Source of the DNA: an uncultured bacterium
GTDB taxonomy: Bacteria > Omnitrophota > Omnitrophia > Omnitrophales > Aquincolibacteriaceae
NCBI GenBank assembly: GCA_964541285.1
Contig: CAZIQJ010000001.1
Span: forward strand, 2,888 to 43,522
Length of the DNA stretch: 40,635 bases
Reading direction: 5' to 3'
The translations under genes were made by a program, and so were the position numbers. Shown here piece after piece: positions 1-40,635 of this stretch (positions are counted from its first letter, which is position 1; every line of letters starts with the position of its first letter). The notes under the pieces are model-generated. The model was not told where the DNA came from, made no database searches, and was given only the letters and a program-made list of their open reading frames with translations.

Positions 1-612
1 TATCAGGAGGTCGCGGCAAAGTTCGGATGCAAGGCAGAGGCCGACCATCTGGAAAAGCTTTTCCGCAAAGCCTGGCTGAAACGCGACGGCATGACGGAAC
101 TTGCCAGCCACTCCGATGAAAAAAAAGAAAGGGAGTGGTGGAAAAACCTTGTGCATGAAGTTTTTACCAGCGCCGGGGGAGTGGATAATTTTGAAGATTT
201 TTTCCACGAGCTGTACGATGTTTTTGCCCGGCCTCAGGCATGGAAACTTTACGAAGACGTGCATCATCTTTTGCCGCTGCTTAAAAAGCAGGGCAAGAAA
301 CTCGGGATTGTTTCCAACTGGGATTCCCGGCTCTTTAAGCTTTGCGAAGCTTTTGAGCTGAACCAGTATTTTGATTTTGTCATTGCTTCCGCGGTTTTTG
401 GAGCTTCCAAACCCAGCCCGAAAATTTTTCAGGAAGCTCTGCGCCTTGCGAATGTGAAGCCAGAAGAAGCTCTTCATATCGGCGACAGTTTTGAAGATGA
501 TATTTTAGGCGCGCAGCGTGTCGGGCTGGGCGCTGTACTTATTGACCGCCATCCCAACCCAAGACCCCACCAGTACAATCCCACAATACGAAGCTTCAAA
601 GAACTCCTTTAA
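1..612 (+). CDS. HAD-superfamily hydrolase, subfamily IA (REG-2/HDHD3-like), 5' end outside window
   Basis: Frame 1 is open from nt 1 (YQEVAAKFGCKAEADHLEKLF...), so the Met at 91 in the ORF track is internal. HAD motif II GIVSNWDS, motif III SKPSPKIF, motif IV HIGDSFEDDILGA. Stop TAA 610-612. Motif I (DxDxT) must lie upstream of the window. Confidence 0.85.
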   Translation, partial: YQEVAAKFGCKAEADHLEKLFRKAWLKRDGMTELASHSDEKKEREWWKNLVHEVFTSAGGVDNFEDFFHELYDVFARPQAWKLYEDVHHLLPLLKKQGKKLGIVSNWDSRLFKLCEAFELNQYFDFVIASAVFGASKPSPKIFQEALRLANVKPEEALHIGDSFEDDILGAQRVGLGAVLIDRHPNPRPHQYNPTIRSFKELL

Positions 613-631
613 GCATCCTTATCGGGGTGGC

Positions 632-660
632 TTGAAAGGATTTGCCCGGTAGAGTATCTT
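632..660 (+). promoter_or_regulatory. Candidate sigma70-type promoter for the giant ORF
   Basis: TTGAAA (632-637), 17-nt spacer, TATCTT (655-660), about 75 nt upstream of ATG 735. Sequence match only. Confidence 0.3.
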
Positions 661-734
661 TTATCAACCCTCTCCATTTCTAAGGGAGGTCAACCCATTC
701 CACCTATAGGAAGGCACCTTTTTTTTAAGCAATT

Positions 735-833
735 ATGACATTTAGAAAAGATTTTAAAATCATCCGGTCTGTGGTGGCGGCCCTGACGCTTACGGCGTTT
801 ATGGCCACTTCCGTTATTCAGCCCGGATGGGCC
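735..833 (+). other. N-terminal Sec-type signal peptide or membrane anchor of the giant protein
   Basis: MTFRKDFKIIR (basic n-region), SVVAALTLTAFMATSVI (hydrophobic core), QPGWA|AP (small residues at -3 and -1). Confidence 0.7.
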
Positions 834-2588
834 GCGCCTGCTTCCGCTCCTGAAACTGGAATCTCACTTCCTTTTTATCTGGACCTTCCGGGCGAACTTG
901 GAAAAGTTGAAACCGCTGTTTCCGGAAAGGGGCCGGTTATTTTCCACATTCAGACCGCTCACGGAAATTATGAAGCTCAGCTGAAAATCCGGGAAATTCT
1001 TCACTACCTTCGCGACAAGCACAATGCCGATCTTTTGCTTCTGGAAGGCACTTCGTTCAAACCCGATGCCGGACTGCTGCAGTTTCTTGAAGACCCCGCC
1101 CTCAACCGTGAAGTTGCGGATCAGCTGACCCACAAGGCTCTTTTGAAAGGCGCTGAACTCTTCATGATGGATGAGCCGTCGTTTCCCGTTTACGGTATTG
1201 AAAATCTTGAAGCTTATTCGGAGAACGGCAGCGCCTTCCGGGACGTTCTGGAACAGAAAAAGACCACGGATGTTTTTCTCAAGAGTTTTGATGAACAGAT
1301 CAACCGGCTGACCGCGGCTTTTTTAAACAAGAACCTGAAAAACTTTCTCAAGCAGTCGGAAGACTATGAAAAGGGGAATATTTCATTTCCCGATTATCTG
1401 GAGAACCTGACAAAGCAGGCGGGAGAAATCCTGAAACTGGACCTCCAGGACCCTGCCAGCCAGATTGACTGGCCCATGCTGGTGCGTATGGCCAGGCTGC
1501 ATGAGCTGGAAAACGGGCTTGACTGGAAAACCTGCCAGAAAGAAAGAAAAGAATTTCTCGAGAAAATCCGGCTGTACCGGCTTCCCGGGGACCTTTACCG
1601 CAGCCTTGAAGCCGCGCTTTCCATGGAGCTGTCCAGGACCGAACTTCCAAACTCCGGAACCAGCCGTTTGTTCGAGGAAATGGTGACCAAACTTCCCGCC
1701 AGTTTTCCGTACGCCAAATATCCCCAATTGGTACGGTTCATGGCCCACCTGATGCTGCAGAGCGAAATGCGCGGCAAAGACCTTTTCAGGGAAACCGAGG
1801 AACTTAAAATCAAGATTGCCCTGAAGCTCGCGGTTTCATCCGAAGAAAAACGCGTTCTCCAGCTGCTGGAACGCTACCATCTTTTGCGCAAGCTTTTCGC
1901 GCTTGGTTTGACGCCGGGGGAATACACCAGGGTAAAGCGCGCGGAGAAAAGACTTGAGCCCTCTGAAATCGCGCGCCAGTTTTCCGAGCTGACCCGCAAG
2001 CCCGGAGTCAAAGACGTGGATTTTTCACACCTTGCGGAGATGGACGTTCTGTTTCGCAAAGGCCTTGAGTTTTACCGCGGCGCCAGGGACCGCGACCGCT
2101 GGATGCTTGAAAATATTGAGTCGCGCATGAAGGCCGCGGGCAAAACGCGCGCGGTGGTCATTACGGGCGGCTTCCATTCCGGTCCGTTCAAGGATTTCTT
2201 TGAAGGCCGCGGTTATTCCTACGCGCTTATGACTCCGGCCATGAACACGCTTGATGGAGAAAAGGAATATCAGGAGGCCAGCCTTCAGAATACCCCTTTT
2301 GAATTCTTGAAATCCACGCGCGAATCTCCTTATCCGTATTCTCTTTCTCCCGCGCTTTCACGGCAGGAGGGCGTCCGCGTTGACTGGGCGGCAGACCGGC
2401 TTGTGGCCGCGGAAACGCAGGTTTTGAAGACCGCCGGAAGACTCCGCGAGCTTCCCGACCAGGCCAACGGGAAAGCAGCTTCCGGAAATTTCGGTATTGT
2501 CTATAACCCTTCACCCGGAAGCGATGCCGTGGTGGTTTCCGCTCCGGGGCTTGCTTTTAAATCCATTTCAGTCACGGGCGTGGTCCGC
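735..2588 (+). other. Module 0 (aa 1-618): signal peptide plus TraB/PrgY/GumN/ChaN/Tiki-superfamily-like domain (putative metalloprotease fold)
   Basis: VIFHIQTAHGNYEAQ...NADLLLLEG (nt 936-1049) and RDRDRWMLEN...AVVITGGFHSG (nt 2085-2183) resemble the GTxH...E, RD..M and GxGH signature of this superfamily. A long helical insert lies between them. Confidence 0.45.
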
Positions 2589-5500
2589 CGTTCAGAGATG
2601 CGCGCGGGTGAAAATGATTACAAAAGTCTTCTTGCCGGTTTCACTTCCGTTGAGCTGAAGGCCCTTAAAGCCATGCCGGACGTCATGTCAGTTTTGGCAG
2701 GAGCCAAACCCTATGCTTCCGGGTTTATGCCTAAAAAAAATTCGAATACCGTGTTATTTTTTGAGCATTTTAAAGATGTTCTCAAGGACACTTCGAATGC
2801 CGGATTTGTGGTGCGTGTTGAGCCGAAAGCCAACAAATACTCTATTTATCTGCGCTCCAGAATCCAGGAAGAGTTTTCGCGTGAAGAGGCCCGGCAGCTT
2901 TTTGAGCGTTATGGGTTACTGGAAGAGTATAAGGCTATCGTAAATCAGGTAAATGGTCCCGATACCTGGCTGTCGGTGGTCCAGAGTCAGGACTTTTTTG
3001 CGAAGGATTCCAACGGGGTTCCGGTCGAGGGGGCTTTTACCAGGAAACAGCAGATTGTTGATTTGATTCTTGGAGTAGCGTTTGGCTACTACCTTTCGGA
3101 TGTGGATTTTTCCGTGTCCCAGACAGGCAGGGAAATCAAGCTTCCTCTTCGTCAGGTTAGAGGTATTTACCCGAACCTTGGATGGCTTGGAAACCCCGCG
3201 AATGCCGCTGCGTCGGACGCGCTTTTGCGCTCCTACGAACAGGCGGCCAGAGAAGTGGCTGATTTTATAGAAACAAAAATCGTGCGCTCTGAGATGCGCG
3301 CGGGAACAAAAGCCCAGGTTCTTTTTTCGATTCTTGACCAGCTTCAGGTATCTGATGCGGGAGAACAAACGGCCCGCACGCGTGAGCTTCTGGAACAGCT
3401 TGAAAAAAGACTTCCGAAGGACGGCAACTGGCCGCGCTGGGATGATGAAGACTGGAAGGGGTTTGGAAACCTGCGCTATTTTGCCGCAGCGCGGGGTATT
3501 TATCAGAAGCTTTCCGGTGAAAAACACGCCAGCCTTGTTCTGCTGATGCAGATGATTTACGACCACTACTCCCTGACCAGTACGCGCGGCGAGGTCAGCA
3601 CGCGTGAGCGGGAAAACAGCCTTGAAAGTTTTTACGGCCTTATCAAGTCCAAGATGGCGACTGTTCAACAGGCTGTGAAGAAGAAATCTACGGATGCTTT
3701 GCCTCAGCGGCCCATTATCATCCGTTATCCCGCAGCCGGGGACGGCTCCCAGGTCATGGGCCTGGCCCAGAACATTCAAAAAGAATTTCCCGGCGTTCCT
3801 TTCAGGGTTGACGCTTATGACAGGAAGGTCCGCTATTACCTCGTTGAGCAGGGAGTTGATTTCGCGGTGTTTGACAGCAGAGGGCGGCTGGCCCAGGCTG
3901 GAATCAACGGAGAACTTTACAATGATGAAGACCTGATCCCTGCAGCGGACCAGGAGGATTTTAAGGAACTCAAAAAAAGATTCCAGAGCAGCATCATCGC
4001 CGTTTCTTTCAGCCGGCTGAATCCAGGCCTTGAAACTGCGCAGCAGGATCTGGCGGGGAAAGGAGTCGAGCTGGTTTTTGACGAGATGGAAATTGAAAAT
4101 GATCCGTATGCCGCCAAGAGCGCCGACATCATCCTTCTTTCGAATCCTCGTTACTCTATCAAGGCGCCGGAATTTGTGGAGCCGACCCTCGGCTCTGCTT
4201 CTTCCCGTGGAGTCTGGTCGGTCCTCTGGACTTCGCATCTGGACAGCATCCGTTCACTTTTCAAGCTTTACGGCCGGACGCTCAAGGCCCCTGACGCAGA
4301 CGGGCATCCGGGTGGATCTCTTCTGATCCTTCAGAATGAGGAAGGCGGCGATTCTTCCCGCTACGATGTCTATACCCGGGAGAATCAGGAGCTTGTTTTA
4401 AAGCCGCATCTGACCGGTGTGACGGGAAATGAAATATCGGGGCAGGGTTTTTCCGCCCTGGTCGCGGCCTATGAGCGAAGCGGTTATCCGCATTTGAAAC
4501 GAATTCCCATTGAGAGAAACGCCCACGTTCTTACCAGAAAAGAAGCGGACGCGCTGGCCCGTCTTTCACGGCCCGTTCCTGTGCGCTGGGAAGACCTGAA
4601 AATTATTTTCACAGATCACTCGCACATGCTTTTTAATCCCGGCGGAAAGCCTAATCGCGCGCTTATCGCCTACCTTGAGGAACTTTTTGAGGCGGGCGCG
4701 ATTATGGTCATTGAAACCGGTGACGGTTCTGAAACAGTTGTGGCGAACGGAATTATCCGTTCTATCAAGAGCAAGTACCGCAGGCAAATCATCCTTAATT
4801 CCGCTACGGGCGCCGTGGCCTATGGTTTTGACAAAAGAGGGCGGCTTGACCGCGAGAACCCTTACTTTAATCTGGCAGAAAGCCTTCTGTCGTCTGTCGA
4901 GATGGACCGCTGGAAGGGTGTTCTGAAAAAAGTTTTTTCTGATTACGGTCTTGGCCCGGCGGTTATTGATAAAGGCTATGGAGATTACGAAAAAAGTTTT
5001 ATTACCAGCAAGGATGGGATTAATTATTCCCTGAGCATTGACAGGCGCCTGACCCGGATGGATGAACGGCAGGGTGAAGCTAAAAACCAGTGGCTGATGA
5101 GCCGCGGTCTTCCGCCTATGGTTCCGGCAGGAAAGGTTTTTGACCTGCGGACGTCCATCCAGACTTATCTGAAGCTGGAGCTTGCCAATGCCAAGCTAGC
5201 CGGAAAGATTGACGTCAGCCTTGTCAGCACCAGGACCCTTGAAACCACGATTCACGGCATTAACAAGCGCGCCGCGATTTATGAGTTGATCCGGCGGGGG
5301 ATTATCCGTCAGAAGCTTCAGGAGAACCTCAACCGCCTTCTTCGTTCAGTCCCTGCGGAGAAAAAAGCCGCTTTTCAGGCGGAATTTCCAAAAGATTATG
5401 ACGCTCGCTACACCGAAGTTTACGGCGACAGCTTTGCTCTGCGCGGAAACCGCATGTCGGACGCTGAGGTTGCGCTGGCGCTTCCGGGCGTTTACAAGGT

Positions 5501-8500
5501 TTCATTCGACGGCGGAGTGATTCCGCGTCAGTGGCTCGCGCCCGGCGTTGTGCAGCATCCCGGCGCCGGCGGGCCGGATGGGCTTCGTGATTATCTGGAG
5601 CAGAAAAAGGAAAAAAGCACCAGCACCGGCAAAAAAAGGGAACAGGTTGAGCGCCGTTCCGAAATGCGCGCCTGGACAAACGAAGCTTTACAAAAGTGGG
5701 CCGAGTCTGCAGTTTCGGGCAACCTGGAAGTGACGGCCAGACTTCAGCAAATTCTGGATATCCTTAACAATGCCGCGCTGAGCAAGAACAAGAAAAAAGA
5801 AGGCATTGCGGCACTCCTTAGAGAAGCCTCCGTAGCTGATCCTCGCCGGGTTGCTCACCAGCTGGCCGGAGCAGACCCGCAGGCGTTTGGAGCGCCGGCA
5901 GAGATTAAAACGCCCGTGACTCCGGCTCCAGTGACTGCGCGCAGAACTATTCCGCCGGCACCGGCTAAAACCGTAACTTCTGCTTCCTCACCGGCTGCCG
6001 CTGCGACCCCGGAAGACGTCATGTGGCAGCGCCTTGAAAAAGAGGTTGGTAATTATTCCAGTATCGAAAACCTCAGGACCGCTCTTGTCATCATGCTGGA
6101 GTATCTCAAGAGCAACGGCTACCCGTATTCCGCGGTGCTGGATAATTTCATTGACCACGTGCGTGTTGCGCAGCCAATGCCGGAGCCTTATGCGTCGCAG
6201 GGCATGCCGTTTGGCAAGGAAAAAAGCCGCGACCACGCTGTCTTTCTTATCAATACCCGCCCGGTCAACGTTTTTTCCCGTATTCAGGACTTGCGTTCCT
6301 CGCGTTCCAAGCTGGGCGCTGCGGCTACGGACTTCATGATAGAAAATATTCTTGCGACCCTGATGGGCGAAGCCTGGGGCATGCACTTCAACAGCCCGTC
6401 CGGCGAAGAGGTGCGGCAGCAGCGCAACGACCTCTACACGCGCTTTCATCCTGCTTACACTGACCCCTCGCTCGCAGGATTTATTTCATTAAATGCGGTG
6501 CTGATTGAGAAAATCGCGGTTGCCGAGTTTGTTCCGGAGCTTGCAGAAAGACTGGCCAAGCTTCACTACCTGATCTGGGCCAGGCAGAAAGGCCTTTTCG
6601 ATCCCGTCAGGGTTGCCAGCGCACTTCACGCCAACAGGCGCGACCCTCAGGTTCAGAGGATGAGTCAGCTGAGACAGAGTGCTTCTTTTGTGCCGCTCAT
6701 TGCTACACAAGGGAACCCGGTCCGCATGCTGGCCGGTGAAATCAGCGGGCTCCTCGGGCAGCTGGTGAATGTCTTTTTTACCGGTTTTGCCCGCGGCCAG
6801 CTGGGTACTACCGAAGCCGCGTATGGTTACTTTGCAATCCTGCTTCAGAAAACCGGCGTCATCACGGAGCCTGAACTCGAGCGGCTGGCCAACAGAGATA
6901 TTACGGGCATGGAAGCCAGGTTTGAAGCGGTGGCGGCACGGCTGTTTCCTGCCGTGGACGCTGAGCTGAGAGCTTCGGGAATTCCCGCAGAATTTTTAAA
7001 CCTTGAAGAGGCCTTCAGAACCTCCGGCCTGAGCGCGCGTTCCGAAATGCGCGCTGAAGTGAAGCCGGAAGAAGACCGCTGGAGCCAGTTTCATGTGAAG
7101 CTGGATAACACCACGATCCGCGGTGTTTCTCCGAAGATGAACAAGGTGGCTTCCGGAGAAATCGTGGTCTGGAACCCCAGGGAAAAAATGCCGGATATTT
7201 CCCTTGTAAGGCCCCACGATTCGGCGGATCAGGCTGAGATCAAGATCGCGAATGAAAAAAGCGCGCTGGATACTATCTGGGAAAAGGTGAGAGAAAAGTA
7301 CGCTTTCCGGGATGTCTATCACCAGGCTTTGCTGGAAGCCGAAACGCTGGTGGCAGATTTTCGTACGGAGATCCGCTCCCGGCGGGAAAAAAGCGAGATT
7401 ATTGTTTCGAGGTTCCTGGGGGATGTTTCTCTTTCCAGGCCGCTGGCTGAGAAGACCCGCGAAATTCTGGGAGTTCTTCTGGAAGCTCTGGAGTCGCGGG
7501 AAGACTTTTTATTCCTGACCAAAGAGACTTCCGGCATTCCTGCGGAAAAGGCCCGTGAGCTTTTGATCAATGCCTATATTGAAAAGGTCATGATCAAACT
7601 GTATGACGTTATTCTTAATCTTCCTTACGGGTTCAACACGGACCTTGAGCCTGTGGTCAAACGTGAGCGCGCGCTTTCCGCTCAGCGCAAGGAAATGCTC
7701 GAAGCTGAAATCCCTTTTATTGAAGCCGAGATCCGGCGGGGCAAAACGCCTCGTCTGGCGATTGAGAGTTCCATCGCCAGGCTGACGACGCAGGTCAATG
7801 AAATGACGCGGCAGGTTGAGACTCTTGAGGCAGCTGTTTTCGCGGAGCAGGCTGAGCCTGAAGAAGCGGCTCAGCCGCAGGGGGAAAGCCGGCAGGCGGA
7901 CGCTGTAACGCGCCTGGAATTTGCGCGGCATAACCTGGATACCGCGGTGGAGCAGATCGGCTACCTGCGAAGCATTATCGCTGAGTTTGACACTTATAAT
8001 TTTATTTATGAGCTCAACGACGAGTCCGATGTCAAGGCCCGGCGGATCGAACAGGAAACTTCCAAGCATGAGGAAGTTCTCCGTATCACTTCGGCATTTC
8101 TTCCGGAGCCCGAACTCGAAGAACCTTTTGACTCGTTTATGCGCAGTGAGATTCTGAAGGGCCGCCCTATCGCTTACGCCTTGTCCAAATTTTTCTACCA
8201 TAACCGCGCCAGAATCAAAAACAGTGAAGAATTCCTGGCTTTCATGATGCGGTATTACGACATTTCAGAGTACGGCATTCCGGGTGACAAGTCGGAAAAA
8301 TCCATCATTGTTTTTGCCAAGGAAATCCGTAATGAGTCTGATTACAACCGTTTGATGGGCACGCTGCGCGGTCACGGCAAGGTGGTGGCTATCGTCGCCC
8401 CGATGCGCGAAGGCGAACTGCGTATTCCTCATTGGTACATTTTCGCGAAGAAGAACAACATTGTGGTGGTCACTTCCGCGAACCTGAAAAAGGCGAGGAT

Positions 8501-11500
8501 TCAGTTTTCCGATATCAAGCCCGGCGACGAAGGGATTGTGGACGGCAAGAAGGGGTTTTTTGTCGTCAACCCTGATAATGCCTCCCGGCAGAGATTTGAG
8601 AGCCTTGGCAGAATTTATGAATATCTGGACACTTATTTTCTGAGCCGCGCGCTTCTGCCCGCGATTTTTAAAGATTTGAGCGTGATTTTTTCAGCGGATG
8701 AAATTGATCTGGCCGTGTTCCGCGAATCCGGAACGAGCGGATCGATCCTTTCGCGTTCCGGAGCCAGAGGGGTCAAGCTCTTCCGGCTTGAAGAAATTCT
8801 CAGCGCGGACCGCAGCCGTCAGGGTATCGAAGATGACTGGCCGCGGCTTCGCGACGCGCTTGCTGAGATCGCGGCCTATCCGTTTTTCCAGAATGGCAAT
8901 GAACTGATCATCCGCATGTATGACGTGGCTGAAGACAAAAGCCCCAAGTTCCTGGTTGAAGGCATGCGCGGACCCAGCCCGGAATGGAGCCGGGAAGATG
9001 TCATGAAAAACATGACGGGCGTCCGTTTCTATCTGAGCAAGGATAAAAAGTACCAGCGTTTCCGCGATTTTGGAAAACGCCAGCTCAAGGCGATTTTTGG
9101 CGCCCGGCTGCAAAAAGGGATTTCTCCCACAGGCATCAAAATCCTTTTTTCCGATGTTCGGAATGCCAAGGAAGTCTTCGCTATTGAAGAGCTGATCGAG
9201 GAAGCGAAGCAGGAATTTCTGGCGGAAGCTGCGCGTTCTGAAACGTTAAGAGAATCTCTTTCAGTGCAGACGTCTTCGGAAATTGCGGGGATTATTGACA
9301 GCATTCCGACTGGTTACATGTTTGAAGATACGCTGTCCGTTGAAAATGAACGCGTTGATATTTTCAGGGCCATTGCGGATCTTCGCGCCAAGCGTCCGGC
9401 TGAGAGGTTCATCGGCATTGGTTCCAATGACATGACCAAGTCTATTAACCGCGAACGTATGGGCGGTGAAATGCCGCTGGATGAACTCAACCCTCTTTTG
9501 ATCCGCGACATCCTGCTGATCGGCAAGGAAGCCAAAAAGCACAATGTGCCTGTGGCCCTGGAAGGGGAATGGGGCGGATCCGCGGCCATGCTCATGGCCC
9601 TGCTTGTTTTGCGGCACAACTACGGCGTTGAAATTGCGCCTGTCGCGGCCACTTCACAGATTCCCGAGCTCCTGGAGTTTGCCCGGACTATGACCTGGGA
9701 TGACCTTGTAAAGCCCGGCATTCAGCCCGGGCCGATAAGCCGCGCGGAGAAATCTTTCAAAACCCTGGTTGAGCTTTCGGTTTATCCTCGCGGATCATTT
9801 TTTATTTTTCGTCTTCTCTATCAGCTTTTTTCATGGCTTCTCAAGATTAAGTGGCTGCCCAATTCTCTGCGCAATACTCTTGAAAAATGGCAGATTGCCT
9901 TTCTGCGCAAATGGCTGCCTATTGAAGAGCTGAACCGTTCCGCGGATGAACTTTTGCAGCTGTTTATTGACCGCGTGGAAAGCTCGGAGTCTTTCAAGTC
10001 TTTTAAGGCTGCGAAAGAAAGAGAAGCTGCGGAGGCGGAGCGGCGGGCCCTTGAGATCAAGCAGGAACTGGAGCGTATTGCCGCTGAAAGGCAGACCGCC
10101 CGGGCATCGCTTGAAATTTCAGGTGCCACGGCGGGTCTGGCGGCTTCAGACGGAATCATTCTTGAAGATCTTAATGACGGAAATTTTATTGAGACGCGTC
10201 AATTTACGGCCGGGAAGTATGGTTTGCACATGCTGCCTGCGGCTCTTCTCCGCCAGGGCGTGGAAGCCATGCAGTCGAATAACAAGGTTCAAAGTCCGGT
10301 ATTCGTGGTCAATGGAAGAGAAATCGCGCTGAATGATGCGACCGGGATCATGATGGCCGCAGTCATGCCCGGGGACTTGGTCGGTATTCGCGGCACGGGA
10401 ACGCGTGAGCAGCTTGACGCGTTTTACGCGCTTGCAGAAAGTATCCGGGAAGAGGACGAGTCACCTTCCTTTATTGCGGCGTACAATCTGGGGACCGGAC
10501 CGGCGGCTGTTGTGGTCCAGACGCCCACGCAGCAGCAGGCGGTTGAAACAACGGTGACTCGCCAGTTTATTACCGGAAAGTATGGTTTGCATATGCTTCC
10601 CGCAGCGCTGCTGCGTCAGGGCGTGGAAACCATGGCCCAGGAAATCCGGGCGCATGATGTTTCGTTTGTAGTTGGAGAAAGAGTCATCGCTCTGGGCGAT
10701 GCGCTTGGAATCATGACGGCCGCAGTCATGCCGGGGGTCGAAATCGGTATTCGCGCTACGGGAACTCCCGCGCAGCTCGAAGCGCTTTACGCGCTGGCAG
10801 AGAGCATTCGCGAAGAAGATGAAACAGCTTCCTTTATTCCCGCCCAGCCGATGGCCGTGTCTGAACCGGCAGTGCCTTCTTCTGAGCCTGCGGCAGCAGT
10901 TCTGGAGACCCGCCAGTTCACAGTTGGCGCTTACGGCTTGCACATGCTCCCCGCGGCCCTGCTTCGCCAGGGAGTCGAGGCCATGCAGCCGGGTGACAGG
11001 GTTCAAGGCCCGGTGTTTGTGGTCAACGGCGCGGAAATTGCGCTGAACAACGCGTTTGGAATCATGACAGCTTCTGTCATGCCCGGAACCGAGATTGGTA
11101 TTCGCGCCACGGGAACTCCTGCGCAGCTTGATGCGTTTTTCACGCTGGCGGAGAGCATTCGCGAAGAAGATAATACGCCCTCTTTTATTCCCGCGCGCTC
11201 TGAAGTCAGAAACCTGGAGCCGGAAAGAATTCCGGACGCCCAGAGAGAGCCGCTCGCCGATGCCGCATTTACAGCCGCTGAAAAAATTCACTCGATTAAA
11301 AAGCGTGTTCTGATTTACGTCCCCGGAAGCGGTCGCTGGGCCGCCGAGCTTGTCTCAAAAATGTGGCAGGCCATGTATCCTGCGGAAACGCTTCATGTTC
11401 TGGCTGCGGACCGGGCCGAACTGAAAGAGGCCCTTGCCGCAATTCCCGCGGCGAGCGAAGGAGTTCTTCTTTTTGATGATACCGTGGTTGACGGCCGGAC

Positions 11501-14500
11501 TTTGAGTGATCAGGCCGGACAACTGGTCCGTTCAACAGGTATTTCCGAGGACAAAATAACAGCGGCCACGCTGTATGCCTGGGGTGAAGAATCGGATGAC
11601 GCGGAGCTTCGGGAGCAGTTCGGAGAAGATTTTATTTATGGCGGTTTCATTAATAATCCAGGGCAAAGCCCCTTCTGGCATACGCGCCGGCGCGCCGCCG
11701 CAGCAGGGTCAGAAGCCCAGCAAGCTCTTGAAGTCCGTTTTCAAAAAGATCTTCCCGCGGCTTTTGACCAGCTTGTTGCTCAAAGGCTGAAGCGTTCGGA
11801 AGTCCGGGAAAAGAGAAGCTCTGAAGAACAGCATGTCATTCTGCAGATCATTAACCTGATCGAAGCCCTGGACGCCAGAGGCATCCGGGCAAAGGTCCAT
11901 GGCCGCGACCTTCTGGAATTCGGAAGCCGCGGAGAAGCGCTTGTGGATTATGTCCAGCGCTACAGCGTGCTGAAAAATATTGATGATATCCGCCGGGTTC
12001 TTTCCTGGCGTCTGGACATTGAATCCAGGTCCGGCCTGCCCCTGAATGGAATGGATTCCGGCAAGACCGCGGAAAAAACACGGCTTTTGTTTGACGCCAT
12101 TTTTGACCAGCCGCAGTTCTTGAAACGCTGGAATGACCGTGACGCCAAAGGCGCCCAGCCCCTGAACATTGTTTTCTTCAAACGCGGCCAGAGCGGATCG
12201 GAGATGACCCATCTTTTAAAGTCCCTGCCTTATGTCAATGTGCAGATTGTTCTGAGCGCCACCGACGACGGGCTTGGCTGGTTTGAAGCTTCCCGTGATT
12301 TTCAGGCCACCGGAATCCCCGGAGCGGGCAAGGTGCTTCTGGACCTGGCGCAGGACAGTGTCGCCAAGGACTTTTTGACTTACAGGATCAAGGGGGATGG
12401 AAAATCCAAGGATGAACTTCTGAAAGATTTTACGGCCCTGGCTGAGAAGCTTCAGTCTCCCCAGCTGAGAGTGAATTTGTCCGACGAAATGTCGGTTGTT
12501 TTTCAGAAAGCCATGCGGCTTGAAGTGGACAAGAGAAGGAAATTCGCGCTTTATCTGGACCGCTTCCTTAAAGAGATCCGGAAAAAGAAAGCAGAGAAAG
12601 CGGATTACACTTTTATTCTCAAAGACATTCCCTTGCGCAGTCTGGCGCTTCTGGGCGCGGCTTTTGTTTACAGGGACGGCGGATCTGAAAACGAATGGCA
12701 GAGCTCTGTGGATGAAATCGGCAGTCTGCTCGGCGTCAAGAAGGGGAACCGGGTTATTCTGCCCACGCGTGAGCGCCAGCACCTTGTGGCGGTGCGTGAA
12801 GACGGAACGATTTATTTTTCTGAAACAGGGATCAATCAGCATGAAACGGATTCTCCGTTTCTGGGTCTTTGGCTGGTCAACGCCACGGTAGACGAAGCTT
12901 TTATTGAGAAGTTCAAGGCCGCTCTGGCGGAAAAATCGGTCGCGCTTGAGAATCTTCCCGAAGGCGCGGTTTCATCCAAACTGGCGAGGTCCAACCGCGC
13001 CGAAGTTTACGCCACGACCCGGAAAGTCAGCGCTGAAGACGCGGTAAAAGCCGCGGCTGTGCTGGCGAAAATATCCAGCACCTCTCCGGACGCTGAAAAA
13101 GCCATTACCGTGACTTCGGAAGCCGCACAGGCCCTGGCCCAGGCGGACGTTACCTTTTATACAACGGCGTTTCTGGAAACCAATGTCGGAGCCAGCTTGA
13201 TTGTTCCGGGCATGAAGGAAGCGGTTGCCGGAAACAAAAAAGCCGCGAAAATTGTTCTGGTTGAAACGCCTGCAAGCTCTGCGGTGAACCATTCCATGGA
13301 CGCGCTCGAACGGGTCCACCGCTATCTGGGCGGTATGCGGACCGGCAAGGGGGATTTGTCCGGAATCGACAGCGAAGTGGATTTTGTTCTTGCCGGCCTC
13401 ACGGGCCGTCAGACCGCGTCCACGGATTTTTTCAGCGAAGTTGAGCGCCCGGTCAACGGGGCGGTTTCTGTCGCTTCCATTAATGCGGGCGCCAGCGATG
13501 CTTTTGGTTTCTACGGTTCTCCGAGCGTTGTTGAGGCCATGGTCGCCCTGACAGGCATCAAGCGGGCCGGTTTCAGGATTTCCGATACGCAGGGCCTGAT
13601 GCCGGATGCCAAGGCGCTTGATCTGGTTTCGCGGCCCACCAACCAGGCCGGACTTTTCCGTAAAAATGAAAGCGTTCAGGCCCTGATCCGCGACATCAAA
13701 CTCAATTTCGCGCGCATTGTCAGGAGCGGGGCTTTCGCTTTTGACGTGGATATGACGCTTCTCCCCAAAAACGCGGACGCGCTGACCGACTATCCCGAGC
13801 TGGCCTATCTTCTGATGCGTCTGATGCGTGAAGGCGTGAAGGTCAGCATTATTTCCGGCAATTCCTTTGAAGAGCAGGGCGCCAGAATTCTGGATGCGAT
13901 CAAAAAACAGATGAAAGACGATCTTTCCGCGCTTCAGAACCTGGTGTTCTTCGTCAATGGAGGCGCCACGCGCTTTAATGTCGGCGTGAACGGTGAAATT
14001 ATTTCTGACCGTGCCTATAACCTCGCGCACCAGCTCGACCGTTCCAAGCTCGGGCCGGCCCTGCAGACTGTTTTGCGCGGCATGGGAAGCCGGAATTTCG
14101 GTTTGAATGAAGGCGAGCTTGCGAAATTTATCGAAGAAGTGAAAGCCAAGAACCCCAAGCTGAACCTTCAGTTCCCCTGGAAAGACGGCGGGAACTGGGA
14201 GCCTGAATGGCTGACGCCCGCCCAGCTGAAAAATAAAAAGGAAACCGGGGAGCCGGTCAGTTTTCCCTGGCTTGAAATGCGCGGGGATTTTACCGGCGCG
14301 ACCGAAGACCTCTGGATTCCCGCGAGCGTGACGGTCAAGCCCATGCAGGTTTTTGAATTTGAAGGCAGGAATTATGACCTGCGCAATGAGTTCCAGGCGC
14401 TGCTGCGCGCGGAGCTGGGCGCTGACGCCGCGCTTTTTGTCATCCGCTCCGGAGGCACTTCCTCAACGGACATCACCAGCAGCGGCGCCAATAAAAACGC

Positions 14501-17500
14501 GGCGCTTGAAAACCTTATTCTTACCGAGCAGCTCGACCCGGAATGGGTTTTTTATTTCGGCGATGAGTTTTACAGAAGGATGGTTTCGGCCGCGGGCGGG
14601 CAGGTGATCCAGCTTGGAAATGACGAAGCCATCGCGCTTGACCAGAAACTTGCCGGTGTCAGGACCCTGGCCGTGAATTCTTCTGATATGAAAGGCGCGC
14701 AGGCCAAGACCCTCTGGATCGGCCGCACGCCCCAGGCCGCTCTGGAATTTCTGGAAGCGGTCCTGATTACCCGCGCGGAAACCGAAAGCCGCTACGCGCG
14801 CTCTGAAATGCGCACGGACGCCCGGCTCGGCGAACTTGGGGCCATTTCAAAACGCCTTTACAGAAACCGGATTGTCGAAGCGGACTTCAGCCGGGTTGAT
14901 CAGATTATTCGGGAGATTTTCGGCAGAACTAAAACCACGCCGGGGGGGCTTGCGGTTTTGGAAACGGCCGGCAATGCCGCTTTTCATAAAATCTATATGG
15001 ATGCGGCCCGTGAAATCCGGGAAAAAGCTTCTTCGAGTGATGAGGCCGCCGCGGACCTTCAGGTTTACTTCGCGGCTCTGGAGATTATCCAGGACTACTT
15101 TAACAGTCAGGCCCACAGGCCGGAAAAACCGCGTGACCGCAAGGTGAACTACCGCAAAACCCTGGCTGTTCTGCAGGTCATGGCCCAGGCCATGCCTGAA
15201 GACCTGAAAACCAGGGTTCAAATCGCGACAGCCTATTTCCATCTGGATGAACTCAGGAAAGCGGAGGTTCTTCTGCTCCCCATCATGAATCTGGAGGGCG
15301 ATATCGTGGTCCGCCGCAGCGCCCGCGTGACCATGGGGTATCTGAAGCAGAAAGCCGCGTGGCGCCGTTATCAGGGGATTCTCAAGCAGACAAAACCATC
15401 AAGGCGTGAACTTGAAGGTGTCATTGCCTTGAGTGAAGAAGCCGCGTCTTATTTCCGGCTTGTCATCGCGGAGTATCAGCGCAACCAGACGTATAAAGCG
15501 CAGGCGGCCAGGGCCTATTCCGGTTTTTCTTCGGCTGAAAGATTCCTTCAGCAGGCTTACCTGAAAATGGGGCAGATTGAAACTTCGGCTTCTGCGCGCG
15601 CAAGATTTTATCTCGAGTCTTTTGAGCATGGCGCAAACGCTCTTGAAGCCGCTGCGCGCGCTCTTGCGGCAGGCGCGGGTAAGCAGGATTCTGAAAGGCA
15701 CTCATTGCAATTTTATCAGGCTGCGCTTCAGAACATCGCAGGTGAAGCCGGGGCAGGAACAAGCGCTGCCGGGGAAATCGTTCGCTTAGGCGCCGGAGAC
15801 TGGGGAGAGGCCGAAAGAACCCGTCTTAAAGCAGCAATCGACTTGATTACGGGTCTTTTGCAGGGCCGTCTTCCAAACGGTCTTGTGTATTCCCAACCCG
15901 CGCAAGGGGACCGCGAAGCGCTGATCCTGGATCTTGCGGCCCGGATGCGCGAGGATCTTGAAGCTGCGGAGCTGATTCGCGGGCCTGTCGTGAAAACCGC
16001 AGGGGAATTGGCCGGAACTTCCTACACAGACCTTGCCGCGCTGAAAAACGACGTTCTTGAAATGACGGAACTGGACAGGGCCGCCATTGCTGTGAAATTG
16101 AAACATGCTTCTGAGGCGGATGAACGCATCGCCCGCTACAGCGGCGCGGCTTTTGATGGCCTTGGACTTGACCGCAAGGACCTTTTTATCCTGCGCTATG
16201 CTTTTGAAAATTTTTCAGGCGGCCAGCTGCCTTCTTCGCCTTCTGTTTCAGACCTTGCCGATATCGCGGGCTACGCGGAAATCGGATACGGTGAAAGCAT
16301 TTCCGCGGAAGAAATTCTGGAAAGACTGCAAGCCGGCCGTTACGGTTTCGCCGGATGGAAATGGAAACAGCCGGAAACCGAATACTCTTCAGCCGCGGCC
16401 GTGGAAGACGCGAGGGAAAAACGCCGGGAGCTTGTGGTTTTTGATAATGACCACATTAATGCATATGCTGTTTCAGATGCCCGCGCGCTCAGGTCAATGC
16501 GGGATTTATCGCTCCGCACGCGTGTCTGGATGCGGCCCGAGAGGTCTGCTGTGATTGATGCTCTGGCCGGACAAATTGATAAAGACATTCAGGAGTTCAG
16601 CAGGATCCAGTCCCTGATTGAAACAGACCGCGCGGCCCGCCGGCAAAGAGTCTCCGAAGGCAGGCTTGATCCTTCAAGGGTCCGGAACCTGCTTCAGGAC
16701 CTCACAGAGCTGCGTTCCGGCACCGCCAGCCGGGAAGGCTATGCTTCCAGGCTTAAACGGCTTGAAACATTAATCGCCAACGACAGTGCTTTTATCGAAA
16801 CTTATATTTCAAAAGGCTTTCGTCAAAGCAGGCCTGAAGGTTTCAGGCTCAGCCAGCTTGAAGATGAAGCGGTGGAGCGCGGAAAACAGCGTGTTGAAGG
16901 ACGTCTGGCGGCTTTGGGTTATGCCGGACTTGAACTGCCGTTTGATTTTCAGGGCGCTGGAGCAGGCTACGGCATGGTGCGTCTTGAAAGCTACATTCAG
17001 CTGCTGAGAGAGATGAATAAAAAGTATCCCTTTTCATGGCTGAGCGCGGACATCGCGATGCTTGGCCAGCTTGCAAGCGAGCTTTCCGGCATTCTGGATC
17101 CTGAAAATCCCGAAGCCTATTCTTTCGAAGCTTATTTCCGGATTATGGAATCCGCGACCGAAATCCTGCTCCGGAACGCTCTTTTTGTGGAGCGCAACCG
17201 TCCGCAGCTTGAGGATATTTACGGCAGTCTGGAAAAGGTCCGGGTTTTGGTCATCCGTCTTGAAGACGCGGCCGTAAAAATGCGCGATGATGATTGGACA
17301 GCCCAGGCGGTTCAGGCCCGCCGGCGTTATGAGGCCTTTTCTTCCCAGATTGCAAATATTCCGCGCCGTTACAATCACTGGGACAAAATTTCCCGCCGCC
17401 AGCAGGTTCTCAAGAAGATCCATGGCCTTGAAACAGAGGTTTCTGAATCTGTCATAAGATATGAAGACCGCCGCCGCGCGCGTATGGCGGAGCTGACCTC

Positions 17501-20500
17501 GAAGGCCGAAGGTCTGGTGGCCCAGACCCTTGCGGCCGTGGAAGAAAAACTGCGCCGGCGTAATGAATCACTGCCCATGGGGCTGGACAAGAAGCAGGTC
17601 CGTGACTTTCGCGCTGAAGCCGGAAAGGTCAGCGCCGGAAAATTCGTGGCGGCTTACTATAACGACCATGAGGATGTCCGGAAGATCGTGACTGCCATTG
17701 AAGGGGATCTCCAGAGGGTCGGAGAGTCACTTGCCGCAAATGTGGATTCCTTGAAACCCGCGGGTACGGATTTCCAGCGCGCGGTCCGCCAGATTTCCGC
17801 TGATGTTGAAGCCGGCAGGTGGAAAGAGCTGCATGATGCGGCTCAGGCCATTGTCCGCAACAGCTATGATCAAGAAAATATTTTCATAAACGTCATCAGA
17901 GGGGGAAACATTGACAGCCATTCTGAAGAATTTCAGATGCTTGACAGGTCGCTGACCCGGACCCTTCAAGTCCTTGAGGGGGAAGCGTCAGGCCTGGACG
18001 CGGATTCTGTACGGGCCCTGAAAGAATTCTCCGGCAGCATGCTTGCCTATCTGACGATTGTGTCGTGGCCTTCCAAGAAGTTCAAGGTTTCAGAGGAGAC
18101 TATCCGCTTTTTTCTCGGCAGCCGGAATGTCTGGGAATCTGTTCTCTGGTATGGGTTGATGGAGATGATGGATGAGACGGCCGGACTCATGAAAACCACG
18201 GCCCGGAGAGAAGCTTTTACCGACAATCTGGATGCTGTCTGGATTTTTGCGCTTCTTATGTTCGCCGGTGACGGCGCGGACGATTTTGCCGGAAACGAGA
18301 CGCTGGAATACACCGTGTCCATGGAGCAGATGCTTGAAATTACCATGAATTCAATTGAGACGGACAGAAACCCTGTGGAGGACGCATGGAGGCTGCTCAG
18401 GTCTTTTGATATCACACCGGAAAACCTTCTTCAGATCAAGATCGATTTCCTTCTTGGCCGGGTCCAGGCGCGCCATAATCTTGCCGGACTCCGGAACTGG
18501 ATTTATGACAGTGTGGAGGCAAAAGCCAGGAGCAAGGCAATCGCCGTGGTGCCGCAGCGCTTTAACCCGCTTTCTGTCAGCGCGCACAGCAGCTTTGTTG
18601 AAAGCAACAAGGTCGATGAGAAATACCCTCTCTGGCTTCCTCCGGTAACCGAAAGGCGGGAATTGCTGGAGGACCTTGTTCTGATTTTGAGCGGCCAGGA
18701 TAAAGACAGCGCGGCCAATGTCCGCCTGCAGGGATTTGCAAGGGCGAGGCCGCATGATCTCAAGCGGGTCCTGGCGGAAATCCGCGAGCCGGATTTCACG
18801 GATGAGCGTTTCCGTTCAAAGCGCGATGCCGCCATCGAGTATCTTGAGAAACTGCTGAAGCGTTCCGAAATGCGGGCCGTGGAAGTGAAAGAACGCAGGG
18901 CCTTCAGTGATTACACCCATCCGCTTCTTGCGGCGTCTTATTCCGCGGACGGCCGTTATATCGTGACCGGAGATTCGGGCGGCGCGTTTCAGGTCAGGGA
19001 CAGCTCTTCCGGAATCGTGCTCGCGAAATATACCGTGCATCCCGGCGGCAAAGTCCAGACAGTCGCTTTTTCTCCCAAGGGAACGAAGCTTTTGGGCGCG
19101 GACGGCAAGGGAAATCTTTTTCTCTGGGACACGGCATCGGGCAGCACGCCCATAAGTTTTGCCTCAACCCGGAGCCTTTCAAATTCTCTGGCGTTTGCTC
19201 CGAACGGTGAATACGTTTATTCAGGCCTGAATAATGGAGTGGTCATGGCCTATGATTTCCGCGGCACCAGCCACAACTACAATCTTCTTCCTCCCAAAAC
19301 AGAGCCGCTGAACGTGGTGACGGTTTCTTCCGATTCGACCATGGTCGCGGCGGGCGGGCAGCAGGGGACCTTGAGTGTCTGGGTGGACAAACCCGGCAAT
19401 CATGACCGTATCGCCTATATTGAGCAGGCGGACAAGGAAATTGGCGCCATCGCATTTTCTCCGGACGGTAAAACTCTGGTTTGGGGCGGGAAAAACAGTT
19501 CGCTTTCTTTCGGGGACCTGACGGCGCAGAATTTCAAGGCCAGCATCACCAAAACTCTGGTGCCCAACCCGTCCAGAGCTTCACGGATCAATGCCCTGGT
19601 TTTTTCCAACGATGGCGAATATTTTATATCCGGCCATGAAAACGGCGACATCCGTTTATGGAATTCAAAAACCCGGGCTGTTGTTTACACGCTCAACTCT
19701 GCTCACGCGGGCCCGGTCAGAGCGCTTTCCTTTTCTCCCGCCGGGGATTACTTCGCCTCCGCAGGAGCGGACAAGAAACTCGCTATCTGGGAAATCCCTT
19801 TTGACGCGGATAAAGCCGCGAGTCAGTACCTTTCCGGAGTTCAGGGGTCCGGAGGGTTTGCCAGAAAATACGAGCCTTACCGGCTGAAACCCGAAGTTCC
19901 TGCCTTTATTTCCATGATGCCGTCCGCCCAGGACGGAAGCGTGGAATTAAGAGTCCACGATTTGACCACGAAAACCATTCTTGCTTCAAAGCCGTTTTCC
20001 GTGTTTCAGGACACGGGTTCTGTTTCTATCAAGGAGTGGAGAACCGCGGGCAGGCTTGCGGAAGCCGAAGCCGGGCGAGGTGAAGCCGGCGTGAGAATCA
20101 GGGAATTCCCCCTGGATTCCGGGCAGTACGTGAAATATCCCGATCCGCATTACTCGAGCAGCGGAAAATGGACCGTGGAGCTGGAGAAGCAGCCTGAGAG
20201 CGTCATCAAGGGCAGAGAAGAAACTTTGACGGAGCGGCTGATTTTTAAAACAAACGGCACGGAAGGTTTCTTGAATTTTCCCAGGCAGATGACAGGCCGG
20301 GGAAATGAAACCTGGGTCCATGTAACATCCGCTGGAAAGATTTATATCCTTCAGTCATCCTTTTATACGAAGGCTGCGAGCCTGTGGCAATTTGATCTGC
20401 CCGCGCATCTTTCCGGGCCTAAAAAAGGCACAGGGTTATTCAGGTCCGTGGACCTCGGGGCCAATGGAGAAAAATCTCTTTCCGGCCTTACGGAGCACAA

Positions 20501-23500
20501 CGGCGTTCTTTACTCTTTTGACCGCAAGGCCGAAGAGCTGATCCCGGTTACTGCGGCTGCGCGTTCTGAGATGAGAAGCTCTGCGCCGCTTTCAGCGCGT
20601 TTGAATGAGGGCGACATCGCATCCATTGAAGAAGCGCTGAAGACCCTGCCGCTGGCGCGTGATTTCCGTGTGGAGTTCGCGGGCCGTGTTCCGCAGGGAA
20701 CGCAGGTTTTCCGCGCGGCCGCGGATGTTATTTTGCCGCTTCTTGAAAAGCTCGATCCTTCGCTTGCCAGAAAATCCCGCACCACGCTTGATGGAAGCGG
20801 AGACGCCAAAAGAGGGAACTGGTCCTTTTATTACGCAGACGGCACTTTGTTTGTGGTCAATGCCATGACGGAATACGGCGTGCCGCATCCTGAGCGGCCC
20901 TGGCAGGAACCTTCCACAAAAGAAACCGGCCACCGTCTTTTTGTCCGTACCGTCAACGACGGCAGGGACATGCAAAACCTCCTGGCTGAGGGAAAGACCC
21001 CGGAACAGTTCGCGGCTTCCCTGAACAGCATTTCGCGTACTTTCCTCGGGATCAAAGAGGGGAAAGAAAGCCCTCTTTCCATTGATCTGGCGGAAGGCAA
21101 ACTTCGTTTCACGCTGAAACTTGAACGCGCTTCGGAAACTCCGCGGACGATGGTCATAGACTCTATTGATCCTGAAAACCCGGCCGCGTTTTCAGGTATT
21201 TACCTGGTTTATCTTTTGCTTGCCAGTCTGGAACGCCGTCCGCTTGCTGCCGCGGAAAATATCGCGGGCCTTCCTTTCCGCCTTTCTCTTAAAGCCCGCA
21301 TCAGCTTGCTGGCTCTTACCATAATTGCCGCGGCGCTGGTGGGTCTGGGTTCATACTTACTTTTCTTTCATAAAGCTGAAAAGCCGGCAGAGGGGTCTGG
21401 AGCCCGGCAGATTGAAATCAAGATCAAGGCTGAAAAAGGAGAGTTTGAAGCTTTTAAGGAATTCAAACCTGAAGACCTCAGTTTCCTGGACCCGAAGGGC
21501 ATCGTGATTACGCCCGGTCCCCACGAAGTCATCCGCGGAGAAAACCCGGACAAGAATTTCAAGATTGTTCTGCGGCCCGGCCTGCCTACGGCGGATATCA
21601 TGATCCATCCTTCCCGCCGCGAAGGTTTTGATTTTGACGGCCAGTTTAACATCGCGCTCGGGCTGGAAGCCGCGGGCGGTCCGGCAGAACGTGCGGGCAG
21701 AGCCATGGTGTTTCTGCAGACTGAAAACGAAAACGGTGAGAAAACCGAAACCCTTTACCCCCTGATGCTTTCCCAGACTCCGCAGCGCTTCCGGCTGGAT
21801 TACGGCCGCGGTGAAAAGAAGTCGCCGCGCGTGACCTTGATTCGCATCCAGCTTGCTCCTGACGCTGATCCGCAAGGCTCCGTCATTGGCATCCAGCTGC
21901 AGGGCGGTATGGAATTCGGCGTCATGGCCCGCTCTGAAATGCGCGCGCCTGAATGGCGGGTCGCAAGGATTTCCGCGGCGAAAACAGCCGAAACGCTGAT
22001 CCGGTTTTTGGACCGTGAGGAATTCAGAAACCTGGGTATTTATGCGGCTTCAGGCGAAGGCTGGGTCCCGTCGGCTGGCGGAGACGTGAAGGGCCTGACG
22101 ATCAGTTTTCCTCAAAACCTTCGCGCGGACAGAATTCCGCGTTCCTACGGTCTTTGGTACACGGCCGGAGAAACCGGCAGGCGCTGGACTGTTTATTCCC
22201 AGGACGCCCGGCCCGAAGCGCAGTCCATGCCCCCGGATGCGATCATGGGCGAAGAAGATCTTGCAACGGTGCAGCCTGAAAGCACAGGGTATGAATTCGC
22301 GAACGGTTATATAAACATTTTGTCGGACGACAGGACAAATATCTTCGGCTCATCTTACTCCTCGGATCATTTGTGGGGATCGCTGATCACGATCAGTTTT
22401 GACACCCGGAGAAATCAGCTGGTTGGAATTGTTGAGGACGGGCTCTTTGATTTTATTATGGAACAGCTGCGCGGTTTGCCGGCTGTGGCGGCGCGGGTTC
22501 AGGCTGATCAATTTCTTCTCAAGGAGTCGGAAGCTGTCCGTCTCAAGCGCGAAGATGAAAACAACTTGCCCGGTGTTCAGGTTGTTCCCGGAGACACACC
22601 GGTTGTTGAATTCAGCCGCCAGGGAAGCGTTTTAAATGTCGCGATAGGTGATGAGCGTTTCAACGGAGAGAAAGTGGACGACCTGGAGACCTGGCTCATA
22701 AGGGGAATTCCCGGCTACACGATGGATGTTATTGCCACGCGCTCCCAGAACGCTCTTTCGATCGGCATTCCCGGCGCAGCAAAAAGAGCTCTTCTTTCAA
22801 TGGACGGCGAACCTGTGGACATCGCGGAAACCCTTCGCCAGGCGCTTGTCCCGAACACGGAGAAGCGTTCCGAAATGCGTACGCGCATCACGGCGGAGGA
22901 TTTTAACGCGGCCAGCCTTAAACCTCTTCTGGGCAAAAAAGTTCTGGTCCGTTACATGGATCATGAGGGCGAGCACTCGGAAACCGGAATTCTTGCAGGT
23001 GTCGGCAGGGAGGAAGGCCTTGTGGTCATCCGCCTGAGGGGTGAAGACGGAGAAACCCGCCTGCCGGTCCGGCTTGCGCCGCCTTATCAGGGAAAAAACC
23101 GTTTTATTTCTATTGAAGAAGCGCTGGATGTGCCGGCTCCGGTCACGGCAACTGCGAGGTCGCGGCGCGCGGAACCCGTACCTTTTTACAAACGCCCGCT
23201 GGTGCTGGGAGGTTTGATCGGTGGATTGCTCTTGATCGTGGTTCTGGCAGTTGCGCTGCTGATTCCTTCCGGGCAGAAAACCGCGCCGCCGAAAGAAGAG
23301 CCTGTTATTGAAAGGCCTGTTGAAACCAGGCCCGTGGACAAGGGAGAAGTCAAAGACGGCCGTGCGCCGCCCAGGGACGGAGAAAAAGTCCAGCCTAAAG
23401 ACAAGGAACAGACCAAGGATAAAGATAAGGAAAAACCCAAGGACAAAGACAAGGAAGAAGTCAAACAGCCTGAGCCCAAGGGCGCTACGGCCAACCTTCT

Positions 23501-26500
23501 GGCGCGTGTGCGCTGGAGCGAGTACAACGGCGGCGGTCTGGAAGAAGACCGCAAGGACGCGGACTTCAAACTGGAAAAACTCAGCGACTGGATTCTTGGC
23601 AGCGTGGACCCCATTGACCTTTCCAAATACAAGGCTGTGCGTGTCACGTATACGGGCGAAGGCAGCGTCAAGATGGAGTTCAAGCGTGAAAACACACATG
23701 TCGTCAAGGACCGGCTGACCCTTAAACTTCCCGATTCCAAAGGCGAGAAAAAAGAAATCTGGGTTCCCATTCCCAAAGACGGACTGGATGAAAATCCCAG
23801 CGCCAGTCTTTTTGGTTTTGTGCAGGCTTCGGGCAAGGCCGTGATTCATGACGTGCGTCTTTTTGAAGAGCTTCCCGAAAAAACCGTTCCTAAGGACAAG
23901 GAAACTCCCAAAGACAAGGAAATGCCCAAGGACAAAGGCACTCCGAAGGACAAAGAAAAACCCAAGGAGCCGGAGAAAAAAGAACCGCCCAAAGTTGACC
24001 CCAAGCTGATTATTTCCGACGAAGACCGCGTCAAGGCATTGCCCGGCGCCGCGGAAAAAACCCGTCAGGCCAACATGAAAATGCTTTCGCTCTTTATGGC
24101 CGAAGGCCGCGGCCTGCAGCGTCTGAATGGTTTCCCGGGACGTCCTCTCCTGACCATGGACCGCATCGATGCCCAGGGCGTTCCTTTCAATATGGCCGCA
24201 AGGTTTGACGCGCGTTACACGCAGCCCATGCTCTCCGGCATGCAGGCGCACGCCATCGCGCTGCAGCTGACAGGCAAGGCGCCCAAAACCGTGACCGACC
24301 CGCTGACTGAGCTTGAGGCCCAGGCCACGCTGCTTGCGGCCATGCATAAAACTTATGGCGGCCCGGTGTGGCTTGGCCGCGATCCCAACAATGGCGGCAT
24401 GAAACTCGACCGCGGCGGCAAGGTTGGCTATGAAGATCTGGTGGCTTATGACGCGCACCTGATCGGCGCTGTTGACCAGATCCTGGCTTATTCCGACAAG
24501 GCCGGACCCGCGGCCAAAAAGCGCGCGGTTGCGCTGGCCAAGTCGCTGTACGAACGCGTCAAGGAAGACGACGCACTTTATGAAAAACTCTACGACAAGG
24601 ACAAGGGCCTGTTCTGGGGCGACATCGATGTGCCGAAGAAAACACCCATCAAGGACCGCCACGCGGACCGCATTCGCACCAACGAAACGCGTTCGTTTTC
24701 CGCGCTCAGGATCGCGCTCCTGGTGGCGCAGAAAAAAGTTCCTGAATCGGTCTGGACCGACACGCCGTTTTATATCGAAGACAAGGACGGAAACTCCGCC
24801 ATCGTTTACTGGCGCTCGGCTTTCCACGCGGGGTACCCGAACACGCTGCCTATCGAAAACCGCTACGACCCGTATGTGAAGCTGAACGCAAACGCGGGCC
24901 TGCTGTTCGCCAACGCCGCGAAGGAAACCAAAAACAAGACGTTTTTCCCGACGCCCACGTACGTCAAAGGCGGCGAATACAAGGACAAGTTCGGCCTGAA
25001 AGCGCTGGCTGAGTCTGCGGACGTTGAAGAAGACGTGGCTTCGCCCATCATCGCGTATACGTTCACGGATCTTGAGACGCTCGAGTTTCTTGCTAAAGAG
25101 ATTCCGAAGCTGAAGCTGGGCAATGCCAGACTGGGCGGGCTGCCGTTTGCTTCTCAAACGGCCACGGTCCATCCGGCCGACCAGATCCTGCCCGCGCTGA
25201 TCGCCCAGGCGCGCTGGGGGACCACACTCAACCGTTTCATTAAGGAAGAGGCCCTGCACGGTGTAGTGGACGGCGACAAGCCCGATGACGGCCTGCAGGA
25301 AATTATCGACCTGCTTTACCTTGACCCGGCCAGACGCGGCTGGCGCACGCTGCAGGGCGGTAAAGTGGACGAGGTCAAGAGCAAGCGTTCCGAAATGCGG
25401 GTCGCGGAAGGGGAAAAGGAAGCGCCGCTGTCCGATACCTTGATGGCGTTTCGCGAAGGGCCCTTTGCTTACTGGCTGGATATTTCCGTTGAAAATGTTT
25501 CCAGGTCCGCGGATGAACCCAAATATTTCTTTTTTGTGCGGCCCCGTTTTTCAGCCTACACCACGGCCATTACCGGCGGGCCGTCGATTTCCGCGCCTGT
25601 TCAGTTTCCTGTGGAAAAATTTTTAATCAGAGCCAGAAACAAAAAAGAAGCCGAAAAAATTTTCAAGGCCATGCGGGTCGTTGTTCTGGCAGGGATTTCT
25701 GATAAATGGGAAGCTCCTTTTGGAAAAGAATATCAGGCCCTTCTTACCAGCCTGCGCAGAGAGTATGCGGATGAATGGTCTCTCAACCAGGCCCTGACAG
25801 CTTTTGCGTGGACAGCGCTGTTGAGCGTGGTTTTTGCGGCCGGCTACGCGTACCTCCGGGAAACCGGAATCAGCCGCGACCGTCAGGAACTCGCGAAATT
25901 CAGCAAAGCTTCCGAGGTCATGAACACACAGCCGGACCTTGCGCTGTCCGACCTTGGCTCGCTTCTGGATTCCGAGAACCCCGCGATGCGTATTGCCGCG
26001 GCCGTGCGTTTCAAGGATTACCGCGGCATGAATGTCCCCCGGGCGCTGCAATTTCTCCGGACGCGCCTCATCAAGGAACGCGATCCGGAAGTTATCTTGA
26101 AACTGAACGAGGCTATTTCCAGGCTGCAGACCCTGCTTCCCAAACGTTCTGAAATGCGCGCGCAGGAAGATTACCTTCGTCTTGATCCTGCGATTTATAT
26201 TTTGGGGGACCCGGTCATTAATGCCCTGAAGACCGCTGCTCCGGGCGCGGCCAGGGGTCTTGTGGGTTTTGGCGCGGACAGCGAAGATTTCCGCGCTGTC
26301 AGAACCGCGCTTCAAAGCGCAGGGTACGTGGAGGTGCTGTACCCTCAGCCGGCCGGCACCGTCATCCTGATGTCCGAGGATGTTCTGCGCAGAACCACGG
26401 GGCCGCAGCGTGATTATCTGTTTTTATCTTCAGCTTTTTACGCGGCCACGAATGAACTGACTTCCGATCAGCGCGCGAATGTGCTTCAGCTTACTAAGGA

Positions 26501-29500
26501 CCTTTTTGCCCGCCTTGCTCCGCATGTGCGCAGCGGCCTGACCAATGCCAGTGAAATCATTCCGACCATTCAGCTCGCGATTCAGATGGGAGTCCCCATG
26601 CTCGTCCGGCAGGGCCAGGTCGGCGCGGCCGCGTTCATGGCTGAAAGCGGTGCTGTTCTGAACAGTTTGATCCGTTCCTGGACGGAGCGTTACACCCGCT
26701 ATCAGCAGGAATGGGAGAAATTTAAAAAACGTTCTGAAATGAGAAGCCCGGAAAATATCTGGATCAATTCTTTCCCCGCGGCCAGCCAGAATGAACCTCC
26801 AGTTGCAGTGCGCGATCAGGCCATGACGGATTACGGCAATATTATGAAAAATGTCCGGTTCACGCCGCTTGTTCTGGCGCAGCGTCTGAGCGCGCTTTCC
26901 GGGAAAACCGTTTTTGTCAAAGACGAGTCCAAACAGTACAGCGGTTCTTTCAAGGCGCGCGGTGTTTACTGGGAAGTCTATTCCGCTATCCGCAAGCTTT
27001 TACAGGGAACAGACCGGCTTGATGTTTTACGCGGCGGATTTAAAATCGTGACCCAGTCTACGGGCAATCACGGCATTGCCACGATCCGGTCCACCACCGG
27101 AATTGTCAAAACGCTCCGGAAAAAGTTTGCGGCTTCTGATCCTGAACTTGCGGAGCTTCTTCTGAATATTGAGCCTGTTATTTTTACCGTGGCCGGTCTT
27201 CCGGACGTCAAGCGCGCGGCCATGCTGGCGGCTTTGAATGATTACCGTTCTTATACAGGAAAGCCTGAAAGCGGGAAAGTCGATGCTTCCTTCCCGGATT
27301 ATGAGTCTGCGCTCAAGGCCCGCGTTGCGTTTATGAAAGCCCAGGGACCGCAGGCGGCTTACATCAGCCACGGCGGCCCCACGATTATTTTTGGACACGG
27401 CTCCGCGGGCATTGAAATTGCCAGGCAGCTTGAAGCCGCGGGCGTCGGCGCTGATAAAAAAGTTGTTTTGATTGTTCCCGTGGGCGCGGGCGGCCCGATT
27501 GGTATTGCCGCCGGGCTGAGGCTGGCGCGTTTCAAGAACACGACCGCTGTTATGGTGCAGTCTGACCGCTGGGACGCTTTTGTGCGCAGCCTGAAAACCG
27601 GGACGCCGCAGAAAAATATCCAGCCTGTGGAGCCGACGGTCAGGATTCGGGGAGAGGGCCAGGAAATCTCTATTATTTTCCCTGACGGGATTGCCGTGGA
27701 CGGTCCTGAACCTGAAGCTGTTGCATTCGCCAAAGACCATCTGGACGCTGCCGTGGCTGTGGATGAAAAAGCGGCCTACGACCGCAGCGGGCCGCTGCTT
27801 CTCGCGGACCTGGGCGGTGAGACCGATCCTGAAGCGAGGGTCGGCGGAACTTCCGCCCTGACCGCTGAAGCGCTTCTTTCATATGGCGACCAGATTCCGG
27901 CGATCCGTGATGCCGACGCTGTGGTGCTTTTCGCGACCGAGGGCAATGTAGCGGAAGCCGTTAACGCGCATTTGCGCGAGCGGATGGGAGATTTGGCCGC
28001 CATTGAGCGCTCTTATGTCAAACGCTCTGAAATCAGGGAGCTGACGGACGCGGATATCAGCAAGAAAACCCTGAATGAACATTTCCCGAAGACTGAGAAA
28101 TCCAAATCCGATGAAATTGTGCTCGAAGTCAATGCGGATGAAAACGACGCGAACCTGAATGATATCCGGGTCTTCATTGTACGGTCATTGATGGCCAGTC
28201 CGTATGGAGATGAGTATCATCATTTTCTCTTTGTCGTGGACAAAACCACGGGTCAGGTCGGCGCCAAAGCCACGCTTTCTTACCGTGAAAAGGACAGAGC
28301 TTACGAAGTTTTGGCGCCGGACCTGAAAGCTGTTATTCCCCAAAAAGCTTATATGAGACGGGGAATCATGCTTCTTTTGAAGAGCGGCGCGCTCGATACC
28401 TGGTATTCCGCCAATTACCGTTCGCCTGAGGCGCGTGAAATGTACCGCAGCATCGGCATGTCCGGTGATTACAGCGTCAGGGAAGTTCCGGGGTACGGCG
28501 ACGATGTTCTGGTTTCCGCGACGCTTGCCGCGGGCGCGAAAAAGGCCGGAACTTTTACTCGCCATGGCGTGATGCGTTCTGAAATGCGGGCCAGCCGTGA
28601 TGGCGTGAAATACGGAATCGAATACCTTCGTAACGCGATCGCGGCCCTGCATCCTGCGGCTGGCGCCGACAGTGCGGAATTGACCCGCCGGAAAAATGCC
28701 ATCCTTCCGTTGATTCGAATTTTCCAGCAGCGTGCCGCCGGTATGGGGGATCAGGAAATCATTTCGCGTGGAGCTGAACTTTACCTGACGACGCGCTATC
28801 TGTTCCGGGAAAAGGCTTACCAGGACGCCTTGAGCAACTCAGGGGAATTGACCGAGGCTGTTGCTGAAGCCGCCCTTGACGTGTTGGCTGCAGATGATAT
28901 TGAGAGCAAGAGCCTTCTTTTCGGTCTGCGGATGATCGGCAGCCTGGGCTGGGCGGCATGGCAGCGAACCGCCGCGGCCATGACCGGAGACGTGCCCTGG
29001 CGTGAAAAAGCTCCTGCGGAGCTGGCTAAAAGAATCGTTCCTTATATGCTGCACGAAGACGAAGAAGTCCAGGAAATGGCGGCCTTTGCCTTGACCCAGA
29101 TTCCTGGCGGCGCGGAAGCGCTTCTCAGCTACGCGGCTTCGCTGCCTAAACCGGAAAGCGCTGAAAAGGAACTCAGCGATCTCAAGAATGATTCTCCGGG
29201 AGTGAGTGCTTCGGACAGGGCGGTGGAGAATATCCTGCTGTTTACCCGTTCTGGGTGGCTGTCGATTCTGCCGGAACTTATCACGATCGCCGGACAACCT
29301 ACTAGCGGCATGGTTGGCGGCAATGTTGAGAGTCTGCTCATGCGTTTTGGTTCCATGACATTTCCTTATTACATGCAGCCGGGCAGCAACTTTAAAATAG
29401 TCAGTATAATAAGAACAGGCCCTTCAGCCTATGCTACGCACTTGCCTGCTTTGACGGATGCGCTTAAAGAAGAGCCGCGATACCTGCTGCAGTATCCATT

Positions 29501-32500
29501 TTCTGATTTTTGGGCCATGTCCAGCCTGCAGATGACCGGACCGGTTGGAGAAACTGTCCTTGTCCCTTACTTGACAGAGGCCATCAAGCAATTGCCCGCT
29601 CTTAATGCCTATGATCAAAGATTTAATTCATTAATTCAAAGCCTTGGTCCTGCGGCTGCCGGGATGGTACAGCCTCTCCTGGACATCGTGACCCGGCGTC
29701 CGGCTCCTCAAACACCCGATTATGATGCCTTGAAGCGTTCGGCTGCAATGGCGCTGGGTAATATAGGGCCTGATGCAGAAATTCTGGTGCCGGGCATTGA
29801 GGCAATTTTAAGAAGCCAGGCCCGCACCGAGCCGGCGCTGAGCATGGCCGAAGTGCTTGTGGCGGCCGCAAATAAAATTGAAGCCCGCTCCGAAATGCGG
29901 GTGGATTATCAGGACCTGGAGCGGTTGATTCAGACCGGAACGGCTGTTGAAATCCCGTTTGCTGCCGGCCGGTACAACCCGGACCGTGACCTTAAAAAAG
30001 GAGACATCCTTCGATTTCCGAATGGAGATCTTGCGGTTGTCAACGATGTGACGGAGGGCGGGCTTACGCCTTCGGTCTATCACGGGCTTTCGATTTATTC
30101 TTCGAAAAGCAGCCAGGTGGATATTATTTGGACAGATGGCCAGTTCAGCCGTGACATTCCCCAGGATTTTGGAAATATTTTAAACGGGCTTCCGAACTAT
30201 ATTTCGCTTTCGTCTGCCCAGTACAAGGTTTACCGCGCGCCCTCGCAGGCGGCTGATTTTATTTCAGACCGCAGTAATGAGGATGCCGATCTGCCTTACT
30301 TTGCCGTGTCTTCGGAAAAGCGTTCCGAAATGCGTAATGTCGAAATCGCGGCGGGCCCGGCAGAAGATGAGATCGTGATTAACGGTCAGACCGTGAAACT
30401 CGACCCGCGCGCCGGCAAAGCTGCGCTGGCGATGAATGAAGCTCTCCGTCCGCTTGGTGTGACTGCTGCGGGCATGGAATCAGAGAAGCCGTTTGTCCGT
30501 TTCTTTACCGGAAACCAGAGCGTGACCATTGCGGACGGTTACAACGTCACGATTGTCGCTCAAGCGCTGAAAACCGCCATGGACGCAGTCCTGGCCCCGC
30601 AGGTTTTTGATGCGCAAACGATCGGCGGAGATAAAGGCGTGGCTGTTGTCGGCAATGTTCGCGCCAGCCGGCAGCTTCCGAGACCGCTGATGCGCGTTCT
30701 GAATCTCAACCTGGCGTCTGCGCCTGAAACCGCGGGCAAGCCGTTCGGCGCTACGCTTGTGAATGAAGAGGGTGAAAAAGCCGCGGTGCTTTACGGCGGA
30801 AAACACATCGATGTGCCTGCGGACCGCGAGAGCATTCTGGCAGGCGTTGAAGAAATCCTTGAAGCCGCCGGCCACACCGTGGACCGCCGTTCTGAAATGC
30901 GGACAGAGTATCAGGTTCCTGATGAAGAGGTCCGCTCGCTTCTGGACTTGACTAAAGGATTTTTCCGCCGCGATCCGAATTTGAAGTTCAAAATCAATGA
31001 TAACCCTCTTGAATGGGACCGGCCCTCGACCATGGAAGTTTCGGGAAACGTCATTCCTCAATACTCGAACAAGGTTCTGGTTGAGATCGGAGGGGGAGAA
31101 ATCCGGTTTGTGAAAGACGGAATTGAAGCGGGACCGCCCACTCTGGAAAATGCGCTGGGTCCCCGGATGGCGCTTTTGTCGCATTATTTTGAAATGTGGC
31201 TCAGCGGGTTTACGGCGCAGACTTTTGCTCAGCATGAGCAGGAAATTTTCGAGATTTTAACCCATCTGACCGGAGCATTTAAAATCAGCGATGAGTTTAC
31301 GGCAGAGGACCCGTCCGACAGGTCGGTGTACCGATACAAGGGCCTGCTGTTTTTCGCGGCCCGCGGCGCGGTGGTCACGATCAGCCCTGCAAGCGGAGAT
31401 GTGTTTGGCGGAACCTTGCCCGGGATCATCCGGGAAGTGACTTTTGAGGAACTTCAGGCAAAGAGCCGCTCGGAAATGCGCACGCTGGAAAAAATCGATT
31501 TTGCCGCCGCGACGCGCGAGCAGATTGACGGCCGCGTCAGAGAAGCCGGAGTAAAAGCAGGCAAGCAAAAGCTTGTTGCCGGGAAGCTTGAAGCCCTGCA
31601 GAAAGCCGGCGGCATCAAGAGCGCGGATGACATGAGGACTGTTCTTGCAGCCAATTCAATGCTCGGCAGCTCGCCCGCAGTAGAAAAGCTGATCGCTTTT
31701 TTTGAATTCAAACCTGCCGCGCTTCCCGCTCCTGCTGTTGAAGAAACCGCGGCTGTTTCCGGCGCCGCGGCAATTCCGCTCCGGAAAATGTATCCGGCCA
31801 ATCTCACCGGCGCCCGCAGCCTGATCTCCGACACCCTGGACTGGCTTGAGGCCGAACAAATGACCGCTTTTCCGGGGGATGCCGCTCGTGCCGCAGACGG
31901 CACCGTCCAATGGAAGCGGATGGCGGACGCGTTCCGCAAGCACCTTGCCGGCAGCGTGGAGTTCAATACGGACGGCCTGATGTTTTTCAAGGAATACAAA
32001 ACCGGCGACGACATCCTCCTGCAAGTAAACGCCGGCATCCTGATGGGCTGGTTCCGCATGATTCAGCAGCTCTCAGCCGGAAATCCGGAAGCTGCGCAGA
32101 CGCTTTTCGTTTTCCTGATCGCCGCCCTGGTAGTGCGTGAGGTCGAAGGTGCCAATGCCATGGTCAAGGACAGTGAGGCCGACAAGCTTATGTATGAGCG
32201 CTACAGGGGCCTTTTTCTGGAAGGCCTGAAGGCGTGGACCGGCGGCAATTACGCTTCGAATGATGCCCATTACCACCAGTATCTCCTCGACCATGCCGCG
32301 GAGATTGATGAAATGGTGGCCCCCAGCATTGCCGGTGAAATGTTTGAAGTCGAAAAAATGAAAGCTTTCCTCGGCTACATGCAGGCCCGGGGCCTTTATG
32401 ACCCTTCGAAGCTCTATAGTTCGATTGCCCAGGTTCCCGGTTCAACGCTGGCCATGCGCGGCACGGTCAATTACCTCGGACTGCTGGTCCGCAGCTCGCG

Positions 32501-35500
32501 CCATGACGTCCTGATACGCGACCTTCATCAATACACGACTCTCGCGATTAATGAGAAGCGCCGCCAGAACGGCGCCCTGATTGTTCCCAGCCACGAACTG
32601 CTGATGCATTTCATGTGGCTTTCAAAAGCCCGCGGCGAACTTGACCTCGACCAGTTCGGCGCTTACATCAGAAACCCCGGCATTTATGCGGCCACACCTG
32701 AACATCCGGTTTTTCGCGTGTTCGAGCGTCCGGCCGCCCGTATCGCTCATCATGTCGACGCGCTTATGTCCCGCCGTGAGTCGCTGCGTTCTGAAGTCCG
32801 CGATTCCGATGTTGATTTTGATGAGTTCAGGACCGCGGCGGTAAAAGTGCTTGAGAAAATGGATGCCGCATATAACGAACTTCATGACAAGGCTTTCGCT
32901 GTTTCCGATCCGGCCGGGCAGCTTGTGAAGCTGGAAGACCTGCTTTTGCGGGACGATTTTGCCGCTTACCTGGAGCACAGGGAAACCATTTTGAAATTGC
33001 GCAGGCTTTACAGCGCCGGCGCTTTTTCTTATGGCGATGAGCGTAATAACCAGCGCCCGGAATTAGAGCTTCTGCAGACTTTCAGCAAAGAGGCGCTCGG
33101 CCTTCCGGACATCAAGGACAAAAAAGCGGCTGCTGAGCGGGCCGCGCGCGGGTCGTTTGATTTTTATGTCTATCATCTGCTTTCGCTGCTGGCATTTTCC
33201 GCTTATGCCGAGTGGCGGCAGAGCACGGCCGCGGACCGTGATGAAACCGCGCGCAAGAACATGGCTGAAGTGGAAAGTCTCTTGAAGAGTTTCCGTGGAA
33301 AATCCGTGCAGGGTTTTGACACAGACCCGCTTCTTTCGCTGCACCTGCTTTCTTCGTATCTGAGTTTTGATGAGCCTGAATATTTTCAGCTTGAGGCCTT
33401 TGCCCGCGCGCTGGGCGAGCAGGCCCTGGAACGCTGGGATGAATACACGCTGCGTACTATCGGCCGCCATTTGCGCGGAGTTTTTTATGTTCGGTACCGC
33501 ACCGTGGAACACCGCCACCGCAATTCCCTGGATTATTCGCTGCTTGTTCCCGCCCTCGGCCGCGAACTTGACCGCTATCAGAAAGCGCGCACCTCGGGCA
33601 ATGAGGTTTCCCGCCTGCGCCGCGCGCAAAATATTCTGGAAGGCCTTTCCGGAGACCCTGCATTTACGGTTTCCTCCGGCGTGCTTGCCAGGTTCAAGAG
33701 CGACGGGGGAGCCCCGTGGCACAAGGACTGGAACCGCCGTGTTTATCCTTCTGATGATCCTGCTTCGCTTCTGGCATATGGCCAGGCCTTGCGCCGGGAG
33801 AGGGGTTTTCTGTTTGGGGATATGCGAGTGCTCAAGCCTGTTCCCGGCGGCTATTCTCCTCTTGGCCGTCCGGATGTCTATTCCATGGAGCTGCTGAAAT
33901 ATATTGTGCTGGCGTCTATTCTTTCGCCGGGGTATGAAAAAATGACTTTTGGCGACCTTCTTGAAGGTGACAAGCCTTCGGCGTCTGAAGCGGATTCGCT
34001 CAAAGTTTCATGGAACCGGGAAATTGACATGAGAGGGAAAAAATATTCCATCGACCGGTTCCCTGAAGAAGCCCTGCGTTATTACAGCCCGCGCCGCGCT
34101 CAGGAGGAGTATGAAAGCGTGCGGAGCGCTCTTGCCAACTCTGATACTTTTGCTGATGAAGAGGGAAGCGAGGATGTCGTGCGATCTGAAATGCGCACTC
34201 CGGAAGATACCGGCAAAGAAGCCTCTGGTCCGGCATTGGCGCAGTCCAGGCAGTTTTTGATGAGTGTTGGAGACCAGATCCTTGTCAGGTTAAGCGATCA
34301 GCCTTTTGAAAGCACGGGCCGCCCGCCTTATCTGCTTCTGGATTACCGCGTCGCCAAAGCGGCTTCGTCGGGAAGCACGAAAATAAAAATCTGGTTTCCG
34401 ATCCGTTCCTATACCGCACAACGTGAAGGAAGCAGCAAGTACCTGGACCCGAAAAAGTATATTGTCATCAGCGGTTCGGATAATGTTTTTGTGGTTCAGC
34501 CCAGGGCGCCTGAACTTCTTAAAGACGCGCGGGTCATCGAGGTCACGGTGGCGGACATCGGCGGAAAAAAGCTTCAGGTGTATGTCCGTTCCAAAACCAA
34601 AGATATGCCCACGGAAATAGTTTCGGCCGCGGACAGGATCTTGACTGAAAAAATGCTTCCGAATGAGACCGGAGAACAGGCATTGCCTCAGCCTGAAAAA
34701 CTTGTTTTCGGAGATTTTACACTTCAATCCCTTGATGAGAAGGGCAGTTACGAGCGCCGCTTTGTCCGGGGTGAAGACGGGCTTTTCCGGCCGTTTGAGG
34801 TGCGTTCGGAACACCGCCGGATTTCTCCGGAAAAAGCGCGTGAGATGCTGGCCCGCACCGCAACGCCCGGGTTTAAAAGATATTTTGAGCTCCGCCGCCA
34901 GATGCTTCCGGAAGAATTTGAGCAGCTTTCCGCGCAGCAGCTGATCGTTATCCTGACCCGCCTGCTTGAGAGACCGGTTTATTCGGAAAGAGCCGGCATT
35001 CTTCCTGAGGCCGCGGACAGCGCGGTTGAGAAAAAAATCGGCACCGGCCGTGTGGCCGCGTCGCCCGCGCATGCGGCCTGGATGCAGGGTGTGGCTTCCA
35101 TCAAGGGGCGCGTGCTTCTGGATTACAATGAAATGCTGGGTATCGCGCGCAGAAACCCCCGCATGTTTTTTATTCTTTTGAAAGCATTCCGTCAGTATGA
35201 AGATTCTCTGGGCGTTCACCAGCCGCTTATGGCCATGGCAGGGGAAGGCGACAGAAAAGCACTGCTGCGCGAACTGGGCCAGGTGCTTTTGAACCAGAAA
35301 AACCGCGAAATGTTTTCTTCGGAAGAGCGCGCAGAGCTGGAGAACCAGATCCTTCCGCAGCTGGACAATTTTATTTTCATCCTGTCCCCGGAAAAAATTC
35401 CGGGTTACCTTGAGGCCAACGAATACGGCGTCGCGACTCTGCGGTTTTCCGGCAACGGCCTGCTTTCCCAGCTTCCTCTTGGCGCGGAGTTTTTGATCGA

Positions 35501-35753
35501 CGGCCGCAGCCTTGACCAGATGGATGACCGTGACCTTGTCGCGGTGGCGTTTTTGATCCCGAACCTTCTGAAAGCCGCTTCGCTGGTCCGCGGCATCAAG
35601 GCCAATCCCGCGGAACAGGCCCGGCTGCTGAAAACCTACCTGCAGACCCTGCTTCCGGGTGTCAGCAGCAGCGCTCGCGGGTTCCTGATTCAGCTGGGCG
35701 ATTATCTCGACCAGGTGGTTTTGAGCCGCGACCTGATCCAGAGCGCCGCGTAA
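735..35753 (+). CDS. Giant modular protein (11,672 aa); candidate polyprotein of 24 modules joined by RSEMR junction motifs
   Basis: Single open frame of 35,019 nt from ATG 735 to TAA 35751-35753. An in-frame TAA at 726-728 blocks upstream extension. Many recognisable domains all lie in this one frame (see module features). All antisense and alternate-frame ORFs are shorter, none exceeding 820 aa. Confidence 0.9.
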   Translation: MTFRKDFKIIRSVVAALTLTAFMATSVIQPGWAAPASAPETGISLPFYLDLPGELGKVETAVSGKGPVIFHIQTAHGNYEAQLKIREILHYLRDKHNADLLLLEGTSFKPDAGLLQFLEDPALNREVADQLTHKALLKGAELFMMDEPSFPVYGIENLEAYSENGSAFRDVLEQKKTTDVFLKSFDEQINRLTAAFLNKNLKNFLKQSEDYEKGNISFPDYLENLTKQAGEILKLDLQDPASQIDWPMLVRMARLHELENGLDWKTCQKERKEFLEKIRLYRLPGDLYRSLEAALSMELSRTELPNSGTSRLFEEMVTKLPASFPYAKYPQLVRFMAHLMLQSEMRGKDLFRETEELKIKIALKLAVSSEEKRVLQLLERYHLLRKLFALGLTPGEYTRVKRAEKRLEPSEIARQFSELTRKPGVKDVDFSHLAEMDVLFRKGLEFYRGARDRDRWMLENIESRMKAAGKTRAVVITGGFHSGPFKDFFEGRGYSYALMTPAMNTLDGEKEYQEASLQNTPFEFLKSTRESPYPYSLSPALSRQEGVRVDWAADRLVAAETQVLKTAGRLRELPDQANGKAASGNFGIVYNPSPGSDAVVVSAPGLAFKSISVTGVVRRSEMRAGENDYKSLLAGFTSVELKALKAMPDVMSVLAGAKPYASGFMPKKNSNTVLFFEHFKDVLKDTSNAGFVVRVEPKANKYSIYLRSRIQEEFSREEARQLFERYGLLEEYKAIVNQVNGPDTWLSVVQSQDFFAKDSNGVPVEGAFTRKQQIVDLILGVAFGYYLSDVDFSVSQTGREIKLPLRQVRGIYPNLGWLGNPANAAASDALLRSYEQAAREVADFIETKIVRSEMRAGTKAQVLFSILDQLQVSDAGEQTARTRELLEQLEKRLPKDGNWPRWDDEDWKGFGNLRYFAAARGIYQKLSGEKHASLVLLMQMIYDHYSLTSTRGEVSTRERENSLESFYGLIKSKMATVQQAVKKKSTDALPQRPIIIRYPAAGDGSQVMGLAQNIQKEFPGVPFRVDAYDRKVRYYLVEQGVDFAVFDSRGRLAQAGINGELYNDEDLIPAADQEDFKELKKRFQSSIIAVSFSRLNPGLETAQQDLAGKGVELVFDEMEIENDPYAAKSADIILLSNPRYSIKAPEFVEPTLGSASSRGVWSVLWTSHLDSIRSLFKLYGRTLKAPDADGHPGGSLLILQNEEGGDSSRYDVYTRENQELVLKPHLTGVTGNEISGQGFSALVAAYERSGYPHLKRIPIERNAHVLTRKEADALARLSRPVPVRWEDLKIIFTDHSHMLFNPGGKPNRALIAYLEELFEAGAIMVIETGDGSETVVANGIIRSIKSKYRRQIILNSATGAVAYGFDKRGRLDRENPYFNLAESLLSSVEMDRWKGVLKKVFSDYGLGPAVIDKGYGDYEKSFITSKDGINYSLSIDRRLTRMDERQGEAKNQWLMSRGLPPMVPAGKVFDLRTSIQTYLKLELANAKLAGKIDVSLVSTRTLETTIHGINKRAAIYELIRRGIIRQKLQENLNRLLRSVPAEKKAAFQAEFPKDYDARYTEVYGDSFALRGNRMSDAEVALALPGVYKVSFDGGVIPRQWLAPGVVQHPGAGGPDGLRDYLEQKKEKSTSTGKKREQVERRSEMRAWTNEALQKWAESAVSGNLEVTARLQQILDILNNAALSKNKKKEGIAALLREASVADPRRVAHQLAGADPQAFGAPAEIKTPVTPAPVTARRTIPPAPAKTVTSASSPAAAATPEDVMWQRLEKEVGNYSSIENLRTALVIMLEYLKSNGYPYSAVLDNFIDHVRVAQPMPEPYASQGMPFGKEKSRDHAVFLINTRPVNVFSRIQDLRSSRSKLGAAATDFMIENILATLMGEAWGMHFNSPSGEEVRQQRNDLYTRFHPAYTDPSLAGFISLNAVLIEKIAVAEFVPELAERLAKLHYLIWARQKGLFDPVRVASALHANRRDPQVQRMSQLRQSASFVPLIATQGNPVRMLAGEISGLLGQLVNVFFTGFARGQLGTTEAAYGYFAILLQKTGVITEPELERLANRDITGMEARFEAVAARLFPAVDAELRASGIPAEFLNLEEAFRTSGLSARSEMRAEVKPEEDRWSQFHVKLDNTTIRGVSPKMNKVASGEIVVWNPREKMPDISLVRPHDSADQAEIKIANEKSALDTIWEKVREKYAFRDVYHQALLEAETLVADFRTEIRSRREKSEIIVSRFLGDVSLSRPLAEKTREILGVLLEALESREDFLFLTKETSGIPAEKARELLINAYIEKVMIKLYDVILNLPYGFNTDLEPVVKRERALSAQRKEMLEAEIPFIEAEIRRGKTPRLAIESSIARLTTQVNEMTRQVETLEAAVFAEQAEPEEAAQPQGESRQADAVTRLEFARHNLDTAVEQIGYLRSIIAEFDTYNFIYELNDESDVKARRIEQETSKHEEVLRITSAFLPEPELEEPFDSFMRSEILKGRPIAYALSKFFYHNRARIKNSEEFLAFMMRYYDISEYGIPGDKSEKSIIVFAKEIRNESDYNRLMGTLRGHGKVVAIVAPMREGELRIPHWYIFAKKNNIVVVTSANLKKARIQFSDIKPGDEGIVDGKKGFFVVNPDNASRQRFESLGRIYEYLDTYFLSRALLPAIFKDLSVIFSADEIDLAVFRESGTSGSILSRSGARGVKLFRLEEILSADRSRQGIEDDWPRLRDALAEIAAYPFFQNGNELIIRMYDVAEDKSPKFLVEGMRGPSPEWSREDVMKNMTGVRFYLSKDKKYQRFRDFGKRQLKAIFGARLQKGISPTGIKILFSDVRNAKEVFAIEELIEEAKQEFLAEAARSETLRESLSVQTSSEIAGIIDSIPTGYMFEDTLSVENERVDIFRAIADLRAKRPAERFIGIGSNDMTKSINRERMGGEMPLDELNPLLIRDILLIGKEAKKHNVPVALEGEWGGSAAMLMALLVLRHNYGVEIAPVAATSQIPELLEFARTMTWDDLVKPGIQPGPISRAEKSFKTLVELSVYPRGSFFIFRLLYQLFSWLLKIKWLPNSLRNTLEKWQIAFLRKWLPIEELNRSADELLQLFIDRVESSESFKSFKAAKEREAAEAERRALEIKQELERIAAERQTARASLEISGATAGLAASDGIILEDLNDGNFIETRQFTAGKYGLHMLPAALLRQGVEAMQSNNKVQSPVFVVNGREIALNDATGIMMAAVMPGDLVGIRGTGTREQLDAFYALAESIREEDESPSFIAAYNLGTGPAAVVVQTPTQQQAVETTVTRQFITGKYGLHMLPAALLRQGVETMAQEIRAHDVSFVVGERVIALGDALGIMTAAVMPGVEIGIRATGTPAQLEALYALAESIREEDETASFIPAQPMAVSEPAVPSSEPAAAVLETRQFTVGAYGLHMLPAALLRQGVEAMQPGDRVQGPVFVVNGAEIALNNAFGIMTASVMPGTEIGIRATGTPAQLDAFFTLAESIREEDNTPSFIPARSEVRNLEPERIPDAQREPLADAAFTAAEKIHSIKKRVLIYVPGSGRWAAELVSKMWQAMYPAETLHVLAADRAELKEALAAIPAASEGVLLFDDTVVDGRTLSDQAGQLVRSTGISEDKITAATLYAWGEESDDAELREQFGEDFIYGGFINNPGQSPFWHTRRRAAAAGSEAQQALEVRFQKDLPAAFDQLVAQRLKRSEVREKRSSEEQHVILQIINLIEALDARGIRAKVHGRDLLEFGSRGEALVDYVQRYSVLKNIDDIRRVLSWRLDIESRSGLPLNGMDSGKTAEKTRLLFDAIFDQPQFLKRWNDRDAKGAQPLNIVFFKRGQSGSEMTHLLKSLPYVNVQIVLSATDDGLGWFEASRDFQATGIPGAGKVLLDLAQDSVAKDFLTYRIKGDGKSKDELLKDFTALAEKLQSPQLRVNLSDEMSVVFQKAMRLEVDKRRKFALYLDRFLKEIRKKKAEKADYTFILKDIPLRSLALLGAAFVYRDGGSENEWQSSVDEIGSLLGVKKGNRVILPTRERQHLVAVREDGTIYFSETGINQHETDSPFLGLWLVNATVDEAFIEKFKAALAEKSVALENLPEGAVSSKLARSNRAEVYATTRKVSAEDAVKAAAVLAKISSTSPDAEKAITVTSEAAQALAQADVTFYTTAFLETNVGASLIVPGMKEAVAGNKKAAKIVLVETPASSAVNHSMDALERVHRYLGGMRTGKGDLSGIDSEVDFVLAGLTGRQTASTDFFSEVERPVNGAVSVASINAGASDAFGFYGSPSVVEAMVALTGIKRAGFRISDTQGLMPDAKALDLVSRPTNQAGLFRKNESVQALIRDIKLNFARIVRSGAFAFDVDMTLLPKNADALTDYPELAYLLMRLMREGVKVSIISGNSFEEQGARILDAIKKQMKDDLSALQNLVFFVNGGATRFNVGVNGEIISDRAYNLAHQLDRSKLGPALQTVLRGMGSRNFGLNEGELAKFIEEVKAKNPKLNLQFPWKDGGNWEPEWLTPAQLKNKKETGEPVSFPWLEMRGDFTGATEDLWIPASVTVKPMQVFEFEGRNYDLRNEFQALLRAELGADAALFVIRSGGTSSTDITSSGANKNAALENLILTEQLDPEWVFYFGDEFYRRMVSAAGGQVIQLGNDEAIALDQKLAGVRTLAVNSSDMKGAQAKTLWIGRTPQAALEFLEAVLITRAETESRYARSEMRTDARLGELGAISKRLYRNRIVEADFSRVDQIIREIFGRTKTTPGGLAVLETAGNAAFHKIYMDAAREIREKASSSDEAAADLQVYFAALEIIQDYFNSQAHRPEKPRDRKVNYRKTLAVLQVMAQAMPEDLKTRVQIATAYFHLDELRKAEVLLLPIMNLEGDIVVRRSARVTMGYLKQKAAWRRYQGILKQTKPSRRELEGVIALSEEAASYFRLVIAEYQRNQTYKAQAARAYSGFSSAERFLQQAYLKMGQIETSASARARFYLESFEHGANALEAAARALAAGAGKQDSERHSLQFYQAALQNIAGEAGAGTSAAGEIVRLGAGDWGEAERTRLKAAIDLITGLLQGRLPNGLVYSQPAQGDREALILDLAARMREDLEAAELIRGPVVKTAGELAGTSYTDLAALKNDVLEMTELDRAAIAVKLKHASEADERIARYSGAAFDGLGLDRKDLFILRYAFENFSGGQLPSSPSVSDLADIAGYAEIGYGESISAEEILERLQAGRYGFAGWKWKQPETEYSSAAAVEDAREKRRELVVFDNDHINAYAVSDARALRSMRDLSLRTRVWMRPERSAVIDALAGQIDKDIQEFSRIQSLIETDRAARRQRVSEGRLDPSRVRNLLQDLTELRSGTASREGYASRLKRLETLIANDSAFIETYISKGFRQSRPEGFRLSQLEDEAVERGKQRVEGRLAALGYAGLELPFDFQGAGAGYGMVRLESYIQLLREMNKKYPFSWLSADIAMLGQLASELSGILDPENPEAYSFEAYFRIMESATEILLRNALFVERNRPQLEDIYGSLEKVRVLVIRLEDAAVKMRDDDWTAQAVQARRRYEAFSSQIANIPRRYNHWDKISRRQQVLKKIHGLETEVSESVIRYEDRRRARMAELTSKAEGLVAQTLAAVEEKLRRRNESLPMGLDKKQVRDFRAEAGKVSAGKFVAAYYNDHEDVRKIVTAIEGDLQRVGESLAANVDSLKPAGTDFQRAVRQISADVEAGRWKELHDAAQAIVRNSYDQENIFINVIRGGNIDSHSEEFQMLDRSLTRTLQVLEGEASGLDADSVRALKEFSGSMLAYLTIVSWPSKKFKVSEETIRFFLGSRNVWESVLWYGLMEMMDETAGLMKTTARREAFTDNLDAVWIFALLMFAGDGADDFAGNETLEYTVSMEQMLEITMNSIETDRNPVEDAWRLLRSFDITPENLLQIKIDFLLGRVQARHNLAGLRNWIYDSVEAKARSKAIAVVPQRFNPLSVSAHSSFVESNKVDEKYPLWLPPVTERRELLEDLVLILSGQDKDSAANVRLQGFARARPHDLKRVLAEIREPDFTDERFRSKRDAAIEYLEKLLKRSEMRAVEVKERRAFSDYTHPLLAASYSADGRYIVTGDSGGAFQVRDSSSGIVLAKYTVHPGGKVQTVAFSPKGTKLLGADGKGNLFLWDTASGSTPISFASTRSLSNSLAFAPNGEYVYSGLNNGVVMAYDFRGTSHNYNLLPPKTEPLNVVTVSSDSTMVAAGGQQGTLSVWVDKPGNHDRIAYIEQADKEIGAIAFSPDGKTLVWGGKNSSLSFGDLTAQNFKASITKTLVPNPSRASRINALVFSNDGEYFISGHENGDIRLWNSKTRAVVYTLNSAHAGPVRALSFSPAGDYFASAGADKKLAIWEIPFDADKAASQYLSGVQGSGGFARKYEPYRLKPEVPAFISMMPSAQDGSVELRVHDLTTKTILASKPFSVFQDTGSVSIKEWRTAGRLAEAEAGRGEAGVRIREFPLDSGQYVKYPDPHYSSSGKWTVELEKQPESVIKGREETLTERLIFKTNGTEGFLNFPRQMTGRGNETWVHVTSAGKIYILQSSFYTKAASLWQFDLPAHLSGPKKGTGLFRSVDLGANGEKSLSGLTEHNGVLYSFDRKAEELIPVTAAARSEMRSSAPLSARLNEGDIASIEEALKTLPLARDFRVEFAGRVPQGTQVFRAAADVILPLLEKLDPSLARKSRTTLDGSGDAKRGNWSFYYADGTLFVVNAMTEYGVPHPERPWQEPSTKETGHRLFVRTVNDGRDMQNLLAEGKTPEQFAASLNSISRTFLGIKEGKESPLSIDLAEGKLRFTLKLERASETPRTMVIDSIDPENPAAFSGIYLVYLLLASLERRPLAAAENIAGLPFRLSLKARISLLALTIIAAALVGLGSYLLFFHKAEKPAEGSGARQIEIKIKAEKGEFEAFKEFKPEDLSFLDPKGIVITPGPHEVIRGENPDKNFKIVLRPGLPTADIMIHPSRREGFDFDGQFNIALGLEAAGGPAERAGRAMVFLQTENENGEKTETLYPLMLSQTPQRFRLDYGRGEKKSPRVTLIRIQLAPDADPQGSVIGIQLQGGMEFGVMARSEMRAPEWRVARISAAKTAETLIRFLDREEFRNLGIYAASGEGWVPSAGGDVKGLTISFPQNLRADRIPRSYGLWYTAGETGRRWTVYSQDARPEAQSMPPDAIMGEEDLATVQPESTGYEFANGYINILSDDRTNIFGSSYSSDHLWGSLITISFDTRRNQLVGIVEDGLFDFIMEQLRGLPAVAARVQADQFLLKESEAVRLKREDENNLPGVQVVPGDTPVVEFSRQGSVLNVAIGDERFNGEKVDDLETWLIRGIPGYTMDVIATRSQNALSIGIPGAAKRALLSMDGEPVDIAETLRQALVPNTEKRSEMRTRITAEDFNAASLKPLLGKKVLVRYMDHEGEHSETGILAGVGREEGLVVIRLRGEDGETRLPVRLAPPYQGKNRFISIEEALDVPAPVTATARSRRAEPVPFYKRPLVLGGLIGGLLLIVVLAVALLIPSGQKTAPPKEEPVIERPVETRPVDKGEVKDGRAPPRDGEKVQPKDKEQTKDKDKEKPKDKDKEEVKQPEPKGATANLLARVRWSEYNGGGLEEDRKDADFKLEKLSDWILGSVDPIDLSKYKAVRVTYTGEGSVKMEFKRENTHVVKDRLTLKLPDSKGEKKEIWVPIPKDGLDENPSASLFGFVQASGKAVIHDVRLFEELPEKTVPKDKETPKDKEMPKDKGTPKDKEKPKEPEKKEPPKVDPKLIISDEDRVKALPGAAEKTRQANMKMLSLFMAEGRGLQRLNGFPGRPLLTMDRIDAQGVPFNMAARFDARYTQPMLSGMQAHAIALQLTGKAPKTVTDPLTELEAQATLLAAMHKTYGGPVWLGRDPNNGGMKLDRGGKVGYEDLVAYDAHLIGAVDQILAYSDKAGPAAKKRAVALAKSLYERVKEDDALYEKLYDKDKGLFWGDIDVPKKTPIKDRHADRIRTNETRSFSALRIALLVAQKKVPESVWTDTPFYIEDKDGNSAIVYWRSAFHAGYPNTLPIENRYDPYVKLNANAGLLFANAAKETKNKTFFPTPTYVKGGEYKDKFGLKALAESADVEEDVASPIIAYTFTDLETLEFLAKEIPKLKLGNARLGGLPFASQTATVHPADQILPALIAQARWGTTLNRFIKEEALHGVVDGDKPDDGLQEIIDLLYLDPARRGWRTLQGGKVDEVKSKRSEMRVAEGEKEAPLSDTLMAFREGPFAYWLDISVENVSRSADEPKYFFFVRPRFSAYTTAITGGPSISAPVQFPVEKFLIRARNKKEAEKIFKAMRVVVLAGISDKWEAPFGKEYQALLTSLRREYADEWSLNQALTAFAWTALLSVVFAAGYAYLRETGISRDRQELAKFSKASEVMNTQPDLALSDLGSLLDSENPAMRIAAAVRFKDYRGMNVPRALQFLRTRLIKERDPEVILKLNEAISRLQTLLPKRSEMRAQEDYLRLDPAIYILGDPVINALKTAAPGAARGLVGFGADSEDFRAVRTALQSAGYVEVLYPQPAGTVILMSEDVLRRTTGPQRDYLFLSSAFYAATNELTSDQRANVLQLTKDLFARLAPHVRSGLTNASEIIPTIQLAIQMGVPMLVRQGQVGAAAFMAESGAVLNSLIRSWTERYTRYQQEWEKFKKRSEMRSPENIWINSFPAASQNEPPVAVRDQAMTDYGNIMKNVRFTPLVLAQRLSALSGKTVFVKDESKQYSGSFKARGVYWEVYSAIRKLLQGTDRLDVLRGGFKIVTQSTGNHGIATIRSTTGIVKTLRKKFAASDPELAELLLNIEPVIFTVAGLPDVKRAAMLAALNDYRSYTGKPESGKVDASFPDYESALKARVAFMKAQGPQAAYISHGGPTIIFGHGSAGIEIARQLEAAGVGADKKVVLIVPVGAGGPIGIAAGLRLARFKNTTAVMVQSDRWDAFVRSLKTGTPQKNIQPVEPTVRIRGEGQEISIIFPDGIAVDGPEPEAVAFAKDHLDAAVAVDEKAAYDRSGPLLLADLGGETDPEARVGGTSALTAEALLSYGDQIPAIRDADAVVLFATEGNVAEAVNAHLRERMGDLAAIERSYVKRSEIRELTDADISKKTLNEHFPKTEKSKSDEIVLEVNADENDANLNDIRVFIVRSLMASPYGDEYHHFLFVVDKTTGQVGAKATLSYREKDRAYEVLAPDLKAVIPQKAYMRRGIMLLLKSGALDTWYSANYRSPEAREMYRSIGMSGDYSVREVPGYGDDVLVSATLAAGAKKAGTFTRHGVMRSEMRASRDGVKYGIEYLRNAIAALHPAAGADSAELTRRKNAILPLIRIFQQRAAGMGDQEIISRGAELYLTTRYLFREKAYQDALSNSGELTEAVAEAALDVLAADDIESKSLLFGLRMIGSLGWAAWQRTAAAMTGDVPWREKAPAELAKRIVPYMLHEDEEVQEMAAFALTQIPGGAEALLSYAASLPKPESAEKELSDLKNDSPGVSASDRAVENILLFTRSGWLSILPELITIAGQPTSGMVGGNVESLLMRFGSMTFPYYMQPGSNFKIVSIIRTGPSAYATHLPALTDALKEEPRYLLQYPFSDFWAMSSLQMTGPVGETVLVPYLTEAIKQLPALNAYDQRFNSLIQSLGPAAAGMVQPLLDIVTRRPAPQTPDYDALKRSAAMALGNIGPDAEILVPGIEAILRSQARTEPALSMAEVLVAAANKIEARSEMRVDYQDLERLIQTGTAVEIPFAAGRYNPDRDLKKGDILRFPNGDLAVVNDVTEGGLTPSVYHGLSIYSSKSSQVDIIWTDGQFSRDIPQDFGNILNGLPNYISLSSAQYKVYRAPSQAADFISDRSNEDADLPYFAVSSEKRSEMRNVEIAAGPAEDEIVINGQTVKLDPRAGKAALAMNEALRPLGVTAAGMESEKPFVRFFTGNQSVTIADGYNVTIVAQALKTAMDAVLAPQVFDAQTIGGDKGVAVVGNVRASRQLPRPLMRVLNLNLASAPETAGKPFGATLVNEEGEKAAVLYGGKHIDVPADRESILAGVEEILEAAGHTVDRRSEMRTEYQVPDEEVRSLLDLTKGFFRRDPNLKFKINDNPLEWDRPSTMEVSGNVIPQYSNKVLVEIGGGEIRFVKDGIEAGPPTLENALGPRMALLSHYFEMWLSGFTAQTFAQHEQEIFEILTHLTGAFKISDEFTAEDPSDRSVYRYKGLLFFAARGAVVTISPASGDVFGGTLPGIIREVTFEELQAKSRSEMRTLEKIDFAAATREQIDGRVREAGVKAGKQKLVAGKLEALQKAGGIKSADDMRTVLAANSMLGSSPAVEKLIAFFEFKPAALPAPAVEETAAVSGAAAIPLRKMYPANLTGARSLISDTLDWLEAEQMTAFPGDAARAADGTVQWKRMADAFRKHLAGSVEFNTDGLMFFKEYKTGDDILLQVNAGILMGWFRMIQQLSAGNPEAAQTLFVFLIAALVVREVEGANAMVKDSEADKLMYERYRGLFLEGLKAWTGGNYASNDAHYHQYLLDHAAEIDEMVAPSIAGEMFEVEKMKAFLGYMQARGLYDPSKLYSSIAQVPGSTLAMRGTVNYLGLLVRSSRHDVLIRDLHQYTTLAINEKRRQNGALIVPSHELLMHFMWLSKARGELDLDQFGAYIRNPGIYAATPEHPVFRVFERPAARIAHHVDALMSRRESLRSEVRDSDVDFDEFRTAAVKVLEKMDAAYNELHDKAFAVSDPAGQLVKLEDLLLRDDFAAYLEHRETILKLRRLYSAGAFSYGDERNNQRPELELLQTFSKEALGLPDIKDKKAAAERAARGSFDFYVYHLLSLLAFSAYAEWRQSTAADRDETARKNMAEVESLLKSFRGKSVQGFDTDPLLSLHLLSSYLSFDEPEYFQLEAFARALGEQALERWDEYTLRTIGRHLRGVFYVRYRTVEHRHRNSLDYSLLVPALGRELDRYQKARTSGNEVSRLRRAQNILEGLSGDPAFTVSSGVLARFKSDGGAPWHKDWNRRVYPSDDPASLLAYGQALRRERGFLFGDMRVLKPVPGGYSPLGRPDVYSMELLKYIVLASILSPGYEKMTFGDLLEGDKPSASEADSLKVSWNREIDMRGKKYSIDRFPEEALRYYSPRRAQEEYESVRSALANSDTFADEEGSEDVVRSEMRTPEDTGKEASGPALAQSRQFLMSVGDQILVRLSDQPFESTGRPPYLLLDYRVAKAASSGSTKIKIWFPIRSYTAQREGSSKYLDPKKYIVISGSDNVFVVQPRAPELLKDARVIEVTVADIGGKKLQVYVRSKTKDMPTEIVSAADRILTEKMLPNETGEQALPQPEKLVFGDFTLQSLDEKGSYERRFVRGEDGLFRPFEVRSEHRRISPEKAREMLARTATPGFKRYFELRRQMLPEEFEQLSAQQLIVILTRLLERPVYSERAGILPEAADSAVEKKIGTGRVAASPAHAAWMQGVASIKGRVLLDYNEMLGIARRNPRMFFILLKAFRQYEDSLGVHQPLMAMAGEGDRKALLRELGQVLLNQKNREMFSSEERAELENQILPQLDNFIFILSPEKIPGYLEANEYGVATLRFSGNGLLSQLPLGAEFLIDGRSLDQMDDRDLVAVAFLIPNLLKAASLVRGIKANPAEQARLLKTYLQTLLPGVSSSARGFLIQLGDYLDQVVLSRDLIQSAA
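2589..3284 (+). other. Module 1 (aa 619-850): no recognisable family
   Basis: Bounded by RSEMR at 2589 and 3285. 232 aa, mixed alpha/beta-looking sequence. Confidence 0.5.
3285..5654 (+). other. Module 2 (aa 851-1640): class-I methyltransferase-like region, then HAD-IIB-like region with non-canonical motif I
   Basis: IIIRYPAAGDGSQ (motif I-like), VDAYDRK, ADIILLSNPRYS (NPPY-like). Then IIFTDHSHML (DxDxT degraded to DxSxM), ETGDGSE and EVYGDSF. Confidence 0.3.
5655..7037 (+). other. Module 3 (aa 1641-2101): orphan, with Pro/Ala-rich linker
   Basis: Bounded by RSEMR at 5655 and 7038. The linker TPVTPAPVTARRTIPPAPAKTVTSASSPAAAATPE separates a short helical head from a domain of about 330 aa. 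Confidence 0.5.
8301..9707 (+). other. PTS Enzyme I (PtsI)/PEP-utilising-enzyme-like domain: phospho-His swivel plus TIM barrel
   Basis: Aligns by eye to E. coli EI. ELRIPHWYIFAKKNNIVVV vs [20 protein letters not shown] (His codon 8430-8432). GVKLFRLEEILSADR vs GVGLYRTEFLFMDR. LIIRMYDVAEDK vs VIVRTMDIGGDK. IPTGYMFEDT vs IEIGVMVETP. FIGIGSNDMTKS vs FFSIGTNDLTQY. VALEGEWGG vs TGMCGELAG, where the catalytic Cys position is Glu (codon 9561-9563). Confidence 0.65.
10191..10475 (+). repeat. HPr-like domain, tandem copy 1
   Basis: ETRQFTAGKYGLHMLPAALLRQGVEAM...GIMMAAVMPGDLVGIRGTGTREQLDAFYALAESIREED. GLHxxPA matches the HPr GLHARPA active-site loop (His codon 10227-10229). Confidence 0.7.
10554..10838 (+). 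repeat. HPr-like domain, tandem copy 2
   Basis: VTRQFITGKYGLHMLPAALLRQGVETM...GIMTAAVMPGVEIGIRATGTPAQLEALYALAESIREED. Starts 363 nt after copy 1. Confidence 0.7.
10905..11189 (+). repeat. HPr-like domain, tandem copy 3
   Basis: ETRQFTVGAYGLHMLPAALLRQGVEAM...GIMTASVMPGTEIGIRATGTPAQLDAFFTLAESIREED. Starts 351 nt after copy 2. The copies differ at many synonymous sites. Confidence 0.7.
11196..11792 (+). other. Module 5 (aa 3488-3686): type-I phosphoribosyltransferase-like domain
   Basis: PRPP-loop signature VLLFDDTVVDGRT (11463-11501), preceded by a KRVLIYVPGSGRWAAELV Rossmann-like strand and helix. Bounded on both sides by the RSEVR variant. Confidence 0.6.
12162..13335 (+). other. CofD/YvcK-family-like (2-phospho-L-lactate transferase / gluconeogenesis-factor fold) domain
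   Basis: LNIVFFKRGQSGSEMTHLLKSLPYVNVQIVLSATDDGLGW resembles the GGGTG...IVtvaDdGGS N-terminal signature. Later elements are RVILPTRERQHLVAVREDGTIYFSETGI and ADVTFYTTAFLETNVGASLIVPGMKEAV...AKIVLV. Confidence 0.45.
13728..14640 (+). other. HAD-IIB-type phosphatase-like domain with canonical catalytic motif
   Basis: Motif I FAFDVDMTLLP (DxDxT intact), motif II VSIISGNS, SGANKNAALENL (Lys motif), motif IV FYFGDEF...LGNDEA. Confidence 0.6.
14799..18860 (+). other. Module 7 (aa 4689-6042): large, predominantly helical (TPR/solenoid-like) orphan
   Basis: 1354 aa, rich in A/L/E/R. Helical-repeat-looking segments such as TRVQIATAYFHLDELRKAEVLL. No catalytic signature recognised. Confidence 0.3.
18861..20561 (+). 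other. Module 8 (aa 6043-6609): WD40 beta-propeller plus C-terminal beta-rich domain
   Basis: Repeated blades at about 18897-19800: ASYSADGRYIVTGDSGGAFQVRD, VAFSPKGTKLLGADGKGNLFLWD, LAFAPNGEYVYSGLNNGVVMAYD, IAFSPDGKTLVWGG, LVFSNDGEYFISGHENGDIRLWN, LSFSPAGDYFASAGADKKLAIWE. Confidence 0.8.
20562..21929 (+). other. Module 9 (aa 6610-7065): orphan domain, single TM helix, beta-rich ectodomain
   Basis: TM helix ISLLALTIIAAALVGLGSYLLFF at 21300-21368. The downstream segment (IEIKIKAEKGEFEAF...VTLIRIQL...VIGIQLQGG) looks like a beta-sandwich. Confidence 0.5.
21930..22865 (+). other. Module 10 (aa 7066-7377): orphan
   Basis: Bounded by RSEMR at 21930 and 22866. 312 aa, no family recognised. Confidence 0.5.
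23394..23480 (+). repeat. Low-complexity K/D/P/E-rich linker 1
   Basis: PKDKEQTKDKDKEKPKDKDKEEVKQPEPK, built from AAR/GAY/CCN codon repeats. Confidence 0.9.
23889..23996 (+). repeat. Tandem 18-nt (6-aa) repeat linker 2
   Basis: PKDKET / PKDKEM / PKDKGT / PKDKEK / PKEPEK / KEPPKV. About six imperfect units of 18 nt, in frame. Confidence 0.9.
25386..26144 (+). other. Module 12 (aa 8218-8470): orphan head, single TM helix, HEAT-like tail
   Basis: TM helix LTAFAWTALLSVVFAAGYAYL at 25794-25856. The tail ENPAMRIAAAVRFKDYRG...RDPEVILKLNEAISRL resembles HEAT/PBS-lyase repeats. Confidence 0.45.
26145..26729 (+). other. Module 13 (aa 8471-8665): orphan
   Basis: Bounded by RSEMR at 26145 and 26730. 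195 aa. Confidence 0.5.
26730..28022 (+). other. Module 14 (aa 8666-9096): PLP-dependent fold-type-II enzyme (threonine/serine dehydratase or Trp-synthase-beta family)
   Basis: VFVKDESKQYSGSFKARGVYWEV (PLP Lys codon 26952-26954), VTQSTGNHGIA, Gly-rich phosphate loop VPVGAGGPIGIAAG. Confidence 0.8.
28023..28574 (+). other. Module 15 (aa 9097-9280): possible GNAT-type acetyltransferase
   Basis: VIPQKAYMRRGIMLLLKSGAL (motif A-like R-x-x-G) followed by YSANYRSPEAREMYRSIGM (motif B-like). Begins with the RSEIR variant. Confidence 0.35.
28575..29885 (+). other. Module 16 (aa 9281-9717): HEAT/ARM-like helical repeats
   Basis: HEDEEVQEMAAFALTQIPGG, ALKRSAAMALGNIGPDAEILVPGIEAIL and other roughly 30-40 aa helical hairpin repeats. 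Confidence 0.5.
29886..30320 (+). other. Module 17 (aa 9718-9862): orphan, 145 aa
   Basis: Bounded by RSEMR at 29886 and 30321. Confidence 0.5.
30321..30887 (+). other. Module 18 (aa 9863-10051): orphan, 189 aa
   Basis: Bounded by RSEMR at 30321 and 30888. Confidence 0.5.
30888..31466 (+). other. Module 19 (aa 10052-10244): orphan, 193 aa
   Basis: Bounded by RSEMR at 30888 and 31467. Confidence 0.5.
31467..32786 (+). other. Module 20 (aa 10245-10684): orphan, 440 aa
   Basis: Bounded by RSEMR at 31467 and RSEVR at 32787. Confidence 0.5.
32787..34181 (+). other. Module 21 (aa 10685-11149): orphan, helical, 465 aa
   Basis: Bounded by RSEVR at 32787 and RSEMR at 34182. Confidence 0.5.
34182..34802 (+). 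other. Module 22 (aa 11150-11356): orphan, beta-rich, 207 aa
   Basis: Bounded by RSEMR at 34182 and RSEHR at 34803. Confidence 0.5.
34803..35750 (+). other. Module 23 (aa 11357-11672): orphan C-terminal module, 316 aa
   Basis: Begins with the RSEHR variant at 34803 and ends at the stop codon. Confidence 0.45.
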
Positions 35754-35780
35754 TCCTTCTTCCGGCCGCGCATTTAGTAT

Positions 35781-35809
35781 TTGACCAGGCATTTTCGGCT
35801 TGAGATAAT
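35781..35809 (+). promoter_or_regulatory. Candidate sigma70-type promoter for fabI and downstream genes
   Basis: TTGACC (35781-35786), 17-nt spacer, GATAAT (35804-35809), in the 112-nt gap after the giant ORF stop. Confidence 0.4.
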
Positions 35810-35865
35810 CAACAGATCAAATTCTCTTGGAACCCCAAAGGAACTTATATATGGAGACCCATACC

Positions 35866-36663
35866 ATGAGCGAAAGCTCGACATTCAAATCCGACCTTCT
35901 TAAAGGCAAGAAAGCCCTTGTTGTGGGCGTTGCCAACAAACGCAGTATTGCCTGGGGCATTGCCCAGGCCCTTGCCAATCACGGCGCGCAGCTGGCCTTT
36001 ACCTATCAGGGTGAACGCCTGAAGGAAAGTGTGGAGGAACTTGCGGCCACGCTTCCTTTGAAATCTCCGCTTTATCCCTGCGACGTGACCAAGGATGATG
36101 AAATCAAGGCCGCGTTTGAAGCCATTGGAAAAGATTTCGGCTCTCTGCAGATGCTGGTGCATTGCGTGGCTTTCGCGAAAAAGGAAGATATCAGCGGCCG
36201 TACCGTGGATACTTCACGTGATGGTTTCGCCCTGGCCCATGACATCAGCTCTTACTCGCTGATCGCGCTGTCCAAGGCCGCGGAGCCGCTTCTTGAAAAA
36301 GAGGGCGGCAGCATTGTGGCCCTGACTTATCTGGGCGCGGACAAGGTCATTCCCAACTACAATATTATGGGGCTGGCCAAGGCCAGCCTGGAGTCCGGTA
36401 TCCGTTATCTGGCCGCAGACCTTGGCAAGAAGAACATCCGCGTCAACGGCGTTTCCGCCGGCCCGGTCAACACGCTTGCCGCCCGCGGCATCGCGGGTTT
36501 CACGACCATGCTGGAAAATCACCGCAACCGCGCCCCGCTGGGCCGTAACGTGGAAATCGAAGAAGTCGCCAACGCCGCGCTGTTTCTTCTGAGCCCGCTT
36601 GGAAGCGGTATCACCGGAGAAACGATTTACGTGGACTGCGGCTACCGCGTCATAGGTGCGTGA
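35866..36663 (+). CDS. fabI: Enoyl-[acyl-carrier-protein] reductase (NADH), FabI
   Basis: MSESSTFKSDLLKGKKALVVGVANKRSIAWGIAQAL (FabI N-terminal Gly-poor NAD loop), SYSLIAL...YLGADKVIPNYNIMGLAKASLE (Tyr-x6-Lys catalytic region), VNGVSAGPVNTLAARGI. GGAG at 35853-35856 lies 9 nt before ATG 35866, so I prefer this start over the TTG at 35827 in the ORF track. Confidence 0.93.
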   Translation: MSESSTFKSDLLKGKKALVVGVANKRSIAWGIAQALANHGAQLAFTYQGERLKESVEELAATLPLKSPLYPCDVTKDDEIKAAFEAIGKDFGSLQMLVHCVAFAKKEDISGRTVDTSRDGFALAHDISSYSLIALSKAAEPLLEKEGGSIVALTYLGADKVIPNYNIMGLAKASLESGIRYLAADLGKKNIRVNGVSAGPVNTLAARGIAGFTTMLENHRNRAPLGRNVEIEEVANAALFLLSPLGSGITGETIYVDCGYRVIGA

Positions 36664-36669
36664 TCCTGA

Positions 36670-37278
36670 ATGTCCAAAAATATTCTTGTCCTCGATCTGG
36701 AAACGCAGAAGTCTTTCAAGGAAGTCGGCAAAGCCAACCTTGAAAAGCTTCGCGTGTCCGTGGTCGGAGTTTACGACTATCTGACCGACAAGTATTCCAC
36801 CTACGAAGAAAAAGAGATCATGAAGTTTGAACCGCGTCTTAAAGAAGCGGACATGATCATCGGTTTCAATATCCGGCGTTTTGATTTTCCGGTGCTGGCC
36901 CCATACCTTTTTATGTCCATTGAAAACCTTCCTTTGCTGGACCTTCTGGATGAAGTCGAGAAAAACAGGGGGCACCGCGCCAGTCTGGACAGCCTTGCCG
37001 GACCGACGCTGAAGCAGCACAAGACCGGAAACGGCGCGGACGCGCTCATCCTTTTCAAGGAAAACCGCATGGACGAACTCAAGCGCTACTGCCTTGAAGA
37101 CGTGCGGCTGACCAAAGAAGTTTATGAGTACGGCTGCCGCGAAGGCAAAGTGCTTTTTACCTCGAACTGGGATTACAAGACTTATGAAATCCCCGTAGAC
37201 TGGAAGAAAAACACCGCTGAAATCATCGGGGGCCGCGCTTCTTCAAAGGCGGGCTCTTTTCCCGCCAGCCTCTTTTAA
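36670..37278 (+). CDS. DEDD-family 3'-5' exonuclease-like protein (RNase H-like fold)
   Basis: ILVLDLETQ (Exo I DxE), IIGFNIRRFDFPVL (Exo II), LKRYCLEDVRLTKEVY (Exo III Y-x3-D). The ATG is 6 nt after the fabI stop. Confidence 0.7.
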   Translation: MSKNILVLDLETQKSFKEVGKANLEKLRVSVVGVYDYLTDKYSTYEEKEIMKFEPRLKEADMIIGFNIRRFDFPVLAPYLFMSIENLPLLDLLDEVEKNRGHRASLDSLAGPTLKQHKTGNGADALILFKENRMDELKRYCLEDVRLTKEVYEYGCREGKVLFTSNWDYKTYEIPVDWKKNTAEIIGGRASSKAGSFPASLF

Positions 37279-37349
37279 ATCTGCTTAACTTCTTTACCTG
37301 CAATCATTTAAATTAAAGCAAAAGCCCGCTGGGAAGCGCTCCGGGTTTG

Positions 37350-37358
37350 TGATATAAT
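37350..37358 (+). promoter_or_regulatory. Candidate extended -10 promoter element upstream of iscS
   Basis: TGATATAAT (TGn + perfect TATAAT at 37353-37358), 45 nt before ATG 37404. The -35 is weak (TGGGAA). Confidence 0.4.
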
Positions 37359-37403
37359 TCCCTTCTTCTAACCCTTTACTTTTAAAACAGTTGTGAGCGA
37401 AAA

Positions 37404-38588
37404 ATGAACGTTAAACTGCCAATTTATATGGACAATCATGCGACTACGCCTGTGGACCCCCGGGTCCTGGAGGCCATGATGCCGTATTTGACCTATGAAT
37501 TTGGCAATGCCGCGAGCATCAACCACCCTTTTGGATGGCGCGCGGAAAAGGCGGTCGAAAAAGCCCGTGCCGTGATCGCGGACTTTCTTGGCGCCGCGGA
37601 TCCGCAGGAAATTGTTTTTACCAGCGGCGCGACCGAATCCAATAACATCGCGCTCAAAGGTGTTTTTGAAATGTACCGCGAAAAAGGCGACCATTTCATT
37701 ACGCAGGCAACGGAACACAAATGCGTGCTTGATACCTGCAAATACCTTGAGAAAAAAGGCGCCAGGGTTACGGTGCTGCCCGTGGATGAATTCGGGCAGG
37801 TCCGCATTGAAGATGTCAGGAAAGCCATTACGGACAAAACCGTTTTGATTTCCGTTATGGCTGCGAATAATGAAATCGGAACCATCCAGCCTGTTGCCGA
37901 AATTGGCAGGATGGCGCGCGAAAAGGGGATCATTTATCATTGCGACGCGGCCCAGGCCGCGGGCAAGATCCCGGTCCACGTGCAGGACATGGACATTGAT
38001 ATTCTTTCTATTTCTGCCCACAAGATGTATGGCCCCAAGGGCATCGGTGTTTTGTGGGTCCGGAGCAAGAACCCCCGCATCCGTCTGACGCCCCTGATTC
38101 ACGGCGGCGGTCATGAAAACGGCATGCGTTCCGGCACGCTGAATGTGCCCGGCATTATCGGTCTTGCCAAGGCATGCGAAATTTCAAAAGAGGAACTTTA
38201 CAGTGAAATGGCGCGGCTTGTTTCCCTGCGCGAAAGGCTGCGCGACGGAATCCTCCGCCAGATCGACGGCGTTTACGTCAACGGACATCCGGTCAACCGG
38301 GTTCCCAACAATTTAAATTTGAGTTTTACGGGAGTCGAAGGCGACGCGCTGCTCATGGGAGTCAATGAAGAGATCGCGGTTTCGACCGGCTCTGCCTGCA
38401 CTTCCAAAAGCGTGGAACCTTCGTATGTGCTCCGCGCGCTTGGACTTTCAGGAGAAAGAATTCAGGGCGCCCTGCGGTTCGGGCTGGGCCGCTTCAATAC
38501 TGAAGAGGAAGTGGATTACGTTGTGGACCGCGTGACCCGCACGGTCAAGAAACTCCGCGAGCTTTCGCCTCTTTCGAGAAAAAGCTGA
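37404..38588 (+). CDS. iscS: Cysteine desulfurase, IscS/NifS type (PLP-dependent, class V aminotransferase fold)
   Basis: IYMDNHATTPVDPRVLEAM, GNAASINHPFGW, PLP-Lys motif SISAHKMYGPKGIG, catalytic loop STGSACTSKSVEPSYVLRALG. Confidence 0.95.
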   Translation: MNVKLPIYMDNHATTPVDPRVLEAMMPYLTYEFGNAASINHPFGWRAEKAVEKARAVIADFLGAADPQEIVFTSGATESNNIALKGVFEMYREKGDHFITQATEHKCVLDTCKYLEKKGARVTVLPVDEFGQVRIEDVRKAITDKTVLISVMAANNEIGTIQPVAEIGRMAREKGIIYHCDAAQAAGKIPVHVQDMDIDILSISAHKMYGPKGIGVLWVRSKNPRIRLTPLIHGGGHENGMRSGTLNVPGIIGLAKACEISKEELYSEMARLVSLRERLRDGILRQIDGVYVNGHPVNRVPNNLNLSFTGVEGDALLMGVNEEIAVSTGSACTSKSVEPSYVLRALGLSGERIQGALRFGLGRFNTEEEVDYVVDRVTRTVKKLRELSPLSRKS

Positions 38589-38599
38589 TTTGGATTGTC

Positions 38600-38619
38600 A
38601 TCCCAGCGCAAGCTGGGAT
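38600..38619. repeat. Perfect 8-bp-stem palindrome with GCAA loop (REP-like element, copy A)
   Basis: ATCCCAGC-GCAA-GCTGGGAT. An outer TGGAT (38591-38595) / ATCCA (38618-38622) pairing can extend the stem. No downstream T-tract. Confidence 0.8.
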
Positions 38620-38642
38620 CCAAGCGTTACCAGAAACCCTGG

Positions 38643-38662
38643 ATTCCTGCTTTCGCAGGAAT
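38643..38662. repeat. Perfect 8-bp-stem palindrome with TTTC loop (REP-like element, copy B)
   Basis: ATTCCTGC-TTTC-GCAGGAAT. The arm sequence is related to copy A (ATYCCYRGC pattern). No downstream T-tract. Confidence 0.8.
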
Positions 38663-38695
38663 GGCAGGAAATGTTAACACAGGAGTAAAAAATTT

Positions 38696-39019
38696 ATGTC
38701 GATTTATCTGAGCCAGGACGCGATCGCGGAAGTCAAAAGAATGGCCGCGAAGGACAGCAAGCCCGATATGGGGCTCCGGTTGGGCGTCAAGGGCGGCGGC
38801 TGTTCCGGCCTTTCCTATTTCATGAACTTTGACGTGAAAAAGGAAAAGGACCAGGAGTTTGACTTCGAAGGCCTGAAGGTCTTAGTGGACCCCAAGAGCC
38901 TGCTGTACCTCAAGGGAACCACCCTTGATTATGTCGACACTCTCCAGGACAAAGGTTTCAAGTTTATCAATCCCCAGGCCAGCAAGACGTGCGGCTGCGG
39001 GGAATCATTCTCCGTCTAA
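38696..39019 (+). CDS. iscA: A-type iron-sulfur cluster carrier (IscA/ErpA/HesB family)
   Basis: 107 aa. GLRLGVKGGGCSGLSY, and C-terminal KTCGCGESFSV giving the three conserved Cys (C-x(n)-C-G-C). GGAG at 38683-38686 lies upstream of the ATG. Confidence 0.9.
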   Translation: MSIYLSQDAIAEVKRMAAKDSKPDMGLRLGVKGGGCSGLSYFMNFDVKKEKDQEFDFEGLKVLVDPKSLLYLKGTTLDYVDTLQDKGFKFINPQASKTCGCGESFSV

Positions 39020-39037
39020 CCTGCCGCGGCCGATCTC

Positions 39038-40635
39038 ATGGACAAAAAAACAGCCGAAGAAAAGCTCAAGCCCCTGCACCACGAAATCCGCTACCTGGGC
39101 GACTGTCTGGGCCGCGTGCTGATTTCGCAGGAAGGCAAATCCTTTTATGAGCAGGTTGAGGCCATCCGCACCCTTGCCCGCGATTTGAGAAACCGTTACA
39201 GCACGGAACGGGAAGGAAAGCTTACGGAAAAAATCGGCTCACTCGATCTTGAGAAAATGATCAAGGTGCTGAACGCGTTTACGGTCTATTTCCAGCTGGT
39301 CAACCTCGCGGAAGAAAAACACCGTGTGCGCCGCAAGAAAGCATACGAGCAGGAAGGGGTCCCTCAGCCCGGCTCGCTTGAAGATATTGTCGAGACGCTT
39401 AAAAATTCCAAAGTTTCCTTTAAGAAAATTGAACAGATCGTTTCTGATCTTTCCATTGAGCTGGTCCTGACCGCGCACCCGACCGAAGCCCAGCGCCGTT
39501 CCGTGCTTGAAAAGATTTTTGACGTGGACCGTCTGCTCGATGAGCGCGAGTACCGCATGCTGACCAAGCGCGAACTTGAAGAAATCGACCTGAAGGTCTG
39601 TGAAGCCCTGACGCTTTTGTGGCAGACGGACGGCCTTCGCCGCCGCCGCCAGACCGTGCTGGACGAAGTTGATAACGGTCTTTTCTATCTGGACGAAGTG
39701 CTTTTTTCCGTGCTTCCGGCCGCGCTGCTGCGCTTTTACAAGCTGATCGAAAAAGCCTACCAGAAAAAGCTTTCATTCAAACCCTTTGTGCGTTTCGGTT
39801 CCTGGATCGGCGGCGACCGCGACGGAAATCCGTTTGTCACGCACCAGGTGACGCTTGAAGCCCTGCGCCGCCAGAAGGAAGTGCTGCTGCGCAAATACAT
39901 TCAGACCCTTGACGTCATGCTCCGGGACTTCAGCCAGTCCGTGCATCTGGTGGGCGCGTCGCGCGAGCTTCTGGAGTCGACTGAAGAGGACGCCCGCGGC
40001 CTCCGGCTTTTCGCGGAAGCTGTGCGCGAAAAAAGCAAGCACGAGCCTTACCGCAAGAAGATTTCCTTTATTCAGCGCAAGCTTGTCAACACGCTGCGCC
40101 TGAACGCTTCTGAAGCGCAGAGAAAAACCGCGTCGGAAGAAACCATCGAAGCTTATTATCCCAACGCCCGCGCTTTCCGCGAGGACCTGATGATCCTGGT
40201 CCGTTCATTTGAAAAGAACAAGGGTGAGTACCTGGTGCCGCGTCTTGAAAAGCTGGTGGCGTCCGTGGATATTTTTGGTTTTCATTTCGTCAAGCTTGAT
40301 ATCCGCGACAATTCCACTGTTATTGAAACCGCGATAGCGGAAATTCTCGAGAAGGGCGGGCTTTCCCAGAAATTTTTTCTGGACCTTCCGGAAGATGAAA
40401 AAGTCCAGCTTTTGACGCGTTTGATCCAGGAAGGCCCGCACGAAGGACTGCTTCAAAACACTTTCGGCGATGCCGCCACGGAAGTCCTGGCGACTTTCCG
40501 CGCGATTTCGGAAATCCGCTCCGGCTTTGACGCCAACGCGTTGGACCGCTACGTGCTCAGCATGACCCGCGGCCGTTCCGACGTTCTGATGCTGGTCTGG
40601 CTTGCGCATGAGACCCAGAACGAAGGCCTGATGAT
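39038..40635 (+). CDS. ppc: Phosphoenolpyruvate carboxylase, 3' end outside window
   Basis: Not in the ORF track because there is no stop codon before the window end. Frame open from ATG 39038: MDKKTAEEKLKPLHHEIRYLGDCLGRVL..., ELVLTAHPTEAQRRSVL, LLWQTDGLRRRRQTVLDEV, FVRFGSWIGGDRDGNPFVT, YVLSMTRGRSDVLMLVWL. These are all hallmark Ppc motifs. Confidence 0.93.
   Translation, partial: MDKKTAEEKLKPLHHEIRYLGDCLGRVLISQEGKSFYEQVEAIRTLARDLRNRYSTEREGKLTEKIGSLDLEKMIKVLNAFTVYFQLVNLAEEKHRVRRKKAYEQEGVPQPGSLEDIVETLKNSKVSFKKIEQIVSDLSIELVLTAHPTEAQRRSVLEKIFDVDRLLDEREYRMLTKRELEEIDLKVCEALTLLWQTDGLRRRRQTVLDEVDNGLFYLDEVLFSVLPAALLRFYKLIEKAYQKKLSFKPFVRFGSWIGGDRDGNPFVTHQVTLEALRRQKEVLLRKYIQTLDVMLRDFSQSVHLVGASRELLESTEEDARGLRLFAEAVREKSKHEPYRKKISFIQRKLVNTLRLNASEAQRKTASEETIEAYYPNARAFREDLMILVRSFEKNKGEYLVPRLEKLVASVDIFGFHFVKLDIRDNSTVIETAIAEILEKGGLSQKFFLDLPEDEKVQLLTRLIQEGPHEGLLQNTFGDAATEVLATFRAISEIRSGFDANALDRYVLSMTRGRSDVLMLVWLAHETQNEGLM

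Follow-up and report, generated by a model that had tools for sequence, protein, structure and literature searches.

The pentapeptide R-[S/A]-E-hydrophobic-R is a junction signal: it stands between whole units in giant, cysteine-free proteins, of which the uncultured phylum Omnitrophota has thousands. One giant of this family is encoded in the window, the whole 40,635-nt stretch of DNA analyzed here. We see about an even chance that the pentapeptide is the processing site of a cellular polyprotein, cut by a dedicated endopeptidase for which the conserved N-terminal domain of the same protein is a candidate.

A recurrent pentapeptide in a giant ORF

The ORF at 735..35753 (+) has 11,672 open codons and encodes 11,672 aa, the longest among 109 Ala-ending, apparently full-length sequences (from 150 retrieved relatives plus the window protein). 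It contains 23 in-frame RSE.R motifs: 18 copies of RSEMR, the preferred junction form in this protein, three of RSEVR and one each of RSEIR and RSEHR, with Ser at position 2 in 23/23. The ORF's own composition would give only 0.007 RSEMR and 0.34 RSE.R, and a chance origin of the repeated motif is excluded. RSE occurs 25 times in the protein, and all but two of these tripeptides belong to the motif; the corresponding DNA pattern, CGNTCNGARNNNMG, is found 24 times versus 2.5 +/- 1.5 in shuffles. No motif was found in the other forward frames or the flanking proteins of the window; the two minus-strand matches both lie antisense within the ORF. The original prediction, made from the sequence alone, had described 18 exact and five variant copies in one frame, a chance expectation far below one, flanking proteins devoid of the motif, intervals of 145-1386 aa (median 434) and a biased context (K or R before the motif in 11/23 copies, A before it in 6/23, and A, T or S after it in 15/23), and our recount reproduced all of these. 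Its core claim, that a defined junction signal divides the ORF into protein-sized units, is strongly upheld and reaches the whole family. The features are as follows.

735..35753, + strand: giant ORF, 11,672 aa, with signal peptide, N-domain, 22 cargo modules and C-module
735..833, +: aa 1-33, Sec-type signal peptide or anchor, ...QPGWA|AP (read from sequence)
882..2294, +: conserved N-terminal domain, aa ~50-520 (phmmer relatives, alignment, AF2, Foldseek)
1533..1535, +: Cys267, the sole cysteine codon of the ORF, not conserved in relatives
2295..2588, +: low-confidence linker, aa 521-618, leading into junction 1 (AF2 block-mean pLDDT 24-33)
2589..2603, +: junction 1, RSEMR, aa 619, aligning with the post-N-domain boundary of relatives
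3285..3299, +: junction 2, RSEMR
5655..5669, +: junction 3, RSEMR
7038..7052, +: junction 4, RSEMR
7038..11195, +: cargo module 4, 1,386 aa, PEP-utilising-enzyme domain and HPr match (Pfam)
11196..11210, +: junction 5, RSEVR
11793..11807, +: junction 6, RSEVR
11793..14798, +: cargo module 6, 1,002 aa, CofD-like and HAD hydrolase (Pfam)
14799..14813, +: junction 7, RSEMR
18861..18875, +: junction 8, RSEMR
18861..20561, +: cargo module 8, 567 aa, WD40 beta-propeller (Pfam)
20562..20576, +: junction 9, RSEMR
21930..21944, +: junction 10, RSEMR
22866..22880, +: junction 11, RSEMR
25386..25400, +: junction 12, RSEMR
26145..26159, +: junction 13, RSEMR
26730..26744, +: junction 14, RSEMR
26730..28022, +: cargo module 14, 431 aa, PLP-dependent enzyme (Pfam)
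28023..28037, +: junction 15, RSEIR
28575..28589, +: junction 16, RSEMR
29886..29900, +: junction 17, RSEMR
30321..30335, +: junction 18, RSEMR
30888..30902, +: junction 19, RSEMR
31467..31481, +: junction 20, RSEMR
32787..32801, +: junction 21, RSEVR
34182..34196, +: junction 22, RSEMR
34803..34817, +: junction 23, RSEHR, aligning with the pre-C-module boundary of relatives
34803..35750, +: C-terminal module, 316 aa, conserved in the family, with an alpha/beta fold lacking recognisable relatives, ending ...SAA

The domain identities assigned earlier to the cargo held in part: Pfam recovered the PEP-utilising enzyme/HPr, CofD/HAD, WD40 and PLP-enzyme calls, and HEAT weakly, but the 'PRTase' of module 5 and the 'GNAT' of module 15 went undetected even at permissive E-values. 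The motif had also been said to fall exactly where one family gives way to an unrelated one. Whole units are indeed bracketed by it, but module 4 contains three tandem repeat units (10186-11195, overlapping the HPr match) with no junction motif between them. In module 14, homology begins at module residue 36, equivalent to residue 17 of serine racemase.

NCBIfam gave no match for ten modules, and no module of the window had a Pfam or NCBIfam peptidase match (NCBIfam covering those ten). Nothing was matched in sequence searches of solved structures with modules 0, 2 and 7, in GTDB genomes with modules 17-20 or in JGI metagenomes with modules 17-19. Modules 12-19, taken together as a 2,027-aa query that was too long and noisy, likewise matched nothing in a word-index protein search, as did one flanking protein in an exact look-up.

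A family of giants with conserved ends

A phmmer search of 1.84 billion representatives showed that residues 10-570 of the window protein are a conserved N-terminal domain: 6,387 relatives matched at E <= 1e-3, of which 812 reached E <= 1e-30. Residues 619-1200 found no partner in the phmmer search. In nearly all top matches this region (window aa ~10-570) aligns to the match's own N-terminus, and the longest relatives reach about 7,800 aa. Candidatus Omnitrophota accounts for almost all of the named sources and of the 80 genome loci, and this modular giant-protein family appears to be Omnitrophota-specific.

Its members share an architecture of a Sec-type signal, an N-domain of ~500 aa, a variable train of unrelated units and, where examinable, a C-module of ~300 aa. 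A hydrophobic, signal-like segment was present in 95/100 complete N-termini, and the AF2 model of the window protein begins with a helix (aa 6-23) followed by a low-confidence stretch. The C-module (aa 11357-11672 as phmmer query) was detected directly in 23/150 relatives, with the main match at the C-terminus or within ~30 residues of the end in nearly all of them; Foldseek gave no meaningful match to it, and a word-index protein search was empty. Ala is the last residue in 109/151 proteins, preceded at position -2 by A, S or M in 101/109, and is invariant in the C-module alignment. Cysteine is nearly excluded, at a mean of 0.066% versus 1.0-1.3% in neighbouring genes, the window protein having one in 11,672 aa. 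The cysteine exclusion and the C-terminal Ala point to a shared handling pathway. The original prediction had not brought up the Omnitrophota origin, the conserved modules at both ends, the scarcity of cysteine or the fact that an N-terminal signal peptide is common to the family.

Upstream of the giants, fabF, lpxA, rpsA, hisC, pyrF and carB lie in conserved synteny. The neighbouring housekeeping ORFs lack the motif, and the gene neighbourhoods contained no conserved adjoining protease or secretion gene.

The motif marks unit boundaries across the family

In the 151 proteins (150 retrieved relatives and the window protein; 450,710 aa), RxExR was observed 1,127 times versus 163 expected, with the consensus R-[SA]-E-[LVAMI]-R, whereas the control patterns K.E.K, R.D.R, R.E.K and K.E.R occurred at 0.6-0.9x expectation. 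Position 2 is Ala at 183/1,127 sites and Pro, Asn or Gln at another 64; position 4 is Ala, Ser or Thr at about 23% of sites. Some whole proteins use RAEVR or RPELR as the standard junction, and a few members (L011, L016 and L076) have few or no motifs.

The placement of the motif follows the architecture. In most relatives the first copy lies at aa ~560-680, directly after the N-domain, and for most C-module matches a copy lies close to the projected module start, at a distance of between a few residues and some tens. Since no available ortholog had the cargo order of the window protein, the orthologous-junction test used other family pairs. In four pairs of relatives with a common cargo order, RxExR is kept at 32/33 aligned junctions, and the R/E/R columns are 93-100% identical where the flanks (+/-25 aa) are 39-60% identical. 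The original prediction had raised the conservation of the motif at orthologous boundaries as a check and its loss from homologues of the same module order as evidence against a junction role; both comparisons, after the N-domain, before the C-module and along the shared trains, came out in favour of the motif.

What is bracketed can be a complete protein. In P0004, RSEAR flanks two proteins of full length, a hexokinase (aligned over residues 23-476 of the 485 in yeast HK) and an ACP (aligned over residues 2-77 out of 78), with spacers of 0-10 residues. Around the junctions, P/S/T/A are enriched at -5 to -1 and D/E at +2 to +5, and aromatics are depleted. Structure prediction, also suggested earlier as a check, agrees: the AF2 models of the N-domain and C-module ends place the motif outside the folded core (pLDDT 24-33 for the linker at aa 521-618 and below 50 for C-module residues 1-4).

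At position 4 each protein prefers a residue of its own (entropy 1.42 bits versus a null of 2.13 +/- 0.04), and proteins with more closely related N-domains are more alike in their motif usage (Mantel r 0.27, p 0.001). From this protein-wise preference and the tracking of the N-domain we conclude that a specific reader of the motif exists. Nine pairs of same-genome paralogues, compared for signs of a trans-acting reader, had a motif-variant similarity of 0.73 versus 0.65 (permutation p 0.20).

The N-domain as a candidate enzyme

In the N-domain alignment, H71, Q73, H76, E104 and E156 never vary, and H481 hardly does. The AF2 model (block-mean pLDDT mostly 81-95 over aa 51-500) shows a core split by a helical insertion of ~300 aa (aa 158-468). 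In Foldseek, the erythromycin esterase EreC ranked first (E 0.14, TM 0.18-0.25), with a second erythromycin esterase, BcR135, and HopBA1 also among the best. The window N-domain has no Pfam match, and a profile search of solved structures with it was empty; the N-domains of relatives gave below-threshold Pfam scores for ChaN (21.6 bits, cut-off 27.7; E 2.3e-4) and for DUF5694 (15.2 bits, cut-off 27.5), matching at the TGGFH region.

These signals coincide with a likeness to the Tiki/TraB/ChaN/erythromycin-esterase group, namely a His...Glu pair 28 aa apart followed by a C-terminal G-x-x-His, from which the N-domain differs in its core-splitting insertion and in that the window protein has no significant match to the superfamily. 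H71, H76, E104 and H481 may be the counterparts of the EreB or TIKI catalytic residues, judged by spacing and not by a significant alignment. The superfamily includes TIKI, a Wnt-cleaving metalloprotease. Judging from sequence and predicted fold, the N-domain is a putative Tiki/ChaN/erythromycin-esterase-like hydrolase. It is also the best candidate protease for the junctions, encoded in the same protein, with an enzyme-like set of invariant His and Glu residues and weak superfamily signals in both sequence and fold. Cys267 was considered as a catalytic cysteine and rejected, as relatives do not conserve it and many of them are entirely free of Cys.

Proposed polyprotein processing and its alternatives

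On the reading that we favour, proteolytic processing, which the original prediction had also put first, R-[S/A]-E-[L/V/A/M/I]-R would be the recognition site of a dedicated endopeptidase. This enzyme would cut the translation product within short linkers and so set free the N-domain, some 22 cargo proteins and the C-module, which would make the giant a polyprotein of cellular origin and its gene an 'operon in one ORF'. That cleavage occurs, which enzyme would perform it, which bond would be cut (before R1 or after R5) and in which compartment are all inferred, and in the literature searched no paper describes the motif or shows cleavage. The small residues and depleted Pro at +1 would favour a cut after R5. 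On the other hand, the motif provides the only K or R ahead of a signal-like hydrophobic core in 15/53 cases, which suggests that it may stay on the downstream unit. The topology signals likewise conflict: a Sec signal at the N-terminus and so little cysteine speak for a chain exported in its entirety, whereas internal Tat and lipoprotein signals and cytosolic-type enzymes point to processing in the cytoplasm. Counted against processing are the absence of a conserved neighbouring protease gene, the position of the N-domain's superfamily link below significance, a codon bias in the motif (see below) and the members poor in or devoid of motifs.

A rather unlikely but serious alternative is that the pentapeptide remains uncleaved, as a hinge between units or a docking peptide for a partner such as the C-module or an external scaffold, and that the giant works intact as a multi-enzyme string. 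Uncleaved multi-enzyme fusions do exist in eukaryotes, AROM and CAD being examples, and no protease is conserved near the giants. Moreover, R-x-E-x-R would present a +/-/+ stripe on an extended strand, which would suit binding by beta-augmentation, and recent work handles the Omnitrophota giants as single polypeptides (Nielsen and Lui, 2026, 10.64898/2026.06.07.730766). However, a hinge needs no five-residue specificity at 93-100% identity amid drifting flanks; the units include small diffusible partners such as ACP; and some units have their own lipoprotein or Tat-type N-terminal signals directly past the motif. The docking of the motif to WD40 or HEAT modules of the same protein, one option of the original prediction, is not general, since the motif-rich P0066 (21 strict-pattern copies) and P0042 (13) have neither (Pfam, E <= 1e-5).

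We regard as improbable a third reading, in which the motif is a topogenic or translocation signal, that is, a positive 'inside' marker, an n-region or a translocase checkpoint in the threading of each unit. It draws on the roughly 4-fold enrichment of hydrophobic, signal-like segments starting within 20 aa past the motif (48 versus 11.6 expected), which include clear lipoboxes and Tat-like RRDF motifs, on those cores for which the motif supplies the sole positive charges, and on the family-wide N-terminal signals and Cys exclusion, as would be expected of chains that cross membranes unfolded. Yet only about 6% of junctions (60/968), and 0/23 in the window, are followed by a hydrophobic segment, and an n-region needs charge, not an invariant Glu between two Arg at fixed spacing. 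The signal-like segments after the motif do indicate that the N-termini of units seem to matter.

An element acting in DNA or RNA is very unlikely, be it a recombination site for cargo cassettes, an internal translation start at the RSEMR ATG or an RNase site that would divide the giant mRNA. The original prediction had argued from codon diversity for selection on the peptide. Codons do differ between copies, and most synonymous sites within the motif vary, so selection at the peptide level stands; the exclusion of any nucleic-acid constraint was too strong, because the first two motif codons are biased. In the window, TCN encodes the motif Ser in 23/23 copies, compared with 67% in the background, and CGY encodes the first Arg in 22/23. 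The bias is limited to these two codons (Arg1 CGY 79% versus 43-49% background, Ser TCN 93% versus 65-68%), and together with the modular gain and loss of cargo between relatives it is what a nucleic-acid element would have in its favour. It is also unexplained by a pure peptide signal. Against such an element, the third positions of the Ser, Glu and Arg5 codons vary freely, flanking nucleotides are not conserved, Rfam and tRNA scans gave no match, and the A, T and P found at position 2 are each one base from TCN, as in drift under peptide selection. We rejected both a long repeat in the DNA and a recent copying of the junction sequences, since the similarity ends by ~20-33 nt; internal initiation was rejected too, as Ala, Ser or Thr at position 4 cannot start translation and there is no conserved upstream element.

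Self-cleavage by an N-to-O acyl shift at Ser, in an autoproteolytic or intein-like manner, would fit the near-invariant Ser of the window junctions, but it is hardly credible and, as a Ser-based reaction, is ruled out by the Ala variants at position 2, Ala being no nucleophile, and by the Pro, Asn and Gln sites and the whole proteins with RAEVR or RPELR as standard.

Returning to polyprotein processing, we would add one bolder version of it, which we regard as improbable. Omnitrophota are thought to be ultra-small episymbionts or predators. Their Cys-free chains could be exported and delivered into a host or prey as 'effector trains', where cutting at RxExR would free enzymes and signal-bearing proteins: the metabolic enzymes may be hexokinase, ACP, PTS parts and PLP enzymes, and the proteins with Sec, Tat or lipoprotein signals may be sorted by the victim's own export machinery. 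Such delivery would reconcile the Sec signal, the avoidance of cysteine, the cytosolic-type enzymes and the signal peptides past the junctions.

Implications and relation to known systems

Giant ORFs are a hallmark of Omnitrophota, and the pentapeptide gives the question of their cutting a concrete handle. Annotators could use it to split giants for structure prediction and pathway calling; hexokinase and PGI, reported missing in most Omnitrophota genomes, may hypothetically sit embedded in giants. For proteomics it names new termini to seek, and for biochemistry a peptide to offer to the N-domain. Should cleavage be true, it would be a cellular polyprotein strategy with dozens of unrelated proteins per ORF, across a phylum, and a new protease-site pair of possible biotechnological use.

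Omnitrophota giants have been described in three recent papers, including a 'multi-enzyme metabolic cluster' class (Nielsen and Lui, 2026, bioRxiv 10.64898/2026.06.07.730766; West-Roberts et al., 2023, bioRxiv 10.1101/2023.11.21.568195; Seymour et al., 2023, PMC10066038). All three state cleavage as an open question, and in one of them the missing cleavage points prevented the splitting of proteins for analysis. West-Roberts et al. (2023), for whom cleavage points are unknown, point to C39 and S8 peptidase domains, which are absent from the window protein. Like the window protein, the published giants have very long ORFs, signal peptides or TM segments and strings of unrelated enzyme domains (HAD, PGM/PMM, hexokinase, WD40 and HEAT among their domains). 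The main texts of these papers mention no junction motif, conserved terminal modules or cysteine depletion; in that of Nielsen and Lui (2026), 'cleav', 'motif' and 'cysteine' occur 0 times. The junction pentapeptide is the first concrete candidate for the cut sites of Omnitrophota giants.

The logic has parallels elsewhere. In MARTX, conserved N- and C-regions also frame a variable effector train, and the toxin's own protease cuts unstructured linkers, where cleavage in our case is inferred. MARTX toxins use type I secretion without an N-terminal signal peptide, have glycine-rich repeats, and are cut after Leu by an InsP6-activated cysteine protease. By comparison, the window protein has a Sec-type signal, one non-conserved Cys, another motif and a cargo rich in metabolic enzymes, and Pfam found in it no MARTX-type cysteine protease domain or RTX-type repeats. 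Viral polyproteins resemble it in having one ORF, many units and a short conserved junction site with Arg and small residues, and in flaviviruses, with roughly 10 units, internal signal sequences follow some junctions. The window ORF differs from them as a cellular gene among housekeeping genes, with 24 units, another motif and no recognisable chymotrypsin-like or papain-like protease.

Among bacterial precursors, gingipain/HagA of Porphyromonas gingivalis is a signal-peptide-bearing protein processed at Arg/Lys into several domains. It comprises few, related adhesin and catalytic units with no five-residue consensus, a cysteine protease and a T9SS C-terminal domain. The window protein is likewise bacterial, signal-peptide-bearing and multi-domain, but its units are unrelated and its junctions have a five-residue consensus. 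In the host-dependent Plasmodium, finally, the PEXEL (RxLxE/Q/D) serves as a protease site and at the same time licenses export; it occurs once per protein after the signal sequence. It shares with the junction motif a length of five residues and alternating fixed positions; the motif described here is RxExR and recurs at each junction, which places it outside the PEXEL type.

The junction motif of the giant ORF

Translation of the giant ORF, open over 11,672 codons, followed by a pattern search, recovered exactly the 23 RSE.R pentapeptides that the original prediction had listed, all in the ORF frame (18 RSEMR, three RSEVR, one RSEIR and one RSEHR), where the composition of the protein leads one to expect 0.007 copies of RSEMR and 0.34 of RSE.R by chance. 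The whole protein contains 25 RSE tripeptides, 23 of them within the motif, and the degenerate DNA pattern of the motif occurs 24 times versus 2.5 +/- 1.5 in dinucleotide-preserving shuffles. The intervals between copies (145-1386 aa, median 434) and the counts of flanking residues also held on recount, with the flanks informative mainly at -1 (K8, A6, R3, V3), +1 (A8, T5) and +3 (E10). DNA similarity around the copies reaches no further than about 20-33 nt, and BLASTP found no similarity among the modules that the motif separates. Pfam bears out the PEP-utilising enzyme/HPr, CofD/HAD, WD40 and PLP enzyme domains named earlier from sequence, as well as a weak HEAT, but not the 'PRTase' or the 'GNAT', and most modules of the window protein have no Pfam match.

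Features of the window and Pfam assignments of its modules
91-612: flanking gene upstream, HAD hydrolase
735-35753, + strand: giant ORF
Module 4: PEP-utilising enzyme and HPr
Module 6: CofD and HAD
Module 8: WD40
Modules 12 and 16: HEAT, weak
Module 14: PLP enzyme
35827-38588: flanking genes downstream, FabI, RNase H-like exonuclease and class-V aminotransferase (NifS/IscS-like)

The junction motif is absent from these flanking genes. Module 4 ends in three tandem repeats of ~120 aa (10186-11195; 296-nt units, 70-73% identical) that overlap the HPr match; the units follow one another without a junction motif, and thus the motif does not mark every domain boundary. Module 11 contains a low-complexity stretch (23373-23984) that is rich in K, D, E and P and periodic at 12 and 18 nt, and has a faint NCBIfam match to a chlamydial inclusion-associated protein (E 0.098). 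Strongly hydrophobic segments of ~33 aa deep in modules 9 and 11 (21282-21380, aa 6850-6882; 23187-23288, aa 7485-7518) may be membrane hairpins.

A protein family with conserved ends and variable cargo

When aa 1-1200 were searched exhaustively with phmmer against 1.84 billion representatives, 6,387 proteins matched at E <= 1e-3, 812 of them at E <= 1e-30, and the named source organisms of the relatives are Candidatus Omnitrophota. The matched proteins span 388-7,823 aa, and nearly all top matches cover only window residues ~10-570, aligned to the N-terminus of the matched protein. Scanning one genome per GTDB species with an alignment of this conserved N-terminal domain (N-domain, aa ~50-520) gave 80 loci, most of them in Omnitrophota MAGs and the remainder mostly in 'uncultured bacterium' records, with multiple paralogues within several genomes. 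The genes upstream of family loci are housekeeping genes in conserved synteny (fabF, lpxA, rpsA, hisC, pyrF, carB), and no protease or secretion gene common to the family gene neighbourhoods was found. The giant genes can be tandem, as at L008/L065 on contig JBAYGD010000013.1, and at two other loci (L023, L025) the ORF directly upstream of the giant gene resembles the C-terminal end of another motif-bearing protein and carries a motif variant identical to that of its giant neighbour.

The N-terminus of the window protein, read from sequence, resembles a Sec signal peptide (MTFRKDFKIIRSVVAALTLTAFMATSVIQPGWA|AP), and a hydrophobic signal-like segment is present in 95 of 100 complete family N-termini. 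At the other end, the C-terminal 316 aa of the window protein (C-module, 34803-35750) are matched by phmmer in 23 of 150 retrieved relatives, in nearly all of which the main match lies at the C-terminus or at most about 30 residues from it. This module is modelled as a confident alpha/beta fold (pLDDT 79), for which no recognisable relative was found; with a single Asp as its only invariant polar residue, it looks less enzyme-like. It is followed by a low-confidence tail that ends in an invariant Ala (...SAA at 35742-35750 in the window). The C-terminal residue is Ala in 109 of 151 proteins (the window protein included), and in 101 of these the residue before it is A, S or M; such a tail presumably resembles those read by tail-specific proteases or unfoldases. 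No relatives of cargo modules 1-2 and 12-20 were found in the representative protein library, GTDB genomes or JGI metagenomes; the cargo of the window protein is largely orphan sequence, whereas both terminal modules are widely conserved.

The window protein has a single cysteine (Cys267, 1533-1535) among its 11,672 residues, and the four flanking proteins contain 0.6-1.3%. Across the 151 proteins the cysteine content is 0.066%, as against 1.32% in neighbouring ORFs: the family is under strong and specific selection against this residue.

The motif across the family

In the 151 proteins (450,710 aa) the family-wide form of the motif, RxExR, occurs 1,127 times where 163 copies are expected, with S (744) or A (183) favoured at position 2 and L, V, A, M or I at position 4, while the control patterns K.E.K, R.D.R, R.E.K and K.E.R stay at 0.6-0.9 of expectation. 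The genome loci are likewise enriched. The first copy lies at aa ~560-680 in most relatives, immediately past the N-domain, and most C-module matches have a copy close to the projected start of the module, a few to a few tens of residues away. The family architecture is thus a signal, the N-domain, variable cargo and the C-module, with RxExR at the boundaries. In one relative, P0004, RSEAR brackets a complete hexokinase (aligned to residues 23-476 of 485 of the yeast enzyme) and a complete acyl carrier protein (ACP; residues 2-77 of 78 aligned), with spacers of 0-10 residues. The hexokinase is of eukaryote type (E about 1e-60 against the yeast enzyme) and lies, together with two motif-bounded ACPs, at aa 1891-2700 of this protein.

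In four pairs of relatives (P0030/P0037, P0008/P0038, P0056/P0060, P0115/P0104) the order of the cargo is common to both members, a situation in which the original prediction would be undermined by loss of the motif; the prediction passes this test, with RxExR kept at 32 of 33 aligned junctions, where the R/E/R columns are 93-100% identical and the +/-25-aa flanks 39-60%. The flanks of 929 sites are rich in P/S/T/A upstream, acidic downstream and depleted of aromatics on both sides, which is a linker signature. AF2 models built from family alignments place the motif outside folded parts: aa 521-618, ahead of junction 1, have block-mean pLDDT 24-33, and the C-module opens with four residues (RSEH) below 50. 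The motif is very likely a junction signal, as first proposed for the window protein, and that reading extends to the whole family.

What the motif does

We favour proteolytic processing at the motif as the leading mechanism, giving it roughly an even chance of being correct. An uncleaved hinge or docking element is a tentative second reading, which leaves unexplained why five residues stay near-invariant despite drifting flanks, and why some units are ACP-sized and others begin with internal signal peptides. A topogenic role is rather improbable, fitting just about 6% of junctions and none in the window. A DNA or RNA element is unlikely indeed, as most synonymous positions within the motif vary and an Rfam scan gave no matching family. 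The first Arg (R1) codon is CGY at 79% of 288 sites (22 of 23 in the window) versus 43-49% for background and non-motif Arg-Ser pairs, and the Ser codon is TCN at 93% (23 of 23) versus 65-68%; the Glu and second-Arg codons follow background usage. A signal acting purely through the peptide would not account for this bias, which is limited to the first two codons. Self-cleavage through the serine is barely credible: 16% of family sites carry Ala at position 2 and contradict it. Internal starts at the motif ATG clash with position 4, which is Ala, Ser or Thr at about 23% of sites, and with the lack of conservation upstream.

If cleavage is proven, the family would be a novel form of site-specifically processed polyprotein. 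The closest systems by logic are MARTX toxins and viral polyproteins, although the window protein lacks the cysteine protease domain, RTX repeats and type I secretion that define MARTX. Giant multi-enzyme Omnitrophota ORFs have already been described (Nielsen and Lui 2026, bioRxiv 10.64898/2026.06.07.730766), in a main text where 'cleav', 'motif' and 'cysteine' occur 0 times. The main texts searched on Omnitrophota giant proteins mention neither cysteine depletion, nor a motif at the junctions, nor the conserved modules at the two ends, and a full-text literature search for the pentapeptides together with Omnitrophota returned nothing relevant. The cleavage points of giant proteins were stated to be unknown (West-Roberts et al. 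2023, bioRxiv 10.1101/2023.11.21.568195), and a 2024 huge-protein survey lists cleavage and protease motifs among open problems; the motif makes this question directly testable by experiment and offers a practical rule for splitting giant proteins. Hexokinase and PGI, reported as absent from most Omnitrophota genomes (Nielsen and Lui 2026), may be hidden inside motif-bearing giant proteins.

A candidate reader of the motif

Position 4 is protein-specific (M in 18 of 23 window copies, L in 12 of 12 copies in P0030, A or V in P0004), with a within-protein entropy of 1.42 bits versus 2.13 +/- 0.04 when residues are drawn at random from the pooled family. The more closely two N-domains are related, the more alike the motif usage of their proteins (Mantel r 0.27, p 0.001); same-genome paralogues also resemble each other, though with 9 pairs only and p 0.20. 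The protein-specific position 4 and its link to the N-domain suggest a specific reader, in the same protein or encoded elsewhere, that shifts its specificity from lineage to lineage, and the N-domain is the best candidate for it.

In eleven homologues H71, Q73, H76, E104 and E156 of the N-domain are invariant and T477-G-G-F-H481 nearly so. AF2 models the N-domain confidently across roughly aa 51-500, with an alpha/beta core split by a ~300-aa helical insertion. Its best PDB matches by Foldseek, all weak (best E 0.14), are the erythromycin esterases EreC (6xcs, 6xcq) and BcR135 (3b55, 2rad), and HopBA1; a profile search of solved structures gave no match. The TGGFH region of three homologues has below-threshold Pfam matches to ChaN ('Tiki superfamily'; E 2.3e-4, scoring 21.6 bits where the cut-off is 27.7) and DUF5694. 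The ChaN/Tiki superfamily includes the Wnt-cleaving metalloprotease TIKI and TraB/PrgY proteins. That the N-domain is a protease cutting at the motif is only a hypothesis, a testable guess, since three weak signals agree and none is significant. The N-domain also has a conserved, junction-motif-like stretch, L-Q-S-E-[LMI]-[KR] (QSEMR in the window, 1758-1772, aa 342-346), which could be a pseudo-substrate or a coincidence.

The putative scissile bond and the compartment

At position +1, S, T and A are preferred, and Pro (0.4x) and aromatics are under-represented, a pattern that fits a cut after the second Arg. Some family proteins use RPELR as their standard junction, and this tolerance of Pro at position 2 makes a cut between that residue and R1 less likely. 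Hydrophobic signal-like segments start within 20 aa past the motif in 48 cases versus 11.6 expected, about a 4-fold excess. They include clear lipoboxes (...AGLVGC in P0066, ...GLVSC in P0091) and Tat-like RRDF motifs (P0018, P0025).

Cargo units that begin with a lipoprotein or Tat-like signal directly after a junction
P0066, aa ~1220-1247
P0044, aa ~1190-1218
P0091, aa ~2914-2931
P0018, aa ~2520-2550
P0025, aa ~3075-3110

In 15 of 53 such cases no positive charge other than those of the motif precedes the hydrophobic core, which suggests that the motif stays on the downstream unit, with a cut before R1 or no cut. The internal signals show unit N-termini behaving as protein N-termini, which supports the polyprotein idea, but the same signals raise a conflict: the N-terminal Sec signal and cysteine exclusion suggest that the whole chain exits the cytoplasm unfolded, whereas Tat signals and cytosolic-type enzymes (hexokinase, ACP, glutamate dehydrogenase) suggest cytoplasmic processing. 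Delivery into a host cell would reconcile the two sets of features, although we assign it a low probability. Motif copies in the family are spaced by a median of 229 aa (5-95% range 28-959), and about 6.5% of motif-to-motif distances are below 40 aa; such double junctions (for example RSEAR-GLGPVPLSINK-RSEAR) would free short spacer peptides if both sites were cut.

Follow-up and report, generated by a model that had tools for sequence, protein, structure and literature searches.

The giant protein analysed here begins with a domain, module 0, that is rather likely to be a hydrolase of the TIKI/erythromycin-esterase/ChaN/HopBA1/TraB superfamily, either exported through Sec or tethered to the outer face of the membrane, and probably not the enzyme that acts on the cytoplasm-side junctions of the protein. 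The giant ORF runs uninterrupted from nt 735 to 35753 of the window (the whole stretch of DNA analysed, 40,635 nt; this ORF and all features below lie on the forward strand) and encodes an Omnitrophota protein of 11,672 aa with one single Cys, split into 24 modules by 22 RSExR junctions (23 with RSEHR). Module 0 corresponds to aa 1 to 618 (nt 735 to 2588), and its end abuts exactly the first RSEMR junction motif (aa 619 to 623; nt 2589 to 2603).

Module 0 is predicted to have a signal peptide and an interrupted alpha/beta core

The N-terminus of module 0 reads MTFRKDFKIIRSVVAALTLTAFMATSVIQPGWA, followed by AP after the predicted cut. To this we applied a heuristic signal-peptide rule (a positive n-region, a hydrophobic h-region of 10 to 18 residues, and small-x-small at −3/−1). 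The n-region is net-positive, the hydrophobic core extends over about 16 residues and a small-x-small site is present, which gives the segment the features of a Sec (SPase I) signal peptide by this rule. It comprises aa 1 to 33 (nt 735 to 833) and divides into MTFRKDFKIIR-SVVAALTLTAFMATSV-IQPGWA, with the cut predicted heuristically after GWA33, before A. In the AlphaFold model, residues 3 to 27 formed a helix, followed by disorder at 28 to 45, and the signal-peptide features were common to 144 of 162 family N-termini under the same heuristic rule. These heuristic lines of evidence support the N-terminal signal peptide proposed in a preliminary description of this DNA.

The N-terminal half of a TIKI-like alpha/beta core spans aa 46 to 157 (nt 870 to 1205), with AF2 strands at 56 to 62, 68 to 73, 100 to 103, and 152 to 154, and bears H71, Q73, H76 (nt 960 to 962), E104 (nt 1044 to 1046), and E156. 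An all-helical lobe of about 280 aa (aa 158 to 438; nt 1206 to 2048) is inserted behind it and contains the conserved Q243, W246, P247, and R251 and the invariant E353. The C-terminal half of the core (aa 439 to 520; nt 2049 to 2294) carries F446, Y447, R453 (nt 2091 to 2093), TGGF-H481 (nt 2175 to 2177), and P501, and a tail (aa 521 to 618; nt 2295 to 2588) reaches the first junction, with low confidence where it was modelled (AF2 pLDDT <50 for aa 520 to 562). The motif strings quoted in the preliminary description (HIQTAHGNYEAQ, LLLLEG, RDRDRWML, and VVITGGFHSG) are all present in aa 1 to 618, and their residues are numbered H71-IQTA-H76-GNYEAQ, LLLL-E104-G, R451-DRDRWML, and VVITGGF-H481-SG.

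Structural and profile searches point to the TIKI fold

The AF2 model of aa 1 to 562 had a pLDDT of 83, with values >90 in the core. Foldseek searches with this full 562-aa model gave nothing significant; EreC was the best globular match (prob 0.4 to 0.57), and coiled-coil matches arose from the helical lobe. We therefore modelled the core only, as an engineered deletion construct without the helical lobe (pLDDT 92.4, pTM 0.89). Against the PDB, the best match of this model was HopBA1 (5t09; E 9.5e-4, prob 1.00, TM 0.44), and the second best was EreC (6xcq/6xcs; prob 0.99/0.98, TMq 0.41 to 0.42), so that the TM-scores versus TIKI-fold structures, at 0.41 to 0.44, were modest. The remaining matches had prob ≤0.6 and TM mostly ~0.2, and included P-loop kinases and cyclodipeptide synthases. 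Two papers assign HopBA1, EreC/BcR135, ChaN, PMT, and RRSP to the TIKI fold, and 5T09, 3B55, 2G5G, EreC, and RRSP have been placed in one fold in the literature. Taken with this published fold identity of the matches, AF2 and Foldseek indicate an alpha/beta fold with a central parallel beta-sheet between helices.

Searches of the single module 0 sequence against Pfam, NCBIfam, and the PDB returned only noise, and neither module 0 nor the family consensus gave an above-threshold profile match in Pfam or NCBIfam. Below threshold, the top Pfam matches of the consensus were all of Tiki type: ChaN, erythromycin esterase, and DUF5694. The best was PF04187 (Cofac_haem_bdg, ChaN), with 21.6 bits and E 2.3e-4 for P0010 (cutoff 27.7) and a likewise sub-threshold E 1.6e-3 for the core consensus; PF05139 (Erythro_esteras) reached E 0.012 and 15.6 to 15.8 bits against a cutoff of 26.4, and DUF5694 a sub-threshold E 0.013. 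The consensus had no match in NCBIfam, and profile searches with full-module and core-only alignments found no TIKI member among PDB sequences. There was no Pfam match to PF01963 (TraB), and hhalign against a profile of Escherichia coli YbaP (TraB) gave a prob <1%, with a shallow template (Neff 2.2) of near-identical enterobacterial sequences only.

The TraB/PrgY/Tiki-like fold first suggested for module 0 thus held at the superfamily level, by the AF2/Foldseek results, the Tiki-type Pfam matches at the top and the invariant His/Glu/Arg/His described below, while the closest branch is EreA/ChaN/HopBA1, not TraB/PrgY. Of the checks that had been proposed, structure prediction bore the assignment out through its TIKI-fold matches, whereas the profile-HMM comparison did so only in the identity of its top matches, all of which lay below the curated thresholds.

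Catalytic residues of the superfamily are conserved

Among 156 family representatives at 50% clustering, H76, E104, G105, E156, E353, F446, Y447, R453, G478, G479, H481, and P501 were 100% conserved, which indicates that the motif residues of module 0 are not there by chance. As in the superfamily, a strand-1 GxxH-type His is followed by a Glu some 26 to 28 residues on (H76 and E104), and the second half carries an Arg in an R[DE]xxM helix with a GxxH His ~28 residues later (R453 and H481). The spacing from H76 to E104 is 28, as in H50/E78 of EreC, H85/E113 of Bcr135, and H3902/E3930 of RRSP. From R453 to H481 it is also 28, as for R261/H289 of EreC, with 29 for R4001/H4030 of RRSP. According to the literature, the catalytic residues are E47/H50/E78/R261/H289 in EreC and E3900/H3902/E3930/R4001/H4030 in RRSP. 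The first Glu of this 2His/2Glu motif is missing from module 0; 96% of members have Gln at −3 from H76, and a few, e.g., P0016, have Glu there. By homology to EreC, H76, E104, R453, and H481 would be grouped around one pocket in three dimensions, and from the same kind of homology we infer that module 0 is catalytically competent.

Module 0 is the N-terminal hallmark of an Omnitrophota family

At least 9,263 representative clusters matched the module 0 profile, and the match was N-terminal every time. Named loci with module 0 were nearly all from Omnitrophota, with several per genome. The family of modular giant proteins that carries module 0 as its N-terminal hallmark is multi-copy and specific to Omnitrophota. 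Members are nearly Cys-free and follow the plan [SP-TIKI] - [RH][SA]ExR - variable modules - [RH][SA]ExR - C-terminal module ending in SA or AA. The C-terminal module had no match in Pfam and, with almost no invariant residues, is not considered a protease. Its SA/AA ending and the lack of Cys raised the thought of a type I secretion-like C-terminal signal, which fits poorly with internal Sec/Tat signals. The first junction lay 49 to 200 aa past the GGFH histidine in 83% of members, and the junction motif was found in 102 of 108 long members; the other six lacked it and yet kept the catalytic residues.

Giant ORFs tiled with unrelated enzyme domains, most of them with signal peptides or TM helices, have been described from Omnitrophota (West-Roberts et al. 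2023 preprint; Nielsen & Lui 2026 preprint), and the present protein resembles these "multi-enzyme" giants in phylum and tiled design. The cleavage points of giant proteins were stated to be unknown, and C39/S8 peptidase domains were proposed instead (West-Roberts et al. 2023 preprint). Neither of the two preprints refers to the module at the N-terminus, to RSExR, to the module at the C-terminus or to the absence of Cys.

Searches of modules 1 to 23 against Pfam and with phmmer against the PDB matched only PEP-utiliser/HPr, CofD/HAD, WD40, HEAT, and PALP domains, leaving about 15 modules of the giant protein dark. No protease-like module was detected elsewhere in the window by these searches, and the earlier view of module 0 as the sole protease-related module was borne out within their detection limits. 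Neighbourhoods of three homologues and the window contained no conserved protease or secretion genes. Three internal TM helices in the window protein led us to consider a polytopic topology, an argument that we set aside as ambiguous.

Some RSExR junctions are probably cut in the cytoplasm

The window protein contains 18 copies of RSEMR, where 0.007 would be expected, and 22 of RSExR, where 0.34 would be, or 23 when RSEHR at aa 11357 is counted. Family-wide, with 736 occurrences, RSExR was the only enriched 5-mer outside module 0, and so a conserved short motif stands between unrelated modules, as in a polyprotein. The variable position was Ala in 18% of family junctions, with Leu and Val also common, the +1 residues after the junction were small, and the context was linker-like; VTGVVRRSEMRAGENDYK is an example of a junction-spanning sequence. 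P0094 shows the variant form H[AS]E[LM]R. We also considered the in-frame ATG of RSEMR as an internal translation start. The Ala found at the variable position in 18% of junctions (Leu/Val being common too) and the absence of a Shine-Dalgarno sequence before the sites led us to reject this.

About 9% of family junctions directly precede Sec, lipoprotein (lipobox) or Tat signals (OR 1.8, p 2.6e-5), and Tat-like signals were found behind 13 junctions versus 5 expected. In P0063, P0069, P0121, and P0018, such a signal stands right behind junction 1, after module 0, and in P0121 the Pfam TAT_signal match is followed by a glycosidase of GH2 type. Since these signals stand behind the junctions, the junctions concerned would be on the cytoplasmic side, and they are probably cut in the cytoplasm. 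A polyprotein protease would be expected in one compartment with its sites; the Sec signal of module 0 is at odds with this for the ~9% of junctions before Tat/Sec/lipobox signals.

Possible functions of module 0

In the explanation that we favour, the signal peptide (aa 1 to 33) would direct export, as the signal-peptide rules suggest, of a split alpha/beta core (aa ~46 to 157 and ~439 to 520) interrupted by the helical lobe of ~280 aa, and a presumably disordered tail would lead to the first RSEMR. The water-activating set of the superfamily (H76, E104, R453, and H481) appears to be retained, with Q73 in place of the first Glu, so that an active, probably metal-independent hydrolase would be expected outside the cytoplasm. 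Our best guess is a peptidase or esterase on extracytoplasmic substrates, which could be molecules of the envelope or of a host, or those parts of the giant proteins that are exported; module 0 is probably not the enzyme for the cytoplasm-side junctions. Against this explanation, the universal linkage of module, RSExR and protein is the pattern of a dedicated junction protease; moreover, the profile matches are sub-threshold, the TM-scores modest, the core-only model engineered, and export is derived from simple rules.

The preliminary description had named module 0 as the candidate cis-encoded enzyme for RSEMR. As a TIKI-type endopeptidase for [RH][SA]ExR junctions, it would probably cut after the second Arg and free the modules, as N-terminal proteases of viral polyproteins or the autoprocessing domain of MARTX do. 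We regard this reading as doubtful, although a good deal is in keeping with it. The TIKI fold has intact catalytic residues, the superfamily contains proven endopeptidases (Tiki and RRSP), and no enzyme domain other than module 0 is universally linked, with the motif in nearly all long members and, in 83% of members, a junction within 49 to 200 aa of the core. The failure to detect other protease-like modules in the window or a conserved neighbouring protease gene also favours it, and the small +1 residues and linker-like context suit a cleavage site. What weighs against it is the Sec signal on module 0, set against the junctions directly before Sec/lipoprotein/Tat signals, which in the four members named above include junction 1 itself: a Tat substrate must have its N-terminal signal free while still in the cytoplasm, beyond the reach of an exported enzyme. 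In addition, the six long members without the motif keep all catalytic residues. The proposal thus retains its precedents and the universal linkage but does not sit well with the cytoplasm-side junctions or with these six members.

Slightly less probable still, and in our view unlikely, is the stronger form in which module 0 would be the founding TIKI-type autoprocessing protease of true bacterial polyproteins, with [RH][SA]E(hydrophobic)R junctions as its sites, either in cis or, among paralogues, in trans. Cutting might then precede or accompany the export of module 0, or follow its delivery into a host cell. If this were true, single ORFs of up to >10,000 residues would give rise to dozens of proteins, each with a targeting of its own (cytoplasmic, Sec, Tat, or lipoprotein).

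Module 0 could also be a non-catalytic binding or anchoring module, in which the TIKI-like residues are structural: a ChaN-like ligand binder, or an N-terminal device for retention or targeting, through which the translating ribosome would reach the membrane. Non-enzymes do exist in the superfamily (according to the literature, ChaN is a haem binder and PMT has no catalytic motif), the ChaN family was the best single Pfam match, and Gln replaces the first Glu of the 2His/2Glu motif. We nevertheless find this improbable, given that all 156 divergent representatives have H76, E104, R453, and H481, spaced as in active EreC, whereas PMT-type non-enzymes are reported to have lost their catalytic residues. 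That the TIKI likeness is convergent or spurious, and module 0 an unrelated Rossmann-like alpha/beta domain, would agree with the uniformly sub-threshold profile matches, TM-scores <0.5 and the kinases and cyclodipeptide synthases in the Foldseek list, but is very improbable in view of the weakness of the non-TIKI matches (prob ≤0.6, mostly TM ~0.2) beside the TIKI-fold ones (prob 0.98 to 1.00) and the independent convergence of three Pfam families, the EreC match of the full model, and the identical order and spacing of four catalytic residues.

Relation to known TIKI-fold proteins

The erythromycin esterases (EreA/B/C and BcR135/136; PF05139) share with module 0 the alpha/beta core with a helical lobe between its halves, topologically equivalent to the minor lobe of EreC/BcR135, and EreC shares the order of the catalytic His, Glu, Arg, and His and both 28-residue spacings. 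They differ in sequence (~10 to 12% identity), in having a four-helix bundle instead of the ~280-aa lobe, and in the Glu (E47 in EreC) where module 0 has Gln; unlike them, module 0 has a signal peptide and is fused to a giant modular protein, and there is no hint of macrolides as substrate. HopBA1 (5T09), a type III effector of Pseudomonas syringae, matches the core best in structure. It is a minimal form of the TIKI fold that lacks the minor lobe, a stand-alone protein of 217 residues with 16% identity to module 0.

Tiki1/2 and RRSP belong to the same superfamily and likewise have the His-Glu pair that activates water. Tiki resembles module 0 as an extracytoplasmic membrane-tethered protease, and RRSP as a single module within a giant MARTX toxin that undergoes autoprocessing. 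Neither cuts its own polyprotein, however, and in MARTX this task falls to a distinct cysteine protease domain; the Gln of module 0 corresponds to Glu in RRSP, and Tiki1/2 and RRSP have no detectable sequence similarity to module 0. In TraB/PrgY/GumN (PF01963), the pattern GxxH...E...R[DN]xx[MW]...GxxH is visible in YbaP and PrgY-type proteins are extracytoplasmic, but module 0 is nearer to the Ere/ChaN/HopBA1 branch.

Implications for giant Omnitrophota proteins

Module 0 represents a very large addition to the TIKI/Ere/ChaN superfamily, one without a Pfam or NCBIfam model, and the signature of an N-terminal TIKI module, junction motif, C-terminal module and no Cys singles out thousands of genes. 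For the question of whether giant Omnitrophota proteins are single chains or cut into pieces, module 0 and RSExR give concrete handles, namely, a candidate enzyme with four mutable residues and a candidate site. If cleavage proves true, these would be cellular polyproteins whose modules have their own Sec, Tat, or lipoprotein signals, a principle otherwise mainly viral.

A giant protein divided into modules by a recurrent junction motif

A single giant ORF runs uninterrupted through the window from 735 to 35753 on the plus strand and encodes 11,672 aa. RSEMR was observed 18 times in this protein versus 0.007 expected, and RSExR 22 times (23 with RSEHR at aa 11357) versus 0.34 expected, the RSExR sites delimiting 24 modules. 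For the first of these, module 0 (nt 735-2588, plus strand), the extent given in the preliminary description matched aa 1-618 of the ORF exactly, and all the strings quoted there were found (H71-IQTA-H76-GNYEAQ, LLLL-E104-G, R451-DRDRWML, and VVITGGF-H481-SG). Module 0 had also been singled out as the only module with a protease-related fold, and indeed neither Pfam nor PDB phmmer searches detected a protease-like domain in the other modules. The domains found there were a PEP-utiliser with HPr-like repeats, CofD and HAD, WD40, HEAT, and a PLP enzyme. Module 4 (window 7038-11195) is a PTS enzyme I/HPr-like fusion within the giant protein, its PEP-utilising enzyme domain being joined to three HPr-like repeats in tandem (TRQFT.GKYGLHMLPAALLRQGVE...). 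Transmembrane helices are suggested by three strongly hydrophobic segments that lack charges, located in modules 9, 11, and 12 (aa 6858-6876, 7492-7510, and ~8354-8374; nt ~21306-21362, 23208-23264, and 25794-25856); Lys/Asp/Glu/Pro-rich low-complexity stretches (KDKEKPKDKDKEE...) follow the second of them in module 11.

At the 23 RSExR sites of the window (e.g., 2589-2603, 3285-3299, and 5655-5669), Ser is encoded by TCN without exception, though AGY accounts for 32% of the Ser codons of the ORF, and the first Arg likewise by CGN, though AGR accounts for 22%; codons for the Glu and last Arg vary freely. This bias may come from common descent of the junctions or from a constraint at the nucleotide level. 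The minus strand opposite the giant gene contains numerous long ORFs, of up to 820 aa (e.g., 22797-25259, 34290-35792, and 2916-4238); these are most probably not genes but non-coding shadows of the codon bias of the giant gene. Ordinary housekeeping genes lie on either side: upstream (window 91-612), a HAD-type hydrolase, and downstream (35827-39019), a FabI-like enoyl reductase, an exonuclease-like protein, an IscS-type cysteine desulfurase, and an IscA/HesB protein; no protease, secretion, or mobile-element genes adjoin the giant gene in the window. The giant protein has a single Cys, at aa 267, versus 0.6 to 2.8% Cys in the flanking housekeeping genes.

Module 0 heads a large family of modular proteins

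As a single sequence, module 0 had no matches in Pfam, NCBIfam, or PDB sequences. Clear homologues numbered first 10 and later 27, and when 1.84 billion representatives were searched with a profile, 9,263 clusters matched at E≤1e-3 (5,709 at E≤1e-30), with the match always N-terminal, in proteins of up to ~7,800 aa. The family statistics refer to representatives of the best-scoring 150 of the 9,263 clusters plus the 27 homologues, many of which end at contig edges. Named genomic loci of the family are almost all from Candidatus Omnitrophota, in which a genome holds several copies; the gene neighbourhoods compared, those of three homologues and of the window, are unrelated to one another, and no conserved protease or secretion genes were found in them.

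Complete members share a common plan: a signal peptide and module 0, a first junction (49 to 200 aa past the GGFH histidine in 83% of members), variable modules, a last junction, and a C-terminal part. This last module, of ~220 to 320 aa, is a feature of nearly every complete member, shows weak sequence conservation, and has no Pfam match; of 147 proteins, 108 end in [S/A/M]-A, an ending that recalls C-terminal degrons or secretion signals. In the window, it spans 34803-35750 (aa 11357-11672) and ends in ...LIQSAA. The junction motif, generalised as [RH][SA]E[LVMAI]R, is the only strongly enriched 5-mer outside module 0 (736 RSExR in 438,628 aa), with small residues on both sides and acidic residues after it, and was found in 102 of the 108 members longer than 1,500 aa. 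Cys is similarly scarce across the family (306 in 438,628 aa, 0.07%), several members of >5,000 aa having none; a few of these rare Cys lie in lipobox-like contexts just past a junction.

In one family protein, P0094 (6,474 aa), the junctions have H[AS]E[LM]R (e.g., SPHAELRNKE and SVHSELRAAS) in place of RSExR; this protein also contains a 17-aa tandem repeat, SSRKELRTAQNSHAELP. It could act as a natural test of enzyme-site co-variation. At locus L002 (19349-24935, contig k141_287819), the gene of another family protein, P0015 (1,644 aa), is separated by 4.4 kb from a second giant gene, which encodes 3,906 aa on the opposite strand, showing that family members can be close neighbours in one genome. 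The visible C-terminal 1,862 aa of this second giant lack Cys, carry RSETR and RSELR near the end, and terminate in ...KVSA.

The core of module 0 has a predicted TIKI-type fold

The preliminary description had assigned module 0 to the TraB/PrgY/Tiki superfamily. In profile comparisons of family members and the family consensus with Pfam, every match was sub-threshold, and the top ones were all Tiki-type families: Cofac_haem_bdg ("Tiki superfamily, ChaN"; E 2.3e-4 for family protein P0010 and 1.6e-3 for the core consensus), Erythro_esteras (E 0.012 to 0.013), and DUF5694, presumably also of this type (E 0.013). For the family, HMM searches against PDB sequences and the NCBIfam scan were negative, and no match emerged when hhalign was run with a shallow profile of E. 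coli YbaP/TraB.

An AF2 model of aa 1-562 (24 sequences; pLDDT 83.4) contained an alpha/beta core (strands 56-62, 68-73, 100-103, 152-154, 472-477, and 495-501) with an all-helical lobe (~aa 158-438) inserted into it, and Foldseek returned mostly helical proteins, the best globular match being the erythromycin esterase EreC (prob 0.41 to 0.57). A core-only model, in which aa 46-178 were fused to 439-522 and aligned to full-length homologues, reached pLDDT 92.4 and pTM 0.89. This engineered deletion construct, which provided the decisive match, hit HopBA1 (5t09; E 9.5e-4, prob 1.00) and EreC (6xcq/6xcs; E 8e-3/1.5e-2, prob 0.99/0.98) with modest TM-scores (0.44 and TMq 0.41 to 0.42, respectively), all remaining matches having prob ≤0.6. 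HopBA1, Bcr135, ChaN, PMT, and RRSP have TIKI-superfamily folds (Jang et al. 2018), and the EreC fold is common to BcR135/136, ChaN, HopBA1, and PMT (Zielinski et al. 2021).

Catalytic residues have been reported for EreC (E47, H50, E78, R261, and H289), Bcr135 (H85 and E113), and RRSP (E3900, H3902, E3930, R4001, and H4030) (Jang et al. 2018; Zielinski et al. 2021). Judging from this numbering and family conservation, we infer that their counterparts in module 0 are Q73, H76, E104, R453, and H481. In all four proteins, the first His and the Glu lie 28 residues apart; the Arg and the second His are separated by 28 residues in module 0 and EreC, and by 29 in RRSP. Position -3 from the first His is Gln in module 0 and Glu in EreC. 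Among 156 representatives, H76, E104, G105, E156, E353, F446, Y447, R453, G478, G479, H481, and P501 were invariant, while H71 was kept in 91% and Q73 in 96%. From this invariance, module 0 is expected to be catalytically active as a hydrolase. Metal is dispensable for EreC and RRSP and is required by Tiki (Jang et al. 2018; Zielinski et al. 2021); the residues proposed earlier as metal ligands in module 0 therefore need not bind metal.

Module 0 as a proposed extracytoplasmic hydrolase

Signal-peptide, Tat, lipobox, and transmembrane calls were rule-based throughout. As had been proposed, the N-terminus (MTFRKDFKIIRSVVAALTLTAFMATSVIQPGWA, then AP) shows the three-region layout of a Sec signal peptide, modelled by AlphaFold as a helix (3-27) followed by a disordered stretch. 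We favour the reading of module 0 as a putative extracytoplasmic hydrolase over that of a putative junction protease; both rest on heuristics. Any junction processing would then be carried out by another factor in the cytoplasm.

The preliminary description had instead cast module 0 as a candidate cis-encoded enzyme cutting the junctions. The TIKI fold does include proven endopeptidases, Tiki and RRSP, and module 0, unlike any other enzyme, is universally linked to the junction motif; it is also translated first and is itself bounded by a junction. However, a strongly hydrophobic segment follows within 60 aa of 8.7% of family junctions versus 4.9% of random positions (p 2.6e-5), and such segments (e.g., RSEVR followed by AIDRRAFLGAAAGAAALLG and RSESR followed by FLKRRDFISLTALAGAVAF) can be read as signals of the Sec type, as lipoprotein signals containing a lipobox Cys (LVG|C), or as twin-arginine signals (RRxFL); Tat-like motifs after junctions numbered 13 versus 5 expected. 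Signals directly follow a junction in family proteins P0063 (aa 596), P0121 (aa 623), P0081 (aa 2528), P0038 (aa 1190), and P0041 (aa 1224), and directly follow module 0 in P0018, P0063, P0069, and P0121, the last having a Tat-like signal (Pfam TAT_signal, sub-threshold, 18.8 versus 22.7 bits) and then a GH2-type glycosidase. Since a Tat signal acts at a free N-terminus in the cytoplasm, and an uncut chain could present no second N-in signal behind an already exported module 0, this suggests that signal-bearing junctions are severed on the cytoplasmic side, each module becoming an independently targeted protein. Such cuts would lie beyond the reach of a Sec-exported module 0. In addition, six members of >1,500 aa lack the motif yet retain every catalytic residue. 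Given the probably cytoplasm-side junctions and these six members, we consider it unlikely that module 0 cuts the junctions.

The fold and catalytic logic of module 0 are already known; a search of 8 million papers and preprints brought up no earlier description of module 0 or its junction motif, and none of the C-terminal module or the scarcity of Cys. Two preprints on Omnitrophota giants (West-Roberts et al. 2023; Nielsen & Lui 2026) describe "multi-enzyme" proteins, possibly cleaved by C39 or S8 domains, and state that the cleavage points are not known. We place module 0 in the TIKI/Ere/ChaN superfamily as a very large branch for which neither Pfam nor NCBIfam has a model. It is distinguished by its 280-aa helical lobe and by its use at the head of modular giant proteins, whose N-terminal hallmark it is.
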